NCBI GenBank assembly: GCA_934648845.1
Contig: CAKUFS010000010.1
Coordinates: 327 to 64,326, forward strand
From: an uncultured Eggerthellaceae bacterium
Lineage (GTDB): Bacteria; Actinomycetota; Coriobacteriia; Coriobacteriales; Eggerthellaceae
Reading direction: 5' to 3'
DNA: 64,000 nt
Shown here: positions 1-64,000 of the stretch, one piece after another
How positions within the stretch are numbered: position 1 is the first letter of the stretch
Layout of the letters: every line of letters begins with the position of its first letter
Notes under the pieces: generated by a model
The model's input: only the letters and a program-made list of their open reading frames with translations
What the model was told of the DNA's origin: nothing
Databases searched by the model: none
Position numbers and translations under genes: made by a program

Positions 1-426
1 GTTCGTGGAAGTGCCCAGCTGGCGAGCCAGTTCGTAGGTGCCGTCAACGTCGGCGGAAAGGCCGGCAATGGGGTTCACGTAGTCAAGCGCGGCCAGGTTG
101 TACAGCCAAAGAATGTGGCTGTGCAAGAACTGTGCGCCTTCCAGCATGTTACGGATGATACGCGCGTTGTTCGGAATGGTGATGCCGTAAGCTTTCTCGG
201 CAGCAATGGAGGAAGCGTGCGCATGCGAAACCGGGCAAACGCCGCAGATACGCTGCACAATGTGAGCGGCATCCTCGGGGGTGCGATGCTCAATCACGTG
301 CTCCATGCCACGATAGCAGCCGCCGGAAACCCAGGCGTCTTCGACAACGCCATGTTCGTCCACTTCCATCTCAACGCGCAGATGACCCTCGATACGGGTA
401 ATCGGGTCGATGATAGAACGAGTCAT
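1..426 (-). CDS. [NiFe]-hydrogenase large subunit, N-terminal 142 codons (gene runs off the window start)
   Basis: This ORF is absent from the track because it is open at the window edge. Reverse translation from ATG 426-424 gives MTRSIIDPITRIEGHLRVEMEVDEHGVVEDAWVSGGCYRGMEHVIEHRTPEDAAHIVQRICGVCPVSHAHAS... The RIEGH box and the RICGVC nickel-ligand motif are diagnostic. The ATG overlaps the small-subunit TAA (TAATG). Confidence 0.9.
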   Translation of the reverse strand, partial: MTRSIIDPITRIEGHLRVEMEVDEHGVVEDAWVSGGCYRGMEHVIEHRTPEDAAHIVQRICGVCPVSHAHASSIAAEKAYGITIPNNARIIRNMLEGAQFLHSHILWLYNLAALDYVNPIAGLSADVDGTYELARQLGTSTN

Positions 427-1700
427 TACTCCTGGCCTCCCTTCTTGCCAGACTTAAGGCTTGCATCCAGCTCGGCTTGCTCAGCAATAGCCTCGTTGAT
501 ATCGCCGTAATCGCCAATGGACTTGTCGGGGTGCTTTGCGTCCCAAGAGCGAACCTTCTCGAACGGCGCACCGCCGTCCATACGGCCAGAAAGCTTCATG
601 CCAACGCCATGGGCAACCAAGGCTGCAGCAACAACGCCCGTTACCGCACCAGCAGCAACATCGGGGCTGAACGTAAGGTCGCCAATGCGCAGGTCACGCA
701 GGCGAGCAGCAAACGGCGTGTGAACCTGAACCCAGTTGTCGGAAGGATTCATGGGGTCAGCTTCGCAGCAGCCAATGCAAGGAGCACCGGCCTTCACGCA
801 CCAGCTGCGGCCATGGTTCCACTGAGCAACACCGCAGTTCGCATGGGTCTGAGGACCCTTGCAGCCCAGCGGATACAGGCAGTAGCCCAGCGCTTCTTCC
901 TTGGAGCCGTATTCGTACACGAACTCGCCATTCTCGAAGTGACCGCGACGCTCGCAGTTGTCGTGAATGGTCTGACCGAAGATGCCCGTCGGGCGGTTGT
1001 AGGAGTCAAGCTCGGGCAGCTGGCCCATCATGACAACGTCAACCAGGACAGCAACCAACCACTCGGGGTTAGCCGGGCAGCCCGGGATGTTGATAACGGG
1101 GGTTTTGATGCCGTTCTTGTCCAGGAACTTCTGAACGCCCATTGCACCAGACGTGTTAGGCTCAGCACCCATCCAGCCACCGTTTACTGCGCAAGAACCC
1201 AGCGCCACAACAGCGTTGGCATGCTCGGCAGCTTCAATCAGATGCTTCGTGCCCGGCTCACCGGCAACACGCAGAGCGTTTCCGCCCCAACCTTCCAGGA
1301 TGGCACCCTCGTAAATAAGAATGTAGTTGCCAGCCTTGATGGTGCGCTCCTTGGCTTCTTCCATAGAGAAACCAGCGGCGGCGGAAAGCGTCTCAGAGTA
1401 GTTCAAAGACAGAAGCTCCAAGACAACAGTCGCTGCATCGGGGGAATCCACCTGAGCGAAGGACTCGGTGCAGCCCGTGCAGGATGCGCCTTCGATCCAG
1501 ATGGCGGGGTAAAGCTTTCCCTCGGTTGCGCCGATGATCTTGTCTTCAAGCGCATATGCTACCTTAGGTATACCCGCAGAACCCAAGCCAGCAGCAACGG
1601 CAACAGCTCCGCATAACTTCATGAAGCTACGACGAGAAACGCCATGGGCTTCAAGCAGCGCATCGAAGTCTACTGCACTTGCCTGTTCGTGCATTTTCAA
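426..1700 (-). CDS. [NiFe]-hydrogenase small subunit (Tat-exported, membrane-anchored uptake type)
   Basis: 424-aa ORF with a twin-arginine signal (SRRSFMKLCGAVAVAAG). Fe-S cluster Cys motifs are CTGCTES, GCPANPEW and CIGCCE. It has a C-terminal hydrophobic anchor and lies directly upstream of, and coupled to, the large subunit. Confidence 0.93.
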   Translation of the reverse strand: MKMHEQASAVDFDALLEAHGVSRRSFMKLCGAVAVAAGLGSAGIPKVAYALEDKIIGATEGKLYPAIWIEGASCTGCTESFAQVDSPDAATVVLELLSLNYSETLSAAAGFSMEEAKERTIKAGNYILIYEGAILEGWGGNALRVAGEPGTKHLIEAAEHANAVVALGSCAVNGGWMGAEPNTSGAMGVQKFLDKNGIKTPVINIPGCPANPEWLVAVLVDVVMMGQLPELDSYNRPTGIFGQTIHDNCERRGHFENGEFVYEYGSKEEALGYCLYPLGCKGPQTHANCGVAQWNHGRSWCVKAGAPCIGCCEADPMNPSDNWVQVHTPFAARLRDLRIGDLTFSPDVAAGAVTGVVAAALVAHGVGMKLSGRMDGGAPFEKVRSWDAKHPDKSIGDYGDINEAIAEQAELDASLKSGKKGGQE

Positions 1701-2074
1701 ACCTCCTTCGGTTCAAAACTCATTCAAGCGGCCCTCTCTTTTCCAACTTACTTTGCCACTTGAAATTGCCACTGATAACACCTTAGGGTCAGACGAACTC
1801 GTTTTGTGTTACGTTTGCGAAAAGATTAGTAAACAACGTTACGATTCACGCCCTTCGGTAAACTGCTGGGAAGTTTAGCAATAAGCAGGATTGTTCAAGC
1901 GAACGCAAGCAAAAAACTTGGGGAACGGGCTAAAAAAGAGACGAATACTTCTTCTTTTCATTTTCTACTCATAGTGATACAGTTCGTGTATTTGTGTTTT
2001 CGTGGTTATTGATGCGCCTACAACAACAAAACACGCGTCGAAACCTTGGCTCCCCGAGAATAATGGTAGGAAAA

Positions 2075-2944
2075 ATGACAAACTATATTCTTATGACCGA
2101 ATCGGGAAACGACATTCCCAACGAACTTGCCCAACAATATGGCATTCTGGTGGTGCCCATGCACGTGACATTCAACGGAAAATGCTTGGACGATGGCACC
2201 TTCCCCGCAACCGACGTGTTCGACCACTATAAAAAGACGCGCGAGCTGCCGAAAACAAGCGGCTGCATGCCTGCGGACTTTTACCCGTTCTTCGACAAAA
2301 TAGAGCAAGAGCATCCCAACGCGGAAATCATTTACCTGGCATATTCTGCGGCAACCACGTGCTCATACGAAAGCGCCCTTGTTGCCGTGAAAACGCGCAG
2401 CCAGGAATTCCAGGATCGCTTCCACGCGTTCGACATGAAAGCGGTTTCTGCAGGCGGTTGCCTGATTGTAAAGGAAGTGGCGCAACGCATTGCACAGCAA
2501 CCTTCCATCACGCTGCCCGAGCTTACCGCCTACATTGAAGACCGCATTGCACGCTGCCGCATGCACTTCATTCCCGGCAGCCTTGAGTTCTTGCACGCGG
2601 GCGGCCGCTTGAGCAACATGGCATTTTTGGGTGCCATGCTGCTGAACATCAAGCCCACCATCGAGATTCTTGACGGCAAGCTGGTTGCCACGAAAAAGCA
2701 GCGCGGCTCCATGGAAAAATGCGTGATAAAGGCGGTGGAGCACTTCTTGTCCGACGAGCCGAAAGAACACGACCACCTGAATCTTATCTGGGGTGCCGGG
2801 CTTGACCAGAGCATTCAGGACAAAGTGACGAAGCGCTGCAAAGAGGCCGGCTTCAAAGACATCTGCTGGATTCAAACCGGCGGCGTGATTGGAAGCCACA
2901 GCGGCCCGGGCGCATTCGGCATTGTTGCCATGGCGCAGGCGTAA
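2075..2944 (+). CDS. DegV family (fatty-acid-binding) protein
   Basis: ORF 1994-2944. The start is moved to ATG 2075, which follows GGTAGGAAAAA. The N-terminus MTNYILMTESGNDIP... and the overall ~290-aa layout fit DegV. Confidence 0.8.
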   Translation: MTNYILMTESGNDIPNELAQQYGILVVPMHVTFNGKCLDDGTFPATDVFDHYKKTRELPKTSGCMPADFYPFFDKIEQEHPNAEIIYLAYSAATTCSYESALVAVKTRSQEFQDRFHAFDMKAVSAGGCLIVKEVAQRIAQQPSITLPELTAYIEDRIARCRMHFIPGSLEFLHAGGRLSNMAFLGAMLLNIKPTIEILDGKLVATKKQRGSMEKCVIKAVEHFLSDEPKEHDHLNLIWGAGLDQSIQDKVTKRCKEAGFKDICWIQTGGVIGSHSGPGAFGIVAMAQA

Positions 2945-3085
2945 GGGTTTAGTGCGCTGTTCTCTGTTGACCTGCGGTTTTTCTGACTACCTGCAGCAAT
3001 CTCCGTCGTGCGACCGCAAGCCGCATTGCGCCCGATGCGCGGCTCTCAAGCCGCTCGCCGCCCCTTCCCCAACATTCGCTTTTCC

Positions 3086-3131
3086 GACAAGAAGGGCTTG
3101 TCTCGGTTGATGAGACAAGCCCTTCTTTTTG
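3086..3131 (+). terminator. Rho-independent terminator after the DegV gene
   Basis: GACAAGAAGGGCTTGTCTC / GAGACAAGCCCTTCTT forms a perfect long stem with a 7-nt loop, followed by TTTTTGT. It lies between convergent genes. Confidence 0.8.
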
Positions 3132-3274
3132 TAGCAGATTATGCAGCAGACAAGCATCTGCGGATCATTGCGCAAGCGCGGCAGTCGAGCCAGGCAGCCG
3201 GCGCAAGAACACGAGCCAACCGCCAGCGCAACACCGCAAGCAGCGAAGACAGCGGCTTTCCCTTGATGCGCGCC

Positions 3275-3697
3275 CTACCCCAAATCGGTCTGGCTGAGCA
3301 CCTTAAAGCCTGCCGCCGCAACCTTCTCTGCAATGGCAACGCTTTCTGCCGCGGGAATCTTCATAACGGCAATTGCCTGGTTGGACTCGCTGAAGCAATA
3401 ACCGTACTGGACGTTTACATCCATGTCGTCGAAAATCGCCATAAGCGTGGCCAAGCCGCCCGCCGTATCGGTAATGGAAATGGCCGACACAGGTGTTTTC
3501 ATAACGCGATACCCCGCCGCGTTCAGCGCCTCGGTTGCCTTATCGGGGTCGGCGCAAATGATACGAATCACGCCGTATTCAGCGGTTTCCGCAATGCTTA
3601 AGGCCTTCATGTTCACCTGAGCATCAGCCATGACCTTGGTCAATGCCGCCAAACGACCTTCGGCGTTCTCCAGAAAAACAGTAACTTGGCTAATCAT
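3275..3697 (-). CDS. ACT domain-containing protein (tandem ACT repeats)
   Basis: 140 aa with two repeats of the ACT-like pattern (VFLENAEGRLAALTKVMADAQVNM... / ISITDTAGGLATLMAIFDDMDVNV...). It overlaps the upstream paaK stop by 8 nt, the usual PaaK-ACT pairing in anaerobes. Confidence 0.8.
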   Translation of the reverse strand: MISQVTVFLENAEGRLAALTKVMADAQVNMKALSIAETAEYGVIRIICADPDKATEALNAAGYRVMKTPVSAISITDTAGGLATLMAIFDDMDVNVQYGYCFSESNQAIAVMKIPAAESVAIAEKVAAAGFKVLSQTDLG

Positions 3698-5003
3698 TGA
3701 AAACCCCCGTCCTGAGATCGATAACGCGCTTTGCCTTGCCTTCAGAGCGAGCGATGGTCATGGGTTCCACCAGCTTCACCTTAATGCCCACAGAAAGTTC
3801 TGCCTTGCACTTTGTCTGGATAGCCTTCTGAAGTCGCTCGATGGCGGCAACCTGATCGAAGTCAAAATCGGGGTTGAGCTCGGCTTTCAGCGTGACAACA
3901 TCCAGGTGGTTCGGGTTGGAAAGCTCGATTTGGTACCACGAGGAAACCTCGGGGAATGTCTTCATCACGTTCTCGATCTGGCTGGGGAACACGTTCACGC
4001 CGCGGATGATAAGCATGTCGTCGGTACGTCCGTGCAAGCGATCAATGCGACGATGCGTGCGGCCGCAAGCGCATTCGCCCGGAATGATGCGCGTGATGTC
4101 GCGCGTGCGATAGCGCACCACGGGGGATGCTTCGCGATCAACCGTGGTAATCACGAGCTCACCCCATTCGCCATCAGGCAAAACCTGACCAGTAGCGGGG
4201 TCGATGATCTCGGCGATGAAGTGATCTTCCGCCAAGTGCAAGCCCGTTTGCTGCAGGCATTCAATAGCCACGCCGGGGCCCATGGTCTCGGTCAGGCCGT
4301 AAACGTCGAGCACCTTGTAGCCCAGCTTGTTTTCCAGTTCCTCGCGGAAGTTGTCAGACATAGGCTCGGCGCCGTGGATGCCGAACTTCAAAGAGAATTC
4401 CTTCTTGGGGTCAAGACCCATGGCAAGCGCGGTATCAGCAATGTGCATGGCGTACGAAGGCGTGCAGCACAGGATGGTGGTTCCCATGGTACGCAGGATG
4501 CGAATCTGACGCTCGGTATTGCCCGCAGATGCAGGAATGGTGGTACAACCTGCGGCAACACCGCCGTAATGAGCACCCAAGCCGCCCGTGAAAAGACCGT
4601 AGCCGTAGCATACCTGCATGATATCGTTCTCGTCGCCTTCGCCCAGCTCAACGCCGCGCGCAAAACATTCGCCCCAGAACTTCAAGTCGTAGTCGGTATA
4701 AGCGCCCACCGTAGCAACGCCCGTGGTGCCCGAAGACATATGGATTTCCTTCACGTCCGAAAGCGGCACCGCCAACATGCCGTACGGATACGCATCGCGC
4801 AGGTCCTGCTTCTGAACGAAGGGGGCCTTTTGCAAATCGGCTAACGTTTCAACGGAATACGGGTCGAATCCCGCCTTATCAAACGATTCCTTATAAAAAG
4901 GAACGTGCTCATATACGTTGACGACCGTCTTCTTCAATCCCTCAAGCTGGATTGCTTCCAGCTCTTCATGAGGCATGCGCAAAATTGCATCTTGCTTGCC
5001 CAT
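3690..5003 (-). CDS. paaK: Phenylacetate-CoA ligase (adenylate-forming enzyme)
   Basis: Motifs MSSGTTG, YGLTETMGPG and the C-terminal RVIDLR tail fit the family. The start is set at ATG 5003 (MGKQDAILRMPHEELEAIQLEGL...), preceded by AAGAAAGGA. The track ORF start at 5123 adds 40 residues unlike the family. Confidence 0.88.
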   Translation of the reverse strand: MGKQDAILRMPHEELEAIQLEGLKKTVVNVYEHVPFYKESFDKAGFDPYSVETLADLQKAPFVQKQDLRDAYPYGMLAVPLSDVKEIHMSSGTTGVATVGAYTDYDLKFWGECFARGVELGEGDENDIMQVCYGYGLFTGGLGAHYGGVAAGCTTIPASAGNTERQIRILRTMGTTILCCTPSYAMHIADTALAMGLDPKKEFSLKFGIHGAEPMSDNFREELENKLGYKVLDVYGLTETMGPGVAIECLQQTGLHLAEDHFIAEIIDPATGQVLPDGEWGELVITTVDREASPVVRYRTRDITRIIPGECACGRTHRRIDRLHGRTDDMLIIRGVNVFPSQIENVMKTFPEVSSWYQIELSNPNHLDVVTLKAELNPDFDFDQVAAIERLQKAIQTKCKAELSVGIKVKLVEPMTIARSEGKAKRVIDLRTGVFND

Positions 5004-5284
5004 GTGAATCCTTTCTTGTGCTTTTTGCGGGAAACCGCATAAGGGGGTAGCGCGGATATGCGCGTGGGGCAATTGTACTCCAATGTCTGCGATTGGGCGC
5101 GTTGTTGTCGGGTTTTTTAACATGCGGCTAACATGATGCGGTTAAAATAGCTGTTTTGGAGTGGCGTGACGGAATTTGCCGTGCACATTTTTCGCTCCTT
5201 TTGTTGCTTCTGACGCTGCATTTGCTGCGGGCGCCGCCGCGCTCATGTATACTAATCCGCGCAAAGATTCGAAAGGAGAATCCG

Positions 5285-5710
5285 GTGATTAAAGAACTGG
5301 TAACCGATACCGACATTCTGTCCGTTACGTGCGAAAAAGCCACGGCCGAAGATGCTTCCGTGGCAGAAGACCTGGTAGATACGCTGCAATCCATGGAAGA
5401 TGCCGCATGCCTGGCCGCCAACCAAATTGGCGTGACGAAGCGCATCATTGCGTTCAGAGATGACCAGGACAATATCCACGTTATGTTCAACCCCTCGTTT
5501 AACCAGGCGCTTCGTCCGTCGAAGATGCCCGAAGAGTGCCTGTCGCTGCCTGAAGCCGGCCCGCAGATGGTACGTCGCTTCGATTGGATTCGCGTGGAGT
5601 TCGAGCAGCTTATCGATGGCGCATTGGTTGTAAAGAAACGCAACTACGAAGGCTGGACGGCTGAAATCATCCAGCACATGATTGATCACTGCAACGGCAA
5701 GCTGATTTAA
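5285..5710 (+). CDS. Peptide deformylase homologue with a non-canonical third motif
   Basis: GTG start at 5285 follows GAAAGGAGAA. Motif 1 is CLAANQIG and motif 2 is EECLSLP. Motif 3 reads QHMIDHCNG instead of QHExDHLxG. See the finding for this gene. Confidence 0.8.
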   Translation: MIKELVTDTDILSVTCEKATAEDASVAEDLVDTLQSMEDAACLAANQIGVTKRIIAFRDDQDNIHVMFNPSFNQALRPSKMPEECLSLPEAGPQMVRRFDWIRVEFEQLIDGALVVKKRNYEGWTAEIIQHMIDHCNGKLI

Positions 5711-5789
5711 GCGCGAAACTCCCGATCCTTGGCACGAGTCTAAGCCGCTGCGCTTGCGAAAGCCGATGCGCACCAGGAAACCAAGGTGC

Positions 5790-6019
5790 TTGTTGGAAAA
5801 GCGGGTGCGAATTCGGGCAAATGCACGATACTCGGTGGTTTGGTTTTGGCTTAGCGCACTGTTGACGCAACAGTTCACAACAAAAGCAAATACCGCATTG
5901 CTGTGACCTGGGAAAATAGAAACAATAAATCGGGGAGGACCGAACAGTCCTCCCCGATTTGCATTATAGACCACCGAATATCGTCGATTTGCCCGAAATA
6001 CCGGGCGTTTTGACAACAA
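5790..6019. mobile_element. MITE-like repeat family B, copy 1 (~230 bp, ~50-nt terminal inverted repeats)
   Basis: The left end is TTGTTGGAAAAGCGGGTGCGAATTCGGGCAAATGCACGATACTCGGTGGTT. The right end is GACCACCGAATATCGTCGATTTGCCCGAAATACCGGGCGTTTTGACAACAA, its imperfect reverse complement. A second copy lies at 29099-29317. The interior carries the hairpin TCGGGGAGGAC-CGAACA-GTCCTCCCCGA. Confidence 0.7.
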
Positions 6020-6076
6020 CCCCCTTCAAATCCAGGGCGCACAAACGCAATCCCGACCGCGAAAAGCGAAAAAGCG

Positions 6077-7609
6077 TTACTGTACCAAGCATTCGTCGAG
6101 GCGCGCCTCGATTTCAGCGCGGTTCATGTCCTTGCCGATAACGACCAGCTTATTGCGGCGGTCGCCCACCGTATCATCCCAATCATCAAGGGCGTTCGGA
6201 TTCGCGTTCAAGATTGCCTCGCGCTCTTCGGGCGTGGCCGATGCGATCCACGGGCTGTTCGGCGACATATAGAAACGCTTGCCCGCCTGCTCGAACAGGA
6301 AGCACGTGTCCTCATCGTCATCAACCCAGGCCATGCCCTTGCAGCGAATGATGCTTGCCGGCCATTCGCGCACAAGCGCGCGCAAAGATTCCATGGCAAA
6401 AGGACGACGGCGCTCATACACGAATGTCGTAATGCCGTATTCCGCCACGTGATCGTGACCGTCGGCATGGTCGTGGCCGCAACAGCAAGAACCGTCCTCG
6501 TGATGGTGGTGGTGATGGCACGCGCAATCGGGATCGTCGCATTCATCATGGTCGTGACCTGCCCTTTCGCCGTTGTCGTGATCGTGATCACACGTGCACT
6601 CGTGTTCGTCGCCGTCATGGTGATGCTCATGGTGATGGTGACCGTGGCCGTCGGCTTCGTGCGTTTCCTCCACGCCGTTTTCCAGCGCATCAACCCAACC
6701 CGCGGAATCAAAAACGCTATCGAACGTAAAACAATCGGTATACAGGATCTCGTTCAACGGAACATCACCCTGAACAGCCTCGATAATGGTTGCGTCCTTC
6801 TGTAAACTGCGAATGAGCACTTTTAGCTCGGCCAGTTGCTCGGGGGTCACTTGGTCCACTTTGTTCAGGATAAGCGTGGAGCAAAACTCGATTTGGTTGA
6901 TAAGCAAGTTGGCAATGTCGTCTTCCTCGTTTGCGCTCACCAAATCCTGGCCGCCGTTGAACTCGTCAAACATACGCGCGCAGTCCACCACAGCAACCAC
7001 GTTGTCAAGCATGAGCGGCGCCTCGGAAATCTTGATTTCCGTATATTCAGCGTCGTCTTCGTAGTCGGCGTCTTCGTCTTCCGCGTAATCAGCAGGCTCG
7101 CTGCCGCTGCCGGCGTCATCGGCTTCTTCACCATCCGCAAGTTCATCATAGGGCATTTCTTCAGGGAGTTTACCTTGCGACCAATCGCAAAAATCCGAAA
7201 TAGTGTACGCAATGGGCATGGGCTCGCAAATGCCGGACGCCTCGATGATGATGTAATCGAAGTTGCCCGACTCGGCCAGTTGAGCCAGCTGAGCAGCCAG
7301 GTCCTCGGAAAGCGAGCAGCAAATGCATCCGTTCGTCATGGGAATCAGGCTGTCGGTCATCTCGGTCACCGCACCCGTTTGCGCAATGAGCTCGGCATCG
7401 ATGTTCACCTCACCGATGTCGTTCACAATAACAGCCGCGCGCACGCCTTCCGTGTTCGTGAGCACATGGTTCAGCAGCGTGGTTTTACCAGCGCCCAAGT
7501 AGCCCGTGATCATCGCAATGCGAACAGGCGGCTGCTCGGCGGCAACTTCCGCAAGCTCGCCCTGCGCGGCAGTGGTGGGCAGGGCACCTTCTTCTTTCGG
7601 TTCTTCCAT
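6077..7609 (-). CDS. COG0523/CobW-family GTPase metallochaperone with acidic and His/Cys-rich insertions
   Basis: Walker A GYLGAGKTTLLNHVL and the CxCC motif GCICCSL are present. The C-terminal domain is interrupted by HGHHHHEHHHDGDEHECTCDHDHD...CACHHHHHHEDGSCCCGHDHADGHDH. Confidence 0.88.
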   Translation of the reverse strand: MEEPKEEGALPTTAAQGELAEVAAEQPPVRIAMITGYLGAGKTTLLNHVLTNTEGVRAAVIVNDIGEVNIDAELIAQTGAVTEMTDSLIPMTNGCICCSLSEDLAAQLAQLAESGNFDYIIIEASGICEPMPIAYTISDFCDWSQGKLPEEMPYDELADGEEADDAGSGSEPADYAEDEDADYEDDAEYTEIKISEAPLMLDNVVAVVDCARMFDEFNGGQDLVSANEEDDIANLLINQIEFCSTLILNKVDQVTPEQLAELKVLIRSLQKDATIIEAVQGDVPLNEILYTDCFTFDSVFDSAGWVDALENGVEETHEADGHGHHHHEHHHDGDEHECTCDHDHDNGERAGHDHDECDDPDCACHHHHHHEDGSCCCGHDHADGHDHVAEYGITTFVYERRRPFAMESLRALVREWPASIIRCKGMAWVDDDEDTCFLFEQAGKRFYMSPNSPWIASATPEEREAILNANPNALDDWDDTVGDRRNKLVVIGKDMNRAEIEARLDECLVQ

Positions 7610-7854
7610 GGTTCCTCGATTCTGTTTCGCGGTTTTGTACGCGTAGATTATCGCAGTTTCGCGCGCGCGGCGGCAAAAAGCACGTCATTTTGGCATAATA
7701 GGCAAAGAAGGAAACGCGTGCGTCCAAACGCCGCCAAGACGATCACAAATAACGCGGTGATGGCGCGCAGACGCGGCAACCGCAAAAGCGAAACCGCACG
7801 GCATGGCAAAACGCCGCCAAACGCGAACGCGAACAAGTACAACCGAAGGAAACC

Positions 7855-8730
7855 ATGCGCCAACGAAAACCGACAAATCTGAACGTGACGCTCGAGCGCT
7901 ACCACGAGCCCATCGTCGATGAGCCTTCTGCCGTGAAGGGCAGCTGGATACGCGCGTTCATGCCCGATGCCCGCGCTCTTTACCTGGATTTGGGCTGCGG
8001 TAAGGGCATTTTCCTTGCGGAGATTGCGCAAAAACACCCGGATGTGCTGTTCGTGGGAATCGACCACAGCGACGTATGCGTTGCGCGCGCGGCGCAAAAA
8101 GTCGTTGAGCAGGAGCTTCGCAACGTGCGCTTGATTTGCGCCGACGCCGCTGATTTGGAAAACATCTTTGGCGAAGGCGAGCTTGATTTGATTTACCTGA
8201 ACTTCAATTCGCCGTTTCCCAAGAAGAAACATGCTGAAAAGCGCCTGACGCATCTTGCGCATCTTACGCGATACCGACGCTTGCTGCGCCGCGGCGGCGT
8301 GATTGAAATGCGCACCGACAATGTTCTCTATTGGGAGTTTTCCCTGGTAGAACTCGATATTGCAGGGTATGAAATTTTAGCGCAATCCGATAATTTGCAT
8401 CGCGATGCCGCGTTGCTTGACGCCACGCTGGCAAGCGAGTACGACACGCGCACCACCGAGCGCGGAGCCCGCGTACGCTGGTTGCGCGCCTTGCCAGGCC
8501 CTGAGCCTGCCACGTGCGTGCAGACCGATAAGCTGGGCTTGGCCGAGTACCTTCCCCAGGACATCGAGAACTTCCACGAGATTCCCTATGGCATGGAAGA
8601 CACCGTCGCGAACATCCGGAGCCGCCGCGCGAATGCACGAGCGCGGGCGGAACGAGAGAAGGCGCAGCAGGAAAAAGCGGTTGCGCGCGTGCAGGACGAA
8701 ACGGGAAACGCAGTCGCAAGACAAGACTGA
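7855..8730 (+). CDS. trmB: tRNA (guanine46-N7)-methyltransferase with a basic C-terminal extension
   Basis: SAM motif LDLGCGKGIF, plus NFNSPFPKKKHAEKRL and RTDN. About 60 extra Arg/Glu/Ala-rich residues sit at the C-terminus. Confidence 0.85.
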   Translation: MRQRKPTNLNVTLERYHEPIVDEPSAVKGSWIRAFMPDARALYLDLGCGKGIFLAEIAQKHPDVLFVGIDHSDVCVARAAQKVVEQELRNVRLICADAADLENIFGEGELDLIYLNFNSPFPKKKHAEKRLTHLAHLTRYRRLLRRGGVIEMRTDNVLYWEFSLVELDIAGYEILAQSDNLHRDAALLDATLASEYDTRTTERGARVRWLRALPGPEPATCVQTDKLGLAEYLPQDIENFHEIPYGMEDTVANIRSRRANARARAEREKAQQEKAVARVQDETGNAVARQD

Positions 8731-8855
8731 CAAGGCGCACGCAGAACAAAGAACTCGAAACGAAACGCAAAATAACGCATATCGGACAAAACGCGCAAAC
8801 CGAACCGCAACAAGCAAGAAAGCAAGTAAGACGAATCCAAACCAAGGAGGCCGCA

Positions 8856-8999
8856 ATGAACATCAAGCAGCAAAGAACAATGAAGCGCGCAGGAGCATGG
8901 TGCATCGTTTTTGGCACCGCGACCATTGTCACCGGCGTTGCCGTGGGCGTTGGCTGCTTGATTGCGGCGGGCAAGCTGCTGAAAAGCGCGCGTTCGTAG
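8856..8999 (+). CDS. Possible 47-aa small membrane protein
   Basis: It is below the track cutoff. The ATG is preceded by CCAAGGAGGCCGCA. Translation is MNIKQQRTMKRAGAWCIVFGTATIVTGVAVGVGCLIAAGKLLKSARS, one clear TM helix with a positive-inside N-terminus. Confidence 0.4.
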   Translation: MNIKQQRTMKRAGAWCIVFGTATIVTGVAVGVGCLIAAGKLLKSARS

Positions 9000-9198
9000 C
9001 GCATTGGACGCGACCGGCGAAGGGCGCGGAGAGCCGGATTCAGCACGCCGTCCTCTCTGGCACGCCGCCCTCCCTGGAATCATTGCGCGTAAACCGCTCG
9101 ACCGCGAAGGGCGCGAAAACCCGAAACGCAAAGCCGCGCTTTCCGGAAGCGTCGCAAGCAAAGCCGCCCACCTGAGAATATAACGAAAAGGAGCACTC

Positions 9199-10011
9199 AT
9201 GTTCAAGCTAGCCCTTGCCCAAATGGCGCACCCCGCGCACGGCAACGTTATTGCCGCCGCACGCGCCTGGGCACAAAAAGCAGCAAATGCCGGGGCGAAA
9301 CTCCTGGTATTTCCAGAATGCCTGATGACGCCGTTCGAGAAAACGCCCGAAGAATTTGCCGCATCGGCGCAACCCCTTACGGGCGACTTCGTGCAGCAGA
9401 TGTGCGCCATCGCGCGCGAAACGGGCCTGTGGATTGTTTTCACCATGAACGAGAAAAGCCCCGCTGGCGGACAGCCGTTCAATACCGCTGTGGTGACGGA
9501 CAGCAGCGGAAACGTGCGCGGTCATTACCGCAAAACGCACCTCTATGCCGCTCATGGCATTGACGAGCACGAGAAAATGGGCGAAGGATCAGCGCTCTTC
9601 GAACCCGTTGAAACACCATTTTGCACGCTGGGCCTGGGAATTTGCTACGACTTGCGCTTTCCGGAAGTCGCTCGCGACGCTGCACTTGCCAGTTGCAACG
9701 TAATGGTGTTTCCCGCTGCCTGGGTGGCTGGACCGCATAAAATACGCCACTGGGAAACGCTTCTTGCCGCGCGCGCCCTTGAAAACGAGCTGTTCGTGGC
9801 AGGCTGCTGCCGCCCCGATCGCTTATGCATTGGCCACTCGCAGATAGTTGACCCTTTAGGAGAAGTGGTGGCGCGTGCCGGCGAAGCCGAACAACTGCTC
9901 ATCGCGGATATCGACCTTCCCCAAGTGAAAAGCGCGCGCGATGCCATGCCGTGCCTTCAGCATCGTCGCCCCGAACTCTACGGATCGCTTACGCAGCAGG
10001 TTAAAAAGTGA
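9199..10011 (+). CDS. Carbon-nitrogen hydrolase (nitrilase superfamily, omega-amidase-like)
   Basis: The Glu-Lys-Cys triad contexts are LLVFPEC, HYRKTHLY and GLGICYDLRFPE. The RBS is AAAAGGAGCA. Confidence 0.85.
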   Translation: MFKLALAQMAHPAHGNVIAAARAWAQKAANAGAKLLVFPECLMTPFEKTPEEFAASAQPLTGDFVQQMCAIARETGLWIVFTMNEKSPAGGQPFNTAVVTDSSGNVRGHYRKTHLYAAHGIDEHEKMGEGSALFEPVETPFCTLGLGICYDLRFPEVARDAALASCNVMVFPAAWVAGPHKIRHWETLLAARALENELFVAGCCRPDRLCIGHSQIVDPLGEVVARAGEAEQLLIADIDLPQVKSARDAMPCLQHRRPELYGSLTQQVKK

Positions 10012-10113
10012 CGGGGTCTTTTTCACCTCGGCGAATAATCGGAGCAGGACCTTTTTCACCTTTCTCGCAGCAACAAGCAATCAAGAAACCGGAAAGTACG
10101 TAGGAATAGAACA

Positions 10114-11154
10114 ATGAACAGCGAAAACACAGCGCCGAATATCAAAACGACCACTGAAGCGCCCACCCCTGAGGCAGCCCAAACCGCAGAGCGCGCTGAC
10201 GCCGATAAGACACCTGTCGCCAACGAAGAGGTAATGAGCCGACTGCCCGCATTCTTGGAACCCGAGCTTCGCGCAACATACGGCGACGATGCCGATTGCA
10301 TCTTGAACGGCTATGCTCAAACGCGCCCCACCACGTTGCGCGCAAACACGTTGCGAGCAACAAAAGACCAAGTTGCAGCCCAGCTTTCCGCCGAAGGCTT
10401 CTCTTATCAGGGCGTTGATTGGTATCGCGACGCGTTCATTTTGGATGAAAACCCCAACGCAAACTTGTGGGACAGCGCGCTCATCAAAGAAGGGCTTGTC
10501 TACGTGCAAAGCCTTTCGTCCATGCTGCCGCCGCTGTTCATGCGCCTGAGCGCGGGTATCGAAGTGCTTGACATGTGCGCGGCGCCGGGCGGAAAGACCA
10601 CACAGCTTGCCGCGCTTTTGCAGGGCTCGGCGCATATTGCGACCTGTGAGCAAAATACCGTGCGCGCCGACAAATTGGAGTTCAACCTGCGCAAACAAGG
10701 CGCAGAAAACGTTGCTATCATGCGCCAGGACGCGCGCCGCCTTGACAGCTTCTTCTCGTTCGATCGCATACTTTTGGACGCACCGTGTTCGGGGTCGGGC
10801 ACGCTGAACATTCACGACCCCAAGTTGGGAAAACGATTCTCCGAAGCGCTCGTGAAGGACTCTTGCAAAAAGCAAGCAGCACTGTTGGCAAAAGCGCTTG
10901 AAATCGTAAAGCCAGGCGGCGTGGTGCTGTACTCCACGTGCTCGGTGCTCAAGCGCGAAAATGAAGACATTGTTTCCGCCGCGCTGAAGAAAGCGGCGAA
11001 GAAGGGGCGCTACATTATTGACGCGCTGGATGCGGAAACGCTTGCACAGCAAGGCGTGCCGCTGCTGCCTTCGACCATTGAAGGCGCTGTGACCGTTTGC
11101 CCCACCGAGCTGTACGAGGGCTTCTTCATGTGCCGCATCGCCCGCATGGCGTAG
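10114..11154 (+). CDS. RsmB/RsmF (NOL1/NOP2/Sun) family RNA cytosine-C5 methyltransferase
   Basis: Motifs LDMCAAPGGKTT, ILLDAPCSGSGT and VLYSTCSV are present. The first ~40 residues are low-complexity, so the true start could be Met41 (10234). Confidence 0.82.
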   Translation: MNSENTAPNIKTTTEAPTPEAAQTAERADADKTPVANEEVMSRLPAFLEPELRATYGDDADCILNGYAQTRPTTLRANTLRATKDQVAAQLSAEGFSYQGVDWYRDAFILDENPNANLWDSALIKEGLVYVQSLSSMLPPLFMRLSAGIEVLDMCAAPGGKTTQLAALLQGSAHIATCEQNTVRADKLEFNLRKQGAENVAIMRQDARRLDSFFSFDRILLDAPCSGSGTLNIHDPKLGKRFSEALVKDSCKKQAALLAKALEIVKPGGVVLYSTCSVLKRENEDIVSAALKKAAKKGRYIIDALDAETLAQQGVPLLPSTIEGAVTVCPTELYEGFFMCRIARMA

Positions 11155-11324
11155 GCGTCCCCGCAGCGCGCCCTCGGACGCGTCGGACGCAACGGGCGGG
11201 ACGGAGCAGCCACGGCAGGCACAATCGCCGCGCTGCACCTGCGCGTCGCAACCATCTGCGCGTCGCAACCAGGCGTAGCATCGCAGACGCCACGCAGCAC
11301 TAAAACCGCGCAACCGCCACACCC

Positions 11325-12032
11325 CTACGCCAGCGCCGCCAGCTCTTCTTCCGTAAGACGACGGCTCTCGCCTTCCGCAAGCGCAGGGTCAAGCACCAGG
11401 GCGCCCATGGAGACACGCTTGAGGTACACAACTTTGTTCCCGCGTGCCTCAAACATACGTTTCACCTGATGATAACGTCCCTCATGGAGCGTAACCAGAA
11501 CTTCGTTTGCATGCTCTTCACAAGGAATCTCCAACTGAGCTGGCAATGTAGGCTTATCGTCACCAATATCAAGGCCATTTGCAAATGCCTGAACATCCTC
11601 TGCCGATGCATCGTGATCAAGGCGCGCAAAATACACTTTATCCACGTGCTTTCCCGGTGCTAAAAGCCTATGCGCCAGCTGGCCATCGTTCGTGATAAGA
11701 AGCAGACCCACCGTGTCTTTGTCCAAGCGCCCCACAGGGAATAAATCCTTGCGTGCGCGGCCTTCCACCAGCTCAACAACGGTTTCCGAACCATCATCGC
11801 GCGTTGCAGACACCGCGCCCGCCGGCTTGTTCAGCATCCAATACTCAAACGGCGCGTAGATAATGGGCTCGTGATTGCGCTCCACAACGTCGGTTTCTGT
11901 GTCCACCTTGATGTCAGCCTTGCGCACGCGCCAACCGTTCACGTAAATCTGACCGTTGCGAACGAGTTCCTTCACTTCCGTGCGCGAACCCAGCCCCATG
12001 TCCGCTAAATATTTGTCCAGACGAAGCTTCAT
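11325..12032 (-). CDS. Pseudouridine synthase, RsuA/RluB family (S4 domain plus catalytic domain)
   Basis: The S4 N-terminus is MKLRLDKYLADMGLGSRTEVKELVRNGQIYVNG. The catalytic Asp motif is VGRLDKDTVGLLLITNDG. Confidence 0.88.
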   Translation of the reverse strand: MKLRLDKYLADMGLGSRTEVKELVRNGQIYVNGWRVRKADIKVDTETDVVERNHEPIIYAPFEYWMLNKPAGAVSATRDDGSETVVELVEGRARKDLFPVGRLDKDTVGLLLITNDGQLAHRLLAPGKHVDKVYFARLDHDASAEDVQAFANGLDIGDDKPTLPAQLEIPCEEHANEVLVTLHEGRYHQVKRMFEARGNKVVYLKRVSMGALVLDPALAEGESRRLTEEELAALA

Positions 12033-12197
12033 ACGCCATCCTTTATTCCTAGATATTTGCTGGTATTTCGCTAATTACCGTGCAATGCGCTCTCAATTTC
12101 GTAGGTATGTTACCATTCATCAGCGAAAAACTGTACAGAAATGCGGCGCGCCCGGCAATTGCGCGTCCCACGAAACAGCCCGGAAAGGGAACCCCCC

Positions 12198-13157
12198 ATG
12201 GAAAAAGAACTCTTGATTTTGGTACCGTTCAAAGAACACCATATGGAACAGATTCGCGCAGCGGCAGGCGATCAACTGGTCGTGCGCCATTTTCCCCAGG
12301 GGCTTTCGGGTGCAGAAGCAACCGAAGCGCTTGCCACCGCCACCGTCGTTGTTGGAGAGCCCGAAGCAGAAGACATTGCCGCAAGCAACACTGTGCAATG
12401 GGTGCAAATGACCTGGGCCGGAACCGATAAATACACGCGCAGCGGCAAACCGTTCCCCGCCAGCGTGCAGCTGACGAACGCCGTGGGAAGCTACGGGCAC
12501 ACTATCTCGCAATACGCGCTGGGCCAGGCGCTTTCCATTTGCCAGAACCTGGGGCGTTACGCGAAGCATCAGGCAAGCGAGCAGTGGCATGACTTGGGGG
12601 GAATCGAAACGCTCGAAGACGCAACCGTACTTATCTTTGGCGCGGGAGACATTGGAAGCCATTGCGCAAAACGCTTTGCGGGCTTCGATGCGCACATTAT
12701 TGGCGTATGCCGTTCAACTGAGGCAAAGCGCCCGTACTTCGACGAACTCTGCACGCTTGAGCAGGCAGAACAGTTCATCCCCCAAGCCGATGTCATTATC
12801 GGCGCCATTCCCAACAACGATGCCACCGCTGGCTATTTCGACGCGCGCCGCTTAGCACTGTGCAAGCCAAGCGCTGCGTTGGTGAACGTAGGGCGCGGCA
12901 ATTTCATCGATTGCCTGGCGCTTGATGCCGCCCTTTCCGCAGGTCAACTGCGCGGTGCAGCACTTGACGTTACCGATCCCGAACCGCTTCCGGAAAAACA
13001 CCCCTTGTGGCAACAAGAGCGCTGCCTGATAACGCCGCACTGCTCGGGCGGTGCTTTCGGACGCCTGCCAGAGACTGAGCAGCATATCTGCGACTTGACC
13101 TGCGAGAATATTCGCCGATTCATTGCCGGTCAACCGCTCAAAAACCGCGTGTTTTAA
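12198..13157 (+). CDS. D-isomer-specific 2-hydroxyacid dehydrogenase family protein
   Basis: NAD motif GAGDIGSHCAKRFAGF, plus VNVGRGNFID, DVTDPEPLP and TPHCSG. The start is set at ATG 12198 (MEKELLILVPF) after GGAAAGGGAACCCCCC. Confidence 0.85.
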   Translation: MEKELLILVPFKEHHMEQIRAAAGDQLVVRHFPQGLSGAEATEALATATVVVGEPEAEDIAASNTVQWVQMTWAGTDKYTRSGKPFPASVQLTNAVGSYGHTISQYALGQALSICQNLGRYAKHQASEQWHDLGGIETLEDATVLIFGAGDIGSHCAKRFAGFDAHIIGVCRSTEAKRPYFDELCTLEQAEQFIPQADVIIGAIPNNDATAGYFDARRLALCKPSAALVNVGRGNFIDCLALDAALSAGQLRGAALDVTDPEPLPEKHPLWQQERCLITPHCSGGAFGRLPETEQHICDLTCENIRRFIAGQPLKNRVF

Positions 13158-13399
13158 GCCGCGCAAGAACGAGGGGTCGCAGCGAAAAACGAACTTTGCC
13201 GACTGGTGCACCGCGCGGCACGTCATTGTAGTCCGCCTCTGCCCCTTGCGACCCCTCGTCTTCCCGACCCTCGACCCTTGCCCCCCCTGCACCTGCTCCT
13301 TCGCCTCATCCCTTTAGCCGCCCCCTTCGACTTGACCCTTTCAACCTTTCCCCTAATCCCTTCGCTCACGGCTCCCTTGCCACTCCTCTCCAGCAGCCG

Positions 13400-13521
13400 T
13401 GATAAAAATGGGGTACTTTTCTGTGGGTTTGCCAAGGCTTACTTTTTCGCGACCTGGGGAAACGCTGATTTTTCACGCACACGAAGACGAAAATCCACAG
13501 AAAAGTGGGTCGTTTTTATCA
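13400..13521 (+). mobile_element. MITE-like repeat family A, copy 1 (122 bp)
   Basis: TGATAAAAATGGGGTACTTTTCTGTGGGTTT ... AAATCCACAGAAAAGTGGGTCGTTTTTATCA are imperfect ~31-nt terminal inverted repeats. The same element recurs at 17308, 18911 and 39919. Confidence 0.75.
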
Positions 13522-13635
13522 TGGGGAAGGAAATGGACGAAACGATCCGAAAGCCGTGCAACGCAAAAGGGCGAGAAGCACAACGGCTTCCCGCCCTTCG
13601 CATTCACGCGACCCGCTTATCTCAAGTGCGCGTTC

Positions 13636-14748
13636 CTATTTCGCAACCGCCTTCGCCGTGAGCTGGTCATACTCGGCGTCGGTGAGCTTGTAGTTGTAGA
13701 ATGTCTCGTAGTAACTCGTTACCGCGGTCTTCATATCGGTCGAGAATGCCTGCGGATAGCACAAGCGCGGGAACCACTGCAGGCCCATGATCTGGTTCAC
13801 CGTGGGCGGGTTGTTCAGCCAAATGTAGGGGTCGCTGGGAACCTGATAGTAATTGTTGTTCGCAATGGCGGAAATCTGAGCCCACGTCTCATCAGCGGCA
13901 ACGGTGTCATAAATGCTCGTGGGGCCGAAGATGATCATGTCGGGATTCCACACGGAAATCTGCTCAAGGCTGATCTCGTTACCCAAGCCCGAGCCCGAAG
14001 CTTTCTCGACTTCAACCACATTCGTGGCGCACATATCCAAAATCGTGCCCTGATACGAACCCTTCGCAATGGCGGCAAGGCCGGACTCGCCCACCAGATA
14101 AGCCACGCGCACGCGCTGATCTTCGGGGATGGTACTCATGGCCTGCTCAACCTCTTGGTACGCGTTTGCACAGTAATCGCCCAGCTGCTTGCCGCGCTCC
14201 GGCATGTTCAGCAGATCGCCCAGCATGGCATACGCCTCATCATACGTGGCAAGCGTAGCCTCGATATGCACGCACGGAATGTTCAGCTGCTGCTGCAGGT
14301 TGTCCAAATCTTCCGCCATGCCCTTCTTGGCCTCGCCCCAGTCAATGAGCAGTTGCGCACCCGTTGCAGCCACGGCTTCCTTATTCAAGTCGCCCTTGTT
14401 GCCAAAGATAGCACCCAAAACGGGAAGGTTCTGATACTGCGAGCCAATGTATTTTGCCTGTTCATCGGTAAGTTCTTGCGAAATGCCCACCATCAAGTCG
14501 GGTGCAAACGTCAAAAGCACCTGGTTTGCAGTATGCCCCGAAGGAACCACTTTCGTGATGTTAGCGGGAATTTCAACTTGCCTGCCCAGCGAGTCGGTGA
14601 AGGTACGCGTTTCCGTGCTTGCCGATGCAGAAGCCGAAGTCGCATCCTTCGAGCTTGCTGCCGAGCTGCTGCAGCCCGCCGCAAGGCACCCCGCTCCCAG
14701 CGCAAGCGCCACCGCAAGGACGCATGCCAAAACCTTTGTTTTCTTCAT
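13636..14748 (-). CDS. ABC transporter substrate-binding lipoprotein (BtuF/FhuD/FecB class, siderophore or corrinoid type)
   Basis: The start is set at ATG 14748 (MKKTKVLACVLAVALALGAGCLAAGCSSS, signal plus lipobox) after AAGGAGAAAGGA. It sits with FecCD permease and ATPase genes. Confidence 0.85.
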   Translation of the reverse strand: MKKTKVLACVLAVALALGAGCLAAGCSSSAASSKDATSASASASTETRTFTDSLGRQVEIPANITKVVPSGHTANQVLLTFAPDLMVGISQELTDEQAKYIGSQYQNLPVLGAIFGNKGDLNKEAVAATGAQLLIDWGEAKKGMAEDLDNLQQQLNIPCVHIEATLATYDEAYAMLGDLLNMPERGKQLGDYCANAYQEVEQAMSTIPEDQRVRVAYLVGESGLAAIAKGSYQGTILDMCATNVVEVEKASGSGLGNEISLEQISVWNPDMIIFGPTSIYDTVAADETWAQISAIANNNYYQVPSDPYIWLNNPPTVNQIMGLQWFPRLCYPQAFSTDMKTAVTSYYETFYNYKLTDAEYDQLTAKAVAK

Positions 14749-14982
14749 TCCTTTCTCCTTTCGTACAACAGAGCACCTTGGCTCATATACCCCATACCGC
14801 CGTTCAGACGCTATGCCAGCCATCAACGGCCGCTTCCGCACGGCAAGCGCCCGAACAACACCTGGTGTGCCATCGACGCATCACGCGCCGCTTGCAGTAC
14901 CCTACCTAACACCGGCGCGCCGTGATTCGCAACTTCCAGCCTCAACCCGCGTGGCCACGCTACCCGCGCAGCCCGCAAGGCC

Positions 14983-15765
14983 CTAGCCGCCAATCTCGCT
15001 TACCGGCACGCACACACGCACGCGATCGTCGTACAGCGAGTTGACCTCAACATCCACGCCGTAAATGTCGCTCACCAGCTCCTTTGTAATCACGTCTTTC
15101 GGGTCGCCGAACGCCTTCAAGTGACCCCGCTCAAGCACTAACGTCTTATCGGCATACAAAAACGCCTGGTCAGGCTGATGCGTTGACTGCACAATGCTCA
15201 TGCCTTCGCGCGCAAGCTGCCGCACGCACGAAAGAACGCGCACCGTGTTGCCGTAATCCAGCGCGCTGGTCGGCTCATCCATGATGATGGTATGGGCGTC
15301 CTGCGCAATGGCGCGCGCGATAAGCACAAGCTGCTGTTCGCCACCGGAGATCTGCGTGTACGTGCGCCCCGCCAAGTGGCCAATGCCCACACGCTCCAGC
15401 GCCGCATACGCGCGCTCCACATGCTTCTTGCGCGGAGAACCGACAATTCCCAGGTCGTGGCCCGTGCTCATGATGACCACGTCAAGCACGCTGTAGTCAT
15501 ACACCGGCGCGTGAGACTGCGGAATGTAGGCAATTTCCTGTGCGCGCTGACGGATGTTCAGCTTGCTCAGGTCCTTCCCATTCACTAAAATGCGGCCCGT
15601 ATATCCGCTGTTCAGCCCCAGAATGCACTTGAAAAGCGTGGATTTTCCCACGCCGTTGGGACCCAGCACGTTCACAAGCGTGGCATCGGGAATCTCCAGA
15701 TTCAGGTCAAACAGCACCGGATGGTTGCCGTACGAAAAGTTCAGTCGTTCAATCGTAATGCTCAT
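14983..15765 (-). CDS. ABC transporter ATP-binding protein (FepC/BtuD-like)
   Basis: Walker A GPNGVGKSTL, signature ISGGEQQ and Walker B IIMDEPTSALD are present. It abuts the permease stop. Confidence 0.9.
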   Translation of the reverse strand: MSITIERLNFSYGNHPVLFDLNLEIPDATLVNVLGPNGVGKSTLFKCILGLNSGYTGRILVNGKDLSKLNIRQRAQEIAYIPQSHAPVYDYSVLDVVIMSTGHDLGIVGSPRKKHVERAYAALERVGIGHLAGRTYTQISGGEQQLVLIARAIAQDAHTIIMDEPTSALDYGNTVRVLSCVRQLAREGMSIVQSTHQPDQAFLYADKTLVLERGHLKAFGDPKDVITKELVSDIYGVDVEVNSLYDDRVRVCVPVSEIGG

Positions 15766-16779
15766 TTAGATCTTCTTCTTTCGCGTGATCAGGTACAAGA
15801 AGAAGGGGGCGCCAATGAACGCCGTCAGGATGCCAATGGGGATTTCCGCCGTGGTCAACAGGCGCGAAACGTCATCGACGATAAGCAGGAAACCCGCGCC
15901 CATAAGCATGCTCGTTGGCATAAGCTTGCGATAATCGCAGCCCACCACCATACGGCACAAATGCGGAATGACCAGACCAACCCAGCCAATCATACCTGTC
16001 ACGGCAACGCTTGCAGCAGTGACCAGCGTGGCGGCAAGCGTGACCACCAAACGGATACGGCGCGCGTTCACGCCCATGGTGGCCGCTTCGTCGTCACCCA
16101 TGGTCAAGATGTTGATACGCCAGCGCATGACAAAAAGCACCACCAAGCCCACCGCCATGAACGGCAGCGCCATAAGAACATCCTTCATCTGGATGCTGGT
16201 CAGGCTTCCCATGAGCCAATACGTAATGGCAGGAAGCTGATCGGCAGGGTCGGCAACCAGCTTGGCAAACGACACACCCGCCGAGAACAGCGAGCTTACC
16301 ATAACGCCCGCCAGCACCGTCACCAGAATGCGGTTGCCCTTCGCGCGATTGCTTATCATCAAAACAAGCAGCACCGTAAACATAGAGAAGGCAAAGGCGA
16401 AAGCCGAAATGCCGAAACTCCCCATGCCTGCAAGAATGGCAATGGCGGCACCAAGCGCGGCACCTTGCGACGCACCCAGAATGTCGGGCGATGCAAGCGG
16501 ATTTTGGAAGACGCCCTGAAATGCAGCGCCCGCCGCAGCAAGGCAGCAACCCACAAGCAGTGCCATGATGATACGCGGCATGCGCACGTTGAAGAAAAGC
16601 GCTTCAGCTTGCGCGGTCCAAGTGGGCTCGACGGCATTCGCATTCGTAAAAAACTGCGTAACACGATTTGCCATCATGGAAAATGCCTGGTCAACCTCGA
16701 TAGGAAAACGACCAAGCATAAGCGAACAGATGAAAGCCACCAGGATGAATACCACCAAGAGAACAGTCACGAGACGCAT
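15766..16779 (-). CDS. FecCD-family ABC permease (start uncertain)
   Basis: The hydrophobic core from MRLVTVLLVVFILVAFICSLMLG onwards is typical of FecCD/BtuC (~337 aa). The track ORF extends to 17145, but those 122 extra residues are unlike the family and may be a leader RNA. See the finding for 16780-17145. Confidence 0.8.
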   Translation of the reverse strand: MRLVTVLLVVFILVAFICSLMLGRFPIEVDQAFSMMANRVTQFFTNANAVEPTWTAQAEALFFNVRMPRIIMALLVGCCLAAAGAAFQGVFQNPLASPDILGASQGAALGAAIAILAGMGSFGISAFAFAFSMFTVLLVLMISNRAKGNRILVTVLAGVMVSSLFSAGVSFAKLVADPADQLPAITYWLMGSLTSIQMKDVLMALPFMAVGLVVLFVMRWRINILTMGDDEAATMGVNARRIRLVVTLAATLVTAASVAVTGMIGWVGLVIPHLCRMVVGCDYRKLMPTSMLMGAGFLLIVDDVSRLLTTAEIPIGILTAFIGAPFFLYLITRKKKI

Positions 16780-17307
16780 ACGTGCGTTACCGGCACGCAC
16801 GACTTTTTCTGCAGGCGAAAGGTATTCCGCCGCATGCGCAATCTCGCTTTCGGTGGGTATATCAGACTCAGATGCGCTGACCGCCGACCGCGCCGCACCT
16901 AAGCTTTCGCCCCCCCCTGCCCGCACTTCGGTCGTGCAGAGTGATTGGGCAGCTGGCGCCGGTTGAGTGATGCATTCTACCGGTACGGAGCATTTCACCT
17001 GACTGGCATATTCTTCCAACTCAGAACATCTACCCTGTTCAGAGCCGCTTTTTTGAACCATTTTCGGAAACTTCTCCCTCAAGGAAATCTCCTGTCTCTT
17101 TTCCTTTGGTTCGATTATTCTATAGCGTGAATATTTTATTGTCAATATGATATTAATCTGACATATTCATAATTGAGTATAATTCAATGCATCAACGTTG
17201 CTCCCAACCGACCCCTTCCCCCGCGTTTCACCACTCCACTTTTGCGCCTTGTTTTCCCTGCCCCCGTCCCCTTGGTCCCGTCCCTGCACATCGGATCCCC
17301 CACCCCA

Positions 17308-17429
17308 TGATAAAAATGGGGTACTTTTCTGTGGGTTTGCTACAGCTTATTTTTTCACGACCTGGGGAAACGTTGAAGGATCAGAAAAACAAAGGCAAAA
17401 ATCCACAGAAAAGTGGGTCGTTTTTATCA
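17308..17429 (+). mobile_element. MITE-like repeat family A, copy 2 (122 bp)
   Basis: It has the same ends and core as 13400-13521. Here the flanks make CATGATAAAAA ... TTTTTATCATG. Confidence 0.75.
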
Positions 17430-17550
17430 TGAGACACGCAACCTTGCAGCATTGCGCGTAAAACCGCCAAGGAGCGTGGGCTGTATTTTTTTGCCCGGCA
17501 GGGGTGTTGATCAACACTTAAACACGTTAAAAGCTGCTACCATCGCATAC

Positions 17551-18513
17551 ATGGATAACGTTTACTTGGGATACGACACCGCATGGTGGTATTGGAGCAA
17601 CGCGAAAAACGCGCCGAAAACGCTGGCGACAGCAGGAAGGAGCGATCGCTTGACAGATTGCGCCGTGAACCAGCGTGCTGTGCTTGATGCAGTGGGCGGT
17701 AGCGCTGTTCTTGCTAACCGGCACCTTTCTGTTCTTGTGGATAAGAAATCGATTACCAGCACAAAAAGAGTTGCTTTTCATCATAGTCCAACGCTGTTTC
17801 CCGATGGCTCATTTATCCAGCTTGCTCCCAGCATCTGCATCGCTTCACCCGAATTGAGCTTTCTGCAGTGCGCGGCAAATAAATCCCTGGTGAACACCAT
17901 GGAATACGGATTTCAACTTTGCGGCACCTTTGTCCCCGATGCCGCATCGAAGCACGGCGTGGCATCGCGGCCTTCCCTTACCAGCGCGGATAAACTGTCA
18001 GCGTTTCTTGATGAATGCAATGGGATGCGTGGCGTTTCGACTGCTCGCAAAGCGCTTATTTATGTGCTCAACGGAAGCGCTTCGCCGCGTGAAACCGCCG
18101 TATCGCTTCTGCTGACCCTTCCGTTGCGTATGGGAGGTTACGCCCTGCCATCGTTTGCCATCAATCATGAGCTGGCCGTCCCAAAAGAGCTGCAGGGGCT
18201 CACTCGTCGCAGGTCGCTGCGTGCTGATTTTTTCTGGAAAAACGCCTGCGTAGCGGCGGAGTACGATAGCGACATTGCACATCTGGGATCAGAGGAGCTT
18301 TGCAACGATGCAACGAAACGCATTGCCCTTCATCGGATGGGGTACACAACATTTGCTTTTACGCGTGTGCAAGTTGACAGCCTGATCCTTATGGACGAAA
18401 GCGTGGCGGCTCTTCGCCGCGAACTCGGAATCCGCATGCCTCAGCGCCTTCCCGTCGATTATCGAGCAAAACAAGCTGAACTGCGAAAACAACTAGGACT
18501 ACCATTCTTCTAG
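17551..18513 (+). CDS. DUF559 / Vsr-like endonuclease-fold domain protein, paralogue 1
   Basis: The C-terminus ADFFWKNACVAAEYDSDIAH...RIALHRMGYTTFAFT matches the D..vEyDG..H...D..R...L...G pattern of DUF559. It shares ASPELxFL, ELCGT/QLCGTF and LNGSASxRE blocks with 29493-30566. The start is moved to ATG 17551, because the first 46 codons of the track ORF lie in repeat A2. Confidence 0.7.
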   Translation: MDNVYLGYDTAWWYWSNAKNAPKTLATAGRSDRLTDCAVNQRAVLDAVGGSAVLANRHLSVLVDKKSITSTKRVAFHHSPTLFPDGSFIQLAPSICIASPELSFLQCAANKSLVNTMEYGFQLCGTFVPDAASKHGVASRPSLTSADKLSAFLDECNGMRGVSTARKALIYVLNGSASPRETAVSLLLTLPLRMGGYALPSFAINHELAVPKELQGLTRRRSLRADFFWKNACVAAEYDSDIAHLGSEELCNDATKRIALHRMGYTTFAFTRVQVDSLILMDESVAALRRELGIRMPQRLPVDYRAKQAELRKQLGLPFF

Positions 18514-18910
18514 CGACCATTCCGCCTGCTTGGTCGAGCCAGAGCGCGTCAACAGAGATATCACGGCAAATTACCATGAGCGTTGGTGCGCACCCTTCAG
18601 ATAATCGAAAACACCGTCGCAGCGACTGCACGTCATCGATGCTCGTTGAACGACCCATGCCCCATCCCCCACGATGAACGTTCGACGGAGCATGCGCCCC
18701 ATGCCTTCTCCGTCATCCGCATTTCCCCAGTTCGAGCTTCATTCTTCCTTCAAACCGTTCGCGCACAATCAGACTCCTTGACTTTCCACCTTCGTGCCCG
18801 AACCCTCCCTGCCACCTTTCCGTGGGCCTGTTCTGACATTCTTCGCCTTGACCTTCCGTCTTCACGTCCCGCGCCTTCTCCGCCACCAGGTGTCTTCGCG
18901 CCGCGCGTCG

Positions 18911-19032
18911 TGATAAAAATGGGGTACTTTTCTGTGGGTTTACCACAGCTTACTTTTTCACGACCTGGGGAAACACTGAAAAATCAGGAAAGCGAAGGCA
19001 AAAATCCACAGAAAAGTGGGTCGTTTTTATCA
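18911..19032 (+). mobile_element. MITE-like repeat family A, copy 3 (122 bp)
   Basis: It has the same element and orientation as copy 2. It is followed by two further partial CGTTTTT(A/G)TCA ends at about 19141 and about 19202. Confidence 0.75.
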
Positions 19033-19288
19033 TGGGGGAAATCGGACAGAGGACGAAAGGGGGCAATGCGAAGGAACGGACGGAAAGGTACCGTTGGATT
19101 GTCATCAAGAAAAGTAGGCGAAGGAACAGAGGGTAGGCATCGTTTTTATCACGAGAGAAGAAATCGGAAGGAAGCAGGCGAAGGGACAGAAGGACTGACA
19201 CCGTTTTTGTCATTAGGAATAGAAAAGAACGAAAAGAAGAAGTTGGTCTGATATTCTCAGGCAACAATCGGGTCGATAGAGGATCGGC

Positions 19289-19567
19289 TCAAGTCCAGGA
19301 TTGCGCTTGCTTCAGCTGCACGTCAAGAGCATCGTTTTCCAAGGCAGCGCGACCCATCACCGCACATGCCTTATCAAACCAAGGCTCTTCAACAGAGTTG
19401 TCACGGTAAACAACAAGACACGTTGGACGACAGATATCCTCCAGGCAATCGGAAAGCGCCGCAAGGTTTTCCCCGTAATAGGCGGGAAAACCCAGCTCAT
19501 GGCGAAGATACGCATGTAGCTGCTCAGCCGATTGGAAATCACGCTCGCGTATTGTCACCGTTTTCAT
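19289..19567 (-). CDS. Barstar-family ribonuclease inhibitor
   Basis: The start is set at ATG 19567. MKTVTIRERDFQSAEQLHAYLRHELGFPAYYGENLAALSDCL aligns by eye with barstar (…[26 protein letters not shown]). Confidence 0.85.
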   Translation of the reverse strand: MKTVTIRERDFQSAEQLHAYLRHELGFPAYYGENLAALSDCLEDICRPTCLVVYRDNSVEEPWFDKACAVMGRAALENDALDVQLKQAQSWT

Positions 19568-19748
19568 GGCCGAACCCTTCCCTTTCCTCTTCCCACAAAC
19601 ACATAATGGCTCACACCACGATATTGCATGCTTCCAGCACTTAATGCAAGGGGACAAACCTCCCCTTCCCTGCGCACACCACCCCATGAAAGCACAGAAG
19701 CACATCGGAGGCAACAAGGTCAGGTGACTAGGCGGGAGCAATGCGAAG

Positions 19749-20276
19749 CTAATAGAGCTGCGTAAACGACTGGTAATGGTCATCCGTGTAGAAAATCAAC
19801 CCGTCGCTTGAATAGCAGATGCGCTTTTCCCCGCGATACCCGCCTGCGTAATCGATATCGCACTCTTTCCACGTGCGTCCGCTTTTCTCGGGCAGCAAAC
19901 CGTCGTCGTTGTAAAACGTGCCGCCACCAATCGATTTGCCAGGACAAACGTCCCACAAGTTGCCTTTTTCGGCATCCCAACCGGCCTTTTTAGCTTTCGT
20001 CTTGGAAACGTAATTGACAGGCAGCTTTTGGTAAAGATGCAGATAGAGCGCCACATGGTCTTTGTCGGTGTAGGTGCCGTCTTCAAAAACGGAAACATCG
20101 CCCGACGAGCCGCCGACATCGGCCCCCGCTGCGGCCGCACCGCCGGTCGCACCCGCACCGCCGCCCGACGCCGCACCCGCACCACCCCAAAGAGCGCACC
20201 CGGGCAGCAGCACCAGACAAAACGCCAGTAAAAATGCCACAAGGGAAGACAGAAGCGTCTTCCCTTGCTGAAACAT
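19749..20276 (-). CDS. Barnase-family secreted ribonuclease, predicted lipoprotein
   Basis: The C-terminal domain ...LPVNYVSKTKAKKAGWDAEKGNLWDVCPGKSIGGGTFYNDDGLLPEKSGRTWKECDIDYAGGYRGEKRICYSSDGLIFYTDDHYQSFTQLY closely parallels barnase. The N-terminus MFQQGKTLLSSLVAFLLAFCLVLLPGCA is a signal plus lipobox, followed by a Gly/Ala linker. The start is set at ATG 20276. Confidence 0.85.
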   Translation of the reverse strand: MFQQGKTLLSSLVAFLLAFCLVLLPGCALWGGAGAASGGGAGATGGAAAAGADVGGSSGDVSVFEDGTYTDKDHVALYLHLYQKLPVNYVSKTKAKKAGWDAEKGNLWDVCPGKSIGGGTFYNDDGLLPEKSGRTWKECDIDYAGGYRGEKRICYSSDGLIFYTDDHYQSFTQLY

Positions 20277-20319
20277 CGTTTGCGGAAATGCGTTGAACGT
20301 ATGTCGCGTACGCGCCACG

Positions 20320-21762
20320 TTACTCGCTTTCCGCCGCAGCCGCATCGGCCTGAACCGGCTCCAGCGCCTTCTTCTTGCCATTATGCGACTTCGCACAGGT
20401 AGCCACCGCACCGGACATCGCAATCAATGCGATAACGTTCGGCAGAACCATGAGCTGGTTGAACATGTCCTGCATCTCCCAAACCAGATCGTTGGAAAGC
20501 AGCGAACCCAGGAACACGAAGAACACCGCCAGAACAGAGAACACGGGAAGCGCCTTCTTGCCAAACAGGTACACGAAATTAATCTTGGAGAACAAGTTCC
20601 AACCCAAGATGGTGCTGAAAGCGAAGAACAGCAGGCAGATAGCAACGAATGCATTGCCGAAGCCCGAACCGAACATCGTGCCGAACGCGTATTGAGCCAT
20701 GTTCGTCTTATTCAGGCCAGCCGCGGCAATAAAGTCGTACGCCTGCGTGTTGATGGCGCCGTCCTGAATGTAAACAGCAGAGATAACAACCAAAGCGGTC
20801 ATGGTAACCACAACGAACGTGTCAACGAAAACGCCAATGAAAGCAACAACGCCCTGCTCGTGCGGATCCTTAACGTTGGCCTGCGCGTGTGCATGAGGCG
20901 TAGAACCCATACCGGCTTCGTTGGAGAACAAGCCGCGCTTAGCACCCTGCGTCATTGCCGCAATAATGCCACCCACAGCACCGCCGAAATACGCCTCGGG
21001 GTTAAATGCGCTCTCGAAAATCAACGCAAATGTTGCAGGAATGGTGTCAAGACGCGTGCACAGAACAATCAAGCCGCCCACCAGGTAAATAACTGCCATC
21101 AGGGGAACCAGCTTCTCCGTAACGGATGCAATACGGGAAACACCGCCCACGAACACGAAGCCCGCAACAAGCGCGATGATAATACCCACAATCCAGGGAG
21201 CAATGCCGAACGCCGTAGAGCACGTAGAAGCGATAGAGTTCGACTGAACCATGCAGCCCATGAAGCCCAAGGACAAGATAATTGCCACGGCGAAGAAGGC
21301 CGCCAGGAACTTGCCCAAACCGCCCTTGAACGCGGTGCGGATGTAGTAGACCGGGCCACCATGGACCGCGCCATCTTCGTCAACCTTCTTGGTCATCTGC
21401 GCCAGAACAGCCTCGGCGTAGTTCGTGGCCATGCCCAAGAACGCGATAATCCACATCCAAAGGATAGCACCCGGGCCGCCCGTCAGGATTGCACCGCACG
21501 CACCAACGATGTTGCCCGTGCCTACCTGAGCGGCAATAGCGGTTGCCAGCGCCTGAAATGAGCTCATGCCGCTTTCTTGCTTGCCGCCGCGCAGCGAAAA
21601 GCCGCTGAACATGCGACGCCAGCCTTCGGCAAAGCAGCGAATCTGCACGAAACGCGTGCGGATGGTAAAGAACAGACCTGTTCCCACCAACAAAAAGAGC
21701 AAAACATAATTGGATAGATACCCGTTGATAGTTGTGACTACCCCGAGAGCAGCTGCCTCCAT
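20320..21762 (-). CDS. Alanine/glycine:cation symporter (AGCS family)
   Basis: 480-aa polytopic protein. The N-terminus ...INGYLSNYVLLFLLVGTGLFFTIRTRFVQIR is typical of AGCS. A glycine riboswitch lies upstream. Confidence 0.88.
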   Translation of the reverse strand: MEAAALGVVTTINGYLSNYVLLFLLVGTGLFFTIRTRFVQIRCFAEGWRRMFSGFSLRGGKQESGMSSFQALATAIAAQVGTGNIVGACGAILTGGPGAILWMWIIAFLGMATNYAEAVLAQMTKKVDEDGAVHGGPVYYIRTAFKGGLGKFLAAFFAVAIILSLGFMGCMVQSNSIASTCSTAFGIAPWIVGIIIALVAGFVFVGGVSRIASVTEKLVPLMAVIYLVGGLIVLCTRLDTIPATFALIFESAFNPEAYFGGAVGGIIAAMTQGAKRGLFSNEAGMGSTPHAHAQANVKDPHEQGVVAFIGVFVDTFVVVTMTALVVISAVYIQDGAINTQAYDFIAAAGLNKTNMAQYAFGTMFGSGFGNAFVAICLLFFAFSTILGWNLFSKINFVYLFGKKALPVFSVLAVFFVFLGSLLSNDLVWEMQDMFNQLMVLPNVIALIAMSGAVATCAKSHNGKKKALEPVQADAAAAESE

Positions 21763-21847
21763 AATCCCTTCTTTCTTTCTGCAGCGCTAACTGCGGTTTT
21801 AGTCTCTGAAGAGGGATAAAGCAGGCACCACGATGCCGCACAATCAA

Positions 21848-21965
21848 CCCCAGCTCTGTCCTTTAGCCTGAGAGATTCGGCGGCCAACCTGCGTGGGCGG
21901 CTCACCTTGCACCTTCGGCACTCATTCAAGAGTTCTCCAGAGCTTCCTCCGCACTCTGTTTCTCC
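21848..21965 (-). promoter_or_regulatory. Glycine riboswitch, single aptamer
   Basis: The minus strand reads GCTCTGGAGAACTCTTGAATGAGTGCCGAAGGTGCAAGGTGAGCCGCCCACGCAGGTTGGCCGCCGAATCTCTCAGGCTAAAGGACAGAGC. This carries the conserved CUCUGGAGA, GCCGAAGG.GCAA and AAUCUCUCAGGC.AAAGGACAGAG blocks of Rfam RF00504, closed by a GCTCTG/CAGAGC P1 stem. Confidence 0.85.
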
Positions 21966-22264
21966 GCCCGTTGCGGAAATCCAAAGCGTTTCATAGGAAG
22001 GTAATGAATAATACGAAGGTGGATTATGAGCATGTAACAATTCCAAAACAAGTGCGAAACAATTTGCTTGGGGGCGTGCGGTAGACTCCGCGCCGTAAAC
22101 GGTAAAAGTGCGCTTGTTGTGCGGTGGCGAAGCAGCTGCGACGCTGCCGAGCTCGACAGCCATGCAAGTTGCGGCGCTATCCGGCCACCGTTGCGGAGTG
22201 GGCAGCGGCACTGCCAGAAACCGTTGCAGAGCAGGCTACCGCATACCAGCCACCGCCGCAAACG

Positions 22265-22301
22265 GCAAAAAAAGCGCCTCCCCCGTACGGTAGAAGCGCT
22301 T
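22265..22301 (-). terminator. Probable terminator downstream of purL
   Basis: The minus strand reads AAAGCGCTTCTACCGTACGGGGGAGGCGCTTTTTTTG, a GC stem followed by a T7 tract. Confidence 0.45.
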
Positions 22302-22425
22302 TCTTGAAGTTGAAACAACACGCGGAACGCGCATGCGGCCTTCCCGTAATTTCTACGCGGCGCCTGCGGCAACCTGCGCTGCAGTCCACACGTCAACGCG
22401 ATGTCTGCGGTCTTCCCGCAATCCT

Positions 22426-25400
22426 TTACGCGAAGTACGCCACGCCACCCTCAATAAGCGGCTGGAAGTTATTGCCCGGCACGTTCTTGTACAGACCCGC
22501 GCCCGCACGCTCGGAGTGACCCATCTTGCCCAGCACACGACCATCGGGGCTCGTGATGCCTTCAATTGCCAGAACGGAGCCGTTGGGGTTCACGTTCCAA
22601 TCCATGGAAGGAACGCCCTGCTCATCAACGTACTGCGTGGCAATCTGGCCTGCCGCCTTCAGCTGCTCAAGCAGCTCGGGCAAAATCACGAAGCGACCTT
22701 CGCCGTGACTAATAGCAATGTTGTGGACGTCGCCCACCTGGCAGCGCGAAAGCCAGGGGCTCAAATTCGATGCCACGCGCGTGCGCACCAAACGGCTCTG
22801 GTGACGGCCGATCTCGTTGAACGTGAGCGTGGGGCACGCATCGTCCATGGGGCGGATGTCGCCATACGGCACCAAGCCCAGCTTCACGAGCGCTTGGAAG
22901 CCGTTGCAGATGCCCAACATCAGGCCGTCGCGGTTCTGCAGCAAGTCGCGCACTGCTTCGGTCACTTCCGGAGCGCGGAAGAACGCCGTGATGAACTTCG
23001 CGGAACCATCGGGCTCGTCGCCGCCGGAAAAACCGCCCGGCAGCATGACAATCTGGCTCTCGCGGATAAGCTGCGCCAGGCGCTGCGTGCTTTCGGCAAC
23101 AGCAGCAGGCGTCAAGTTGTTGACAACGAACGTCGTTGCGGCAGCACCCGCGCGCTCGAACGCATGCGCGGTGTCGTATTCGCAGTTCGTGCCCGGGAAC
23201 ACAGGGATAACCACGCGCGGCTGGGCAATCTTGCCAGAGAACACATGCGGAGCAGCAGCCGTGTAGCTAATGGCCTCAACAGCTTCGCCCGCCTTGCGAT
23301 ACGGATACACCGGCTCAAGCTTGCCTTCCCAGGCTTCCTGCAACTTGGTCAAGCACACGTGCGCGTCCCCCGCAGTGAGCACGTAATCGCTGGTCGTCGT
23401 GCCAATTTCTAGCACATGCATCTCGTTAGTAGGCGCCGGCAGAGAAGCACCCGGCGCCAGCTCCACCAGGAAGCTGCCATACGCGGGAACGAACAGTTTG
23501 TCAGCCGCGAAATCGCCCGTAAGCGCAACGCCCAATTGGTTGCCAACGCACATCTTGAACAGGGCTTCTGCCAGGCAGCCATAGCCTGCCGTGGACACGG
23601 CCAGCGCATCATGAGAAGCCGTAAGGGCTTCCACGGCATCAAGCGCTTCCTGCATACCCTGGACTTGTGGCATAACGCCATCTTCCTGGTACGCCGGCGC
23701 GATCAGCACCACGCGGTTTCCCGCAGCCTTGAACTCGGGAGAAATAATGCGATCCACGTTTCCGCAGGCCGTGGCAAAGCTGATAAGCGTAGGCGGTACA
23801 TCCAAGTCCTCAAAGCTGCCAGACATGGAGTCCTTGCCGCCAATGGAACCAACGCCCAGGTCAACCTGTGCCATGAGCGAGCCCAGAAGCGATGCCGTAG
23901 GTTTGCCCCAGCGCGCGGGATCTTCGCGCAGGCTGCCGAAGTATTCCTGGAACGTAAAGTATGCATCCTTGCGTGAGAAACCGGCCGCGATAAGCTTCGA
24001 GATGCTTTCCACAACGGCAATGTACGCGCCCACAAACTGGTTGCTCTCGGACAAATACGGGTTATAACCCCAGCTCATACCGCTGCACGTGGTGGTCTCG
24101 CCATCAACGGGAAGCTTTGCCACCATGGCCATGTTCGGCGTGAGTTGCGTTTTACCGCCAAACGGCATAAGCACCGTAGCCGCACCAATCGTGCTGTCGA
24201 AGCGCTCGGAAAGGCCCTTATTGGACGCCACGTTGATGTCGGTCAGAACGTCCGCCAGACGCTCTTCAAGCGAGGCGCCTTCCGTAGCGGTCCAGGCGGG
24301 AGCATATGCACCGCCCTGCTGCACGTGAACATCCATGCTCTTCGGTGCGCCGTTGCTGTTCAAGAACGCACGAGAAAGATCAACAATCGTATCGCTGTTC
24401 CAAGTCATACGCACGCGCGGCTCTTGCGTAACAACGGCAATCGGCGTGGCTTCCAGATTTTCCTCGTGCGCAAGCGCAATGAACGCGTCCACGTCTTCGG
24501 CGGCAAGCGCCACCGCCATGCGCTCTTGGCTCTCGGAAATGGCCAGCTCCGTGCCATCTAGGCCGTCGTATTTCTTCGTCACGCGATTCAGATCAATCTG
24601 CAGGCCGTCGGCCAGCTCGCCCACGGCAACGGAAACACCACCCGCGCCAAAGTCGTTGCAGCGCTTGACCATGCGGCACGCATCGCCACGACGGAACAAA
24701 CGCTGAATCTTACGTTCAACAGGCGCGTTGCCCTTCTGAACCTCGGCGCCGCACGTCTCAATGGAGCTCGCATCGTGCGCCTTCGAGGAACCCGTGGCGC
24801 CGCCGATGCCGTCGCGACCCGTGCGACCGCCCAAAAGGACAATGACATCCGTGGGAGCAGGCGTCTCGCGACGAACGTGGTCGGCGGGCGTGGCACCCAC
24901 AACCGCGCCCACCTCCATGTGCTTTGCCGCGTAACCGGGATGATACACTTCGCTGACCTGGCCCGTTGCCAAGCCAATCTGGTTGCCGTAGCTCGAATAA
25001 CCCGCAGCCGCCGTGGTTGCCAGCTTACGCTGCGGCAGCTTGCCAGGGATGGTTTCGGAAACTGGCACCAGCGGATCAGCGCACCCGGTCAAGCGCATGG
25101 CCTGGTACACGTAGCTGCGGCCCGAAAGCGGGTCGCGAATAGCGCCGCCCACGCACGTTGCCGCGCCGCCGAACGGCTCGATTTCAGTGGGGTGATTGTG
25201 CGTCTCGTTCTTGAAAAGGTAGAGCCAATCCTGCTCTTCCCCGTTCACGTCGCACTTGATCTTCACCGTGCAGGCGTTGATTTCTTCGGACTCGTCCAGA
25301 TTCTTCAGGATGCCCTTCGCCTTCAGGTACTTCGCGCCAATGGTGCCCATGTCCATAAGGCAAACGGGTTTCTCGTCGCGACCCAACTCATGGCGCATGG

Positions 25401-26160
25401 CAAGGTATTTCTCGAAGGCAGCAGCCACAGCAGCATCATCGATCACGGGATTCGTGAGTTCGGTGCCAAACGTAGTGTGGCGGCAGTGGTCGGACCAGTA
25501 CGTGTCAACAACCTTGACTTCAGTAATAGTGGGATTGCGCTTCTCAACCTCGCGGAAATGCTTCTGGAAGAACACGATGTCAGCCAGATCCATGGCTAAA
25601 CCGCGCTCTTTGATGAACGCCGCCAGCTGCTCTTCGGTCAGGTCAGTAAAGCCCTCTACCACTTCAACGGGCGCGGGCTCGGCAAACGTCATGGCCAGCG
25701 TAGCGGGCAGACCAAGCGATGCCTTGCGGCTCTCAACAGGATTGATAACGTAATGCTTCACGGCTTCGATATCCTGCTCGGAAAGCGCACCTTCCAGCAC
25801 GTACACTTTCGCATTGCGCACCAGCGGACGCTCACCCTGGCTGATAAGCTGGATGCACTCGCTTGCGCTATCGGCACGCTGATCGAACTGGCCCGGCAGC
25901 GCCTCAACGGCAAACAACGCACCCTGGGCGCCTTCGATCTGCGGAAGCTCAAACGACGCCGTGTCGGACTGAGGCTCGCTGAACACGGTGGGCACGCACT
26001 GGGCGAACAGCTCTTCGCTTAGCCCCTCCACATCGTAGCGATTGATGATGCGAACCTTTTCCAGACCCGCAATGCCTAAGATGTCACGTAGCTCGCTGGC
26101 AAGATGCTGCGATTCAACATCAAAGCCCGGCTTCTTTTCAACGTAGACGCGCTGAACCAT
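22426..26160 (-). CDS. purL: Phosphoribosylformylglycinamidine synthase, single-chain form
   Basis: About 1244 aa with an N-terminal PurS-like region, the FGAM synthetase core, and a C-terminal glutaminase (GICNGFQAL Cys nucleophile, SHGEGRF). The start is set at ATG 26160 (MVQRVYVEKKPGFDVE) after GAAGGGTGGA. The track start at 26556 reads through repeat C1. Confidence 0.93.
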   Translation of the reverse strand: MVQRVYVEKKPGFDVESQHLASELRDILGIAGLEKVRIINRYDVEGLSEELFAQCVPTVFSEPQSDTASFELPQIEGAQGALFAVEALPGQFDQRADSASECIQLISQGERPLVRNAKVYVLEGALSEQDIEAVKHYVINPVESRKASLGLPATLAMTFAEPAPVEVVEGFTDLTEEQLAAFIKERGLAMDLADIVFFQKHFREVEKRNPTITEVKVVDTYWSDHCRHTTFGTELTNPVIDDAAVAAAFEKYLAMRHELGRDEKPVCLMDMGTIGAKYLKAKGILKNLDESEEINACTVKIKCDVNGEEQDWLYLFKNETHNHPTEIEPFGGAATCVGGAIRDPLSGRSYVYQAMRLTGCADPLVPVSETIPGKLPQRKLATTAAAGYSSYGNQIGLATGQVSEVYHPGYAAKHMEVGAVVGATPADHVRRETPAPTDVIVLLGGRTGRDGIGGATGSSKAHDASSIETCGAEVQKGNAPVERKIQRLFRRGDACRMVKRCNDFGAGGVSVAVGELADGLQIDLNRVTKKYDGLDGTELAISESQERMAVALAAEDVDAFIALAHEENLEATPIAVVTQEPRVRMTWNSDTIVDLSRAFLNSNGAPKSMDVHVQQGGAYAPAWTATEGASLEERLADVLTDINVASNKGLSERFDSTIGAATVLMPFGGKTQLTPNMAMVAKLPVDGETTTCSGMSWGYNPYLSESNQFVGAYIAVVESISKLIAAGFSRKDAYFTFQEYFGSLREDPARWGKPTASLLGSLMAQVDLGVGSIGGKDSMSGSFEDLDVPPTLISFATACGNVDRIISPEFKAAGNRVVLIAPAYQEDGVMPQVQGMQEALDAVEALTASHDALAVSTAGYGCLAEALFKMCVGNQLGVALTGDFAADKLFVPAYGSFLVELAPGASLPAPTNEMHVLEIGTTTSDYVLTAGDAHVCLTKLQEAWEGKLEPVYPYRKAGEAVEAISYTAAAPHVFSGKIAQPRVVIPVFPGTNCEYDTAHAFERAGAAATTFVVNNLTPAAVAESTQRLAQLIRESQIVMLPGGFSGGDEPDGSAKFITAFFRAPEVTEAVRDLLQNRDGLMLGICNGFQALVKLGLVPYGDIRPMDDACPTLTFNEIGRHQSRLVRTRVASNLSPWLSRCQVGDVHNIAISHGEGRFVILPELLEQLKAAGQIATQYVDEQGVPSMDWNVNPNGSVLAIEGITSPDGRVLGKMGHSERAGAGLYKNVPGNNFQPLIEGGVAYFA

Positions 26161-26438
26161 GAAATCCACCCTTCGAATGTGCGCCAATGCGCACGCCTTT
26201 CGCTGTGCGCACGGGGCGCACGCTTCGCCAATACTTCCAAACGCTTCTTGTGTTTTGCCGATGCCGAAAAACGACATATAGATATACCTTTGCATGATAC
26301 CGCTTCTTGTCGCAAGCGCAGACGTGATGATGCCTAGGGGCAGAATTCTTTCACAGCAGACGGAGCGCAAGGGGAAGGAGAAGGGGCCGACGCCGGGAGT
26401 TAAGCCGAAGCTGACGAGCGCAAGACAGGAGCGCGGAT

Positions 26439-26539
26439 GCGAAGGGCTGAGCCGAACTGCGACGCTTTGGATAAGTTGAGCGAGCCGCAAGTGAGAGGAA
26501 GCATTATCCAAGCGGAGTCGTGAGGTGAATGCCCTTCGC
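26439..26539. repeat. Long-hairpin intergenic repeat family C, copy 1 (~100 bp)
   Basis: GCGAAGGGCTGAGCCGAACTGCGACGCTTTGGATAAGTTGAGCGAGCCGCAAG...GAAGCATTATCCAAGCGGAGTCGTGAGGTGAATGCCCTTCGC. The outer stems (GAAGGGC/GCCCTTC) and inner stems (TTGGATAA/TTATCCAA) are complementary. Copies also lie at 39761 and 62024. Confidence 0.7.
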
Positions 26540-26837
26540 GCCCTTGCGCTCCGCATCTATTCCCTTTCGCCGGCAGCCTCTTCCCCATCAGCCGCTTACC
26601 GCCGCCAAGCGCCGCTTGCGGCAGAGCAACCCCGCCATTTGTGGAGCTTTCCGAATCTTCGCAAGAAATTCCTTACACAAGACCAAGACAATCCCTAAAC
26701 TAACAGGGTTTGACCGTCGGGCAAGACGACCTGGTCAACCAACTTTCGCGAACTCTTTCGCAGTTTTTTCTCTTCGAAAAAACAATAACCATACCAATAG
26801 CAATTATATAGAGACGCACATTTGAAACGAGGTATTT

Positions 26838-28826
26838 ATGGCTCTTGATTTGGACAAACAACAAAAGACGATGATCCTGGTGCTTCTTATGGGCACCATT
26901 TTGGTCATCCTGAACGCAACGCTTCTTTCCCCTGCGCTGCCATCGATCATGGCGGACACCGGCGTTTCCGCCACCACCGTGCAGTGGCTTACTAGCTCGT
27001 ACGCACTGGTTGAGGCGTGCGTCATTCCGCTGAACGCTTTCTTCGTAGGACGCTTCTCTACGCGCCAGCTGTTCATGGGCAGCATCGGATGGTTCTGCAT
27101 TTCCAGCATTGTTGCTGGTCTGGCGCCGAATTTCTACGTGATTCTGGCCGCACGCGTGATGATGGCATTTGCCACGGGCATCATCATGCCCATGTCGTTT
27201 ACGCTGATTTTGCTCACCATTCCCCGCGAGAAGCGCGGCAGTGCCATGGGCCTTATCGGGCTGGCGATTGGCTTTGCGCCCGCGATTGGCCCCACGCTTT
27301 CCGGCTTCATTGTTGACTCTTTGGGCTGGCGCGAGCTGTTCTTCGTTGTGGCGGCGCTGTGCGTAGTCGTGCTTGTTGCGGCGGCGTTCAAGCTGAAGAA
27401 TTTCCAAGGCTTCGAGAAATCGAGCTTCGATGCACCTTCCGTTACGCTTCTGGGCGTAGGCATGGTGAGCCTGTTGTATGGCATTTCGTCTATCACTTCT
27501 GCCCGCAACATTGCGCTTGATGTGGCGCTTATTGTTGCCGGCTTGGTGCTTTTGGGTATTTTCTGCCGTCGTCAGCTCAAGCTGGAAAACCCCATTTTGC
27601 GCATTGGCGTGCTGAAGTCGCCAAAGTTCCGTACCGCGGTTATTCTGGTCGCGCTGTTGCAGGCATCGCTTATCGGCTCCGAAGTTGTGCTGCCGCTCTA
27701 CGTGCAGCAAGTTATGGGCAACGGCGCTACCACCTCGGGTCTGCTCATGATGCCAGGCGCTATCATTGGCGCGGTGTGCGGCCTGGTAGCAGGGCGACTG
27801 TTCGACAACTTCGGCGTGCGCGGTCCCGTGGTTTTCGGTGCCTGCATGGTTGCTATCGGCGCGTTTGGCGTGACCACGTTCAACATCGGCATGGACATTC
27901 TGATGGTCACCGTTGTGTATACCACCATGTCAATCGGCATTCAGTTTTTGAACACGCCGCTGAATACCTGGGGCATTAACTCGCTGGATAATCGCGTGAT
28001 CCAGCACGCTAACTCCATTTCGTCCACCATGAATCAGGTGGGCATATCCGTGGGCACCGCGTTTATTGTAAGCTTGACCGCACTCGGCGGTTTTCTTGCC
28101 CCCGCCGATGCATCAGCCCAGGTTGTAACGATGGCGGGCGTCCATGCGGCATTCTGCGGCATGTGTGCACTTCTTATTATTGTTGTGCTGGGCATTTTGC
28201 TGTTTGTACGCGAAAAGGACGGCAAGCGAGCCGCAGCAAGCACGGGCGCGAGCGACGCGAGCAACGCGCAAGCGGAAACAGGTGCTGGTGCGGCGGCTGG
28301 TCCCTTCGTGGCCTTCCCTTCTCTTGAAGGCATTGCGGGCATCGATCGTCCATTTTTGGTGTCCGACGTCATGAATCCCCGGCCCAACGTGGTGTCGCAG
28401 GATGCAACCGTGCGCCAGGCGATTGACGCCATGCGCGCTACCGAGACCAGCGGCGTTCCCGTGGTAGATAGCACTGGCGGCGTGGTCGGATTCATTTCCG
28501 ACGGCGACATCATGGGGTATCTTTCCAACCAGACGGGAAATTTTTCCGACGGCACAAATTACTTTGCGCTTATCGAGAACCAGGACTTTTGGACGCGCCT
28601 GGGCAGCCTGCTTGACCTCAATGTCATGCGCCTTGCCACAAAGCGCGTCATTTCCATTGAAGCACTCGACGATGCCGAGGTTGCATTCAAGCTGCTCTCC
28701 GAAAAGCGCATCAAGAAAGTACCCGTGCTCCATCAGGGGAAATTGGTCGGCACACTCTCGCGCCGCAACGTTATGAATGCGCTGGCAACGGCCGAAACCA
28801 TGCTTGCGCAAAGCGCTGGCGCGTAG
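26838..28826 (+). CDS. MFS transporter (DHA2/EmrB-like, ~14 TM) fused to a C-terminal CBS-domain pair
   Basis: The N-terminal ~470 aa form a hydrophobic MFS domain (…LNATLLSPALPSIMADTGVS…WLTSSYAL…). The C-terminal ~150 aa are two CBS repeats (VSDVMNPRPNVVSQDATVRQAIDAMRATETSGVPVVD… / …IKKVPVLHQGKLVGTLSRRNVMNAL). Confidence 0.85.
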   Translation: MALDLDKQQKTMILVLLMGTILVILNATLLSPALPSIMADTGVSATTVQWLTSSYALVEACVIPLNAFFVGRFSTRQLFMGSIGWFCISSIVAGLAPNFYVILAARVMMAFATGIIMPMSFTLILLTIPREKRGSAMGLIGLAIGFAPAIGPTLSGFIVDSLGWRELFFVVAALCVVVLVAAAFKLKNFQGFEKSSFDAPSVTLLGVGMVSLLYGISSITSARNIALDVALIVAGLVLLGIFCRRQLKLENPILRIGVLKSPKFRTAVILVALLQASLIGSEVVLPLYVQQVMGNGATTSGLLMMPGAIIGAVCGLVAGRLFDNFGVRGPVVFGACMVAIGAFGVTTFNIGMDILMVTVVYTTMSIGIQFLNTPLNTWGINSLDNRVIQHANSISSTMNQVGISVGTAFIVSLTALGGFLAPADASAQVVTMAGVHAAFCGMCALLIIVVLGILLFVREKDGKRAAASTGASDASNAQAETGAGAAAGPFVAFPSLEGIAGIDRPFLVSDVMNPRPNVVSQDATVRQAIDAMRATETSGVPVVDSTGGVVGFISDGDIMGYLSNQTGNFSDGTNYFALIENQDFWTRLGSLLDLNVMRLATKRVISIEALDDAEVAFKLLSEKRIKKVPVLHQGKLVGTLSRRNVMNALATAETMLAQSAGA

Positions 28827-28931
28827 AGATACGTGCGCTGCCGGGAGGCGCCTGCGCTAAGAACAAGACGGGTGAGCAAGCCCGCTCGTACCAGGCAGTT
28901 TCGCGAGTTGCAGGCGTTTTCCAATTCGATT

Positions 28932-28974
28932 AAAAGGCGTGGTGGCCTATTGAGGTCACCACGCCTTTTCTTTT
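28932..28974 (+). terminator. Rho-independent terminator after the MFS-CBS gene
   Basis: AAAAGGCGTGGTGGCC-TATTGA-GGTCACCACGCCTTTTCTTTT. Confidence 0.8.
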
Positions 28975-29098
28975 GCAGCCACACGCGGCCCTCTTGCGAC
29001 CCTTTTCGTAGCCCCTCTTGCGGCCCGCTCCGTAACTCCTCTCGCAGCTCTCTCGCAGCCCGCTCCGTAACTCCTCTCGCGACGCTCTCGCGGCCCGC

Positions 29099-29317
29099 TT
29101 GTTGGAAAACCGAGGGTAGATTCGGGCAAATGCACGATAATCGGTGGTTCGGGAATCAAGCGCCATAAACTACATCGAGCAGAAACAGAGCTGACCTGGG
29201 CTTTTACTGAAGACTCTTTCCAGATTGGAACAGATTCGCCAAAAACACCCCCGAAATCCAGACTTCGACCACCGAATATCGCCGATTTGCCTGAATTCGA
29301 GGGTCGTTTTCCAACAA
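29099..29317. mobile_element. MITE-like repeat family B, copy 2 (~219 bp)
   Basis: The left end is TTGTTGGAAAACCGAGGGTAGATTCGGGCAAATGCACGATAATCGGTGGTT. The right end is GACCACCGAATATCGCCGATTTGCCTGAATTCGAGGGTCGTTTTCCAACAA. The ends match copy 1 and the interior is diverged. Confidence 0.7.
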
Positions 29318-29492
29318 GCACTTCCTACTCCAGCCGCTTTTGCACTCCTTGATAGCATTTTGTCAACCAATAAGCTCTTTTTGATAGCTTTTTGATAGCG
29401 AACTCGCTCCTTTTGCTGGTTTCTTGTCAACAGCGCAGCGCATGATAAGCAAAGCACTTCAAGCTTATCCACGCATTCGCAAGGGGACCGCC

Positions 29493-30566
29493 ATGACAGC
29501 ACCGCGTATATTTATCACCCACCAATCGGCCTGCAAGTACTGGATCCATCGGGACTTATATGAAACACACGAATCACGAGCCAAGCCAGCCGATGCAGAC
29601 ACGCAAAGCGCTCTGGCGCTTAAAGATGCGCGCTCATTGATTATCGGGCTTAGTGAGCACGAGCCTTTGCACGTGACCGTCTCCGACACTACGAATCAGC
29701 ACCCCATCCACAACGCTGCAATCCATTATCGAAGCATCCCCTACCCCGATTGGTCGTTTCGCCGAATACGCCCCGATGTCTTTGTAGCAAGCCCCGAACT
29801 TTGCTTTCTGAATGCAGCAACTATCCTGCCTTTCAACGCCCTTGTCCTTTACGGGATGGAGCTATGCGGAACGTATGCAAGAACAGAAAGCATCTACGAC
29901 TCCCCGCATGCAAACGAAATCGGAGACGCAGGAATCACGAGCGAGTTTCAGCACGCAAACGCGGCAAGCGACTATTCGAGCGCAAACCCCGCTCGATATA
30001 AAAGAAACCCTCTCACTACCGTACAAAAAATCGAGGCCTATCTAGACAAATCGGAAGGAACAGCCGGAATCAAAACCGCAAGACAAGCTTGCAGGTATCT
30101 TTTGAACGGCTCGGCATCGGCACGGGAATCTGTTCTTGCAACAATAATGATGCTCCCGCCGCGCTTGGGCGGGTTCGGCATGCCGGCTCCGAACCTCAAT
30201 TATGGCATTGAGGTCAACTTGCTCAGCAAAATATGCGCTGGTCAGAAAATCACCCTGCACGGAGATATCGTATGGCGCTACGCAAGACTCGTGGTTGAAT
30301 ACGACGGTCTTCAACACGGAATAGCAGACAACCACAGCGTTGACAAGCAGCGCGACCACCTGCTCCTTGAGGCGGGATACGAAGTGGTTCGATTCACCGA
30401 TAAGTCCATAAGAAGCGGTCTTGAGCTGGAACGACTGGCGCGCACTATAAATCGAAAAGCCCATTTACGCCGGCCCGCAAGCGCTCTGCAGTGGGATACC
30501 AGAAAAGAACGAACTCTTGATGAGCTGCTTTTCCACAGCGACCCACCGTGGATTCAACATCCATAG
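29493..30566 (+). CDS. DUF559 / Vsr-like endonuclease-fold domain protein, paralogue 2
   Basis: The C-terminus is GDIVWRYARLVVEYDGLQHGIADNHSVDKQRDHLLLEAGYEVVRFTD. It shares blocks with 17551-18513. The start is set at ATG 29493 after AAGGGGACCGCC. Confidence 0.72.
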   Translation: MTAPRIFITHQSACKYWIHRDLYETHESRAKPADADTQSALALKDARSLIIGLSEHEPLHVTVSDTTNQHPIHNAAIHYRSIPYPDWSFRRIRPDVFVASPELCFLNAATILPFNALVLYGMELCGTYARTESIYDSPHANEIGDAGITSEFQHANAASDYSSANPARYKRNPLTTVQKIEAYLDKSEGTAGIKTARQACRYLLNGSASARESVLATIMMLPPRLGGFGMPAPNLNYGIEVNLLSKICAGQKITLHGDIVWRYARLVVEYDGLQHGIADNHSVDKQRDHLLLEAGYEVVRFTDKSIRSGLELERLARTINRKAHLRRPASALQWDTRKERTLDELLFHSDPPWIQHP

Positions 30567-30805
30567 AACGCCCAGATCACCCGCTTATCGGCTTATTGCG
30601 CAGCACTTTTATATCCCCCATAGCTCCTGGTTTGCTACGCCGCAATGCGAATCGCAAGGCGTCCTGCAAGGTGCTCTTTTGCATGCAGACACGCAGCCGA
30701 ACAAAAGACAAAAACGGAGAAAACCTCGCTTTATTCGAGCGCTCATGCTATTCTCATTTGCATATCAATCTAGCTCAAGAATATTTCGAGAGAAAGGATC
30801 GCGTT

Positions 30806-31657
30806 ATGGGCTGCGCCGAAGGAGATTGCTGCACTAATAAATCAGAAAACAAGATTATCAGCTTGCCGAAAACGCTCGATCACAACACCCCCTGGAAAAT
30901 GTACAATCACCTGATCGGCGGCATTCCTGAAGACATCATCGTAACGGATTACTGCCTGGGAACCCAATGGACCTACGTGGACACCACCTGGGGCATGGGC
31001 GTTTCGTTCACCTGCAAGGGCGGTGCGCCACGCCAGTTCACCATGGATTTGCGCGGGCTGCCGCTACGCACCGTTGCTGAGCTGGCGAAAAGCTGGAATT
31101 TCGCAGAGGCGTCGTTGGGCGTTGCCGCCATCAATGCATATTATTCCCAGAAAAAACTGCTTGATCCCTTGGGCTGCATCTACGATGAACCCGTTGAGCT
31201 GCCCGATGGAAGCATCCATAAAATGGACACATTCGAGTTGTTCCGCGAGGAGTCTACCGGCAAGAAGATCACGATTGTGGGCCACTTCCCCCACGTCAGG
31301 CGCATTGAGGAATACGCCAGCGAGCTAACGGTGCTCGAGCGCGACTGCCACTCCTCCATCGACACGCCCGACCCTGCTTGCGAGTACGTGCTGCCGAGTC
31401 AGGATTTTGCGTTCATCACCGGCGTCACATTCATCAACAAGACCGCGCCGCGCTTGATTGACCTGGCAAAAGACGCGAAAACTATCTTCGTGGGCCCCAG
31501 CGTCATCATGAGCCCGTTCCTGTTCAAGTGGGGCGTAGACATGTTAGCGGGCAGCGTAGTGAACGACCCCGAGCACGTAGCGTTCAATGTGAAGAACGGC
31601 GCGGGTCGATTCTTCGGCAACGCTCTGCAGATGGCGGCTTTATCCCCGCAAGCTTAG
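30806..31657 (+). CDS. DUF364/DUF4213 family protein (putative metal-chelating Rossmann-like protein)
   Basis: The start is set at ATG 30806 after GAGAAAGGATCGCGTT. The body (…SLGVAAINAYY…KITIVGHFP…VLERD…DFAFITGVTFINKT…IFVGPS…) fits my recollection of the DUF4213+DUF364 architecture. The N-terminus MGCAEGDCC is Cys-rich. Confidence 0.65.
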   Translation: MGCAEGDCCTNKSENKIISLPKTLDHNTPWKMYNHLIGGIPEDIIVTDYCLGTQWTYVDTTWGMGVSFTCKGGAPRQFTMDLRGLPLRTVAELAKSWNFAEASLGVAAINAYYSQKKLLDPLGCIYDEPVELPDGSIHKMDTFELFREESTGKKITIVGHFPHVRRIEEYASELTVLERDCHSSIDTPDPACEYVLPSQDFAFITGVTFINKTAPRLIDLAKDAKTIFVGPSVIMSPFLFKWGVDMLAGSVVNDPEHVAFNVKNGAGRFFGNALQMAALSPQA

Positions 31658-31777
31658 AGTTGGCCGATCTTCACGCGAACACGGTGTAGCTTCTGGTTGG
31701 AGCCAGAAAACAAGAAGCAAGACAAGGTATTGACGTGGGTTCGGTGCGCATCCTTCAAGCAACCACACGGCACTCAA

Positions 31778-31809
31778 GGGGCTTTCGATTCGAGAGTCCC
31801 TTCTTTTTT
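31778..31809 (+). terminator. Probable terminator after the DUF364 gene
   Basis: GGGGCTTTCGA-TT-CGAGAGTCCC forms a stem with two G-U pairs, followed by TTCTTTTTT. Confidence 0.55.
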
Positions 31810-31887
31810 AGAGCAAAAAAACGCACATTTGTTTGCTTTTTTATCGATAACGCAGTATCATGAATGCCTCAAAAAGAAAGGCCGCCC

Positions 31888-33657
31888 ATGAATACCGTCA
31901 ACCATTTCTCACTACCCTATTTGCTGCCTTACTGCTGGGACCGCATGCTGTCGTTTCTTGCCATGCGCGCCATCCCCGGCGTTGAAACGGTGCAGCAAGG
32001 CGCTTATTGGCGCACCGTGCGCGCCTACGATGGCAGCGGAAATGTTCTATGCGGATGGATTCACGCGGAAAATAGCTTGGCAAAATCCCAGATAGAAATC
32101 GAATTTGCAGACAATCTTGCTCCCGCCGCAGATTACCTAGAGAAGCGTTTGAAACACCTGTTTGATACTGAGCGTAACCCTACCGCCATCGGAAGCAAGC
32201 TGGAGAGCATGAACGAATATCACGAAGGCTCATTCGTTGCCGGAACACGTATTCCCGGGTGTTACGACGGCTTCGAGATGGCCTGCCGCGCCGTGCTGGG
32301 TCAACAGATTTCCGTGAAAGGAGCAAGTACCCTAGCAGGACGCATAGCATCGCATTTTGGGACGCCCCTAGATACAGACATTCCCGGGCTGGAATATCTC
32401 TTCCCCACTCCTGCAGACATACGCGCGCTGGCAAAAAATGCGCCCATCGAGGAATCACTTGGGTCTCTTGGCATTATCGGCACGCGCTGTCGGACCATGC
32501 TCGCGCTGGCGGAGTTGCTTGAACGCGACCCCGTAGCAATTGAGCCGTGCGCGAAAGGAGGGGCAACACCTGAAGAAAAGATTTCAGAGCTTGTAAAGTT
32601 ACCGGGCATTGGGGAATGGACCGCCCATTACATTGCGATGCGCTCCATGGGTTGGAGCGATGCCTTCCCCGCTACTGACCTGGGGATAATCAAATTTCTG
32701 GGCACCAAGAAGAAAAAGGAGCTTGTCGCAGCAGCAGAAAAATGGCGGCCCTGGAGATCGTACGCGGTCATGAACATGTGGACAACCGAACAAGCAGAAT
32801 TGCAAGAAACGCAGAGTAAGCAGATCGCGAAGAGCGAACACGCAAAGACAAAAGCCAAAATAGAAGCGAAATCATCGAACGAAATGTCTTCGGAAAAGAC
32901 GATGAACGAAGCAGGCAAGGCTCCTTCGAGATCAGCACAGAATACAAGGTCGGGAACGTTGCCCAAAAGAGCACTGACATCAAGACAAAAGAACGAGAAA
33001 GCGCCAAACGCGATATTGAAAGAAGCGGACGCAACGTCGCCGGAAGCTTCAGCGAAGAAGCCCAAGGCGGTCGCAAACGCCCAAGCGGCCACGAAGCATC
33101 AAAACATGCCAGCGATCGCAACGGCATGGTACGAAACACCTTTTATGGGACGCGTCATGGTAGCAGCAACCGATCAGGCTATTGTGGGATTATGGATGGA
33201 GGGACAAAAGTATTTCGGAGCCAGCATGCCCCGCGGTAGCGTTGCGGAAAACTCGGACCATCCCCTTATTCAGAAAGCGTTTTCGTGGCTCGACCGCTAC
33301 TACGCTGGAGACAAGCCCGCAATCTCCGAATTGACGCTTGAACCACAAGGCAGCGCGTTTCGCCAAGTTATTTGGAAGCTCCTCTGCGAAATTCCTTATG
33401 GACAGACCTCTACCTATGGCGAGCTTGCCGAAAAAGCTGCGGAGCTTATGGGAAAAGAGCACATGGCATCGCTTGCTGTGGGCGGAGCCGTGGGACACAA
33501 CCCCATCTCTGTCATTATCCCTTGTCATCGCGTAGTAGGCGCAAACGGGAGCCTTACCGGCTATGCGGGTGGGCTGGATAAGAAGATCGCACTCTTGAAG
33601 CACGAAGGCGTGGATACCGACAAGCTTTTCCGTCCCGTGAAAGGAACGGCGCTCTAG
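31888..33657 (+). CDS. Fusion protein: AlkA-like DNA-3-methyladenine glycosylase II, Lys-rich linker, and O6-methylguanine-DNA methyltransferase
   Basis: The N-terminal AlkA_N-like and HhH-GPD part contains LVKLPGIGEWTAHYIAMRSMGWSDAFPATDLG. A ~130-aa K/A/S/E-rich linker follows. The C-terminal Ogt domain carries IPCHRVVGANGSLTGYAGG. The start is set at ATG 31888. Confidence 0.85.
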   Translation: MNTVNHFSLPYLLPYCWDRMLSFLAMRAIPGVETVQQGAYWRTVRAYDGSGNVLCGWIHAENSLAKSQIEIEFADNLAPAADYLEKRLKHLFDTERNPTAIGSKLESMNEYHEGSFVAGTRIPGCYDGFEMACRAVLGQQISVKGASTLAGRIASHFGTPLDTDIPGLEYLFPTPADIRALAKNAPIEESLGSLGIIGTRCRTMLALAELLERDPVAIEPCAKGGATPEEKISELVKLPGIGEWTAHYIAMRSMGWSDAFPATDLGIIKFLGTKKKKELVAAAEKWRPWRSYAVMNMWTTEQAELQETQSKQIAKSEHAKTKAKIEAKSSNEMSSEKTMNEAGKAPSRSAQNTRSGTLPKRALTSRQKNEKAPNAILKEADATSPEASAKKPKAVANAQAATKHQNMPAIATAWYETPFMGRVMVAATDQAIVGLWMEGQKYFGASMPRGSVAENSDHPLIQKAFSWLDRYYAGDKPAISELTLEPQGSAFRQVIWKLLCEIPYGQTSTYGELAEKAAELMGKEHMASLAVGGAVGHNPISVIIPCHRVVGANGSLTGYAGGLDKKIALLKHEGVDTDKLFRPVKGTAL

Positions 33658-33845
33658 GGCAAACGAAACAACGGTCGCGCGATCGACCAACGCGCATTGA
33701 AAAATGGGTGTCTCGGCGAACTGCACGAGACGGCGCAAGGTGCATCGCGATGGTTCATCCCAGGCGATACACGCATCGCAGCCGAATACGACAACAGCAG
33801 CAAAAGGCTCCCACGAAATGGGGACCCTGAAAGAAAGAGCAGAGT

Positions 33846-34283
33846 ATGGGTGATTTCTCAGAGCGGGTATATCGCGTTGTTGCAAGCATTCCCGCAGGTA
33901 AAGTGGCTAGTTATGGAACCATCGCGCGCCTGATGGGCAGCCCGCGCAGCGCCCGTTACGTAGGATTCGCACTGCGCAACAACCCCTCACCCGGCTCGGG
34001 GCTTGAAAACATCCCCTGTCATCGCGTGCTCTTCAAGGACGGCAGCCTGTGCGAAGGGTTTATTTTTGGCGGCCCCGGCGTTCAACGCGAGCTGCTTGAA
34101 GCAGAAGGCGTGACCTTTGCCGACAACAGCCATGTGGACATGGCTGCCTGCGAATGGGACGGCAGCGGATTCGTGGAGAACACAAGCTCAAGCGAAACCG
34201 AAGGCGGCGCAGCAGGCAAGGACACCAGCGCCCCTACTACTCCGCCCGCCGACTTCGATTGGCAAGCTGAACTGGGAGAATAA
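33846..34283 (+). CDS. MGMT-family (methylated-DNA-protein-cysteine methyltransferase DNA-binding domain) protein
   Basis: VYRVVASIPAGKVASYGTIARLMG…NIPCHRVL retains the PCHR active-site Cys. It has an acidic/Ser-rich tail. Confidence 0.8.
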   Translation: MGDFSERVYRVVASIPAGKVASYGTIARLMGSPRSARYVGFALRNNPSPGSGLENIPCHRVLFKDGSLCEGFIFGGPGVQRELLEAEGVTFADNSHVDMAACEWDGSGFVENTSSSETEGGAAGKDTSAPTTPPADFDWQAELGE

Positions 34284-34292
34284 TGCTCCAAA

Positions 34293-34892
34293 TTACCAGT
34301 TCGCGCGAATGAAATCCAAAAGCTCCTGATAAGTTTCCAGCGCAGGAATCTCTGGATACTGCTCTTTGAGCGTATCAGTGGTGCGGAAAAGTGCACCTGC
34401 CTTGGAATTTTGAATCATACGCACATCGTTGTAGCTGTCACCAGAAGCAATGGTATCAAAGCCCAAAGACTGGAACGCACGAACCGCCTTGTACTTCTGA
34501 TCATCGGTGCGCAGTTTATAGCCAGTGATTTCGCCATTTTCAGCGACCACGAGCTGATGACAGAAAATAGTGGGGTAACCCAACTTTTCCATAAGAGGAC
34601 GAGCAAATTCCTCAAACGTGTCGCTCAAGATGATGACCTGGGCAAACGAACGTAGCTCATCCATAAACTCACGAGCGCCCGGCAAAAGGTCAATGCCTGC
34701 GATGGTCTGCTGAATTTCCTTAAGCCCCAGACCGTGCTCTTTCAAAATGGCAAGACGATACTGCATGAGTTTGTCGTAATCAGGTTCATCGCGCGTAGTC
34801 TTTCGCAACTCGGGAATACCCGTAGCTTCCGCGAATTCAATCCAAATCTCCGGCGCGGTAACGCCCTCCAAATCCAAGCAAACAATATTCAT
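34293..34892 (-). CDS. thrH: ThrH-like HAD phosphatase (phosphoserine phosphatase / homoserine phosphotransferase)
   Basis: MNIVCLDLEGVTAPEIWIEFAEATGIPELRKTTRDEPDYDKLMQYRLAILKEHGL…ILSDTFEEFARPLMEKLGYPTIFCHQL…GDSYND is colinear with Pseudomonas ThrH as I recall it. Confidence 0.8.
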   Translation of the reverse strand: MNIVCLDLEGVTAPEIWIEFAEATGIPELRKTTRDEPDYDKLMQYRLAILKEHGLGLKEIQQTIAGIDLLPGAREFMDELRSFAQVIILSDTFEEFARPLMEKLGYPTIFCHQLVVAENGEITGYKLRTDDQKYKAVRAFQSLGFDTIASGDSYNDVRMIQNSKAGALFRTTDTLKEQYPEIPALETYQELLDFIRANW

Positions 34893-35237
34893 GCTTTTAT
34901 GCCCCTATCTTTATCTGCTTTGCGCGGCGCAAAAACATCGCCGCATTTCGATGATACCGTTCGATAAACCAGCGTTCATTGTGAAACTCATCGCGCAACC
35001 CGCAACGCCCATACCCGCAAACGGGCGAATAAACTGGTCATCAGCACGGACATGCTGACACAAATGCAAAGAAGATACGCGATGCGACTGCAATGCTCAA
35101 CAAAAATACGCGAAGAACGCAATCGGCAGCGGCGGTTACCGTAAAACGCGCGCACCACAACCACTCACAAACAAGCGCAGGGACAATTACCTCCGCAAAC
35201 AAAGTACGAGCGCGAAAACAATCACTATCGCCACATA

Positions 35238-36485
35238 CTAACGAACGCGAAAGACGAGATACTCGTTCAAGCTGCCGGTACGCCCATCGGCGCGGAAGCA
35301 ATCGGCAAGCTGCGCAATATCGCTCACCGATGCCGCAAGCACCTTCACTTCCTCATCGGTGAAATGATGGCAATAACGGAAAACACCCTGGGTTTGCTGC
35401 CAGCCTAAAAGATAATCATTCGCATCCAGCCTCAAGCATAATCCCTGTTCAGAGAAGTGCTTCAAAGCAGCTTCATGAGACTCATGCGCTTTTTTCGCCA
35501 GCCCGGGGTCATCCATAAACCGCCACAGAGACACGGCAACAAGCCCGCCCGGAACCGTTGCTGCGCAAAGCGCGCGCAGCAAACGCTCCCGCGCCTCGCG
35601 TCCTGGAACGTGATGGAAGAACCCGAAGCACGCCGTCAAATCCGCGTTCACGCCTTCGGAGCCGGCACTCTTGCGCGCTGAGTCTTCGCGCGGCGCGTCT
35701 TCGCATGCATCGCCCGCGGAGTCGCCGGAGACGGGCACAACATCTGCGCCTTCAGAACCGCTGGACGCAAACGGCAAAGCGTGGCCTTCGATAAGCGCCG
35801 AAACGATATCGCACGACGTGAAAGCAACACCCGCAGGCGCACCGACCAACCGCTCGCAAGCATCAACAGCACGATAATCCCAGGTCGCGTTCGGCAACGC
35901 GCCTTCCAGAAAACTCTTGAACCGAACGTTTCCGCACGCAACGTCCAGAATGCGATGCACGAGCGGTGCGGATGCGTCTGCACCTTCCGGTTCGCCGCAC
36001 CGCAACGCACCCTCGCGTTGCGCGCCCGCGCCTTCGCGCGCCGCGCCCACGGCGGACGAGCGCATCCCAAACTCCGAAGTCCGAAACGCAGACGTGCCCG
36101 TGCCATCACCCGTAACACCTGCAGCGTCCAATGCACCGGCGCGCACCATGCCGTCCGCGCCATCCGCGCCTTCGCCGCTTGCCAGCCCATCACCGACAAC
36201 TGCCCCTTCGCCCGTAACACCCGCAGCGTCCGATGCGCTAGCGCACATCACGTCACCCTCGCCCGCGCCGACGGATCCAGCACTACTCACGCCGTCCGCG
36301 CCTTCGTCCGCGTCACCTGAGTCTTCGCCTTCCCAGCCGGTATCAGCCAAAACGCGCTGCCAGCCTGCCCACGCGCACTGCCGCGTTGCCGAAAACGACT
36401 CCGCCTGCGCCGCGTAAAACGCCTGCGTGGTGCGATTCAATATGTTTGCCGTTGATACGTCCATGCTCTCCCACGAATCCTGCAA
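35238..36485 (-). CDS. Class I SAM-dependent methyltransferase, Trm9/ALKBH8-MT-like, with two low-complexity insertions
   Basis: SAM motif ILDVACGNVRF. The C-terminal block is NDYLLGWQQTQGVFRYCHHFTDEEV (compare Trm9 …VPW…RYYHxF…GEL). About 130 aa of G/A/D/S-rich insert follows the N-terminal helix. It is divergent from elp3, with only 24 bp between the annotated start codons. Confidence 0.7.
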   Translation of the reverse strand: MQDSWESMDVSTANILNRTTQAFYAAQAESFSATRQCAWAGWQRVLADTGWEGEDSGDADEGADGVSSAGSVGAGEGDVMCASASDAAGVTGEGAVVGDGLASGEGADGADGMVRAGALDAAGVTGDGTGTSAFRTSEFGMRSSAVGAAREGAGAQREGALRCGEPEGADASAPLVHRILDVACGNVRFKSFLEGALPNATWDYRAVDACERLVGAPAGVAFTSCDIVSALIEGHALPFASSGSEGADVVPVSGDSAGDACEDAPREDSARKSAGSEGVNADLTACFGFFHHVPGREARERLLRALCAATVPGGLVAVSLWRFMDDPGLAKKAHESHEAALKHFSEQGLCLRLDANDYLLGWQQTQGVFRYCHHFTDEEVKVLAASVSDIAQLADCFRADGRTGSLNEYLVFRVR

Positions 36486-36509
36486 AAGAATCCTGTAAAA
36501 TATACGGTT

Positions 36510-38345
36510 ATGGAAAAAATCATTTTAGACATAGCCGCTGCCCTGCGCCGCGCCGCTGCCACGGGCGAAACGTTTGACGCCGCCCAGCTCGTGCGCCTGC
36601 TGCACGCTTACAACAAGCCGCTGGGGCAAAGCGAGCAGTTCTACACAAAAAAGAAGCTGCTGCCATATTACCTGAAAACGAAGGCGAACGACCCCGCGCG
36701 CTGGGAAAGCTGGAACATTGACCCCGCAACCGAGCGCGCCTTGGTGCAGCTGCTGCAAATCAAGCCGCGTCGCACCAGCTCGGGCGTGGCAACCATCACG
36801 GTCATCACGAAGCCGTGGGGCTGCTCGAGCAACTGCATCTACTGCCCCAACGACATCCGCATGCCGAAAAGCTACTTGTCGAACGAACCTGCCTGCCAGC
36901 GCGCCGAGCGCAATTTTTTTGACCCGTACCTGCAGGTTACCGCACGTTTACATGCCCTGCGCGAGATGGGTCACACTACCGATAAAGTGGAACTTATTGT
37001 GCTGGGCGGCACGTGGACCGACTACCCCGAGGACTACCAATACTGGTACATGACGCAGCTGTTTCGCGCGCTCAACAATGGCGAAAGCGCCCCCGAATAT
37101 GCAGCTGAACTGCGTGAGCGCTACGAGCGCGCGGGCATTCCCGAGACCGAAGAGGCCCTGAACGCCTTCGCCGCGCCCGCTCAGGAGGCAATCGACGCAG
37201 GCACAGCAACGTTCAACGAAGCGCACAGCATGCTCTACGGACAAGACAGTCCTTGGCAACGCTTGGCTTCGTGGCAAACCGCGGAGCCCAGCGAGCTTGA
37301 ACAGCAGCAACGCATAAACGAAACCGCCGAACACCGTTGCGTGGGCCTGGTCATTGAAACGCGTCCCGACACTATCACGCCGCAAACGCTCACGCGCGCA
37401 CGGCGCTTTGGCTGCACAAAAATCCAAATGGGCATCCAAAGTCTTGATCCCGCCGTGCTGGCCGCGAATCATCGAGCTACCAGCATCCAGGAAATCCAGC
37501 GCGCCTTTGCGCTGTTGCGCCTGTTCGGCTTCAAACTGCACACGCATTTCATGGTGAACCTTTACGGCTCAACACCCGAACGCGACAAGGCGGATTTCCA
37601 GCAATTCGTGACCAACGAGCACTTCCTTCCCGATGAAATCAAGGTGTACCCATGCGTGCTCACCAAAGGAACACGGCTTGAACGCCTTTATGAACAGGGA
37701 AAATGGCAATCTTACGCTGAAGATGATCTGCTGGATATCTTGGTGCACGACATATGCGCCACGCCCGCGTACTGCCGCATATCGCGTATGATTCGCGACA
37801 TTTCAAGCGACGACATTATTGCCGGCAACAAGAAAACGAACTTGCGCCAGCTGGCCGAGCTTTCCGCCGCGAAAACCGGTGAACGCATTCAGGAAATGCG
37901 CTACCGCGAGATCAAGGGGAAAGCCACCGACCTCTCTGAGCTGCATCTCGACGTGGTTCCTTACGAAACGTCGGTTTCGCGCGAGTTCTTCTTGCAGTGG
38001 GTCACACCGCAAAACGAGCTGGCAGGGTTTTTGCGCCTGTCACTTCCCCTGTGCAACGCTTTGGCAACGCTTGGTTCCGAATCACCCATTTTGCCTGGAC
38101 AAGCCATGATTCGCGAGGTACATGTGTATGGACGCGCGGCGCACATTGACGGCGAATCCCAAAACGCACAGCATCTGGGCCTGGGCAAAAAGCTCATCGC
38201 GCGGGCATGCGAAATCGCCACAAGCGCCGGTTACGACGAGATAAACGTGATCAGCGCCATTGGCACGCGCGCCTATTATCGCTCGCTCGGATTCTCGGCA
38301 AGCGAAAACGGTCTTTATCAAACGAAAAGGATTGCACATGAGTAG
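36510..38345 (+). CDS. elp3: Elp3-family radical-SAM / GNAT enzyme (tRNA U34 cm5 modification-type)
   Basis: Radical-SAM cluster CSSNCIYCPND, Elp3-type layout (…ELIVLGGTWTDYP…GCTKIQMGIQSLD…) and C-terminal GNAT QHLGLGKKLIARACEIA. 611 aa. Confidence 0.85.
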   Translation: MEKIILDIAAALRRAAATGETFDAAQLVRLLHAYNKPLGQSEQFYTKKKLLPYYLKTKANDPARWESWNIDPATERALVQLLQIKPRRTSSGVATITVITKPWGCSSNCIYCPNDIRMPKSYLSNEPACQRAERNFFDPYLQVTARLHALREMGHTTDKVELIVLGGTWTDYPEDYQYWYMTQLFRALNNGESAPEYAAELRERYERAGIPETEEALNAFAAPAQEAIDAGTATFNEAHSMLYGQDSPWQRLASWQTAEPSELEQQQRINETAEHRCVGLVIETRPDTITPQTLTRARRFGCTKIQMGIQSLDPAVLAANHRATSIQEIQRAFALLRLFGFKLHTHFMVNLYGSTPERDKADFQQFVTNEHFLPDEIKVYPCVLTKGTRLERLYEQGKWQSYAEDDLLDILVHDICATPAYCRISRMIRDISSDDIIAGNKKTNLRQLAELSAAKTGERIQEMRYREIKGKATDLSELHLDVVPYETSVSREFFLQWVTPQNELAGFLRLSLPLCNALATLGSESPILPGQAMIREVHVYGRAAHIDGESQNAQHLGLGKKLIARACEIATSAGYDEINVISAIGTRAYYRSLGFSASENGLYQTKRIAHE

Positions 38346-39006
38346 CATCTTCGACTTGCTTGCGCCCGACCGCGGTGCGCGAGAACGCGAAAACCAGATT
38401 GTAGCTTGCAACAAGGATACCGCGGAATTCGGGCTCTCGCTCACGCGCGAACAAGCCCACGAGCTGGACGTTGCGCACTGCCAGCTGCTGGATGCGCACG
38501 ACCGCGTGGAGTTTGGCACCTCGGGAACCATCCAGGTCATCGAAGGGTTTGCTTCTTCGCCTTACCTGGAGCAATTCAATTACGCCGACACGCTGAGTGC
38601 GCTGCAAGAGAAGTTCTATGAGCTGCGCGCGCAGGCAGGCGTTGAGATTTTCGACGACGAGATCATCGACGGCATGCGCCTTTTGTTCGATGGCGATGCG
38701 GGCGGAACCGTTGATCTTTTGGCCACGTGCACGCTGAACATGGTCATGGAGGCATACGACACGCAGACCGGCACGCTTGAAGAACGCCAGCGCGAAGTTA
38801 TTCCCGACATGACGCAGACCACGGAGGTTCCGCAATTCGAAGAAAATGTGAGCGAAGTGTTCGCGCAGGCAATGGAAGAAGGTCGGCAAGCGCTTGACGA
38901 TGCAGCTGCGGCGGCCATAACAAGCCCCTGGGACCCCAGCGAGTGGGTCGATGACATTACCGCGCCGGGCTTTGAGGGAGAGAAGTGGGACGATGACTTT
39001 GAATAG
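38338..39006 (+). CDS. Hypothetical acidic protein, translationally coupled to elp3
   Basis: ATG 38338 lies 8 nt inside the elp3 3' end (CACATGAGTAG). 222 aa, ending in a very acidic tail (…WDPSEWVDDITAPGFEGEKWDDDFE). No motif I can assign. Confidence 0.6.
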   Translation: MSSIFDLLAPDRGARERENQIVACNKDTAEFGLSLTREQAHELDVAHCQLLDAHDRVEFGTSGTIQVIEGFASSPYLEQFNYADTLSALQEKFYELRAQAGVEIFDDEIIDGMRLLFDGDAGGTVDLLATCTLNMVMEAYDTQTGTLEERQREVIPDMTQTTEVPQFEENVSEVFAQAMEEGRQALDDAAAAAITSPWDPSEWVDDITAPGFEGEKWDDDFE

Positions 39007-39739
39007 CGAAAACGTGAGGAGTGCGCAGGGCGGCGCAAGTGCAACAGACACCGGAGAAGCCACCGACACGACGAGCACAGCGAATGCGGTCACGAACGTC
39101 ACCCTTCTGCGAACCGCCGACCAAGCAATCGACAAGCAAGACCTTGCCGCGCTTTCCACCAAAGTGCAAGACGGCCTTATGCGCCTGTTTGTGAAGCAAT
39201 GCCGCCTGTATACGTGCGGCGGCAGCGCTTCTATCACGTCGCTTGAGGCGCATGATTTGCTTGACTCTATTCGCTTCGTGCTGCGTGCGCACGATTTGGA
39301 AGACCCCGCAACGCTGGCGCGCTTGGCAAGCGATGATATGGATACCTTGTTTCATCAGGGGCTTCAGGATATCAATTGCCGCGTGGACGATACCATGGAG
39401 CTGTGGAACCAGGTTTGCTTGACCATGCCACCCATCAAGAACATCGCGCTGCGCGACACACTGGCAAGCATCGGACAATTCCGCAAGGTCTACGACACGT
39501 ACTTCGCCGCCTTCGCCGTGCCGGTAAGCATTGACTATCCGCTGCACGACCCCGTTCCCGAAACGCTGCAAGGCGTGGATTACGTGCATGAATGGCTTGC
39601 GCGCTGCCTGAAGGAAGCGCAATACATCGCGCAATTCGACACGAAGGAGTGCATCGCGGTGCTCAAGCGCGCTTGCCCCGATTACAAGGGCTTGCTCATC
39701 AACCTTTACGAGCCTATTCACCGCCACTTCGGAGATTAG
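38993..39739 (+). CDS. Hypothetical protein, translationally coupled to the preceding gene
   Basis: ATG 38993 follows GAGGGAGAGAAGTGGGACG and overlaps the upstream stop by 14 nt. 248 aa. No recognisable catalytic motif. Confidence 0.6.
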   Translation: MTLNSENVRSAQGGASATDTGEATDTTSTANAVTNVTLLRTADQAIDKQDLAALSTKVQDGLMRLFVKQCRLYTCGGSASITSLEAHDLLDSIRFVLRAHDLEDPATLARLASDDMDTLFHQGLQDINCRVDDTMELWNQVCLTMPPIKNIALRDTLASIGQFRKVYDTYFAAFAVPVSIDYPLHDPVPETLQGVDYVHEWLARCLKEAQYIAQFDTKECIAVLKRACPDYKGLLINLYEPIHRHFGD

Positions 39740-39760
39740 CGGCTGCGGCGAGAGCGCGAG

Positions 39761-39872
39761 GCGACGGCAAGGGAATGAGCCGACGTGCGACGCTTTGGAT
39801 AAGTTGAGCGAGCCGCAAGCTCGAAGAAGCATTATCCAAGCGGAGCCCGCTCGGCGAATCCCTTGCCGTCGC
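39761..39872. repeat. Long-hairpin repeat family C, copy 2
   Basis: GCGACGGCAAGGGAATGAGCCGACGTGCGACGCTTTGGATAAGTTGAGCGAGCCGCAAGCTCGAAGAAGCATTATCCAAGCGGAGCCCGCTCGGCGAATCCCTTGCCGTCGC. Confidence 0.7.
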
Positions 39873-39918
39873 CGGACAACCCCGAATCGCCAAAAAGTGG
39901 CGGAGTCTTTCCGCCCTC

Positions 39919-40040
39919 TGATAAAAACGGCCCACTTTTCTGTGGGTTTGCCATAGCTTACTTTTTTGCGACCTGGGGAAATGTCGATTTTTAGCGATTG
40001 CAAGAAAGGAAATCCACCGAAAAGTGGGTCGTTTTTATCA
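39919..40040 (+). mobile_element. MITE-like repeat family A, copy 4 (122 bp, most diverged)
   Basis: TGATAAAAACGGCCCACTTTTCTGTGGGTTTGCC…GCGACCTGGGGAAATG…AAATCCACCGAAAAGTGGGTCGTTTTTATCA. Confidence 0.7.
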
Positions 40041-40103
40041 TGCCGCCCACGCTGTTGGGCGGCACCGCATCGGAAGCCGTGCAGCTGGATTGCGCGAACC
40101 GAA

Positions 40104-40136
40104 TTGTTGACAAAAGGTGGGGTAATTTGTCAACAA
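40104..40136. repeat. 33-nt palindrome D, copy 1
   Basis: TTGTTGACAAA-AGGTGGGGTAA-TTTGTCAACAA has a perfect 11-bp stem and an 11-nt loop. It lies 6 nt from the stop of the recN remnant. Confidence 0.8.
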
Positions 40137-40142
40137 TCAGCG

Positions 40143-40300
40143 CTACTCGCTATCGTCGTGGGATTGGGCGAGCAGCTCGGCAGCGTGAAGACGCGCTGCT
40201 TCGCTTTCGTCGCCCGCAAGCATGCGCGCGATAGCGAGGGTCCTCGATGCGAGCCCATCGACCGTCTCGCTTATTTTCGGACGAGGGGCTACCACTCTTG
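40143..40300 (-). pseudogene. Remnant of a recN 3' end (about the last 50 codons)
   Basis: Minus-strand translation gives …APRPKISETVDGLASRTLAIARMLAGDESEAARLHAAELLAQSHDDSE*. The intact RecN reads …LPETTITPVEGSARVDEIARMLAGDESEAARLHAAELLAQSHDANN*. At the DNA level 40092-40232 closely matches 42751-42886. Confidence 0.8.
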
Positions 40301-40406
40301 GGTCCGCACTTCACTGATGCTTTTCGCCGAGTGGAAACAATCTACCTGCGGAAACGCTGTTTAACTTAGACCTATCATCCAGCTGGTTTCAAGTTTTTCG
40401 AATCTA

Positions 40407-41519
40407 CTAGGATGATGCCTCCCTTGCTTTCAGCTTGTCTAAAATGCCTTCGGTTCTAGGATGACCCGTTGAAAGTCCAAGAAAGGACTGAAGCAAGAGG
40501 AGCTGCTTTATCTCGCTGCCACTCGTAGCGTTGCGTTCGTCCCCAGGAAGCCTCACTTGATCTCTTCTCAGCGTCTTCACGGGAATGCTTGAGGTTGACC
40601 ACTCGACCTCAATTGTAGATGCCTCAGTTTGTCCGTCGAGCAACTGCGATGTCTCGTGATTCTTCTTGCCGTTCTTAAAAGTACGCAGGTACTTGGCCTT
40701 GACCTGACAGTCTTCACAGCAGTATTTGGAATCGATGCGGCGGTTATACTCTCTCGGCGTGAAAAGTCTTCTGCACTCGGGGTTCTGGCAGAATCGGTAC
40801 GCATTGTTGAGCATTACGCCTTTAGCTAAGCAAATGAAAAGATACTGCATAAGGGTGCAGACTCCATCGCGGTTACCGTCTTCGATGATGTCAACCGGAT
40901 CGACCGAACCGCTCAGCACCGCATTGCAATATCTCACGCTTTCATGGACAAGCTCTTTATCGCACAGCCATTCTTGTTCGGTATAGCTATCTTGCAAGGT
41001 GCTTGTTATTGCCCTTATCGCCACCTGCGCGTCGCAGACAGCCTCCGCGACTTCCTCGACAGAAGCAACATGACAGGGAACAACATCTATCCCTGGTCTT
41101 CTCTTGTTGCGACCCTTTCTCCAGTTCTCGTTCACGACCTTGCTTAGGGTCTGGTTTTCGACCCCGTATCTCTCCCTGGCGATTATGTCAACATCGCCCA
41201 TGCCCTCGTAAAGGAACACGGTTTTCTTTATGCCAACGGAATCAAGATCATCGTAAACGTCCGTTGGGGTGACAAGCGCACTTACCGCTTCTGCTGCAAC
41301 GGAGTAGCCGAGGGATGCTCCATCGCTGTTGGAACCAACGGCGCGATTGGCAGCGCTGACGACAGGCGCTATTTCACCGAGGGCCTCGCAGTCGTAGTAA
41401 AGAGACTCGTGCCCAGCACCATCGTCGTGTACGGCAGCGCACCTGAAGACATCTTTGGCAAGTATCGTAAGGCGGGTATTGAGATCGTCCAGTTCGATTG
41501 CGAAACCACCTCCGCGCAC
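40407..41519 (-). CDS. Hypothetical 370-aa protein with a C-terminal CGNR-like zinc ribbon
   Basis: A long ORF in an AT-richer islet. FCQNPECRRLFTPREYNRRIDSKYCCEDCQVKAKYLR has the C-x4-C … C-x2-C spacing and basic tail of CGNR-type zinc fingers. The N-terminal ~260 aa are unassignable. The start is uncertain: the ATG at 41519 lies only 11 nt from the divergent toxin ATG. Confidence 0.6.
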   Translation of the reverse strand: MRGGGFAIELDDLNTRLTILAKDVFRCAAVHDDGAGHESLYYDCEALGEIAPVVSAANRAVGSNSDGASLGYSVAAEAVSALVTPTDVYDDLDSVGIKKTVFLYEGMGDVDIIARERYGVENQTLSKVVNENWRKGRNKRRPGIDVVPCHVASVEEVAEAVCDAQVAIRAITSTLQDSYTEQEWLCDKELVHESVRYCNAVLSGSVDPVDIIEDGNRDGVCTLMQYLFICLAKGVMLNNAYRFCQNPECRRLFTPREYNRRIDSKYCCEDCQVKAKYLRTFKNGKKNHETSQLLDGQTEASTIEVEWSTSSIPVKTLRRDQVRLPGDERNATSGSEIKQLLLLQSFLGLSTGHPRTEGILDKLKAREASS

Positions 41520-41530
41520 AAGGAGGTGAA

Positions 41531-41977
41531 ATGATGGGGACAGGCGAGCATGGCGGATTTGGGTACACCTCGGGTTCGAGCAAATCTAAGATCTTCACGA
41601 GGGTTTGGTATGAGGGGACCGTCAAGGTCGGAGAAAAGGTTCGCGATGTGAGTCGCAGAGTTTACCAACGCAACGATATTGATTTTGATTATTATGACCC
41701 CAAGGCGAAAAAGACAAATCTGCAGCGTATGATGGATGGTGACGCCCCAATCGGCAGCAATGGCAAACCGGTCCAGCTGCATCACGTTTTGCAGCAAGAA
41801 AGCGGACCTATGGCCGAGGTTCGGGAAGTCACTCACCGAGAGTATAAGCGGACCTTGCACGGGCTCGTGGGCAGAGGCAACAGCTTCAGGAACAATCCTG
41901 AGCTGAAGAAGCAGTACAACAACTTCAAGCGAGCCTACTGGATTTGGCGAGCTAAACAGTATCTTGAAGGGAGATAG
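41531..41977 (+). CDS. HNH/EndoVII-superfamily toxin nuclease domain protein (LHH / GH-E type), no delivery domain
   Basis: ATG 41531 follows CAAGGAGGTGAA. GSNGKPVQLHHVLQQESGPMAEVREVTHREYKRTLHGL carries the G…LHH…E…H signature of the polymorphic-toxin HNH/EndoVII clades. It is followed immediately by a SUKH immunity gene. Confidence 0.7.
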   Translation: MMGTGEHGGFGYTSGSSKSKIFTRVWYEGTVKVGEKVRDVSRRVYQRNDIDFDYYDPKAKKTNLQRMMDGDAPIGSNGKPVQLHHVLQQESGPMAEVREVTHREYKRTLHGLVGRGNSFRNNPELKKQYNNFKRAYWIWRAKQYLEGR

Positions 41978-41979
41978 CG

Positions 41980-42393
41980 ATGAACAAACAGATTGAGGCA
42001 GCAATATCCCAATGCAGTGGTAAAGATTCTTTCACAAAGATTGCCCCCACTCAGGAGATGCTCGCCGAGGCACAACAAAAGCTGGGATTCCCGCTGCCCG
42101 AGCAGTTTATCGAGTACCTTAACGCCTACAGCCACGGAGGAGTTGGCTTCGAGATTCTCGGCGTCGGTTTTGATGGAAGCATGGCCTTTCTCGAAGAGAC
42201 GCTTGAGTACCGTGAAGACGGCCTCCCAGCCAACCTTCTTGTCGTGGAGAACTGCGACGAATGGCTGTATTGCATTGATGCGAATTCGGGCGAAGTCGTG
42301 TCCTGGTATTTCGATGACGACTTGAGCGTCGATTACCCTTGCTTCGACGACTATCTGCTGGATCGCCTGAACGACGCTATCGAAAACCTGTAG
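41980..42393 (+). CDS. SMI1/KNR4 (SUKH-1) family immunity protein
   Basis: …APTQEMLAEAQQKLGFPLPEQFIEYLNAYSHGG…LVVENCDEWLYCIDANSGEVVSW is the typical SUKH-1 pattern. It begins 2 nt after the toxin stop. Confidence 0.75.
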   Translation: MNKQIEAAISQCSGKDSFTKIAPTQEMLAEAQQKLGFPLPEQFIEYLNAYSHGGVGFEILGVGFDGSMAFLEETLEYREDGLPANLLVVENCDEWLYCIDANSGEVVSWYFDDDLSVDYPCFDDYLLDRLNDAIENL

Positions 42394-42427
42394 CTCGAAG
42401 TCTTAGAGGAACTTCAGGAGGTTTAAG

Positions 42428-42466
42428 AAACCCCTCTGGCAAGCGAAAGCTGCCAGAGGGGTTTGT
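42428..42466 (+). terminator. Rho-independent terminator after the immunity gene
   Basis: AAACCCCTCTGGCA-AGCGAAAGC-TGCCAGAGGGGTTTGT. Confidence 0.8.
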
Positions 42467-42758
42467 CATGTTCAACCGGGAAAACGTGCGCTCAAGGCAC
42501 TCCCACTCAGTGATTTCCAGTCTGAACGCTTCGGATTTTACCGTCTCGTACGCTCTGGCATCGGCTCGTGCCGCCTATGTTGTTTCATGCATAGGGGCAG
42601 TTCACGAATGGCCTCGGTTGTTGGAACTCACTTGGACGGAATTGGTAAAGATCGTTGCGATGACCGCTTGCCACCGCATTGTTGAGACAACAATGCAAGT
42701 TGCGCAACAAGGCACGGATGTTAAAAAGACCCCGTCACTTTTTAACATCCGCGCGAAA

Positions 42759-42791
42759 TTGTTGACAAAAGGTGGGGTAATTTGTCAACAA
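42759..42791. repeat. 33-nt palindrome D, copy 2
   Basis: It is identical to copy 1 and lies 6 nt from the recN stop codon. Confidence 0.8.
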
Positions 42792-42797
42792 ACAGCG

Positions 42798-44588
42798 CTA
42801 GTTGTTCGCATCATGGGATTGGGCAAGCAGCTCGGCCGCATGAAGACGCGCCGCTTCGCTTTCGTCGCCCGCCAGCATGCGCGCAATCTCATCAACACGC
42901 GCAGACCCCTCAACAGGGGTAATAGTGGTTTCAGGAAGCGCGCCACCCGTTTTTGCCACCACATAGTGGCATTGCGCGCGCACCGCCACCTGCGGCAAAT
43001 GCGTTACCACAAGCACCTGACGCGTTGTTGCAAGGTCGGCAAGAACATCCGCAAGTGCCACCGCCGTAGCACCGCCCACACCGGCGTCAACTTCATCGAA
43101 GATGAGCGTTTCAGCCGTATCGGCTTGACCCAGCACCACGCGCAACGCCAACATGACGCGGCTCACTTCGCCGCCCGATGCAATGCGCGCCAACGGACGT
43201 GCTGCCATTTCCGAACCAGGTCGGAACAAAAATTCAACCGTCGAAGGACCCACTTTCGTCCACGCCGCACGCGGTTGGCGCTCGATTTCGCATACGAGCT
43301 GCGCCGATCCCATGCACAAACGCTTCATCTGGTCGCATACCGCGCGCGCAAACCGAGGAGCCGCCGCTTTTCGTGCTTTATCCAACACATCTGCCGCCTG
43401 CACTAATGCCGCTTCCGCCTGATCAACCGCTGCTTGCGCCGCCTTCAAACGCGCCTCGGAATCATCCACGGCACCCACTAAATCGGCCGCCGCATCGCGC
43501 GCCGCCAGCACATCCTCCATACGCGGCCCGTACAAACGCAACAGTCGCTGCATAGCACCCACACGTTCTTGCATGCGCGCCAACTCAGCAGCATCCAGCT
43601 CAATGGAATCGCGATACGCACGCACATCGGCAGCAACATCTTCGGCAATATACACGGCATCGCGCAGCGATTTCGCATACGCCTGCAGCGAGTCATCAAA
43701 GCGACATGCCTGGTCAAGCACGTAAATCGCGCTGTTCAAAGCATCCAGCGCGCTTACCTCTTCACCATCGCCCGAAAGCGCACGGTACGCCCCCTCGGAA
43801 GCATTCACCAACGCTTCCGCGTTTTCCGCCTTTGCCAGCGCTTCAACAAGCTCTTCGTATTCGCCCGGCTGCGGATCAACCTCGTTCACGCTGCGAAGAA
43901 CAAACCGCGCCTCGTCAAGCTGTGCCGACGAAGAAGACGCCGCCGCACGCACGTCGTCAAGTGCAGCTTGCGCGGCCTGCGCTGCCGTAAAAGCTGCCCT
44001 GTACGTTTTGAGCGGCGCTTCCACCTGGTCTTTTGCCCAAGCATCAAGAAACGTCACATGATTTGCGGGCTTCAACAAGCGCTGATGCTCATGCTGACCG
44101 CACAGGTCAACCACAGGGCCAATCGTCGCCGCCAGCTGCGCTGCGCTGGCCATATGCCCGTCAAGCGTCACGCGCGAGCGACCGTCTGCTCCCACGCGAC
44201 GCGTTACCACAATGTCGCGCTCGCATGCGTCGGCCGCAGCGGCGTCGGCAGTGCCGCCATCGCTGGTACCCGCGCTGCTGGCATCCGCGCCAGCAGCTCC
44301 AGCACCCACACCGCCTACACCAGTGGGCGCATCTTCCCATGCCGAATCAGCATCAGTGCCTTCACCTGCGCTTTCGCGCACGAAAAAGCGACCCGAAACC
44401 ACCAGCGAGTCTTCCCCATCACGCACCATCTGCGCACTGGCACGCTCGCCCATAAGCAACTTGCACGCCGAAAGCAGCGCCGTTTTGCCCGCGCCCGTCT
44501 CGCCCGTAAGCACCGTCAGCCCCGCGCACGGCGTAAGCGTGGCGTTGCGGATAAGCGCCAAATTCTCAACATGGATTTCATCGATCAT
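42798..44588 (-). CDS. recN: DNA repair protein RecN
   Basis: MIDEIHVENLALIRNATL…GETGAGKTALL (Walker A), coiled-coil middle, and LIFDEVDAGVGG. It contains a ~45-aa G/A/D/S insertion near residue 75. Confidence 0.93.
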   Translation of the reverse strand: MIDEIHVENLALIRNATLTPCAGLTVLTGETGAGKTALLSACKLLMGERASAQMVRDGEDSLVVSGRFFVRESAGEGTDADSAWEDAPTGVGGVGAGAAGADASSAGTSDGGTADAAAADACERDIVVTRRVGADGRSRVTLDGHMASAAQLAATIGPVVDLCGQHEHQRLLKPANHVTFLDAWAKDQVEAPLKTYRAAFTAAQAAQAALDDVRAAASSSSAQLDEARFVLRSVNEVDPQPGEYEELVEALAKAENAEALVNASEGAYRALSGDGEEVSALDALNSAIYVLDQACRFDDSLQAYAKSLRDAVYIAEDVAADVRAYRDSIELDAAELARMQERVGAMQRLLRLYGPRMEDVLAARDAAADLVGAVDDSEARLKAAQAAVDQAEAALVQAADVLDKARKAAAPRFARAVCDQMKRLCMGSAQLVCEIERQPRAAWTKVGPSTVEFLFRPGSEMAARPLARIASGGEVSRVMLALRVVLGQADTAETLIFDEVDAGVGGATAVALADVLADLATTRQVLVVTHLPQVAVRAQCHYVVAKTGGALPETTITPVEGSARVDEIARMLAGDESEAARLHAAELLAQSHDANN

Positions 44589-44693
44589 GAGTCGCGCGCC
44601 TTTCTTTTTGTTGCGCTGCCTTTCGCTGCATTCTTTCCCGTCAGTATACCAGTCGTGATACCATGAGGCGCGAAAGAAAACATAGGAGGCATC

Positions 44694-45146
44694 ATGCGAG
44701 CACTTATTCAGCGCGTCTCAAACGCGAGCGTTACCATCGATGGTGAAGAAAAAAGCGCCATTGAGCGGGGATTTCTCATTCTTTTAGGCGTGGGGCAGGA
44801 AGACACCGAAGAGCAAGCGGACAAACTATGGGGCAAAATCTCCAAACTGCGCATCTTCGATGACGAAAACGGGAAGACAAACCTCTCGCTTGCCGATATC
44901 AACGGCGATGTGCTGGTGGTTTCCCAATTCACGCTCTATGCCAGCTGCAAGAAGGGCAATCGCCCCTCGTTCACGCAAGCCGGCGCGCCCGACGAGGCAA
45001 ACCACCTGTACGAATATTTCGCTAGCCTGGTGCGTGCAACCAGTGGCGTGCGCAACGTGGGAACCGGCGAGTTCGGCGCGGATATGCAGGTCGCGCTGGT
45101 AAACCACGGCCCCTTTACCATCTGGTTGGATACCGACACGCTGTAG
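44694..45146 (+). CDS. dtd: D-aminoacyl-tRNA deacylase
   Basis: [18 protein letters not shown]…LLGVGQEDT…VSQFTLYA…GNRPSF…[21 protein letters not shown] is canonical Dtd. Confidence 0.92.
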
Positions 45147-45316
45147 CAGCACGAACCACGCGGAAGGCATCGGCGCCCAAGCAGGCGCCTGCACCCGGCC
45201 CCATCACGCGCTGCGCGCGCCGGGCGGGCTCACGAGCCCCTAAAAAACTCAGGGCTTGGAAGCCGAACAACTTCCAAGCCCTGTCATATGAACGCCCGCC
45301 ACGGTCACGCCAGCAA

Positions 45317-47605
45317 TCAGTCATCCCACCCGTAAAGAGCCGCGTACTGAATAGCGAATGCATTCGTTGCGTCAACATCGTTGTTCCACTTCACATCGGC
45401 GCGAGAATACATGCTTTCGTAATCAGCGCGGTCGGCGTACGTATCGGGAGACACCACCATATCGTAGGCAATCTGCGCATCAACGATGTTAAGCACACCG
45501 TTTCCATTCACATCGCCGTCGAGTTTCGCATGACTTCCGATGAAATACCCGGGCACGGCGACGCCGTTATCAACGCGCGCACGCGAAACATCGGTGCACG
45601 ATGCATCAAATACGGTGCCTTCGCCGCCTTCAAGCCTGGTGCAGCCGGCGAACATGCCTTCGGATTGCGTAACCTGCTTTACCGCCAGTTTCGATGCGAA
45701 AATGGCATCAAGCCAGCTGCAATTCGCGAACATCAGCCTCATATCGGTCACGCGCGACGTGTCCAACTCGGAAATTTCCACCGAATCCAGCCCCGTGCAG
45801 CCAGCGAACATGCTGTAACAGGTTTTCGCCGCAACGCCCTGACTTATTCTGACGTATCCAATATCCTCGCGATAACGATACCAGGGCACCGCCTCGCAAT
45901 CTTCCCCCCAGTCATCCAGCACACCCTGGGTTAGACCCGACAACGGACGAATCTGAAGAACATCCGAGCAATACAAATCGTCATAGTCAACGAACCACTC
46001 GCACGTGCCGCTGCGCTTCCAACCTTCGGTAACGCGATGCGCCGTGTACATCATTGCGCCCGATGTGCGATTGGCATTTGCCTCAGCCACTTGGGCTGTT
46101 GTCTCATACAAAACACCCGTAGTATCCATCCAAACGCATTCATCCGCGAAGCTCTTGTCCATATGAACACCTGCAGGCAGCGTCACATTCGCAAGAGAGG
46201 TGCAATTTTCGAACATGCCCTCCGTTTCCACCGATGGCGAGAACGACCAACCCGAAAGGTCAATTGAAATCAGCGACGTGCAGCAATCGAACATGTAATG
46301 CATGTCCGTTACGCCAGACAAATCCAAACCCGAAAAATCAACCGACGTCAGATTGTTGCAGCCCACAAAAAGACTCCGGCATGTTTTGGCCACCACACCT
46401 TGTTTGAAGCGAGCCGATATTATTTCATCGGCGTGCTCACTCCAGGGCGCGCCGTAATGATTTTCCTGCCAATCCGGCAAAGCACCCTTCCCGTAACCGG
46501 GCAGCGGACGAACCGTGAGCAGGCCGTCATCGTCTATCTTCCATTCGCATCCGCCGCTTTGCGTCCATCCCGAGGAAGGCATTGCATCGGTGGTCGTGTA
46601 TGTTTCCGCACCTGAAACGCGCTCGACGTTCGCCCAAAGCATCTCTTCGTTCGAATCATATACCGCGCCTGTCGTATCTACCCACCGAGAATCATGATGG
46701 GCGCCCATGGGGGACGTTCTGAGATACGCAAGAGTATTATTATCGGTCAAATCAAGCCCCGCTGGCAACGTGAGCTGCGACACAAGCGGCGCGCCCGCAA
46801 AGGAATACATCGCATTCGTTATCGCAGAGCCGGTAAACGACGAAATGTCCACCGATTCAAGCGACAAGCAATTCTGAAACAAGCCATACATGTTGGTCAC
46901 GCGCGCAGCATTGATTCCCGATAAGTTGATGCTCTTTATTGACGAGCACTCATTAAACATGGAGCTCATACTGGTCACATTCGATGCGTCAACACCTTGG
47001 AAATTTACCGTTTGCAAGGCTGCGCAACCATAGAACATGCACGTCATGTCAGTCACCCGAGAGGTATCCAAGCCCGAAAGGTCAACAGACACTAAATTAG
47101 TCCATTCCGAGAACATGTGACGACACGTCTCAGCAACAACACCAGGCTCAATGACTACGGACGTAATAGAAGCGCGAAACGATTCGTCGCGCAGCCAGGG
47201 CGCTTGCTCGGTGCGCCACAAATCCAACACGCCCGAAGCGCCGTTGCCCAAAGGACGGACGGTAAGCAGGCCGGCGTCATCGACGCGCCATTCGCACGTG
47301 CCCAATTGGTTCCATCCCGCGGTGAGTGTCGCATCAGTAGCAGAGGCGGGGTCTGCCGAAGGACCTGCTGTCGGGGCAGATGCGTGAGGCGATGCGGACT
47401 CGGTAGCCGCAGCTACCGAAGACGATGCAGGCTCGGTAGCCGCAGCGGCGGAAACAACCGCCGAGCGCGCAGCTTCTTCCGCGCTGCCTTCCGCGTCTAC
47501 CGCAAGAACTTGCACGGGGAAAAGCCCCGACACTAAGACGATCGAAAGAAGAGCGCTCGCGCACGCACGCGCCGAAGAGTGAGCCGCAGAGGGCTGCTTT
47601 TTCAT
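45317..47605 (-). CDS. Secreted BspA-type (DUF285-like) leucine-rich-repeat protein with C-terminal dockerin-like module, copy 1
   Basis: The start is set at ATG 47605 (MKKQPSAAHSSARACASALLSIVLVSG… signal). Three modules run GWxxSGxCEWxxDDxGLLxxRPL… and then repeats of LDTSxVTDMxxMFxxCxxL. The C-terminus GDVNGNGVLNIVDAQIAYDMV…DVKWNNDVDATNAFAIQ resembles two dockerin Ca-binding loops. Confidence 0.8.
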   Translation of the reverse strand: MKKQPSAAHSSARACASALLSIVLVSGLFPVQVLAVDAEGSAEEAARSAVVSAAAATEPASSSVAAATESASPHASAPTAGPSADPASATDATLTAGWNQLGTCEWRVDDAGLLTVRPLGNGASGVLDLWRTEQAPWLRDESFRASITSVVIEPGVVAETCRHMFSEWTNLVSVDLSGLDTSRVTDMTCMFYGCAALQTVNFQGVDASNVTSMSSMFNECSSIKSINLSGINAARVTNMYGLFQNCLSLESVDISSFTGSAITNAMYSFAGAPLVSQLTLPAGLDLTDNNTLAYLRTSPMGAHHDSRWVDTTGAVYDSNEEMLWANVERVSGAETYTTTDAMPSSGWTQSGGCEWKIDDDGLLTVRPLPGYGKGALPDWQENHYGAPWSEHADEIISARFKQGVVAKTCRSLFVGCNNLTSVDFSGLDLSGVTDMHYMFDCCTSLISIDLSGWSFSPSVETEGMFENCTSLANVTLPAGVHMDKSFADECVWMDTTGVLYETTAQVAEANANRTSGAMMYTAHRVTEGWKRSGTCEWFVDYDDLYCSDVLQIRPLSGLTQGVLDDWGEDCEAVPWYRYREDIGYVRISQGVAAKTCYSMFAGCTGLDSVEISELDTSRVTDMRLMFANCSWLDAIFASKLAVKQVTQSEGMFAGCTRLEGGEGTVFDASCTDVSRARVDNGVAVPGYFIGSHAKLDGDVNGNGVLNIVDAQIAYDMVVSPDTYADRADYESMYSRADVKWNNDVDATNAFAIQYAALYGWDD

Positions 47606-47704
47606 AGAGTTCCTTCCCAACGATATTGTTTTTATCGTTTCGCAGTATAGCCGAAGCAAGCCAGATTGCAGCCGCTCGAGAGCGCGTAAAAAACGAAAGG
47701 GCGC

Positions 47705-47832
47705 TTAATTGGTTGGCTGCGCGGCCACGCGCGCATCCGCCTGAGCTTCGGCCACGGGACAGCCCGCAAACGCGTCGGACTCCATGCCCCGCAGGGCGCG
47801 TCCACGTCCAGCATCTCGCCCGCCGCAGTCAC
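47705..47832 (-). pseudogene. Chimeric remnant: flavoprotein 3' end fragment fused to the 3' end of the LRR_5 gene
   Basis: The minus strand encodes …AAGEMLDVDAPCG (compare 51133-52623, …FAAGEMLDVDAPCGG). In another frame it continues as GMESDAFAGCPVAEAQ… (compare 50372-51109, …GMEPDAFVGCPVAQTQ). Confidence 0.7.
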
Positions 47833-47840
47833 GCCAGCTA

Positions 47841-50105
47841 TCAGTCATCCCACCCGCAAAGAACAGCGCGCTGAATGGCGAACGCATTCGTTGCGTCAAC
47901 ATCGTTGTTCCACTTCACGTCGGCGCGAGAATACATGCTTTCGTAATCGGCGCAATCGGCGTACGTCTCGGGCGACTTCACCATATCGTAGGCAATCTGC
48001 GCGTCAACAATGTTAAGCGCGCCGTTTCCGCTCACATCGCCGTCAAGCTTCGCATGTCTTCCGATGAAATACCCGGGTGCGACGGCGCCGTTATCAACGC
48101 GCGCACGCGAAATGTCGGTATATGACGCGTTAAATGCCGTACCGCAGCCGCCTTCAAGCGCGGTGCAACCGGCAAACATGCCTTCTGATTGCGTGACCTG
48201 CTTTATGGCCAGCTTCGATGCGAAAATGGTTTCAAGCTGCTCGCAGTTGGCAAACATCAGCCGCATATCGGCTACCCGCGAAGTATCCAGCTCGGAAATT
48301 ACTGCCGAGTACAAGTTGGTGCAGCCATAGAACATGCCATAACAGGTTTTCGCTGCAACGCCCTGCTCGATTCGAATGCACTCGATTCCGTCTCGCCACG
48401 GGTACCAGGGAACGTCCTCGTAATTGCCCGACCAGTCGGCCAGCGTTCCTTGCGTAAACCCAGGAAGCGGACGAATAACAAGCTCTCCTTCGCTCATCGA
48501 CCATTCGCAGGTGCCGCATCGATCCCAACCACCCGTAGGACGAATCGCCGTATACGTCATGCTTCCCGTTTCGCGCGCAGCGTTGGCTGCAAGCATATCG
48601 GCGGTCGAGCTGTAAAGCGCGCCCGTTGCGTCTTTCCAGGAAAGATTATCTGCGGCATCATCGACCAGGCGCACTCCCGCAGGCAAAATCAACTCCGTCA
48701 AAGATGAGCAGTCACGAAACATCCGGGTCGTATCCGCTTTCTGCACGTTATCTATGCCGGTAAGGTCAACGCGAGTAAGCTTTGCGCAACTATCGAACAT
48801 ATAGCGCATATCTGTAACTTGGGATGTATCCAACCCCGACAGATCAAAGGAGCTCAAGTTGTAGCAATTCTCGAAAAGACCGAAGCACGTTTTGGCAATA
48901 ACGCCTTGCTCGAATCGGGCTGAAACAATGTCTTCGCTTTTCCCAGACCAGGGTGCGTTATAGACGCCTTCACCCCAATCAGGCAATACCCCTTGCTCGA
49001 AGCCAGGAAGCGGGCGAACAACCAGCAAACCGCTGCTATCCACCATCCATTCGCAGCCGCCGCTTTGCGTCCAGCCCGAAGAAGGCGCTGCATTGGTAAC
49101 GGTATATGTTTCCGCGCCCGTTGTACGCATCGCATTCGCGCGAAGCATCTCATCGGTTGAACCATATACCGCGCCCGTCGTATCTACCCAGCGAAAATCT
49201 TGGCGGCCTCCTGTTGAAGACACGCCGATATACGCATGGGATTCTTGCTCCGTCAAGTTCAATTCCGCTGGCAGCGTTAGCTGCGAAAGAGAATCAGCTC
49301 CCATGAAGGAATACCCCGCATTGGTTATAGCGGAAGCACTGAACGACGAGATGTCCACCGACTCAAGGGCAGCGCAATCGCGGAACAAATCATACATATC
49401 CGTCATGTGCGCGGCGTTGATTCCCGATAAATCGATTCTTTTTATCGACGAGCATCCCCTGAACATGCCATACATGCTAGTCACGCAGGATGCATCGATG
49501 CCCGAGAAATCCACCGACTCAAGGGCTGTACAATTACGAAACATGAGAGCCATGTCAGTCACCTGAGAGGTATCCAAGCCCGACAAGTCAGCCGAAATCA
49601 ACGATGCGCAATCGGCAAACATAAAGCGACACGTAGGCGTAGACACCCCCGACTCAATGCGCACCGCCGTGATAGAGGCGCGCGTATCTTCGCTGGCCGC
49701 CCATGGCGCATAGCTAGGGCTCCACGAATCCAACACGCCCGAAGCGCCGTTGCCCAAAGGACGAATGGTAAGCAGGCCGGCGTCATCGATGCGCCATTCG
49801 CAGGTGCCCGACTTGTTCCATCCCTCGGTAAGCGTCGCGTCTGTAGCAGGGGCGGGGTCTGCCGAAAATTTCACTTCCGCGGGTGACGCAGCTACATCGT
49901 CTGCGGAAGCGGTTGCAGCAACGTCAAGCAACGTAGGTGTCGTTTCCGCAAATGCATTCGTCGTAAGAGTCGATGACGCAATTGCAGCAGATGCATCTGT
50001 CGCAAACACGCGCGCAGGGAAGAGCCCCGACGCCAAGGTGATCGAAAGAAGAACGCTTACGCATGCACGCGCCGAAGAGTGAACCGCAGAGGAATGTTTT
50101 TTCAT
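47841..50105 (-). CDS. Secreted BspA-type leucine-rich-repeat protein with C-terminal dockerin-like module, copy 2
   Basis: It is a paralogue of 45317-47605 with the same three-module layout, signal peptide and dockerin-like tail. The 5' leader and 3' flank are also duplicated. Confidence 0.8.
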   Translation of the reverse strand: MKKHSSAVHSSARACVSVLLSITLASGLFPARVFATDASAAIASSTLTTNAFAETTPTLLDVAATASADDVAASPAEVKFSADPAPATDATLTEGWNKSGTCEWRIDDAGLLTIRPLGNGASGVLDSWSPSYAPWAASEDTRASITAVRIESGVSTPTCRFMFADCASLISADLSGLDTSQVTDMALMFRNCTALESVDFSGIDASCVTSMYGMFRGCSSIKRIDLSGINAAHMTDMYDLFRDCAALESVDISSFSASAITNAGYSFMGADSLSQLTLPAELNLTEQESHAYIGVSSTGGRQDFRWVDTTGAVYGSTDEMLRANAMRTTGAETYTVTNAAPSSGWTQSGGCEWMVDSSGLLVVRPLPGFEQGVLPDWGEGVYNAPWSGKSEDIVSARFEQGVIAKTCFGLFENCYNLSSFDLSGLDTSQVTDMRYMFDSCAKLTRVDLTGIDNVQKADTTRMFRDCSSLTELILPAGVRLVDDAADNLSWKDATGALYSSTADMLAANAARETGSMTYTAIRPTGGWDRCGTCEWSMSEGELVIRPLPGFTQGTLADWSGNYEDVPWYPWRDGIECIRIEQGVAAKTCYGMFYGCTNLYSAVISELDTSRVADMRLMFANCEQLETIFASKLAIKQVTQSEGMFAGCTALEGGCGTAFNASYTDISRARVDNGAVAPGYFIGRHAKLDGDVSGNGALNIVDAQIAYDMVKSPETYADCADYESMYSRADVKWNNDVDATNAFAIQRAVLCGWDD

Positions 50106-50371
50106 AGAGCCCCTTCCCCTTCTTTTTCAGCAATAGTTTTTATCGCATTGCAGTATAGCAAAGGAACGCGCAAACACGAGCCACCGCACTTTAACCTGCA
50201 CGCACGGCTCGGAAGCGGTTGTTTGCTTTCGGCGCATCGTGCGCACGAAGCAACTTGCGTTTCGGCATACCCAGCGCGCACGTATGACATAGGAGTGGTT
50301 GTCCGCGTTTCGATGCGCGCGTTGCGCAAAGCCGCCTGCGTTTCAGAACGCACGGTCGCCCGTCTGGCAGC

Positions 50372-51109
50372 TTATTCGTTTTCCTGCGTCTGCGCCACAG
50401 GGCATCCCACAAACGCATCGGGCTCCATGCCCTGCACGGCATCGGACATGGTCACGCGCGCCAGACGCGTGCAGCCCGCAAACGTGCGCTCTTCAATGTA
50501 GGAAATCTCATCGGGCAAATCGATACCCTCAAGGCTCGTGCAGTTTTCAAAGCACCGGCGACCAATCCAACCCACCGAAGCAGGAAGCTCAACGGCCGCA
50601 AGCGCTGCGCAATTCGCGAACACTTCGTCTTCCAACGTGTCAAGCGTCTCCGGCAAAACCACTTCGCGCAGGCGCGCGCAATCACGAAACGCTGCATTGC
50701 CCAGAATACGCACGCCATCAGGTATTTCAACACGCTCAAGACCGCGACACCCTTTGAATGCCTCATCCCCCACACGCTCGACTCCGCACGGCAGCGCTAC
50801 CGATGAAAGCGCGTTGCAGCGCTGAAACGCCTTGGAGCCAATCTCGCGCACGCCTTCCGGAAACACGATTTCGCGCAAACCTGTGCAGCCGGAAAACGCG
50901 CCGTCCTCAATGACTTCAAGCGTAGAGGGCAGCTGCACTTCTTTGAGCTGCATGCAGGCGTTGAACGCAAACGCGCCAATGCGGCGCACGCCTTCCGGGA
51001 TAATCAGGCGCGACAGCATGAACTTGTTCGTGAAGACGCGCGGCGCAATGTCGGTTACGCCGGGGGGAATGCACACCACCGCTTCGTCGTCGTGATAGGC
51101 ATTCAGCAT
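50372..51109 (-). CDS. Leucine-rich-repeat (LRR_5 / BspA-like) protein without a signal peptide
   Basis: The start is set at ATG 51109 (MLNAYHDDEAVVCIPPGV…). It has about nine ~23-aa repeats of the form IPxGVxxIGxxAFxxCxxLxxVxLP. Confidence 0.75.
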   Translation of the reverse strand: MLNAYHDDEAVVCIPPGVTDIAPRVFTNKFMLSRLIIPEGVRRIGAFAFNACMQLKEVQLPSTLEVIEDGAFSGCTGLREIVFPEGVREIGSKAFQRCNALSSVALPCGVERVGDEAFKGCRGLERVEIPDGVRILGNAAFRDCARLREVVLPETLDTLEDEVFANCAALAAVELPASVGWIGRRCFENCTSLEGIDLPDEISYIEERTFAGCTRLARVTMSDAVQGMEPDAFVGCPVAQTQENE

Positions 51110-51132
51110 AATATCGAAGCTTGACACGCCTT

Positions 51133-52623
51133 CTACCTGGCCTTTCTTTGGTTTTTGAAGGTAGTGGCGGCGGCAGAAGCGCCCGCCAACGTGCCGCTCG
51201 CCCACGCCCAGTGCAAGTTGTACCCGCCGCAGGGCGCGTCCACGTCCAGCATCTCGCCCGCCGCGAACAGCCCCGCATACTGCTTGCACTCCATGGTGGT
51301 CGCATCGAACGCTTCGCACAAGAAGCCGCCGCAATGCACCTGGCACTGCTTGGGGTCACCCGCACCTTCTACGGCAACCTTGAAGCGCTTTGCCACGCGC
51401 GACAGACGATACATGTTCTGCGCCGATGCAGGGTCTTCCGGCCGCAGCTTGAGCGTTTTCAGCAGCGCCTCGGCCACCAAGGGAAGCATCATGCCGCGCG
51501 TAATATCCTGACACGCGGCTTCCCTGCCACTCAGTGCGCGCGTGGCGGCGGCGCGTTCATGCAGGTAGGATTGCAGTTCATCCCTGGTCATGTCGGGGAA
51601 CAGGTCAAGTGCCACCGTATCACCCGGCTGAGCGAATCGCGAGAGGTTGAATATCGCAATGCCCGAAAGCCCGTATTTGCGGAACAGCACTTCGCCGCGC
51701 TCCTGTGCTAGCGGCGCGCCATCGCGCTCAAGGGCAGCCTGGCAACGCACACGAATGTTATCCAGCGCGCGGATGTCGCGCGTGTCGGTTTTCAGCGGGC
51801 CAAGCACGGACCTTGCAGGCGCATACGGCAAGTCGCTGGGAAGAAGCTCGCGCGCAACGGAGCCACCAACAGCGCAAATGACCTGGTGCGCGCGCTGAAA
51901 CGACCCATCGGCCATGCGCAACGTGTACGGTTTTCCCGGCGCGCGCGGCGGCTCGACGGAGCGCACGCGCATGTTGCAGCATTCTTTGACACCCAGTCCT
52001 TGTGCGGCAGCGCGCAGCACATCAAGAACAGTCGAGGCTTTACCTGTTATGGGGAAAAGACGGCCTTCTCCTTCTTCGCGCCAACAAAGACCCAAGCCGG
52101 CGAAGAAATCGAGGACGGCATTTTGCGTCTGCTGACCAGCGGATGCACATGAGCGCGGCCAAAATGCCGCCTCTTCAAGAGCGGCAAGAGATGCACCCAC
52201 GAACGCAGCATTCTGGTAGAGACCGTTTGAGATCACGGCGTTCGAGAAATTGCAGCGACCATTGCCCGTTGCCAGAATCGAGCGTCCCACGCGGTCGTCT
52301 GCCTCGAACAGCGCGATGTTCGCAGGGCGAACGCCCGCGACCGAACGGGAGGTTGCGGCGGCATTGTCAACAGCCGCACGACAAGCCGCAACTTCGTTGG
52401 AGCCCGCACTTGTGCCGGCACCAACGTCTGCTGCAGCGTGCACGATGGCATCGGCACCTGCGCGGGCAGACGCGCTGACACTTGCATCGCCGGCGCCTGC
52501 ACAAGCGCCTGCAACATCTTCCCCGTCCAGCGCGCGGCACTTCCATGCGGCAGAAATGGCGGCCGCCAAACCAGCTGCGCCGCCACCAATGATGATCACA
52601 TCGTATGTTTCGTTTTCGTTCAT
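51133..52623 (-). CDS. HI0933/BaiN-like FAD-dependent oxidoreductase (aminoacetone-oxidase family) with a low-complexity insertion
   Basis: The start is set at ATG 52623 (MNENETYDVIIIGGGAAGLAAA, GxGxxG). The C-terminus is GEMLDVDAPCGGYNLHWAWASG. About 70 aa of A/G/D/S insert follow the dinucleotide-binding motif. Confidence 0.82.
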   Translation of the reverse strand: MNENETYDVIIIGGGAAGLAAAISAAWKCRALDGEDVAGACAGAGDASVSASARAGADAIVHAAADVGAGTSAGSNEVAACRAAVDNAAATSRSVAGVRPANIALFEADDRVGRSILATGNGRCNFSNAVISNGLYQNAAFVGASLAALEEAAFWPRSCASAGQQTQNAVLDFFAGLGLCWREEGEGRLFPITGKASTVLDVLRAAAQGLGVKECCNMRVRSVEPPRAPGKPYTLRMADGSFQRAHQVICAVGGSVARELLPSDLPYAPARSVLGPLKTDTRDIRALDNIRVRCQAALERDGAPLAQERGEVLFRKYGLSGIAIFNLSRFAQPGDTVALDLFPDMTRDELQSYLHERAAATRALSGREAACQDITRGMMLPLVAEALLKTLKLRPEDPASAQNMYRLSRVAKRFKVAVEGAGDPKQCQVHCGGFLCEAFDATTMECKQYAGLFAAGEMLDVDAPCGGYNLHWAWASGTLAGASAAATTFKNQRKAR

Positions 52624-52759
52624 GCGCTTATGATACCACGCGCCGCCCTTCAGCCCTGCAAAGCAACGCAACGGACCTCCCTTGATTATGCAGGAGATTA
52701 GGCAGACCCTGCATCCGAAGAATAAGTCGATACGGACCGCCCTTGGTAGCGCGGGAGTT

Positions 52760-53077
52760 TTACCTGATAAGCACCGCCCAATTTCGCTTCTTGTAGGAAA
52801 TTCTATCGATGCACACGACACCCGATTGTTCGTCCACGCGAAAAAAAGCCATGTAGTTGCCGAATTCCGCCCAGCGATAACCCGCCGATGCAGTAATTTC
52901 ATCACGCACGAAAGGATACGTTGAAGCAAACGATTCAAGCCTATCAACAAGCTCGTCAAAAGAATCAAGGAGCTGCCGAGCAGCAGAAGCGTTCGAAAGG
53001 GAGAACGTTATATACCGCACCGCCGAACTCAAATCATCGGAGGCTTTTTGTGTCACAAAAACGCGAAAGGCACTCAC
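52760..53077 (-). CDS. Type II toxin, RelE/ParE superfamily
   Basis: 105 aa. It overlaps the antitoxin stop by 4 nt. It has the typical size and the …YRWAEFGNYMAFFRVDEQSGVVCIDRISY… beta-core pattern. The patch is AT-richer. Confidence 0.75.
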   Translation of the reverse strand: MSAFRVFVTQKASDDLSSAVRYITFSLSNASAARQLLDSFDELVDRLESFASTYPFVRDEITASAGYRWAEFGNYMAFFRVDEQSGVVCIDRISYKKRNWAVLIR

Positions 53078-53334
53078 AATCCCAGCTCCTGACGCAATTG
53101 CAACGATGCATCGCGAGCAGATACAACGCGTCCCTCTTCAGCATCCCTTCTGCCCTGCATGAGAAATTCGTAGAAGTCAAGGCGCGCACGCAACTGCTCA
53201 TAGCTATCAACACCCATTATGGCCAAATCGCCATTGCCGTTTCGCGTGACAATCATCGGCTCGCTGTCCACATGACATTGCTCGGATATCTCACTGTAAT
53301 TGTTACGCAGAACCGTGCTTGAAATTACACGCAT
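53074..53334 (-). CDS. Type II antitoxin, Phd/YefM family
   Basis: The start is set at ATG 53334 after AAAGGAGGCGAATCGAT. MRVISSTVLRNNYSEISEQCHVDSEPMIVTRNGNGDLAIMGVDSYEQL is a classic Phd/YefM N-terminus. Confidence 0.82.
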   Translation of the reverse strand: MRVISSTVLRNNYSEISEQCHVDSEPMIVTRNGNGDLAIMGVDSYEQLRARLDFYEFLMQGRRDAEEGRVVSARDASLQLRQELGL

Positions 53335-53629
53335 ATCGATTCGCCTCCTTTGTCGTGTTCTGAAGATTATCTTACCATATTTCTTTAGATATTGCCAATT
53401 GTCCCTTTTAGCAACAGTTGATACAAGGTGAAGTAAGGATGAGCAACAAGCGCGGTGAGAAGATATACATCGCCGCGCTGCGACAGCTCGTCGGGTGCAA
53501 CGAGGCATATTTCGGCGACGCCGCGAGAAGCCTCCAGTCGAAGGGATACGTCGAGGGCTTCGCAATCCCCGCTTCTCTCGGAAAGTGTCGAATTGCGACC
53601 GTGTTGTCGGAAAAATGGCTTCGATGTGC

Positions 53630-53784
53630 AAAATATTCCTGTTCGGGGTAGGTTAAAGGGACATCGATCCCCGTTCGCCTTTCACTTGCTGTTCGCGACC
53701 TGGGCTTTTGCGAATCAGCATCAGCTTAAACAGCGCTATCCGGACCACAAATGCTTCCCAAGGTACCCCGAACAGGAATATTTT
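53630..53784. mobile_element. MITE-like element E (155 bp) with perfect 21-bp terminal inverted repeats
   Basis: AAAATATTCCTGTTCGGGGTA at 53630-53650 has its exact reverse complement TACCCCGAACAGGAATATTTT at 53764-53784. The interior carries CGACCTGGGCTTTT. Confidence 0.65.
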
Positions 53785-53872
53785 ACGCATTTGAACGAAA
53801 AAGCGACAACCTGCCACCGCGGAACACCTTTTCGATGCCGCGCGCACGTGAAACCCCAACGCGGCAGCAGGG

Positions 53873-53906
53873 CATAAAAAATCCGAGGCACAAACGGCGC
53901 CTCGGA
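53873..53906 (-). terminator. Rho-independent terminator of ilvE
   Basis: The minus strand reads AATCCGAGGC-GCCGTTTGT-GCCTCGGATT followed by TTTTTTATG. Confidence 0.75.
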
Positions 53907-53911
53907 TTCAA

Positions 53912-53946
53912 TTGTTGACAAAAGGTGGGGGCGGCGTCAAGCAAGA
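53912..53946. repeat. Palindrome D, copy 3 (degenerate right arm)
   Basis: TTGTTGACAAAAGGTGGGGGCGGCGTCAAGCAAGA ends 1-2 nt from the ilvE stop. Confidence 0.6.
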
Positions 53947-53947
53947 A

Positions 53948-54994
53948 TTACTCGGCAGGAATCTCCAAGACCCAACCCTCGGGACCTTCGATGTCGCAAG
54001 CCTGAATGCCAGCCAACGTCTCACGCAGCTTCTTCAGCACGGGACCGCAGCCATTGGCGGTGCCTGGGAACGTCACATCGCAGAAACCTTCCTTCGCCAC
54101 ACGCGCAACGGGGCTGATAACAGCCGCGGTACCGCACAGGCCGCACTCGACGAACTCGCCATCAATAACTTCTTGAAACTTCACCGGGCGCTCAATCACG
54201 TTCAGGCCCAGCATGTCGCGGCCCAACGCCACCAGCGAGCGACGCGTAATAGACGGCAGAATAGAATCGGTCGCAGACTTGGGCACCACCAAGTTGCCTT
54301 CCTTGTCCACGAAAATCACGTTCGCGCCGCCCGTTTCCTCAACGTAGGTGCGCGTTGCGGAATCAAGGTACATGTTCTCGGAGAAGCCGGCCTCGTGCGC
54401 CTTCTCGTACGGATACAAGCTCATGGCGTAGTTCAGACCAGCCTTGATGTTGCCGGTGCCGTGCGGTGCCGCGCGATCGTAATCGGGAATAGTGACCTCG
54501 ATAGAGGACTCGCCGCCCTTGAAGTACGGGCCTACGGGGGTAACCAGAATACGGAACTGATACTCGTCAGCAGGCTTCACGCCAATCACAACGCCCGTCG
54601 CAATCATAAAGGGGCGAATGTAGAGCGTAGCGCCCGAACCATAAGGCGGAACCCATGCAGCGTTCGCAGCAACAACCTGCTTCACGGCCTCTACGAACTT
54701 GTCCTCGGGGAAAGCGGGCATGCACAAGCGACGCGCGGAGTCGGCCATGCGCTTGGCGTTCAGGTCGGGGCGGAAGCACACGATGCGACCGTCCTTCGTG
54801 GTGTACGCCTTCATGCCTTCGAAAACTTCCTGACAGTAATGGAAGATACCGCCGCACTCGGAAACGGTAATGGAGTGGTCCGTGGTCAGACCGCCCTCTT
54901 CCCATTCGCCGTTCTTGTAATTGCACACGTAGCTGTAATCCGTGGGCATGTAGGCAAATGAAAGATTGCCCCAATCAAGATCCTTTTTTTCCAT
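53948..54994 (-). CDS. ilvE: Branched-chain amino acid aminotransferase
   Basis: About 348 aa of class IV aminotransferase. The start is moved to the second ATG (54994, MEKKDLDWGNLSFAYMPTDY) because the AAGGAG box abuts the first ATG at 55003. Confidence 0.9.
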   Translation of the reverse strand: MEKKDLDWGNLSFAYMPTDYSYVCNYKNGEWEEGGLTTDHSITVSECGGIFHYCQEVFEGMKAYTTKDGRIVCFRPDLNAKRMADSARRLCMPAFPEDKFVEAVKQVVAANAAWVPPYGSGATLYIRPFMIATGVVIGVKPADEYQFRILVTPVGPYFKGGESSIEVTIPDYDRAAPHGTGNIKAGLNYAMSLYPYEKAHEAGFSENMYLDSATRTYVEETGGANVIFVDKEGNLVVPKSATDSILPSITRRSLVALGRDMLGLNVIERPVKFQEVIDGEFVECGLCGTAAVISPVARVAKEGFCDVTFPGTANGCGPVLKKLRETLAGIQACDIEGPEGWVLEIPAE

Positions 54995-55223
54995 GGGTTT
55001 CATCTCCTTGACACCTTTTATGACACTTTCGCATCCTTATTGAATCGTTCTCATTATGCGCCTTTTTGAGAAACGACTCGGTGAAAAACAGGCAACGATA
55101 CAAACTGTTAACCTAAAGAGCAAGCGCAAACGCGCATAATGAAATGATATGGTAAAAAGCAGTTGACGGCGACAAACCGATAGACCAAATAAGAGAATCA
55201 GGAAAGAGAAGAAGGCGCAGCAG

Positions 55224-55973
55224 ATGACAATGAGCACGCAGACCAAAGAAAAAATCGAACTTCTCAACCAATGGATCGACGAATGCGCGCCGGGTCGTAT
55301 GGTGTTTTTCGGCGGCGCGGGCGTGTCTACCGAAAGCGGCATCCCCGACTTTCGCAGCCCCGATGGACTGTACGCGCAGAAATATAAGCTGCCACCAGAG
55401 CAGATTATCTCGGGCGGTTTTTTCCACCGCGATCCCAAAACGTTTTTCGAGTATTACTGCGACAAAATGATAGCACTGGACGCCAAGCCGAACGCCGCGC
55501 ACCTGCGCCTTGCGGAGCTTGAGGCAAAGGGCACCCTGCGCGCCGTAATCACACAGAACATCGACGGCCTGCACCAAGCGGCCGGCAGCAAAAACGTGCT
55601 GGAGCTCCACGGCAGCGTGCATCGCAATTTCTGCATGAAGTGCCAGCGCTTCTTTGACGTGCGCGAAATGCTAGCAGCGCGCGATGCGGACGGCATTCCC
55701 CGTTGCACGTGCGGCGGCATCATCAAGCCCGATGTGGTGCTGTACGACGAATCGCTTGATATGAACATCCTCACCGCGTCGGTTCAGGCAATCCAAGCGG
55801 CCGACCTTATGGTGATTGCGGGAACGTCGCTTGCCGTGTATCCGGCGGCGGGACTCATCGACTACTTTGCGGGCAAGCACCTGGTCATCGTGAACCTCTC
55901 CCCCACGCCCGCCGACAGCCAAGCGGATCTTTGCATTGCCGCGAAAGTCGGCGAAGCGTTGGGTCGCAAATAG
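55224..55973 (+). CDS. cobB: NAD-dependent protein deacylase, Sir2 family
   Basis: GAGVSTESGIPDFRS, QNIDGLH, and a Zn ribbon CMKCQ…CTCGG. Confidence 0.9.
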   Translation: MTMSTQTKEKIELLNQWIDECAPGRMVFFGGAGVSTESGIPDFRSPDGLYAQKYKLPPEQIISGGFFHRDPKTFFEYYCDKMIALDAKPNAAHLRLAELEAKGTLRAVITQNIDGLHQAAGSKNVLELHGSVHRNFCMKCQRFFDVREMLAARDADGIPRCTCGGIIKPDVVLYDESLDMNILTASVQAIQAADLMVIAGTSLAVYPAAGLIDYFAGKHLVIVNLSPTPADSQADLCIAAKVGEALGRK

Positions 55974-56150
55974 CACGAGCGCGGAATCCCCGCGATTGCA
56001 GCCAAAGAATGCATACGCCTAAATCCTTGCAACGAAAGCACCTTCATCGCCTGTCATTTTTGACAAAAATTTATTATTCGTCTCAATTAATAACACTTTT
56101 TCAGGCATTTCGCGTATACTGCAGAACAACGGAAAGCGAGGCGAAACCCT

Positions 56151-56720
56151 ATGAATCTAACGTTCGAAGGCTACGTAAAGCACTGCCTGGAAGAAAAAAC
56201 GGGCATCAAAACGGCAAGCATCCAACGCTTGGTTTCCCTTGCGCTCTCTAACAACGACATCATGGAATTGGTGTTCATCTTTGCCATTCAACGCAATAAA
56301 AAATATCACCTTATGAGCCAAGTTTGGAACACTCCGCTTGAGCCGGAATACCGTGCGGCACTGCGCGTGCTGGGCGAAGAAGGTTCCCTAGAAGCATTCC
56401 TGCAATCCAAGCGCACGCCGGTAAGTTACCGCCGCATCTATACCGATTTTCTGCACTACCCCACGAAGCTTGCCGCACAGAAAAAAGCGGAAGGAAAAGA
56501 CATCGAGCGCCTTCGCCAGCGCACCGTTGCTGCCTTGGAAACGGCTCACATCACGCGCTATCGCGTTTGCACCGACCTTGGTTTGAACCCCGGAAACATC
56601 TACGCGTACTTGGCGGGAAACACCGATAAAGTGTCGCTTAAAACCGCTCAGGCGATTTGCGACTACGCTTACGAGACCCTTGAAAAAGCACAAGCGCAAA
56701 CGGCTGCCAAAGAAGAATGA
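56151..56720 (+). CDS. Hypothetical protein with a C-terminal helix-turn-helix-like segment
   Basis: 189 aa in an AT-richer patch. …RYRVCTDLGLNPGNIYAYLAGNTDKVSLKTAQAICDY resembles an XRE-type HTH. No other assignable motif. Confidence 0.5.
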   Translation: MNLTFEGYVKHCLEEKTGIKTASIQRLVSLALSNNDIMELVFIFAIQRNKKYHLMSQVWNTPLEPEYRAALRVLGEEGSLEAFLQSKRTPVSYRRIYTDFLHYPTKLAAQKKAEGKDIERLRQRTVAALETAHITRYRVCTDLGLNPGNIYAYLAGNTDKVSLKTAQAICDYAYETLEKAQAQTAAKEE

Positions 56721-56974
56721 CGGGCTTGTCTGCCAGCTTTCCCACTACCCCCGAAGAGCAATCAGAAATCAATTTCAAAGCCGCCCGAAAGCAAATCGAT
56801 TCCATTAAAACCACGACCAAAACGGATTGCGCCATTCAGCCCCACGCCCCAAAATCACACCAAAATACACCACCAGACCACCGAATCACGTAAAAATAAC
56901 GATGCCGCAATACGCGAATACTCACATTTTTTCTTGCTCTTCGCTGTATGCCGCCCTACAATAGCACCATTGAA

Positions 56975-57150
56975 TTCTGTTTCAGGGCGAGGTGAAAATC
57001 CTCACTGGCGGTAATTGAACGGCGTGGATTCTTTGCAAAAAGAGCCCGTGAACGCAAAAGCCCGCGACCCTTGCGCAGCAAAAACTGGCAAGGCTGATTC
57101 CGTGAAAATCGGGAGCCAACGGTCACAGTCCGGATGAAAGAGGCGGATAT
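56975..57150 (+). promoter_or_regulatory. FMN riboswitch (RFN element)
   Basis: TTTCAGGGCGAGGTGAAAATCCTCACTGGCGGTAA…AGAGCCCGTGA…GATTCCGTGAAAATCGGGAGCCAACGGTCACAGTCCGGATGAAAGAGGCGG matches the conserved RF00050 blocks (AGGG.GGUGAAAUUCC..ACCGGCGGUA, AGCCCG.GA, GCCGACAGU.AAAGUC.GGAUG.GAGA). It lies upstream of a RibU-type ECF S component. Confidence 0.9.
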
Positions 57151-57390
57151 TCGACAACGCGTTTTTCTGCATGTGCTCCATGCTTTTCGGTAGCGTGCCA
57201 CGCCGCACGCAATGCCGCAACGCAAACGCTTGCAGATGAAATCTTTGCCTTGTCCTACGAGCCTGCAATGAGGAATTCATGCGGGTTCGTTTTTCTTTTC
57301 AGCGGGAAAACGTGCCTGACCTACCGGAAAAGCGGGGCGCATCACAAAAAGCAACGCGCACTCGCTCGCTGAAAAGAAAGGAGTCCATCC

Positions 57391-58002
57391 ATGGAAACAG
57401 AAAAGAAAACGGCCGCTACCGCTAACCCCGCCGCGGGCATCAAAAACACGAACCGCTGGGACACGCGTCAGCTGGTGGTCATGGCGCTTATGTGCGCTTT
57501 GAGCGTGCTGCTCTCGTTTATCGAGTTCGCCATTTTCCCCGCCGCCGCGTGGCTGAAATACGATGCTTCGTTCGTTCCTGCCATGATCTGCGGCTTCGCC
57601 TTTGGCGCCGGCCCGGGCACCGCAGTGGGCCTGGTTGCCGTTGTGCTGCACGGCCTAATGTCCGGCAACTTCTGGGGCGCTGTGATGAATGCGCTGGTGG
57701 TATGCGGCTACGTTATTCCTTCGGCGCTTATCTACAAACGCATGCGCACGTGGAAAGGCGCCATCATTGGCCTGATCGTGAGCTTCATTTGTGCTGTTAT
57801 TCTTGCCATTGTGGGCAATCTGCTCGTTACGCCCATCTACGCTGGCATGCCCGTTGAAGCCGTAGCCGCAATGATCGTGCCCATCCTTTTGCCGTTCAAC
57901 ACCATGAAGGCCGCGCTGAATGCAGTTATCACGCTGGCCATTTACAAAGCCATCTCCAACTTGATCACACCGAAGAAAAACCAGGTTGTGGGCAAAAAAT
58001 AA
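57391..58002 (+). CDS. ribU: ECF transporter S component, RibU-like (riboflavin)
   Basis: 203 aa with 5-6 TM helices. …TRQLVVMALMCALSVLLSFIEF… is typical of RibU. An FMN riboswitch lies upstream and ecfA1A2T downstream. Confidence 0.8.
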   Translation: METEKKTAATANPAAGIKNTNRWDTRQLVVMALMCALSVLLSFIEFAIFPAAAWLKYDASFVPAMICGFAFGAGPGTAVGLVAVVLHGLMSGNFWGAVMNALVVCGYVIPSALIYKRMRTWKGAIIGLIVSFICAVILAIVGNLLVTPIYAGMPVEAVAAMIVPILLPFNTMKAALNAVITLAIYKAISNLITPKKNQVVGKK

Positions 58003-58020
58003 CGCGAAGGAAAGCTCCCT

Positions 58021-58842
58021 ATGATTGAATTCAAGGACGTTCGGTTTACTTACGATGGCGCCAACTGGGCAATAAACGGCGTAACGACAAGCATCCAGCC
58101 AGGCGAATTCGTGTGCATCTTGGGTGGAAACGGCAGCGGAAAATCAACGCTTGCCAAGCATATCAACGCACTGCTCATTCCCGATGAAGGCGAAGTGCGC
58201 GTGGGCGAATGGAGCACCGCCGACGAAGACGCGCGCTACCTTATTCGCAGCACAGCTGGCATGGTATTCCAGAACCCCGACGACCAGATTGTGGCAACAC
58301 TCGTAGAAAACGATGTGGCGTTTGGCCCCGAGAATCTGGGCGTTCCCACCGATGAGCTGCGCGAACGCATAACAGCTTCGCTGAAGGCAGTGGGTCTTTC
58401 GGGCTTTGAGAAAGCCGAAACCGCCGCGCTTTCAGGCGGTCAAAAGCAACGTGTGGCCATTGCCGGCGTGCTTGCCATGAAACCGCGCGTCCTGATTCTT
58501 GACGAAGCATCGGCCATGATCGACCCCCGCGGCCGAACAGGGCTGATGCGCATTGTACGGGAGCTGAACAGCAAAGGCTTCACCATTATTATGATCACCC
58601 ACTTCATGGAAGAAGCGGCGGCGGCCCAGCGCATTCTGGTTATGGAGGCTGGCCGTATTTGCATGGAAGGCACGCCAAACGAGGTGCTCAAGCGCGCCGA
58701 CGAGCTGCGCCATTTGCACCTTGACGTGCCGTTTTCTGTGCAATTTTCGCTTGCCTGCCAAGACGCGGGCTTGCCCGTTACCACCACCCTTGACGCGCAG
58801 AAATTGGAGGATGAACTATGCAACTTGCTTTTGAACAGGTAA
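58021..58842 (+). CDS. ecfA1: ECF transporter ATPase EcfA1
   Basis: Walker A GGNGSGKSTL, LSGGQKQRVAIAGVLA and ILDEASAMIDP. Confidence 0.9.
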   Translation: MIEFKDVRFTYDGANWAINGVTTSIQPGEFVCILGGNGSGKSTLAKHINALLIPDEGEVRVGEWSTADEDARYLIRSTAGMVFQNPDDQIVATLVENDVAFGPENLGVPTDELRERITASLKAVGLSGFEKAETAALSGGQKQRVAIAGVLAMKPRVLILDEASAMIDPRGRTGLMRIVRELNSKGFTIIMITHFMEEAAAAQRILVMEAGRICMEGTPNEVLKRADELRHLHLDVPFSVQFSLACQDAGLPVTTTLDAQKLEDELCNLLLNR

Positions 58843-59897
58843 GTTTCACGTACGATGCCTCGCTGGCGCGCGAGGAAAAGAAGCACGCGAAAAAGGCGGC
58901 GAAGCGAGGTGCGGCCGCGAGCGCTACAGGCGCAGAAGCAGGCGAAACCAGTGCTGCAACCCACGCCGCGGGCGCTGCGGGCGCAGGCCTCCCAACCGTC
59001 GCAGCAGGCGCAAGCGAACAGGAAACACCTTCCCCCACCGCGTATGCCGACTGGGGCAACAACCCCAACAACCGGTGGGCGCTGCAAAACATCAGCTTCA
59101 CCGTGAATGAAGGTGATTTCCTGGGCATTGCCGGGCATACCGGCAGCGGAAAATCCACGCTGCTGCAGCACATGAATGGCCTGCTTGCCCCCACACGCGG
59201 ACGCGTGACGCTTGACGGGGCGGACCTGGCCGACAAAGCCGCGCGCAAAAGCTGCCGCGTCGCCGTGGGCGTGGTGTTCCAGTATCCCGAGCGCCAGCTG
59301 TTCGCCGCCACCGTATACGATGACGTTGCCTTCGGCCCACGTAACCTCAAGCTTGACGATGCCGAGGTGGATCGCCGCGTGCGCGCCTCGTTGGAATCCG
59401 TGGGACTTTCGTGCGATGAGATGGGCAACGCAAGCCCGTTCGAGCTGTCGGGCGGTCAGCAGCGTCGCGTGGCCTTCGCGGGCGTTTTAGCCATGAACCC
59501 CCAGGTCCTAGTGCTTGACGAGCCCACCGCCGGCCTTGATCCCGAAGCGAAAGCAACGTTTCTACAGCTCATCGACACGCTGCACGCCCAAGGCATGACC
59601 GTGGTTATGGTGTCGCACAACATGGACGACTTGGCGCGCTTCTGCAATCGCATCATCGTGCTGAATCAAGGCCAACTTGTTTTGGAAGGAACACCTGAGC
59701 AGGTGTTTTCCCACGAAGAAGAGCTGCATGCCATAGGGCTTGACATTCCCACCGCACAGCACCTGGCGAACAACTTGCGTGCGCGCGGCGTGAAGCTCCC
59801 CGTAAGGCTCTTCTTTGATGCCCAGGATTTGGCGAACGCATGCGCGACGCTGTATACGCAGGTCGCAGGAGATGCGCAGGAGGTACCGCAATCATGA
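58818..59897 (+). CDS. ecfA2: ECF transporter ATPase EcfA2 with an N-terminal low-complexity insertion
   Basis: GHTGSGKSTL, LSGGQQRRVAFAGVLA and VLDEPTAGLDP. About 70 aa of A/G/K/E-rich insert follow the first beta-strand. Confidence 0.9.
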   Translation: MQLAFEQVSFTYDASLAREEKKHAKKAAKRGAAASATGAEAGETSAATHAAGAAGAGLPTVAAGASEQETPSPTAYADWGNNPNNRWALQNISFTVNEGDFLGIAGHTGSGKSTLLQHMNGLLAPTRGRVTLDGADLADKAARKSCRVAVGVVFQYPERQLFAATVYDDVAFGPRNLKLDDAEVDRRVRASLESVGLSCDEMGNASPFELSGGQQRRVAFAGVLAMNPQVLVLDEPTAGLDPEAKATFLQLIDTLHAQGMTVVMVSHNMDDLARFCNRIIVLNQGQLVLEGTPEQVFSHEEELHAIGLDIPTAQHLANNLRARGVKLPVRLFFDAQDLANACATLYTQVAGDAQEVPQS

Positions 59898-60706
59898 GTT
59901 CCCCCACTGCCCTGATATTCGGACGCTATGTTCCCGGAACCAGCGTGGTGCACGCTCTGGACGCGCGCTGCAAGCTTACGTTGCTGCTGGTGTTTATCGC
60001 CGCGAACGTCATTACAACCACGCCGGTTGCCGTTGTCTTGTGTGCCGCATTCGTGATAGCTGCGTATTGCGCCGCCCGCATTTCCGCACGCACGGCTTTT
60101 ACCTGCGTGGGACCGCTTTTGATCATTGTTGTTTTCACCGCTATCGCGAATCTGTTTTTCGTGCAAGGCGGCGCCACACTTTGGAGCGCAGGACCAGTTA
60201 CTATCACCGAAAACGGCCTGTACCAGGCAATTCTTATGTCGTTTCGTCTGACCATCTTGCTATTTGGCGCATGCTTAGTCACCATGACCACCACCGCGCT
60301 TGACGTCACCGATGCCTTCGAAAGCATGCTGGCGCCGTTTGCACGCTTCGGACTGCCCGCCCACGAGCTTGCCATGATTGCCGGCATCGCGCTGCGCTTT
60401 CTACCCCAGTTTGCCACCGAATTCGTGAGCACGCGCAACTCTCAGATAAGCAGGGGCGCTTCGTTTTCGGAAGGCTCCTTGAAAGAGCGCGCTCACGCTT
60501 TCAGTGCGCTTTTCGTGCCGCTGTTCGCCAGCGTCTTTCGCCACGCCGACACACTGGCAGCAGGCATGGATGCCCGTTGCTACCACGGTGGCGCAGGGCG
60601 CACCCACTTGTACGAGCACGCGTTCCATGCGCGCGATGCGGCAGCCAGCGCCATCACGCTTCTGCTTCTTGCGGCTGCGATTGTCTGCAAAGTCATGAAT
60701 TGGTAG
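59894..60706 (+). CDS. ecfT: ECF transporter transmembrane component EcfT
   Basis: The start is ATG 59894, overlapping the ecfA2 stop (ATGA). MSSPTALIFGRYVPGTSVVHALDARCKL… and the …RISARG-like ARTAF… region are typical of EcfT/CbiQ. Confidence 0.88.
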   Translation: MSSPTALIFGRYVPGTSVVHALDARCKLTLLLVFIAANVITTTPVAVVLCAAFVIAAYCAARISARTAFTCVGPLLIIVVFTAIANLFFVQGGATLWSAGPVTITENGLYQAILMSFRLTILLFGACLVTMTTTALDVTDAFESMLAPFARFGLPAHELAMIAGIALRFLPQFATEFVSTRNSQISRGASFSEGSLKERAHAFSALFVPLFASVFRHADTLAAGMDARCYHGGAGRTHLYEHAFHARDAAASAITLLLLAAAIVCKVMNW

Positions 60707-60772
60707 GCGAACAGCAGCGCGGACGCCCGACACGACAATGAGCGCCGCCTTCTCCCTCCCCCAAAGAAAAAC

Positions 60773-60816
60773 AATCCTCCTGCTCTTCCGACCAGGAAAG
60801 GCAGGAGGATTTTCTT
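60773..60816 (+). terminator. Rho-independent terminator of the ECF operon
   Basis: AATCCTCCTGC-(17 nt)-GCAGGAGGATT followed by TTCTT. Confidence 0.7.
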
Positions 60817-60871
60817 AACCCAGAATCCGCACCGCCAACAGCGCCTGCAGGGCGCCCAAACGGGATGAAAA

Positions 60872-60904
60872 TTGTTGACAAAAGGTGGGGTAATTTGTCA
60901 ACAA
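60872..60904. repeat. 33-nt palindrome D, copy 4
   Basis: It is identical to copies 1 and 2 and lies 17 nt from the stop of the DUF1292 gene. Confidence 0.8.
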
Positions 60905-60921
60905 TGCGGATGGGAGCAGAT

Positions 60922-61242
60922 CTATTCGAAGTCGTAGAGTGCTTGAGTGGCCTGACGAAAATCTTCGTAGACTTCTTGCGCAATGCCCTCGTCGTCAACG
61001 AACTCGAACGCTTCCGGCTGATCTTCTTCATCAACGGCGGTCACTTCCATAATGACCAACTCGCCCGATGAACCCACCGGCTCGTCATCGCTTACCGGGA
61101 AAAAGAAACCGTAACGACGCCCGCCGTGCAGAATCAATCCAAGAAACTCCAGATCGACTAAATCGCCCTTTTCATCTTCAAAGGTGTAGACCATTCCCTC
61201 TTCGATGGGCGGACAAAAATTCGGCGCGCTTCCCTGACGCAT
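60922..61242 (-). CDS. DUF1292 family protein
   Basis: …FEDEKGDLVDLEFLGLILHGGRRYGFFFPV…ELVIMEV…FEFVDDEGIAQEVYEDF is the typical DUF1292 pattern. The start is set at ATG 61242 after GAGGAAAGGAACTCGT. Confidence 0.75.
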   Translation of the reverse strand: MRQGSAPNFCPPIEEGMVYTFEDEKGDLVDLEFLGLILHGGRRYGFFFPVSDDEPVGSSGELVIMEVTAVDEEDQPEAFEFVDDEGIAQEVYEDFRQATQALYDFE

Positions 61243-61453
61243 ACGAGTTCCTTTCCTCGGAAAATCACTACGCGAACAGAGTACCACAGCCGCCGCCCGT
61301 TGCAATCAACTATAATTGATACGGACGCTCCCCAACAAGAATAACGCAGGTGCAGACGCGTTTCCAGTATTCAAAGGATACACGAATGCATCACCTTACT
61401 TGCACCGAGCGCAGCGCTTCCAGCCCCTCATGCAAAAGAAGAAGGATACGCCC

Positions 61454-61975
61454 ATGACCACGTATTTCGTACCCGTTGAAACCGATAAGCAAACACGTGA
61501 ACTAGCCAGCATGGCTGGTGCCATCTGGAGCGAATACTGGCCGGCCATCATCGGGCAAGAGCAGACAGACTACATGATTGAGCGCTTTCAGTCATACGAT
61601 GCTATCACGCGCGACATGACAGAAAATAATTACGAATATTGGTTCGTGGTAGCGGACAAAGACGAGCCTACCGAACGCATCGTGGGCTTTACGGGCGGGC
61701 ATAACGAGCCCGAAACGAACCGCTTCTTTATCTCGAAAATCTACCTTTTCGCCCAGGAACGCGGCAAACATTTCGCGAGCGACGTTATTACGTTCTATAA
61801 CAACCTGTGCTTGCAACGCGGGCTTGCCGCAATGTATCTTACGGTAAATAAACGCAATGAGCTGGGTATTCGCGCATATCAGGGAAAGGGATTCGAAACC
61901 ATCGACGCCGTGGAAACCGACATCGGCCACGGCTTTATCATGGACGACTTCATTATGGAGCGCCGCGCGCAATAG
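61454..61975 (+). CDS. GNAT family N-acetyltransferase
   Basis: The start is set at ATG 61454 after GAAGAAGGATACGCCC. …IVGFTGG…ISKIYLFAQERGKHFASDVI…AYQGKGFE shows the acetyl-CoA-binding beta4-alpha3 pattern. Confidence 0.75.
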   Translation: MTTYFVPVETDKQTRELASMAGAIWSEYWPAIIGQEQTDYMIERFQSYDAITRDMTENNYEYWFVVADKDEPTERIVGFTGGHNEPETNRFFISKIYLFAQERGKHFASDVITFYNNLCLQRGLAAMYLTVNKRNELGIRAYQGKGFETIDAVETDIGHGFIMDDFIMERRAQ

Positions 61976-62023
61976 CACCTGCAACGCCTCACGACGTAGC
62001 AGAACGCGCCCGCAACGCAGCGC

Positions 62024-62128
62024 GGTGGCGCAGGATTGAGCCGAACTGCTGAGCCTGAATAAGTTGAACGAACCCCAGCCAAGAAGAAGCATTATCCGGG
62101 CGAAGTCGTGAAGTGAACGCCTTGTGCC
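62024..62128. repeat. Long-hairpin repeat family C, copy 3
   Basis: GGCGCAGGATTGAGCCGAACTGCTGAGCCTGAATAAGTTGAACGAACCCCAGCCAAGAAGAAGCATTATCCGGGCGAAGTCGTGAAGTGAACGCCTTGTGCC lies between convergent genes. Confidence 0.65.
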
Positions 62129-62227
62129 GCCGCGCGAACGACTACCGTCACAATAGCGCCGCAAAGCCCAGCACGCAAACATAGAAAGGCGCCTGACCAG
62201 CTGGCCAAGCGCCCCATAATTCAATCC

Positions 62228-63652
62228 TTATATAAACCCGTACAGTCCGCAGATAAGCGGCAAGCACACCGACGTCAGAACAACCAGGAACAGCGTAGGG
62301 ATAATACCCGTCTTCGCGTACTGCCCCATGGTGTAATAGCCCGTGGAATACGTGAGCACCGGCACGCAGTCAAGCGGCAGAATGTAGCTCACCGACGCTT
62401 CCCATGCCACCACCATAAGCATGGCATACATAGGAATGCCGAAATCCATGGCAATGGTTCCCAAGGGGAATGCCAGAATGCCTGCAACCGCCGGACCAAC
62501 GGGAACCACGTTGTGCATAATAGCGCCAATAAGCGAAGCCACCAGCATCAAGATCAGCGGCACCTTCATGAAGTCGGGCGTGACAGACATAATAGTTTCC
62601 ACAATCCAGTTGCCCGCACCCGTGGTTACCACGAAATGACCTGCGGAAATAACGCACATGATAAGCAGGATGATATCCCAGTTCATGCGCTTAAGAATAC
62701 TCTTGAAGTCAAGCGGATTCCAGCCAGGAATACTCAAAAGCACCATGGCGACAATGGCGATTTCCGCCGTGTTCAAAAACGTGAGCCACGAGCTTGCAAT
62801 CCAGAAGATCAGCGCGGCAACAATAACGCCCACCGTCTTCCATTCGCACGGCTGCATCTTGGGCAAGTCCGAAACTTCGCGCATGGTTTCATCCACCGCA
62901 TGTTGCGAAATAGGCTCGGGCTTGAACCACGCGCACAAGAAAAGCCAGCTGGCAATCAGAAGAACAATCGCGAACGGTGCGCCGATCATCATCCACTCGA
63001 CAAAGCTCATCTCCACACCGAACAAGCTGGAAAACAAGCTTACCGTCAGCACATTGCAGCCGTTGCCCGCCATACACGCCATGCCGCCGGCATACGACGC
63101 ATACGGAATGGCAATCATCATGGCCGCGCCTAAACGCGATGTTCCGCGTTCCGTTCCGTTGAGCTCCAGCAAGCGCTTACCCACAGAAATGAACACGCCG
63201 CATGCGGCAACATCGCTCATGACCAGGGATAACAATGCGCACGCGCACATGAAGCCCAAGATGACTTTGCGGCTATCATTGCCCGCCCAACGCAGCACCA
63301 GTCCGCACACACGCGTGGGGATCGTGGTGGCATCAAGGGCAACGGTGAACGCAAACGTGCCCATAAGGAAGAAGACGGTCGAGCCAATGGAATTGACGTA
63401 CGCGTCGTTGAACGTGCAGACGCCCATGATGGGCATCATCACCAGAATAAGCAGCGCCGTTGCTGCTAAAGGAAGTGCTTCGGTGACCCAGAGCAAAACG
63501 CCCGCCACCAGAATAGTCATGACCATGCGGCCCTCATAGGCCAAACCCGCCGTTTCGGGGGCAAGGGCTGCTGCTGCAATAAGCAACGCAGCAATAGCAA
63601 GAACAACCACGTTTCGCGGTCTGAACGAAACGGGCTTCATAAGCTCCGACAT
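62228..63652 (-). CDS. DASS/SLC13-family anion:sodium symporter
   Basis: 474-aa polytopic protein. The N-terminal …LLWVTEALPLAATALLILVMMPIMGV and the duplicated hairpin regions are typical of DASS (CitT/SdcS-like). The RBS is GGGGAGGATAC. Confidence 0.82.
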   Translation of the reverse strand: MSELMKPVSFRPRNVVVLAIAALLIAAAALAPETAGLAYEGRMVMTILVAGVLLWVTEALPLAATALLILVMMPIMGVCTFNDAYVNSIGSTVFFLMGTFAFTVALDATTIPTRVCGLVLRWAGNDSRKVILGFMCACALLSLVMSDVAACGVFISVGKRLLELNGTERGTSRLGAAMMIAIPYASYAGGMACMAGNGCNVLTVSLFSSLFGVEMSFVEWMMIGAPFAIVLLIASWLFLCAWFKPEPISQHAVDETMREVSDLPKMQPCEWKTVGVIVAALIFWIASSWLTFLNTAEIAIVAMVLLSIPGWNPLDFKSILKRMNWDIILLIMCVISAGHFVVTTGAGNWIVETIMSVTPDFMKVPLILMLVASLIGAIMHNVVPVGPAVAGILAFPLGTIAMDFGIPMYAMLMVVAWEASVSYILPLDCVPVLTYSTGYYTMGQYAKTGIIPTLFLVVLTSVCLPLICGLYGFI

Positions 63653-63935
63653 GTATCCTCCCCTTTTGGATAGTCTTGAGTGTCGTTTGGGGTACGCAGA
63701 ATTTCTTCTTCTACGCCCTGAGAGCTATGACCAATTCGCAGCATTATGCCATATCGTCGGTCATTTTCAATGAGTGATTTTAAGAATAAAGACTTATCAC
63801 GGGCACGTTTTGCGAACCATGTGCACAACCTGCAACGATTCCCCGCTTCCCGCAAAAAGCCCTTTACGGGAAGGGGGAAGGCAAAATGCCCTCCCCCTTG
63901 CATCGAGTAATTAACGCATTACCCCTGCGACGCTC

Positions 63936-64000
63936 TTAGAGCGCACCCATCATCGGCGGAATGACCAGCAGGCATACCGAGAACACCACAAACGTAATGA
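63936..64000 (-). CDS. 3' end of an unidentified membrane-protein gene (runs off the window end)
   Basis: The minus strand reads …ITFVVFSVCLLVIPPMMGAL* with TAA at 63938-63936. It is too short to identify. Confidence 0.3.
   Translation of the reverse strand, partial: ITFVVFSVCLLVIPPMMGAL

Follow-up and report, generated by a model that had tools for sequence, protein, structure and literature searches.

Many arm families of short intergenic repeats, among them A, B and E, are arranged around one invariant core, the octamer GACCTGGG. Sequence comparison places this core under purifying selection at individual loci. We favour, with moderate confidence, the interpretation that the elements belong to a REP/BIME/Correia-like superfamily of hairpin-capable repeats, in which the common box is a putative recognition site for a lineage-wide factor.

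A common octamer in three repeat families

The window, that is the whole 64,000-nucleotide stretch analysed, contains GACCTGGG 14 times, compared with 1.18 matches expected from dinucleotide shuffles, none of which (0/100) reached 14. Seven of these matches are coding, arise from the common codons GAC-CTG-GGN and lie in long ORFs outside the element system, at 12410–12417 (+), 15449 (–), 23855 (–), 32677 (+), 34635 (+), 35879 (–) and 59500 (–). The other seven, starting at 5905, 13451, 17359, 18962, 29193, 39970 and 53697, all on the plus strand, occupy a fixed place within an inverted-repeat element. The first-pass annotation had listed these seven sites with A- or T-rich tails, and both the sites and the tails (GAAA, AAAA or CTTT) exist as it quoted them; its coordinates were within 1–2 nt, and it overlooked the coding matches. 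The uniform plus orientation of the window elements is a local feature.

Family A has imperfect 31-nt arms. Copy A1 (13400–13521, +; octamer 13451–13458; TGATAAAAA...TTTTTATCA) sits between convergent genes. A2 (17308–17429, +), A3 (18911–19032, +) and A4 (39919–40040, +) carry their octamers at 17359–17366, 18962–18969 and 39970–39977. The 52-nt inverted-repeat arms of family B are found in B1 (5788–6021, +) at 5788–5843 and 5969–6021, and enclose a centre with the core octamer tgtGACCTGGGaaaat (5905–5912, +) and a bidirectional terminator-like hairpin (5927–5960). B1 is located between convergent pdf and cobW-like genes and has orthologous copies in two other species. In B2 (29097–29320, +), arms at 29097–29152 and 29267–29320 flank the octamer at 29193–29200. 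The E copy (53601–53813, +; octamer 53697–53704) combines inner 33-nt arms (53623–53655 and 53761–53793) with shared outer ends, GTGTTGTCGGAAAAA and GAAAAAGCGACAAC; at the orthologous site, one species has an E element and another has an E' cassette in inverted orientation. A, B and E are short, non-coding, multi-copy units with terminal inverted repeats, a feature they have in common with MITEs.

Genome-wide, we counted 76 copies (A, n=20; B, n=30; E, n=26), all of them intergenic; among the 66 with an assigned gene context, 30 lie between convergent, 23 between tandem and 13 between divergent genes. The octamer keeps a constant position amid variable centres, and is exact in 52 copies, with one mismatch in 22 and two in 2. 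Family A has it exact in 18/20 copies and as AACCTGGG in 2, family B exact in 15/30, with one mismatch in 13 and two in 2, and family E exact in 19/26 and with one mismatch in 7. Further copies thus mostly retain the motif to within one mismatch (74/76), the exceptions being two B copies.

The octamer is also a common word. The genome holds 226 matches against 38–113 expected under Markov models of orders 1–5, an order-6 model predicts 188 of them, and 148 are coding, mostly GAC-CTG-GGN. The remaining 78, however, fall within only 348 kb of non-coding DNA, a density 2.9 times higher. Genome frequency accounts for the coding hits but not for those in elements, which show a fixed offset in each family. 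We also dropped a Chi/KOPS-like, replication-oriented word, as the orientation relative to GC skew (37:25) is not significantly biased.

One box in many arm families across the Eggerthellaceae

The conserved unit extends beyond the octamer to a box of about 15–26 bp, W5-6 S Y GACCTGGG S W3 Y G C. Around 20 further non-coding matches in the genome share this extended box, many of them within a fourth arm family, E'. Its 13-mer GACCTGGGSTTTT is present in 98/151 Eggerthellaceae genomes and 43/64 genera, whereas a reversed-pattern control gave at most one match per genome; outside the order, the 13-mer occurs at chance level. Box loci number about 80–100 per genome, and 1–60 in most Eggerthellaceae.

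Of 80 matches sampled from other genera, 76 are non-coding, and most of these lie within inverted repeats that are unrelated in sequence. With a minimum length of 14 nt, inverted repeats enclose the box in 43/76 cases in other genera versus 2/380 shuffled flanks, and in 49/74 cases in this genome versus 0/370. The arms differ wholly between families and between genera. The idea, raised in the first-pass annotation, of a superfamily of small elements with a common motif is therefore strongly supported and extends across the family Eggerthellaceae, and the in-situ selection on the octamer described below adds to it. Our literature search found no paper on this motif or on such repeats in Eggerthellaceae.

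Conservation at orthologous loci

In the 13 pairs of orthologous elements that we compared between three species, 104/104 octamer positions are unchanged and identity over the 14-nt core is 0.945, compared with 0.90–0.92 in the arms, 0.71–0.74 in the centres and 0.82–0.88 in the flanks; the 40–60 nt to either side of the box change at the neutral rate or faster. Concerted evolution could explain the conservation of the arms without selection, but it cannot explain a core of 8–14 nt within diverged centres. As the octamer stays unchanged site by site while the neighbouring DNA decays, these elements appear to be an undescribed, functional class of intergenic repeats.

These comparisons also bear on whether the octamer is merely a frequent word, found in the repeats by coincidence or by inheritance from one ancestral copy. 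Its abundance in coding DNA would fit such an origin, and yet its position is fixed in at least four arm families here and in dozens elsewhere, and about 29 changes would be expected if the orthologous octamers evolved as fast as the centres around them. Together with the near-zero reversed control and the shuffled-flank test of the bracketing inverted repeats, the ortholog conservation refutes this explanation, to which we assign a negligible probability.

Possible roles of the box

Under the recognition-site interpretation, the box would act in cis and be recognised by a single trans-acting factor that the whole bacterial family shares, most probably a protein that reads double-stranded DNA. 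The arms would serve as a frame for pairing or structure. The elements would favour gene 3' ends, like REP/BIME or Correia elements with a central host-factor site, and recombination through shared ends may have spread the copies and swapped or flipped their inner cassettes. Comparison of orthologous sites shows that inner cassettes can be replaced or inverted with the outer ends retained. The A/T tracts that flank the core may be A-runs or T-runs, interchangeably, which fits recognition of double-stranded DNA; combined with the flat pairing profile around the box and arm-stem mismatches that show no general excess of G:T over A:C (77:80 in family B), this favours duplex DNA over RNA as the substrate. 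What is unusual for this interpretation is the perfectly invariant and asymmetric 8-mer, which is atypical of an architectural protein such as IHF.

As a tentative extension, an unrecognised machine that works at the level of the chromosome may bind or cleave the boxes. The host would then maintain the elements throughout the family as a system for regulation or architecture, and they would not be decaying selfish DNA. The boxes could be strong sites of the topoisomerase/gyrase type, or sites that organise domains, where gene ends converge; alternatively, a recombinase acting in trans could flip and swap cassettes of about 200 bp.

The repeats could instead act as RNA, either co-transcribed with their neighbours or as small RNAs, in which case the arms would pair into a long stem and an RNA-binding protein or RNase would recognise or process the box as a single-stranded site, much as RNase III processes Correia/NEMIS hairpins. 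The arms do fold as long stems with strongly negative energies and compensatory changes, and several centres contain a terminator-like hairpin just downstream of the box. Moreover, stem mismatches on the motif strand are mostly G:T in family A (47:7 versus A:C) and mildly G:T-biased in family E (41:23), and copies in tandem contexts lean towards the sense orientation (16:7). The family A excess and the sense lean keep an RNA-level role in consideration, but we regard it as a minority possibility: the 16:7 split is not significant, family B lacks a wobble bias, the box can point either way with respect to the E and E' outer ends, and A- and T-runs interchange next to it. The loop or conserved hairpin context suggested in the first-pass annotation did not hold up either, as pairing probability around the octamer is flat and RNAalifold yields, besides the arm stem, just one weak local stem of 5 bp; a conserved RNA hairpin loop is thus not supported. 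In Rfam 15, 13 box loci gave nothing at E≤1 apart from a chance snoRNA match. The Rfam 15 matches within the window are FMN and glycine riboswitches only.

A role of the box as a cleavage, crossover or accessory site of an enzyme that moves, flips or exchanges cassettes, such as a REP-associated transposase of the Y1/HUH type that works on hairpins, or some recombinase, appears unlikely, although several observations point towards it. The genome has a single Y1 transposase-like gene (38.8 bits on PF01797), whose only NCBIfam match is 'REP-associated tyrosine transposase' (62.7 bits), and a 33-nt palindrome, D, with about 90 copies, is found on both sides of this gene in three species. The stems of D (TTGTTGACAAAA) are similar to the B/E termini (CTTGTYGGAAAA) and its loop (AGGTGGGGTAA) is similar to the box; in a sister species, the loop of the flanking palindrome includes TGACCTG. 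The replacement and inversion of cassettes between conserved outer ends, and a centre that differs at one orthologous B site, are likewise compatible with such an enzyme. However, the box and the RAYT-like gene do not co-occur: the 13-mer is found in 34/52 genomes with the gene and in 64/99 without it (65% in both), and large expansions exist without the gene (21 copies in G086, 16 in G140). In five other genera, the gene-flanking palindromes are unrelated to the box-bearing arms and lack the box. We thus rejected RAYT as the partner of the box across the 151 genomes. Palindrome D flanks the RAYT-like gene in the manner of a REP/REPIN in the three species, and the A, B and E arms do not. Neither a clean empty site, a target-site duplication nor an empty outer hairpin was found, and none of the 13 orthologous pairs shows an inversion. 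In the single case of absence, at locus C2_10443 of G050, the element is missing via an indel of about 430 nt with microhomology and not as a precise empty site; in a second lineage without E, the entire spacer is non-homologous. All arm matches pair within 450 nt, and no autonomous partner with the same ends and a transposase was detected. The assembly has no multi-copy transposase or other multi-copy protein family, which is weak evidence since metagenome assemblies can lose IS copies. A phage or plasmid origin was dropped after BLAST of E and B gave no match.

Arms that serve as recombination sites, with the oriented box as part of a promoter or directional signal flipped on and off, would fit the 170–250 bp between the inverted repeats, a size known from invertible promoters such as the Bacteroides and fimS switches. 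With respect to their asymmetric outer ends, E and E' copies have the box facing both ways (about 17 to 11), two paralogous copies with centres about 90% identical have opposite orientations, and one orthologous site is inverted between species. That inverted ortholog also has another arm family, which indicates replacement and not a simple flip. An orientation check on strain contigs returned ten contigs, all from the lineage without E at that locus. We consider such a switch quite improbable, as no sigma-70-type -10/-35 pair fits the box on either strand, nearly half of the copies (30/66) lie between convergent genes with no gene for a promoter to drive, the box orientation in the G058 family is fixed relative to a 2+1 arm architecture, and no inversion occurs among the 13 orthologous pairs. 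A promoter reading as such was rejected, since neither strand has a -10/-35 at constant distance and the box logo shows neither TANNNT nor TTGACA at a fixed distance. Inspection of the tail variants by eye led us to drop sigma-54, ECF and SigB/F-type promoters and a frameshift heptamer, since the GAAA, CTTT and GTTT tails are incompatible with each. A small ORF (Asp-Leu-Gly) was likewise discarded by eye, with in-frame stops close upstream in several copies.

The box also holds CCTGG, a Dcm-type CCWGG site, and the Caulobacter CIR elements, for whose GANTC such a role was proposed, set a precedent for repeats methylated at their centre (PMC2229807). Vsr-like DUF559 genes adjoin A2/A3 and B2. 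Still, a methylation or modification site is very improbable, given that all eight bases and the flanking positions are conserved, far past CCWGG, and that just 2–3 of the 6 DUF559 paralogues are close to elements, for which reason we also rejected these genes as a partner.

Comparison with known repeat systems

Most of what is known of small palindromic repeats between genes (REP, BIME, Correia, ERIC) comes from Proteobacteria, where the ends are conserved. Here, in a major human-gut family of Actinomycetota, the ends change freely and one central box of 8–15 bp is fixed, constant over more than 40 genera. A fixed box under selection points to a putative factor that recognises this sequence at about a hundred places on the chromosome in some genomes, and a single oligonucleotide offers a simple handle on it. 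The repeats also account for many assembly breaks and for spurious ORFs in Eggerthellaceae metagenome-assembled genomes.

E. coli REP/BIME include the IHF-binding RIP/RIB form and the gyrase-binding BIME-2. Like the elements described here, they consist of inverted palindromic units whose short linker can carry a protein site (a putative one in our case), favour gene 3' ends and convergent gaps, and undergo concerted evolution. However, in BIMEs the REP hairpins are conserved and the linkers fall into few motif types, whereas here the arms vary without limit around a constant box, and the centres are long (100–170 nt) and hypervariable. The single-copy RAYT-like Y1 gene flanked by palindrome D is the defining RAYT/REP arrangement, and the B/E termini resemble the D stem. 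In contrast to REPIN-RAYT systems, the A, B and E arms are not beside the gene, the box is independent of it across 151 genomes, and the gene-flanking REPs of other genera lack the box.

Gut Bacteroidales invertible promoters, many copies of which per genome are served by a trans-acting enzyme, resemble our elements in having inverted repeats around some 150–250 bp and in being seen in both orientations, but differ in that our box has no promoter consensus and the elements are mostly at gene 3' ends. To our knowledge, classical IHF is not expected in Actinomycetota. The repeats share with Neisseria Correia/NEMIS elements a length of 100–250 bp, a non-coding intergenic location, terminal inverted repeats and long hairpins. 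The 155-bp Correia form has an IHF site in its interior (PMC2229807), and the counterpart of this host-factor site here would be the box, as a putative site only. Correia elements, however, form a single family that has the same two ends throughout and a TA duplication, while we observe dozens of unrelated arm families with one invariant asymmetric box, and found no target duplication. Caulobacter/Brucella CIR repeats, which have a central CcrM (GANTC) site (PMC2229807), are similarly intergenic with a short conserved sequence in mid-repeat; their site is a known palindromic methylation site, whereas the Eggerthellaceae box is asymmetric and longer.

Word frequency and genomic distribution

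The octamer GACCTGGG occurs 14 times in the 64-kb window (C10:327-64326; source assembly 2.24 Mb, 54.6% G+C), against 1.18 matches expected from dinucleotide shuffles. All seven sites quoted by the first-pass annotation were recovered on the + strand (5905, 13451, 17359, 18962, 29193, 39970 and 53697), with A- or T-rich tails as stated there, and the remaining 7 of the 14 matches lie inside long ORFs. Genome-wide, 226 matches were counted, where Markov models of order 1–5 predict 38–113. Coding sequence holds 148 of them, GAC-CTG-GGN being a common codon string, and the other 78 fall within just 348 kb of non-coding DNA. Word frequency therefore accounts for the coding matches but not for those within repeats, in keeping with the earlier view that the shared octamer was unlikely to be coincidence.

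Profile searches of the whole genome collected 20 copies of family A (~122 nt), 30 of family B (220–250 nt, with 52-nt arms) and 26 of family E (~172 nt between 33-nt arms, or ~213 nt once the outer ends are counted in). The motif first noticed in seven window copies is kept in place in the further ones: it is exact in 18/20, 15/30 and 19/26 copies, respectively, one base off in 22 and two bases off in 2, and its offset from the left arm is constant in every copy. In B and E, conservation is limited to the arms and to a box, a longer stretch around the octamer, on either side of which 40–60 nt vary freely among copies. About 20 of the 27 other non-coding octamer matches carry the same extended box, and a fourth arm family, E', includes many of these. 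Aligned on the octamer, the box consensus reads W5-6, S, Y, GACCTGGG, S, W3, Y, G, C. AAA and TTT are equally frequent in the W3 tract of this genome, and the upstream W tract is an A-run or a T-run, uncoupled from the W3 choice.

All 76 copies of A, B and E are intergenic, in convergent (30), tandem (23; 16 sense, 7 antisense) or divergent (13) gene contexts, and their neighbours are ordinary housekeeping genes. At five loci, E and A copies lie 50–270 nt apart (C2:69316-69664, C13:30502-31073, C14:4883-5450, C68:2426-3066 and C11:473-1041), suggesting that repeats have hot spots or form composite clusters, as BIMEs do. Long C/T-rich tracts lie to the left of A copies (window 13301-13399 and 18801-18910), and to the right of A3 (window 19040-19260) are G/A-rich tracts in which pieces similar to CGTTTTTATCA recur; they could be incomplete A arms that have degenerated. 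Related sequences are from uncultured Eggerthellaceae, in genomes put together from Hadza gut metagenomes. In related metagenome-assembled genomes, contigs start or stop exactly at A elements (G050:C96, G132:C142 and G132:C206), so A repeats break assemblies. Two DUF559 paralogues with a Vsr-like endonuclease fold (window 17551-18513 and 29493-30566) adjoin A2/A3 and B2; the one by A2/A3 appears inverted with respect to the right flank in a sister species, where contigs are broken. The window also contains an FMN riboswitch (56974-57149, + strand) and a glycine riboswitch (21846-21950, − strand), both above the Rfam gathering threshold.

Conservation and spread of the box

Thirteen orthologous pairs were compared, from ten loci of this genome and their counterparts in two sister species. 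The octamer, or its local one-mismatch variant, is identical at 104/104 positions. Identity is 0.945 for the 14-nt core, 0.90–0.92 for the arms, 0.71–0.74 for the centres (the variable sequence between the arms) and 0.82–0.88 for the flanks, which are partly coding. At the rate of the adjoining centres, ~29 octamer changes would be expected, against 0 observed. Concerted evolution could be the source of arm conservation, but it cannot account for the 8–14 nt core, which forms an island within diverged sequence. The box is therefore under constraint locus by locus. Read from these alignments, such constraint argues for a function that would matter in place.

For cross-genome scans we used the 13-mer GACCTGGGSTTTT, which was found in 98/151 Eggerthellaceae genomes and 43/64 genera; a reversed control pattern gave at most one match per genome in the same scan. 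Genomes mostly have 1–10 copies; the 13-mer is expanded to 28–37 copies in this genus and to as many as 58 in three others. When sampled across the class, it occurs in 23/25 Eggerthellaceae and has up to four copies in another family of the same order; outside the order no excess over chance was found.

We fetched 80 box matches from other genera for inspection. Four are coding and the rest intergenic, most of the latter sitting between inverted repeats unrelated to A, B, E and one another. Under a strict criterion (the box enclosed by an inverted repeat of 14 nt or longer), 43/76 non-coding boxes of other genera and 49/74 of this genome are bracketed, compared with 2/380 and 0/370, respectively, in shuffled-flank controls. 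One complete genome carries ~18 elements in which the box, always in the same orientation, lies between copies of GAGTTATGCACCC, two direct and one inverted. The proposal of a superfamily of small elements sharing a motif is supported and greatly extended.

Two genera share a single-copy box that is followed by ~80 nt of conserved sequence (L166 2883-3027 in G058; L167 in G114). It precedes the start codon of a 157-aa gene of no known function by 36–48 nt, with nrdR, dUTPase and a MerR-family gene as neighbours, and may represent the box in an ancestral or a regulatory form.

Turnover of the elements

The terminal sequence CTTGTYGGAAAA is common to B, E and E'. E and E' have asymmetric outer ends, against which the box is oriented either way (about 17 copies one way and 11 the other); a pair of copies whose centres are ~90% identical lie in opposite orientation. 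The window's E locus is occupied by E in one sister species; in the other, outer ends and flanks are the same, the cassette is E' and its box is inverted. At a further locus, species differ in the B centre, and a third one is missing ~430 nt including the element, an absence without a precise empty site. From these swapped and inverted cassettes between shared ends, we infer that cassettes turn over by recombination through those ends. Target duplication was looked for at the elements and not found, and cut-and-paste transposition of the classical kind would be hypothetical.

A second small palindromic repeat family, TTGGATAAGTTGAGCG...GCATTATCCAAGCGGAG (window 26439-26548, 39767-39876 and 62056-62136), is without the box and is often found beside copies of A or E; a sister species has an insertion of it at the orthologous E locus.

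Recognition of the box

The elements may have a role at the RNA level. Their arms fold into long stems with compensatory differences, and stem mismatches lean to G:T on the motif strand in family A (47:7) and likewise in E (41:23). However, the orientation of the box relative to GC skew (37:25) is not significant, and the conserved hairpin or loop suspected at first pass did not hold up: pairing probabilities predicted around the box show a flat profile, and the only local stem is a weak 5-bp one proposed for family E. This flat pairing, the lack of a matching Rfam family, the unbiased mismatches of B stems (77:80) and the interchangeability of the A/T tracts beside the box together favour a putative recognition of the box on duplex DNA.

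A minor rival would link the box to a RAYT (REP-associated tyrosine transposase) system. The genome encodes one Y1/HUH protein (261–278 aa, C-terminal HTH), which matches Pfam Y1_Tnp and whose sole NCBIfam match, 'REP-associated tyrosine transposase', is below the model cut-off. In three species, the 33-nt palindrome D lies to either side of its gene, the only Y1/HUH transposase-like gene of the genome, a classic RAYT/REP arrangement (C62:3063-4167 in this genome). D (TTGTTGACAAA-AGGTGGGGTAA-TTTGTCAACAA) has ~90 copies genome-wide, including window 40104-40136, 42759-42791 and 60872-60904 and a truncated copy near 53911. Its stem is similar to the B/E termini and its loop AGGTGGGGTAA to the box, and in a sister species the loop of the gene-flanking palindrome contains TGACCTG. 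Yet 52/151 genomes have a homologue of the gene, and the share that carries the 13-mer is 65% whether or not the gene is there; the palindromes beside the gene in five further genera are unrelated to the box-bearing arms and lack the box. The RAYT/D system is therefore treated as a separate finding. Homologous genes in other Eggerthellaceae genera are bracketed by their own palindromes, many with GGGGAC.

Overall, the mechanism narrows to a putative site for a sequence-specific trans factor, read most likely on DNA.

Comparison with known repeat elements

A literature search found no papers describing these elements, and no phage or plasmid records containing them were found. BIME/RIP elements have inverted ends and a host-factor site in their interior, an arrangement that the box elements resemble. 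Correia/NEMIS elements are built alike, with inverted ends and an interior host-factor site (PMC2229807), and Caulobacter CIR repeats also have a notable site at their centre, there for methylation (PMC2229807). What is new here is that the conserved part is reversed: the ends are endlessly varied, and one asymmetric box is constant family-wide and under selection in situ.

Follow-up and report, generated by a model that had tools for sequence, protein, structure and literature searches.

Divergent genes for Elp3 and a Trm9-like methyltransferase in a gut actinobacterium: a candidate bacterial route to mcm5U34

The combination of Elp3 and Trm9 is the eukaryotic and archaeal route to mcm5U34 in tRNA, which has been connected with codon-biased translation, with stress responses and with neurological disease in humans. 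In bacteria, Elp3 has so far been seen as a rarity confined to a single genus that is difficult to culture, with neither an in-vivo product nor a partner known (PMC7663514; PMC6367351), and a 2020 review stated that direct evidence for xcm5U in bacteria was lacking (PMC7663514). In a 64,000-nucleotide stretch of DNA from an uncultured Eggerthellaceae bacterium (hereafter the window), a locus of this gut actinobacterium carries an Elp3 gene head-to-head (divergent) with a gene for a Trm9-like methyltransferase, which raises the question of whether the two form a eukaryote-style pathway for tRNA U34, as an earlier note on this DNA had proposed. The in silico analysis supports that overall reading: a self-contained two-step pathway, in which Elp3 would form cm5U34 for methyl-esterification to mcm5U34 by the Trm9-like enzyme, is considered probable (about 0.7).

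The divergent genes and Elp3

35238–36464, minus strand: Trm9-like class I SAM methyltransferase, 408 aa from the ATG at 36464 (family profile against Trm9)
36465–36509, no strand: divergent intergenic region of 45 bp with candidate promoters (read from the sequence)
36510–38345, plus strand: Elp3, predicted radical-SAM plus GNAT/KAT tRNA U34 carboxymethylating enzyme, 611 aa (TIGR01211, Pfam, solved relatives)
36510–36821, plus strand: extended N-terminal region of Elp3 upstream of the radical-SAM (rSAM) motif, 104 aa with 16 Lys+Arg
36822–36848, plus strand: radical-SAM iron–sulfur cluster motif CSSNCIYCP, Elp3 aa 105–113 (read from the sequence)

The coordinates in the earlier note were borne out for both frames, with the methyltransferase at 35238–36485 on the minus strand (415 aa from a TTG) and Elp3 as listed, and the strings that it quoted, namely CSSNCIYCP, the GNAT tail and the methyltransferase C-terminal block LLGWQQTQGVFRYCHHFTDEEV, were all found. 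Its spacing was likewise right: the Elp3 ATG (36510) is separated by 24 bp from the TTG (36485) and by 45 bp from the second Met, the ATG at 36464. This ATG is the likely true start of a 408-aa methyltransferase because homologues begin at MDxxTAxxL in the family alignments; the in-frame TTG would add 7 aa.

The window's Elp3 is a bona fide full-length Elp3, as had been claimed, with the rSAM CxxxCxxC motif, Radical_SAM_C and a GNAT domain containing QHLGLG. It matches the TIGR01211 ELP3 model with 418.4 bits against a curated cutoff of 350 (E=3.5e-125, model positions 39–522 of 522), and Radical_SAM (PF04055) and Radical_SAM_C (PF16199) both score above cutoff; the GNAT Pfam matches lie below threshold (17.7–18.9 bits), yet are placed correctly. 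The best solved relatives are Dehalococcoides mccartyi Elp3 (DmcElp3, 5L7J, 293 bits), MinElp3 (275) and the eukaryotic Elp3s (225–236). The iron–sulfur motif pairs with CPGKCIYCP of DmcElp3, CxxxCxxCP is kept in 8/8 bacterial Elp3s examined, and in the acetyl-CoA-binding Q/RxxGxG motif of the GNAT domain QHLGLGKKL pairs with QHRGLGRKL of DmcElp3.

Like DmcElp3 (5L7J/5L7L/6IA6), the window's protein combines rSAM and KAT domains with the Fe–S and acetyl-CoA motifs and stands alone without other Elongator subunits. Unlike DmcElp3, it has a Lys/Arg-rich N-terminus of about 100 aa and an insertion of about 70 aa in the rSAM domain (aa ~190–262), and it is accompanied by a conserved Trm9-like neighbour. 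The alignment with DmcElp3 begins at residue 86 of the window's Elp3, equal to Dmc residue 4, and the Lys+Arg count before the rSAM motif ranges from 15 to 22 in eight bacterial homologues. A basic N-terminus of this archaeal/eukaryotic type, absent from DmcElp3, is important for tRNA recognition (Lin et al. 2019, PMC6367351).

The methyltransferase and its relationship to Trm9

35976–36314, minus strand: low-complexity insert 1, ~aa 51–163, in the loop before strand β1, rich in Gly/Ala/Asp/Ser/Glu/Val
35652–35768, minus strand: low-complexity insert 2, ~aa 233–271, in the loop before strand β4

Databases label members of the methyltransferase family merely as "class I SAM-dependent methyltransferase", and the full-length protein of the window matched no family in Pfam and NCBIfam because the two disordered low-complexity inserts mask its fold; the insert-free core gave only a weak Methyltransf_25 match. 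Insert 1, missing from most family members (245–300 aa long), is predicted as coil with pLDDT <50 at aa 58–158 of the full-length model, and its DNA contained no tandem repeat. Insert 2 has low pLDDT at aa 237–243 and 259–270 of the predicted model. The AF2 model of the core shows Rossmann topology with a pLDDT of 91.8, and Foldseek on the methyltransferase model gave no discrimination, the top matches including many natural-product methyltransferases.

By profile comparison, the closest characterised relative appears to be Trm9 and not a small-molecule methyltransferase, in agreement with the family relationship that the earlier note had assumed. Aligned by hhalign with fungal Trm9, the profile of the Coriobacteriia methyltransferase family (A1) gave 98.3% (E=1.9e-14), and removal of the yeast-specific insertion gave 98.7% (E=1.8e-16) in a full-length alignment over 204 columns. 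In this alignment DYLLGW pairs with DVFVPW and RYCHHFTDEEV with RYYHLYREGEL, so that the C-terminal block does mirror Trm9, as first noticed by eye. The profile of the Chloroflexota methyltransferase clade (A4) gave 99.2% (E=1.6e-19) with Trm9 and 100% (E=1.2e-45) with A1; judged from these profiles, the Chloroflexota clade appears to be a bridge that links the Coriobacteriia family to Trm9. Several Chloroflexota members are annotated as "TRM9" by the JGI pipeline.

The A1 profile retrieved YlTrm9 (5cm2_Z) as its top match in the PDB, with the best generic methyltransferase at 23.7 bits, and scored 36.4 bits against full-length ScTrm9 in hmmsearch. With the A4 profile, generic methyltransferases outranked the truncated Trm9 crystal chain 5cm2_Z on the Rossmann core. 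In the reverse direction the fungal Trm9 HMM gave 9–39 bits on Coriobacteriia proteins (median 18–23, maximum 33–39) and 38 on the best generic PDB methyltransferase, and such raw scores alone fail to set the Coriobacteriia proteins apart from generic methyltransferases.

The catalytic residues were compared in an alignment of 87 sequences from three families, those of the Coriobacteriia, the Chloroflexota and Trm9. Twelve Trm9 residues, Y18, F25, T28, R29, D72, H115, H116, W145, D163, W168, R241 and H244, are invariant across all three families, and the Y242 position is Y in both bacterial families. R29, D72, H116, W145, W168, R241, Y243 and N271 are essential in yeast Trm9 by mutagenesis (PMC4678810), and the window's methyltransferase keeps 7/8 of them, the exception being Y243, replaced by Cys. 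Motif I (D-x-G/A-C-G-N) is present as DVACGN, and the acidic motif II residue D81 (ScTrm9 D72) is invariant. In the N-terminal helix (Y + FSxTR), all 30 Coriobacteriia sequences share Y17, F24, S25, T27 and R28; the Chloroflexota have Y, F, T and R throughout (30/30), and S in all but two (28/30). The His-His dyad after β4, H126/H127 within FGFFHHVP (insert-free core numbering; H284/H285 in the 408-aa protein), corresponds to Trm9 H115/H116 and is invariant in the three families. So are W156 and W197 (Trm9 W145 and W168), and the D163…W168 spacing is kept as D192…W197. Within the R241-Y242-Y243-H244 strand, R205, Y206 and H208 are invariant, and the Y243 position is Cys (25/30) or Ala (5/30) in the Coriobacteriia and Val in the Chloroflexota. 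The N271 equivalent is N242 in the window and in 29/30 Coriobacteriia, and Gly in the Chloroflexota, where an Asn stands 2 residues earlier.

The protein resembles Trm9, the ALKBH8 methyltransferase domain and archaeal Trm9 in its class I SAM fold, the Y…FSxTR helix, the HH dyad and the W that follow β4 and β5 respectively, the β-hairpin with D….W / R-Y-x-H, seven of the eight essential residues and the genetic linkage to Elp3. It differs from Trm9 in being bacterial, in Cys/Ala at Y243, in its low fungal Trm9 HMM score and in the missing yeast Lys/Glu-rich insertion, its own disordered inserts lying in other loops. Eukaryotic and archaeal Trm9 require Trm112, whereas no Trm112-like gene or other small gene was a conserved neighbour of the bacterial methyltransferase in 160 loci.

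Because the methyltransferase pocket differs from that of Trm9 (Y243→Cys/Val, extra loops), the pair might act on tRNA U34 with the methyltransferase making a product other than the mcm5U methyl ester, on another Elp3-derived side chain or atom or in only some tRNAs. In favour of this reading, both bacterial clades have a different residue at Y243, and the Chloroflexota clade also at N271 and W33 (Gln); a 6-residue loop separates the equivalents of D270 and N271 in the bacterial proteins, which have variable inserts as well. The yeast steps after cm5U are themselves incompletely understood, with ncm5U building up in trm9 mutants (PMC3110198). It is nevertheless unlikely. R29 is proposed to bind the cm5U carboxylate and N271 to read the O2/N3 edge of U34, and every residue with a proposed role in holding the carboxylate and uracil ring, R29, H115/H116, R241, W145 and W168 (PMC4678810), is invariant. 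In addition, ScTrm9 Y243A still shows about 10% of the activity of the wild type (206 vs 2105 units, Table 2, PMC4678810), so Y243 is not strictly required for the chemistry.

The proposed pathway and its substrate

In the preferred two-step reading, the pair would modify the wobble uridine (U34) of certain tRNAs, like its archaeal and eukaryotic counterparts. For the first step, Elp3 alone, without Elp1/2/4/5/6, would use its [4Fe-4S]/SAM radical domain and GNAT-bound acetyl-CoA to install a carboxymethyl group on C5 of U34, giving cm5U34. For the second, R28 (Trm9 R29) and the dyad H126/H127 of the methyltransferase would position the cm5U carboxylate, and SAM-dependent methyl-esterification would yield mcm5U34; mcm5s2U may be a further product if a 2-thiolase also acts.

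Archaea provide the nearest precedent for such a route. Archaeal Elp3 makes cm5U in vitro (PMC7663514; PMC13315578), the Elp3 and Trm9 genes are clustered in Sulfolobus solfataricus (PMC6144793), and mcm5U is documented in the tRNA of Haloferax volcanii, which has a Trm9–Trm112 system (PMC6144793; PMC7663514). The bacterial locus shares with the archaeal cluster a stand-alone Elp3 and Trm9 encoded by clustered genes. It departs from it in that the bacterial genes are typically divergent and the Elp3 transcript is predicted to be leaderless, and archaeal Trm9 has been shown to bind Trm112.

The two enzymes could instead work on a non-tRNA substrate, a protein or small molecule that receives an acetyl or alkyl group and afterwards a methyl group, their likeness to the tRNA pathway reflecting shared ancestry only. 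The very weak in vitro activity of DmcElp3 (PMC7663514), the fact that bacterial xcm5U has never been observed, the natural-product methyltransferases among the Foldseek matches and the lack of tRNA genes or other tRNA-modification genes near the pair in the window would all fit such a substrate. However, tRNA triggers acetyl-CoA hydrolysis by bacterial, archaeal and eukaryotic Elp3, which peptides and other nucleic acids do not (PMC6367351), these Elp3s have the extended basic N-terminus associated with tRNA binding, the conserved methyltransferase residues are the ones with which Trm9 handles cm5U and tRNA, and no biosynthetic-cluster genes are conserved around the pair in 160 loci, which together make a non-tRNA substrate quite improbable.

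Conservation of the pair and its control region

The pairing proved to be conserved in other Elp3-bearing bacteria, in line with the expectation of the earlier note. Among the Coriobacteriia, 70/80 loci have the methyltransferase gene no more than 6 kb from Elp3, and of the 10 others 7 are truncated, leaving 70/73 informative loci; the gene is found divergent-adjacent, across a 2-kb gap, co-directional upstream or immediately downstream. In environmental loci of the Chloroflexota/Anaerolineales type it sits directly upstream and divergent in 55/80, equal to 55/64 informative loci. The pair thus recurs in more than 120 loci of two bacterial phyla, far beyond chance, and look-ups centred on the methyltransferase agree with the Elp3-centred synteny. 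This methyltransferase was missing near Elp3 in 3 Coriobacteriia and 9 environmental loci with adequate flanks. Bacterial Elp3 itself matched more than 557 metagenomic stretches and is spread over many Coriobacteriia genera.

That the adjacency has no functional meaning, the methyltransferase being an unrelated housekeeping or small-molecule enzyme in a shared neighbourhood, might be argued from its generic database name, the missing family assignment of the full-length protein and the partial conservation of other neighbours such as ThrH, but is strongly disfavoured and very improbable, since the linkage survives at least five arrangements and the insertion of unrelated genes between the pair and spans two phyla whose Elp3s are about 43–46% identical, and since ORF clustering of the flanks of 160 loci found Elp3 and the methyltransferase to be the only families common to both.

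With the two-step route to mcm5U34 as the preferred reading, the pathway probably supplies in Coriobacteriia the xm5U34 function that other bacteria get from MnmE/MnmG. Both systems are proposed to serve the same need, an xm5 substituent on the wobble U34 of tRNAs for split codon boxes, through unrelated enzymes and chemistry, MnmE/MnmG being the cmnm5U/nm5U34 pathway of a GTPase and an FAD/folate enzyme. It is proposed that the Elp3 route was kept here because MnmE/MnmG are reported absent from Actinobacteria; since this absence is reported in Actinobacteria only (PMC6063277) and not in Chloroflexota, replacement is not a general rationale. The wider proposal that Coriobacteriia (among them the abundant human-gut genera Collinsella, the Eggerthella group, Slackia and Adlercreutzia) replaced MnmE/MnmG by a two-protein Elp3→Trm9 route of the archaeal/eukaryotic kind to mcm5(s2)U34 without Elp1/2/4–6 or Trm112, with the same module in Chloroflexota (Anaerolineales) and mcm5U as a three-domain modification, is tentative and somewhat doubtful.

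Bacterial Elp3 is common and usually accompanied by a dedicated Trm9-like methyltransferase, and the presence of the module in culturable gut bacteria, with Slackia piriformis YIT 12062, Slackia isoflavoniconvertens DSM 22006 and Collinsella isolates among the cultured carriers, makes its product answerable by routine nucleoside mass spectrometry and genetics. The module also suggests a way in which one actinobacterial class may cope with the phylum-wide loss of MnmE/MnmG, and it provides a minimal two-protein system, possibly Trm112-independent, for mechanistic study of Elongator chemistry.

The intergenic region holds the following elements.

36496–36501: TAAAAT, −10-like, 8 nt before the Elp3 ATG
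36475–36482 and 36488–36495: direct repeat GAATCCTG
ahead of the methyltransferase ATG, minus strand: GGGAGAG, Shine–Dalgarno-like

The claim that the promoters must overlap stood in part. No full −35/−10 σ70 consensus site was found in the intergenic region by a consensus promoter scanner; 39 of 42 distinct upstream regions from Coriobacteriia carry a −10-like TAnnnT that precedes the Elp3 ATG by 5–10 nt, vs a 6% background. The layout implies that the predicted Elp3 promoter would lie in the 45-bp gap and in the 5' part of the methyltransferase gene, and the conserved TAnnnT near the ATG makes the Elp3 mRNA a candidate leaderless transcript. The direct repeat is confined to close relatives (L001–L003 and L007, and L048 with one mismatch).

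The divergent gene pair and its start sites

The ORF read-out placed both genes where the earlier note had put them, and the peptide strings quoted there were found in the two ORFs:

35238..36485, minus strand: methyltransferase ORF, 415 aa counted from TTG
36510..38345, plus strand: Elp3 ORF, 611 aa

The short distance between the start codons was likewise borne out: it is 24 bp when counted from the TTG and 45 bp when ATG 36464, the second Met, is taken as the start. Since the methyltransferase homologues start with MDxxTAxxL in the family alignment, ATG 36464 is likely the true start, giving a protein of 408 aa, and a Shine–Dalgarno-like GGGAGAG precedes the methyltransferase ATG. The closest Elp3 loci were those of Hadza-gut Eggerthellaceae MAGs (class Coriobacteriia, phylum Actinomycetota) at 94–96% identity. 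The G+C content of the window is 52–60%, and a scan of the window found no tRNA genes.

Within the 45-bp gap, TAAAAT occupies 36496..36501, 8 nt ahead of the Elp3 ATG. Of 42 distinct Coriobacteriia upstream regions, 39 have a TAnnnT hexamer at a distance of 5–10 nt from the Elp3 ATG, compared with 6% at other offsets, which points to a leaderless Elp3 transcript conserved across Coriobacteriia. The Elp3 promoter would be located in the gap and extend into the methyltransferase gene. The overlap of promoters claimed in the earlier note was thus partly upheld: the −10-like hexamer would place the Elp3 promoter across the gap into the methyltransferase gene, and no full σ70 −35/−10 promoter was found in a consensus scan of 36300–36700. 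The pair may be co-regulated. A direct repeat, GAATCCTG, at 36475..36482 and 36488..36495 was shared by close relatives only.

Identity of Elp3 and the Trm9-like methyltransferase

Judged by its sequence, the product of the plus-strand ORF is a true Elp3, scoring 418.4 bits against NCBIfam TIGR01211 (curated cutoff 350), with Pfam Radical_SAM and Radical_SAM_C over threshold and the GNAT tail in the correct place. Its best solved relatives were the Dehalococcoides enzyme 5L7J (293 bits), the Methanocaldococcus infernus protein (275 bits), and eukaryotic Elp3 (225–236 bits). The CxxxCxxC cluster motif is kept as CSSNCIYCP (aa 105–113), and the acetyl-CoA motif QHLGLG is conserved. Compared with Dehalococcoides mccartyi Elp3 (DmcElp3), the window Elp3 carries ~100 extra N-terminal residues, including 16 Lys/Arg, ahead of the cluster motif, and a basic N-terminus of ~100 residues was likewise present in seven other bacterial Elp3 homologues examined. 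This basic region has been described as important in tRNA recognition and as missing from DmcElp3 (Lin et al. 2019, PMC6367351). A second difference from DmcElp3 is a ~70-aa insertion in the radical-SAM domain (aa ~190–262, window ~37077..37295), whose spacing is matched by two other Coriobacteriia Elp3s (L035 and L061); the Chloroflexota Elp3s are shorter (553 aa) and appear to lack most of it.

The full-length methyltransferase gave no match in Pfam, NCBIfam, or the PDB (phmmer), a failure accounted for by two low-complexity inserts that most relatives lack:

35976..36314, minus strand: insert, aa ~51–163, Gly/Ala/Asp/Ser-rich, in the loop before β1
35652..35768, minus strand: insert, aa ~233–271, Gly/Ala/Asp/Ser-rich, in the loop before β4

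Together the inserts comprise ~150 disordered aa, and no DNA tandem repeats were found under them. The insert-free 250-aa core retrieved weak generic class I methyltransferase matches only, and its AF2 model reached a pLDDT of 91.8; in the full-length model, the core exceeded 88 in most blocks and the inserts were coil below 50. As the core is confidently modelled and the inserts are confined to loops, the enzyme looks intact in the model. Insert length varied greatly: close relatives with 65–84% core identity range from 322 to 425 aa, and three family proteins (P0148, P0253, and P0254) carry different inserts in the same loops and in others. Loop expansion thus seems to be tolerated unusually well in this family. 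A methyltransferase–Ogt fusion suggested by the protein P0220 was set aside, since two adjacent genes appear to have been joined there by read-through or a frame artefact.

The methyltransferase family is large, with 1,583 clusters (50% identity) at E≤1e-30, and the best 150 listed in an exhaustive representative search were close family members throughout. Its invariant motifs are FY, SFSxTR…W, D(V)ACGN, FGFxHHVP, W, GDYLLGW, RYCHxF, and LNEY. Against 177,635 PDB sequences, the family profile matched Yarrowia Trm9 (5cm2_Z) best; the margin was narrow (24.5 versus 23.7 bits), in part owing to the absence of the first 38 residues from the crystal construct. Full-length S. cerevisiae Trm9 (ScTrm9, checked as 100% identical to P0260 'Trm9p') scored 36.4 bits, equivalent to E=2.9e-8 for a database of equal size. 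When the family profile was aligned with a profile of 27 fungal Trm9s, the probability was 98.3% (E=1.9e-14). The C-terminal halves alone aligned weakly in hhalign (E=0.006) with W168 misaligned because of a Lys/Glu-rich, yeast-specific insertion, ScTrm9 172–236; its excision cured the misalignment, and the two profiles then aligned over their full length (204 columns) with a probability of 98.7% (E=1.8e-16).

In ScTrm9, R29, D72, H116, W145, W168, R241, Y243, and N271 are required in vivo, and roles have been proposed for Y18 and H115 (Létoquart et al. 2015, PMC4678810). A joint alignment of 87 sequences from fungal Trm9, the Coriobacteriia family, and the Chloroflexota clade showed that Y18, F25, T28, R29, D72, H115, H116, W145, D163, W168, R241, and H244 (Trm9 numbering) are invariant in all three groups. 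Position Y242 is Tyr in both bacterial families and Tyr or Phe in fungi, N271 is Asn in 29 of 30 Coriobacteriia sequences, and Y243 is replaced by Cys or Ala in Coriobacteriia and by Val in Chloroflexota; the Y243A mutant of ScTrm9 keeps ~10% activity (PMC4678810). Save for the SAM-binding D72, the conserved residues are not part of the generic core motifs that bind SAM, and this residue-level conservation is taken as the decisive sequence evidence for a specific relationship with Trm9.

A Foldseek comparison of the AF2 model with PDB structures gave 871 matches (E≤0.001), every one of them a Rossmann methyltransferase, and Trm9 ranked 10th, so that the search is not discriminating. The fungal Trm9 HMM gave the Coriobacteriia proteins only 9–39 bits, with the best non-Trm9 PDB chains at 37–38. 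For the Chloroflexota profile, several generic methyltransferases stood above the truncated Trm9 chain through core similarity only, and Trm9 is not claimed as its top PDB match. Given these caveats, it is the profile-to-profile alignment, together with the active-site signature and transitive homology, that supports the putative Trm9-like assignment of the window protein, and not the raw score. The best non-Trm9 structure for the fungal Trm9 profile was PDB 1ve3_A (38.2 bits), the uncharacterised Pyrococcus horikoshii PH0226, whose alignment begins at the N-terminal helix; PH0226 might thus represent an archaeal orthologue of Trm9 with its structure already solved.

Conservation of the pairing in two phyla

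The pairing proved to be kept in other Elp3-bearing bacteria. Eighty reference-genome loci with relatives of the window Elp3 (47–96% identity) were collected from Eggerthellaceae, Collinsella, Slackia, Adlercreutzia, Atopobium, Olegusella, and others, and 70 of them encode the methyltransferase within 6 kb of Elp3. Flanks were truncated in seven of the 10 negatives, leaving three informative ones with the HMM search included (L049, L052, and L079, the last from Anaerolineae). The divergent adjacent arrangement of the window recurs in 30 loci. Elsewhere, ~2 kb of XRE-HTH and LiaG-like genes are inserted within the pair in Collinsella, the methyltransferase follows Elp3 on the same strand after 4 bp (L040) or lies upstream on the same strand (L046, L047, and L065), and the genes separating other split pairs are unrelated insertions. 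The Elp3–methyltransferase linkage thus survives rearrangement. In one such Collinsella locus (L009; listed spans 2199..3038 (−), 4042..5903 (+), and 7909..8787 (+)), where the pair is split by the XRE-type HTH and LiaG-like genes, a TrmB-like gene (tRNA m7G46 methyltransferase; 117.6 bits, under the 132-bit cutoff) adjoins the Trm9-like gene; Elp3 is followed by a spermidine-synthase-like gene.

Metagenomes were scanned with an Elp3 alignment whose first sequence was an Anaerolineae protein; this yielded more than 557 stretches encoding Elp3, of which 80 loci were kept. A methyltransferase of the same family lies directly upstream on the opposite strand in 55 of these; the upstream flank is shorter than 1 kb in 16 negatives, and therefore 55 of 64 informative environmental loci are paired. 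By NCBI names these methyltransferases belong to Chloroflexota/Anaerolineales, and several carry the JGI pipeline label 'tRNA (uracil-5-)-methyltransferase TRM9'. They form one family with the Coriobacteriia proteins (hhalign 100%, E=1.2e-45) and are nearer to Trm9 than the latter (99.2%, E=1.6e-19), with Trm9-HMM scores of 41–48 bits at the median and 62–68 at the maximum. Two look-ups centred on the methyltransferase, in contigs of 4.4 Mb and 1.2 Mb, also found Elp3 adjacent and divergent.

When all ORFs from 160 loci were clustered, no family besides Elp3 and the methyltransferase was common to the flanks in both phyla, and no third conserved partner or Trm112-like neighbour was detected. 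Further clusters shared across phyla were antisense shadows within Elp3. The conserved unit is exactly two genes.

Proposed pathway and neighbouring genes

The most likely mechanism, to which we assign a probability of about 70%, is a two-step pathway of two proteins, in which Elp3 would carboxymethylate U34 to cm5U and the Trm9-like enzyme would then methyl-esterify cm5U to mcm5U, with thiolation possibly following. The substrates would be tRNAs, and the pair may replace MnmE/MnmG, the usual bacterial wobble-U34 pathway. Haloferax Trm9 binds Trm112, and in Sulfolobus the Elp3 and Trm9 genes are clustered (PMC6144793); the bacterial enzyme may act independently of Trm112. A 2020 review knew bacterial Elp3 from Dehalococcoides only and stated that direct evidence for bacterial xcm5U was lacking (PMC7663514), and a 2026 paper refers to 'numerous bacteria' with Elp3 alone (PMC13315578). 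Our literature search, which covered few subscription journals, found no paper tying Elp3 to Coriobacteriia and no description of a bacterial Trm9 or Elp3 partner. The known archaeal and eukaryotic system is found here as a conserved module in Bacteria. It is of practical use because gut species that can be cultured have it; carriers in culture include Slackia piriformis YIT 12062, Slackia isoflavoniconvertens DSM 22006, Adlercreutzia spp., and the Collinsella isolates AF29-7AC and AF20-14LB.

Directly downstream of the methyltransferase, a ThrH-like HAD phosphatase gene (34293..34892, minus strand; NCBIfam PRK13582, 294 bits) accompanies the pair in 22 of the 80 Coriobacteriia loci, including L038, L040, L043, L046, L047, L053, and L060–L068. 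It occurs after the methyltransferase, directly upstream of Elp3, or convergent after Elp3. It is absent in the Collinsella, Slackia, and Chloroflexota loci and recurs within part of Coriobacteriia only. Its presence could reflect relic synteny, or the gene could encode a third partner specific to some lineages.

Just past the methyltransferase and ThrH-like genes lie two alkylation-repair genes, and the DUF6323/DUF6179 pair stands on the other side:

31864..33657, plus strand: AlkA-N/HhH-GPD glycosylase–Ogt fusion with a long Lys/Ala/Ser-rich linker, 597 aa
33846..34283, plus strand: stand-alone Ogt-like protein with a PCHRV motif, 145 aa
38260..39006 and 38951..39739, plus strand: DUF6323/DUF6179 gene pair, immediately downstream of Elp3

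Yeast Trm9 and human ALKBH8 have ties to the alkylation-damage response. The alkylation-repair neighbourhood is confined to close relatives (6 loci; P0220), and the DUF6323/DUF6179 pair is kept in the closest relatives only (DUF6323 in 8 loci, DUF6179 in 6); the longest DUF6323 ORF overlaps the 3' end of Elp3. Other features of the window are as follows:

20320..21762, minus strand: AgcS-family amino-acid carrier gene
21846..21950, minus strand: glycine riboswitch, 57.8 bits, upstream of the AgcS-family gene
45317..47659 and 47841..50105, minus strand: adjacent PARCEL-repeat surface proteins (TIGR02167), 780 and 754 aa
56974..57149, plus strand: FMN riboswitch, 91.7 bits

Follow-up and report, generated by a model that had tools for sequence, protein, structure and literature searches.

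The 2.65-kb stretch behind the DNA-repair gene recN is a genuine insertion, variable between strains, of a decayed nuclease-toxin/immunity cassette, located between the convergent recN and DUF6179 genes of the window (the whole 64,000-nt stretch of DNA that was analysed). This islet represents, in decayed form, a small gene module that moves laterally among Coriobacteriia. The recN tail duplicated around it appears to have been left as a by-product when related gut bacteria recombined, rather than as the mark of an integrase. With moderate confidence, sequence comparison traces this 131-nt duplication to a transfer of the module between lineages that would have involved one homologous and one illegitimate crossover.

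The islet and its bracketing repeat

The direct repeat described in the earlier note (40092-40232 and 42751-42886) was recovered within a few bases of those limits. It is an ungapped repeat of 131 nt (40102-40232 and 42757-42887; 117/131 or 89.3% identical, BLAST E = 5e-46), made up of the 36-nt palindrome D (AATTGTTGACAAAAGGTGGGGTAATTTGTCAACAAT; 12-bp stem, 11-nt loop) and the final 32 codons of recN, stop codon included. As had been proposed, the left recN copy is a dead, 5′-truncated fragment (ending ...IARMLAGDESEAARLHAAELLAQSHDDSE*) and the right copy completes an intact gene. The weaker protein-level similarity reported to continue to about 40300 was not borne out: the RecN C-terminal profile extends only ~4 residues past the DNA repeat, and the translation of 40233-40406 has no match. 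Palindrome D also follows recN in L001, L002, L003 and L011, and L007 has an analogous palindrome 3′ of the gene; further copies in the window lie at 60870-60905 and, partially, at 53910-53945.

Table 1. Features of the islet, its repeats and the adjoining recN gene (window coordinates).
Feature	Coordinates	Strand	Remarks
Dispersed repeat C2 (family D4/D8)	39767..39876	.	Host flank, outside islet
129-nt dispersed repeat A4 (family D1)	39917..40045	.	Internal inverted repeats; host flank
Palindrome D, left copy	40102..40137	.	Native hairpin after recN stop codon
Dead recN 3′ fragment	40143..40232	-	Last ~30 recN codons + stop (131-nt repeat covers ~32)
Inner repeat edge, 9-nt microhomology GCGCGCGAT	40224..40232	.	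Common to recN and islet left end
Non-coding left end of islet	40233..40406	.	Found only in islets of L003 (85.6% identical) and L081/L082
Truncated zinc-ribbon gene	40410..41234	-	Codons 118-392 of ~390-aa family; no Pfam match
DUF4417 remnant	41223..41528	+	Codons 118-219 of 220 (tblastn to P0037)
LHH (HNH/EndoVII) nuclease 'toxin', intact	41498..41977	+	Pfam PF14411, E = 3e-27
SUKH-5 / SMI1-KNR4 immunity protein, intact	41980..42393	+	Pfam PF14567, E = 5e-27
Right end of islet, terminator-like hairpin	42394..42558	.	Conserved in L001/L081 (90%) and L003 (88%)
Hairpin-rich segment, ~192 nt	42559..42756	.	Between islet right end and palindrome D
131-nt repeat, right copy	42757..42887	.	Palindrome D + live recN end
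recN, 596 aa, intact, mosaic between lineages	42798..44588	-	Pfam SMC_N and AAA_23
recN tail, recent common ancestry with lineage L004	42865..43035	-	Recombination breakpoint near 43020-43035

The islet is indeed richer in AT, as noted earlier, with a GC content of 0.49-0.53 against 0.58-0.62 in the flanks. The pile-up of repeats C2 and A4 just outside its left boundary is also real; both are present at the empty site of L011 and therefore lie outside the islet proper. The C2 family has further copies at 26439-26548 and 62056-62136, and the A4 family numbers four copies within the window. In L003 a copy of A4 stands at either end of the islet, forming a 210-nt repeat (99% identical). At the other end, the last ~60 nt of the islet adjoin different cargo in L002 (77%). 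The hairpin-rich segment that follows is restricted to the window's arrangement, which is also found in contig L083; its counterpart is only 19 nt in L001/L081 and an A4 flank copy in L003, and its 30-nt hairpin recurs at 10000-10029.

A decayed module and its relatives

In its intact form the module is ~3.4 kb long, and comprises a ~390-aa zinc-ribbon gene divergent from a DUF4417-LHH nuclease-SUKH-5 immunity operon. The window's copy lacks the divergent promoter region and the 5′ ends of both genes owing to an 820-bp deletion, whose junction lies at the left end of the DUF4417 remnant. The 370-aa zinc-ribbon protein listed in the earlier note is therefore a chimeric ORF and not a native gene: from residue ~98 to residue 370 it matches residues 118-392 of the ~390-aa family (93% identical to P0001 by tblastn), and its N-terminus is an antisense reading of the DUF4417 remnant. 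The family has 36 members in Coriobacteriia (376-397 aa), and an AF2 model of the ~390-aa protein (pLDDT 72) gave no Foldseek match in PDB or BFVD. In L003 the DUF4417 gene is full length with one in-frame stop.

The predicted toxin and immunity protein were both recognised by Pfam. The nuclease gene shows a dN/dS of ~0.2 and dS of 0.06-0.08 in comparison with L003 and L001, and the immunity gene a dS of 0.07-0.10. Between the window and L003, dS reaches 0.26-0.34 in the flanking genes versus 0.08 for the toxin and 0.10 for the immunity gene, and against L001 it is 0.19 for recN versus 0.06-0.07 for the toxin/immunity pair. Judged by synonymous sites, this half of the islet is several-fold younger than the genes that flank it.

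An LHH nuclease gene followed directly by a SUKH-5 gene recalls the LHH/SUKH pairs of polymorphic toxins, but the islet toxin is only 159 aa long and carries no delivery or trafficking domain. It also differs from these in being the middle gene of a conserved operon, found in Firmicutes too, beside defence-type genes. A short toxin without a delivery domain, encoded in a conserved operon, may therefore serve in addiction or defence instead of being secreted.

The same module occurs at unrelated loci in other Coriobacteriia: beside PNP_UDP_1 (L048), beside groESL (L055), at dnaB (L062, L066) and in a tRNA-Arg fragment array (L051), as well as in L060 and L061. In L066 it is bracketed by a 220-nt repeat (98.6% identical) made up of the final 164 nt of dnaB and another 56 nt. 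L051, L057 and L058 carry three copies of the 3′ part of tRNA-Arg(CCU), with identity from the anticodon loop, and a tyrosine-integrase island in tandem. In L051 and L060 the module shares its arrays with unrelated cassettes that have the same repeats at their ends; three contexts (L055, L061, L062) have no flanking repeat. DUF4417-LHH-SUKH-5 operons are widespread without the 390-aa gene, in defence-island-like settings, and in Firmicutes tRNA-like 3′ ends with iterons lie on either side of DUF4417 cassettes.

Empty sites and sister lineages

A search for islet-free recN ends, suggested in the earlier note, found two. In L011 the order is flank-palindrome-recN, colinear with the window's outer flanks, and in L007 recN and the DUF6179 gene are 78 bp apart. 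L081 and L082 (two samples) have this islet at the same site, 820-bp deletion included, and L003 carries an undeleted islet there; none of the three has duplicated recN codons. In L081/L082 the islet lies inside palindrome D, downstream of the recN stop codon, in the order A4 flank-AATTGTTGACAAAA:TCAAATGG...islet...GCGCGA-AATTGTTGACAAAA:GGTGGGG..-recN (colons mark boundaries). Compared with the empty site of L011, the insertion is clean, and the only duplication is a 14-nt repeat, AATTGTTGACAAAA. These islets speak against integration into the recN coding end via an att site of those codons. The earlier picture of an element inserted at a gene 3′ end and supplying a surrogate end is supported as regards the insertion, the mobile cargo and the completion of recN by the right copy, but not as regards entry into the coding end.

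The left junction of L003 starts with the same TCAAATGGTCGTCGCAGC as L081/L082 and ends ..GCAGCGCGCGAT:AGCGAGG, where the window reads ..GCATGCGCGCGAT:AGCGAGG. When this segment (U, 106 nt) was aligned with the corresponding 108 nt of the window, 92 of 2000 shuffles reached the alignment score; U aligns marginally better than shuffles, and so may have a very old recN-like origin. Duplicated recN codons are seen only in the window's arrangement (the window and L083), and a second recN end was not found at any of 35 other Coriobacteriia recN loci. The direction of change was assessed by parsimony over three lineages: L003 combines no deletion with a U-type junction, L081 the deletion with a U-type junction, and the window the deletion with recN codons, so that the window junction is best read as derived. 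The recN-codon duplication would then be a derived feature, with its inner edge at a 9-nt microhomology (GCGCGCGAT) to the islet left end. At this edge the L003 islet end reads ..GTCGCAGCGCGCGAT:AGCGAGG and recN reads ..GCATGCGCGC(A/G)AT:CTCATC, the position in recN being 32 codons before the gene end. The 9 nt are GC-rich and could match by coincidence.

Origin of the duplicated recN end

Between lineages, recN identity varies from 76% to 99% in 150-nt windows. Compared with L004, the window's gene has 2 mismatches in 155 nt of the tail (43020-42865, 98.7% identical) versus 77 in the ~680 nt upstream (~89% identical). The L004 contig, the best donor candidate, ends inside the repeat. By this pattern, the live right copy of recN probably arrived together with the islet. 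The left-copy allele matches the recN ends of five other lineages at 85-90% identity, the range that those ends show mutually; it is simply one more allele of the polymorphic recN end, and we infer that the dead fragment is the recipient's displaced native end.

In the transfer proposed here, an islet-bearing segment from a related lineage would have recombined into an islet-free chromosome, by a homologous crossover inside recN near 43020-43035 and a second, illegitimate join at GCGCGCGAT. The recipient's own palindrome and recN tail would stay as the dead left copy, while the donor's recN tail and palindrome would come in as the live right copy, a step for which an integrase would be unnecessary. 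DNA uptake can proceed by homology-facilitated illegitimate recombination, in which a single anchor of homology is paired with a single microhomology join. The crossover in conserved recN, the 9-nt microhomology join and the foreign DNA beside the anchor resemble this process, but here the recipient segment would be kept as a duplication, and the events are read from sequence comparison. Against the proposal, no donor with exactly the window's islet and a U-type junction was seen among the lineages compared. A further point against it is that the long gene-3′-end duplications around the module elsewhere (dnaB, tRNA-Arg array) would also fit a dedicated integration mechanism. For the primary insertion of the module, with its 14-nt repeat in the palindrome, the most likely agent would be a trans-acting site-specific recombinase.

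There are integrative elements that target the 3′ ends of tRNA or protein genes, for which they provide a surrogate end; derivatives of these that lack the integrase and stand in tandem arrays are known as CIMEs. Classical integration of this kind at recN, by an attP copying the recN 3′ end and palindrome and a tyrosine-type integrase in trans or since lost, is unlikely. The insert is bracketed by a duplicated 3′ end that leaves the gene intact, the palindrome is a plausible core site, and the module's repeats at dnaB and at tRNA-Arg(CCU) beside a tyrosine-integrase island have the expected form, as do those around DUF4417 cassettes in Firmicutes. However, the primary site is 3′ of the stop codon, the sister islets do without recN codons at the far junction, and the inner repeat boundary coincides with the microhomology to the islet end. 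As noted earlier, no integrase is encoded in the islet, and none (nor any transposase) was found by Pfam there or in 20 further window ORFs (~9-20 kb, 29-55 kb). Also against this reading are the 35 recN loci with a single end and the absence of palindrome D from viral contigs.

Slightly less probable is Campbell-type reinsertion by host recombination, in which a circle carrying palindrome D and 96 nt of recN, formed by aberrant excision at GCGCGCGAT, would have entered through one homologous crossover inside the 131-nt repeat. The end product would be identical and the same microhomology used, and long repeats (here, in L003 and in L066) accompany the lack of a recombinase. Recombinase-less islands with long imperfect direct repeats, such as the microcin H47 island of E. 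coli and 'unconventional circularizable structures', are known to excise and reintegrate by host functions (PMC5426353). The islet shares with these its small size, repeats and missing recombinase gene, but its repeat is a duplicated gene end with a terminator palindrome, secondary to the 14-nt repeat in the sister lineages. Moreover, no excision product or circular form was seen, the one-period contigs L052, L053 and L083 being a de Bruijn graph outcome at an exact repeat, and a crossover inside the 131 nt alone leaves the recN breakpoint near 43020-43035, outside the repeat, unexplained.

It is improbable that the module is autonomous, with the ~390-aa protein, with or without DUF4417, acting as a new type of recombinase that inserts at palindromes and gene 3′ ends. 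In at least five independent contexts the repeat-bounded unit (2.6-3.9 kb) is the module alone, with the 390-aa gene and DUF4417 always present as its core, and the 390-aa gene, whose product has no assigned fold, adjoins the distal repeat in the same direction as the target gene (window, L066). Searches with Pfam, PHROGs, PADLOC and Foldseek link neither protein to a family of recombinases, transposases or nucleases, however, and the DUF4417 model gives only weak TIM-barrel-like matches. The operons common without the 390-aa gene and the three contexts lacking a flanking repeat also count against autonomy, and the mixed arrays of L051 and L060 are as expected for integrases acting in trans.

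A chimeric join of two strains, conceivable in a metagenomic assembly of a strain-rich population where repeats break contigs, has a negligible probability, since an independent assembly, Logan contig L083 (run ERR7738591), matches window positions 40109-42741 at 100% identity, fragment/islet junction included, at least three contigs have the junction ORF on record, and a k-mer join is impossible from a 9-nt overlap.

The duplicated recN end and its empty sites

The islet, a ~2.65-kb segment behind recN, lies between 40102–40232 and 42757–42887, which form an ungapped direct repeat of 131 nt (117/131 identical, BLAST E = 5e-46). The direct duplication of a palindrome and the recN end, described in an earlier note, is thus significant on formal alignment. 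Each copy comprises a 36-nt palindrome (palindrome D; 12-bp stem, 11-nt loop), the recN stop codon and the last 32 recN codons. As the note also stated, the left copy is a 5′-truncated recN fragment and the right copy is the end of the intact gene. GC content is 0.49–0.53 between the copies and 0.58–0.62 outside them. An independent Logan contig (L083, run ERR7738591) reproduces window positions 40109–42741 at 100% identity and the ORF spanning the junction is recorded on at least three contigs, which rules out an assembly artefact. Both the observation and the insertion are genuine.

The protein-level similarity to RecN said to continue to about 40300 was not upheld, since a profile of 28 RecN C-termini reaches only ~4 residues past the DNA repeat, and 40233–40406 taken alone gave no match to this profile HMM. 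No second recN end was found in 35 other Coriobacteriia recN loci. A hairpin-rich segment of ~192 nt (42559–42756, fold about −70 kcal/mol), exclusive to the window's arrangement, sits between the right end of the islet and palindrome D; its terminal 30-nt hairpin recurs inverted at 10000–10029.

The RecN protein groups the window with uncultured Eggerthellaceae from human-gut MAGs (L001, L002, L003, L004 and L011, 93–97% identical). The search for an empty site among relatives found two islet-free recN ends. L011 shows the recN end, palindrome D and a flank containing the two dispersed repeats, all colinear with the window's outer flanks. In the more distant L007, recN and a convergent DUF6179 gene are 78 bp apart, separated solely by an analogous palindrome (GTTTGTGACAA-N13-TTGTCACAAAC). 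Empty sites therefore exist, and the layout of L011 identifies the palindrome as the native hairpin after recN. The dispersed repeats do pile up at the left boundary, as claimed earlier, but they are host flank, present also at the islet-free site of L011.

The site after recN is a hot spot. Different cargo (8746–10253) follows palindrome D in L002, and tracing it led only to the contig end; it includes a 288-aa gene whose sole homologue stands in an island that also has HipA, DUF4926/DUF6883 and an N6_N4 methyltransferase. In L005, an AT-rich stretch (6601–7413) with a single, unrelated 270-aa gene without a Pfam match stands between recN and the DUF6179 gene.

Palindrome D is itself a dispersed element at gene 3′ ends (table), and was not found in a scan of viral contigs. 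In L011, a 7.5-kb block with ABC-transporter and TetR genes, missing from the window, lies between two direct copies. The L007 palindrome (11610–11650, right after recN) has the shape of palindrome D and a different sequence.

Cargo of the islet and its decay

Pfam bore out the toxin and immunity protein reported for the islet (LHH and SUKH-5, table), whose genes are 2 nt apart. It also bore out the lack of an integrase, none being found among the ORFs of the islet and 20 more ORFs of the window. The LHH toxin has 159 aa (homologues, 147–153 aa) with the LHH domain at residues 73–154, and Pfam gave no secretion or delivery region or further domain. A toxin domain beside its cognate immunity gene is the mark of polymorphic toxin–immunity systems; those toxins carry an N-terminal delivery region, whereas the LHH protein has none and is encoded in a conserved operon of three genes. 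For the pair, addiction or defence is therefore as likely a function as killing between bacteria. As to catalogued anti-phage defence systems, no PADLOC model matched the LHH, SUKH-5, DUF4417 or ~390-aa proteins.

The 370-aa zinc-ribbon protein of the earlier note is not a native gene product. Its ORF has no Pfam match, and an 820-bp deletion in the window's copy has removed the 5′ ends of two genes together with the promoter region between them. From the codons that survive (table), the ORF is an in-frame fusion of antisense DUF4417 sequence to the C-terminal part of a ~390-aa gene. The longer islet of L003 has a 392-aa gene and a DUF4417 gene that is full length except for one in-frame stop. 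The islet of the window is in decay.

Features of the window and of the compared contigs
Feature	Contig	Position	Remarks
recN	window	42798–44588	minus strand; 596 aa, intact, end = right repeat copy
LHH (HNH/EndoVII) nuclease	window	41498–41977	Pfam, E = 3e-27
SUKH-5 immunity protein	window	41980–42393	Pfam, E = 5e-27
390-aa gene remnant	window	41234–40410	codons 118–392 survive
DUF4417 remnant	window	41223–41528	codons 118–219 survive
Palindrome D	window	60870–60905, 53910–53945	
Palindrome D	L011	1209–1241, 8717–8749	
Palindrome D	L003	705–735	
16-nt tandem duplication at recN stop	L001	~10215–10240	
16-nt tandem duplication at recN stop	L002	~8680–8705	
16-nt tandem duplication at recN stop	L081	~4875–4900	
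Module	L048		between CW_binding_2 and PNP_UDP_1 genes
Module	L055		adjoins groESL
Module	L062, L066		either side of dnaB
Module	L051		within tRNA-Arg fragment array
Module	L060, L061		two further settings
220-nt repeat	L066	5360–5579, 9211–9430	98.6% identical; comprises the 164-nt end of dnaB and a further 56 nt
tRNA-Arg(CCU) 3′ parts	L051	5022–5194, 8275–8483, 11243–11446	identity from the anticodon loop on
Unit-bracketing repeats	L067	5573–5619, 8649–8693	Firmicutes-type contig
Unit-bracketing repeats	L068	1771–1872, 4846–4946	Firmicutes-type contig
129-nt repeat family	window	13398–13526, 17306–17434, 18909–19037, 39917–40045	internal inverted repeats
ORFs without Pfam match	window	13399–14925, 17413–18513, 18583–19251	flanked by three 129-nt copies
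BspA-type LRR / DUF285 paralogues	window	45317–47659, 47841–50105, 50372–51346	tandem
300-nt repeat of paralogues	window	45293–45592, 47817–48116	89% identical
300-nt repeat of paralogues	window	46469–46768, 48975–49274	70% identical
FMN riboswitch	window	56974–57149	plus strand; above Rfam gathering score
Glycine riboswitch	window	21846–21950	minus strand; above Rfam gathering score

Junction types and signs of exchange between lineages

A long duplication of a gene 3′ end around an islet is usually taken as the att scar of an integrase. Two sister lineages, L081 (a 68.6-kb contig of the L001 lineage) and L082 (from another sample), have the islet in the same place with the 820-bp deletion, and have no duplicated recN codons. 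Both read flank-CCG-AATTGTTGACAAAA/TCAAATGGTCGTCGCAGCGCTCGAT/AGCGAG...islet...GGCTGCGCGA-AATTGTTGACAAAA/GGTGGGGTAATTTGTCAACAAT-recN. Comparison with the empty site of L011 shows that the islet was inserted cleanly into the palindrome, after the recN stop codon, and the sole repeat is of 14 nt (the left arm plus AA), which could represent a target duplication. Insertion sequences and transposons have a transposase and terminal inverted repeats; the islet has no transposase domain, and inspection of the L081 ends showed no inverted repeat.

The left junction of L003 begins with TCAAATGGTCGTCGCAGC, as in L081 and L082, and ends ..GTCGCAGCGCGCGAT/AGCGAGG, and that of the window runs through the whole palindrome plus 96 nt of recN up to ..GCATGCGCGCGAT/AGCGAGG. 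The window's repeat has its inner limit exactly at a 9-nt microhomology, GCGCGCGAT, common to recN (32 codons from its end) and the left end of the islet. With a U-type junction defined as A4 flank-AATTGTTGACAAAA-TCAAATGG, where A4 is one of the dispersed host repeats, L003 has a U-type junction and no deletion, L081 has both a U-type junction and the deletion, and the window combines the deletion with recN codons. Parsimony applied to these states makes the recN-codon junction the derived one. L003 carries a derived duplication of its own on the other side, a 210-nt repeat (99% identical) of host flank and the left palindrome half. Its 106-nt segment U, which stands where the window has duplicated recN sequence, matched no other sequence and was only marginally similar to the recN end.

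Of the att-scar reading, a genuine insertion with flanking repeats is retained: like the attL/attR of integrase-borne elements, the repeats are direct and target-derived, both in the window and in L081 and L082. An att core made of recN codons is not supported, because the sister lineages have the islet and its short repeat without recN codons. With an att core in the target 3′ end, the element would supply the surrogate end in all carriers, whereas L081, L082 and L003 have no recN codons at the far junction. Integrase-borne elements also encode their own tyrosine or serine recombinase, and Pfam found none in the islet.

The recN gene is a mosaic, with identity between lineages ranging from 76% to 99% in 150-nt windows (L002, L003, L004 and L081 compared). 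Against L002 it is 99% at 44577–44428 and 81% at 43455–43306. Against L004, the window's recN differs at 2/155 sites in the tail (43020–42865) and at 77/~680 upstream; the L004 contig stops inside the 131-nt repeat. The left repeat copy is 85–90% identical to the five other recN ends compared. Synonymous divergence is 0.06–0.10 for toxin and immunity genes and 0.19–0.34 for recN, dtd, an ELP3-like gene and the DUF6179 gene, so the toxin/immunity half, at least, is younger than the genes around the islet. The mosaicism, the L004-like tail and the low synonymous divergence are independent signs of exchange between lineages.

We infer that DNA carrying the islet entered an islet-free chromosome by recombination, the donor being a related lineage. 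The first crossover would have been homologous, in recN near 43020–43035, and the second an illegitimate join at GCGCGCGAT. The dead left copy would then be what the recipient had, its own palindrome and recN tail, and the recN tail of the donor would become the live right copy; this would make the left copy one more allele at a polymorphic recN end. Closely related to this is an alternative in which the islet was aberrantly excised at the same microhomology and reinserted by a Campbell-type event. Given sister lineages with a 14-nt repeat, and a long duplication ending on microhomology, interlineage transfer by one homologous and one illegitimate crossover can mimic an att footprint. The islet illustrates a route by which a long 'surrogate-end' duplication can form with no integrase involved, and genome-mining pipelines in which integrative elements are called on the basis of flanking repeats should take such mimicry into account.

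A 16-nt tandem duplication lies at the recN stop codon in L001, L002 and L081 (table), so that two alternative C-terminal tails follow one another, the first a ..DSE* or ..DNK* end and the second a remnant, ..AANK*. The last 4–5 recN codons differ in every lineage.

The module at other loci

The ~390-aa family comprises 36 proteins of 376–397 aa, confined to Coriobacteriia and including the 392-aa product of L003. A metagenome scan with the family gave 3 loci and a viral scan gave no match. Contigs with family members share a constant module, in which the ~390-aa gene is divergent from a DUF4417 gene, followed downstream by LHH and SUKH-5 or another pair of small genes. The module was found at other loci in other genomes (table). 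The AF2 model of the 390-aa protein (pLDDT 72, pTM 0.76) had no Foldseek match in PDB or BFVD, and that of DUF4417 (pLDDT 84.5) had weak TIM-barrel-like matches only. DUF4417 (220 aa) is widespread and highly conserved, with 955 matches (63–85% identical among the best 120 of 955), and falls in one PHROGs family labelled 'nuclease' and one of unknown function. The DUF4417–LHH–SUKH-5 operon occurs without the 390-aa gene in other metagenomic contigs, adjoining AAA_15/RloB genes, and a related DUF4417 operon lies beside RelA_SpoT genes in Firmicutes-type contigs, sometimes behind an XRE/ImmA-like pair.

Several copies are bracketed by duplicated ends. In L066 the repeat includes the end of dnaB. 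L051, L057 and L058 have three 3′ parts of tRNA-Arg(CCU) with identity from the anticodon loop on, a reading made by inspection, Rfam and ARAGORN giving no call on the L051 fragments. Each part is preceded by ~100 nt of conserved sequence, and together they bound an arsenic-resistance cassette and the module, with a tyrosine-integrase island to the left of the array. L060 has the module and an AAA_14/DUF4143 gene delimited by three repeats. The repeats of L067 and L068, which have a tRNA-like T-loop and 3′ end (TTCAAATCCGGCTCGCACCTC) and GGTGT(T/G)AC iterons, bracket an XRE–ImmA-like–DUF4417–151aa–156aa unit. From these arrays, trans-acting site-specific recombinases are most likely the agents that move the module.

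A genome related to L066 (L062–L065) has the module between HAD and dnaB, oppositely oriented and with no repeat. The two insertions, one on each side of dnaB, are independent; the insertion point in L062 was not mappable, the intergenic regions being too diverged. A terminal 27-nt overlap in L052 was rejected as evidence of a circle, because at a 33-nt exact repeat such an overlap is just what a k = 31 graph produces, and contigs of one period length are accounted for by graph breaks at exact repeats.

It is improbable that the ~390-aa zinc-ribbon protein and DUF4417 themselves integrate the module, which would then represent a class of 3-kb integrative modules not recognised before, inserting at terminator palindromes and 3′ ends of conserved genes (recN, dnaB, tRNA-Arg) and stabilised by the nuclease/immunity pair. 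Nothing positive supports a self-encoded recombinase, and none was found inside the repeat-bounded module copies of L003, L051, L060 and L066.

Xer-exploiting elements (IMEX) insert at the single chromosomal dif site and are flanked by dif-like 28-bp sites. Palindrome D is not dif-like, having 12-bp arms, an 11-nt spacer and at least three copies in 64 kb at gene 3′ ends. The islet matches the recombinase-less islands of the H47 GI/UCS type both in its long direct repeats and in having no recombinase gene. The microcin H47 island of E. coli needs neither a recombinase of its own nor RecA for its excision (PMC5426353). Such islands, with integrase-less tandem cassettes at att sites, would be the behaviourally closest known cases. 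The 390-aa gene and the DUF4417–nuclease–immunity operon define a recurrent 3-kb module without a recognisable recombinase. The conserved genes beside which it occurs vary, repeats often enclose it tightly, and it is a candidate for testing how small cassettes move in gut Coriobacteriia.

Elsewhere in the window, the 129-nt repeat family is MITE- or REP-like, the BspA-type paralogues are surface proteins whose genes share 300-nt repeats of 70–89% identity, and two riboswitches were detected (table).
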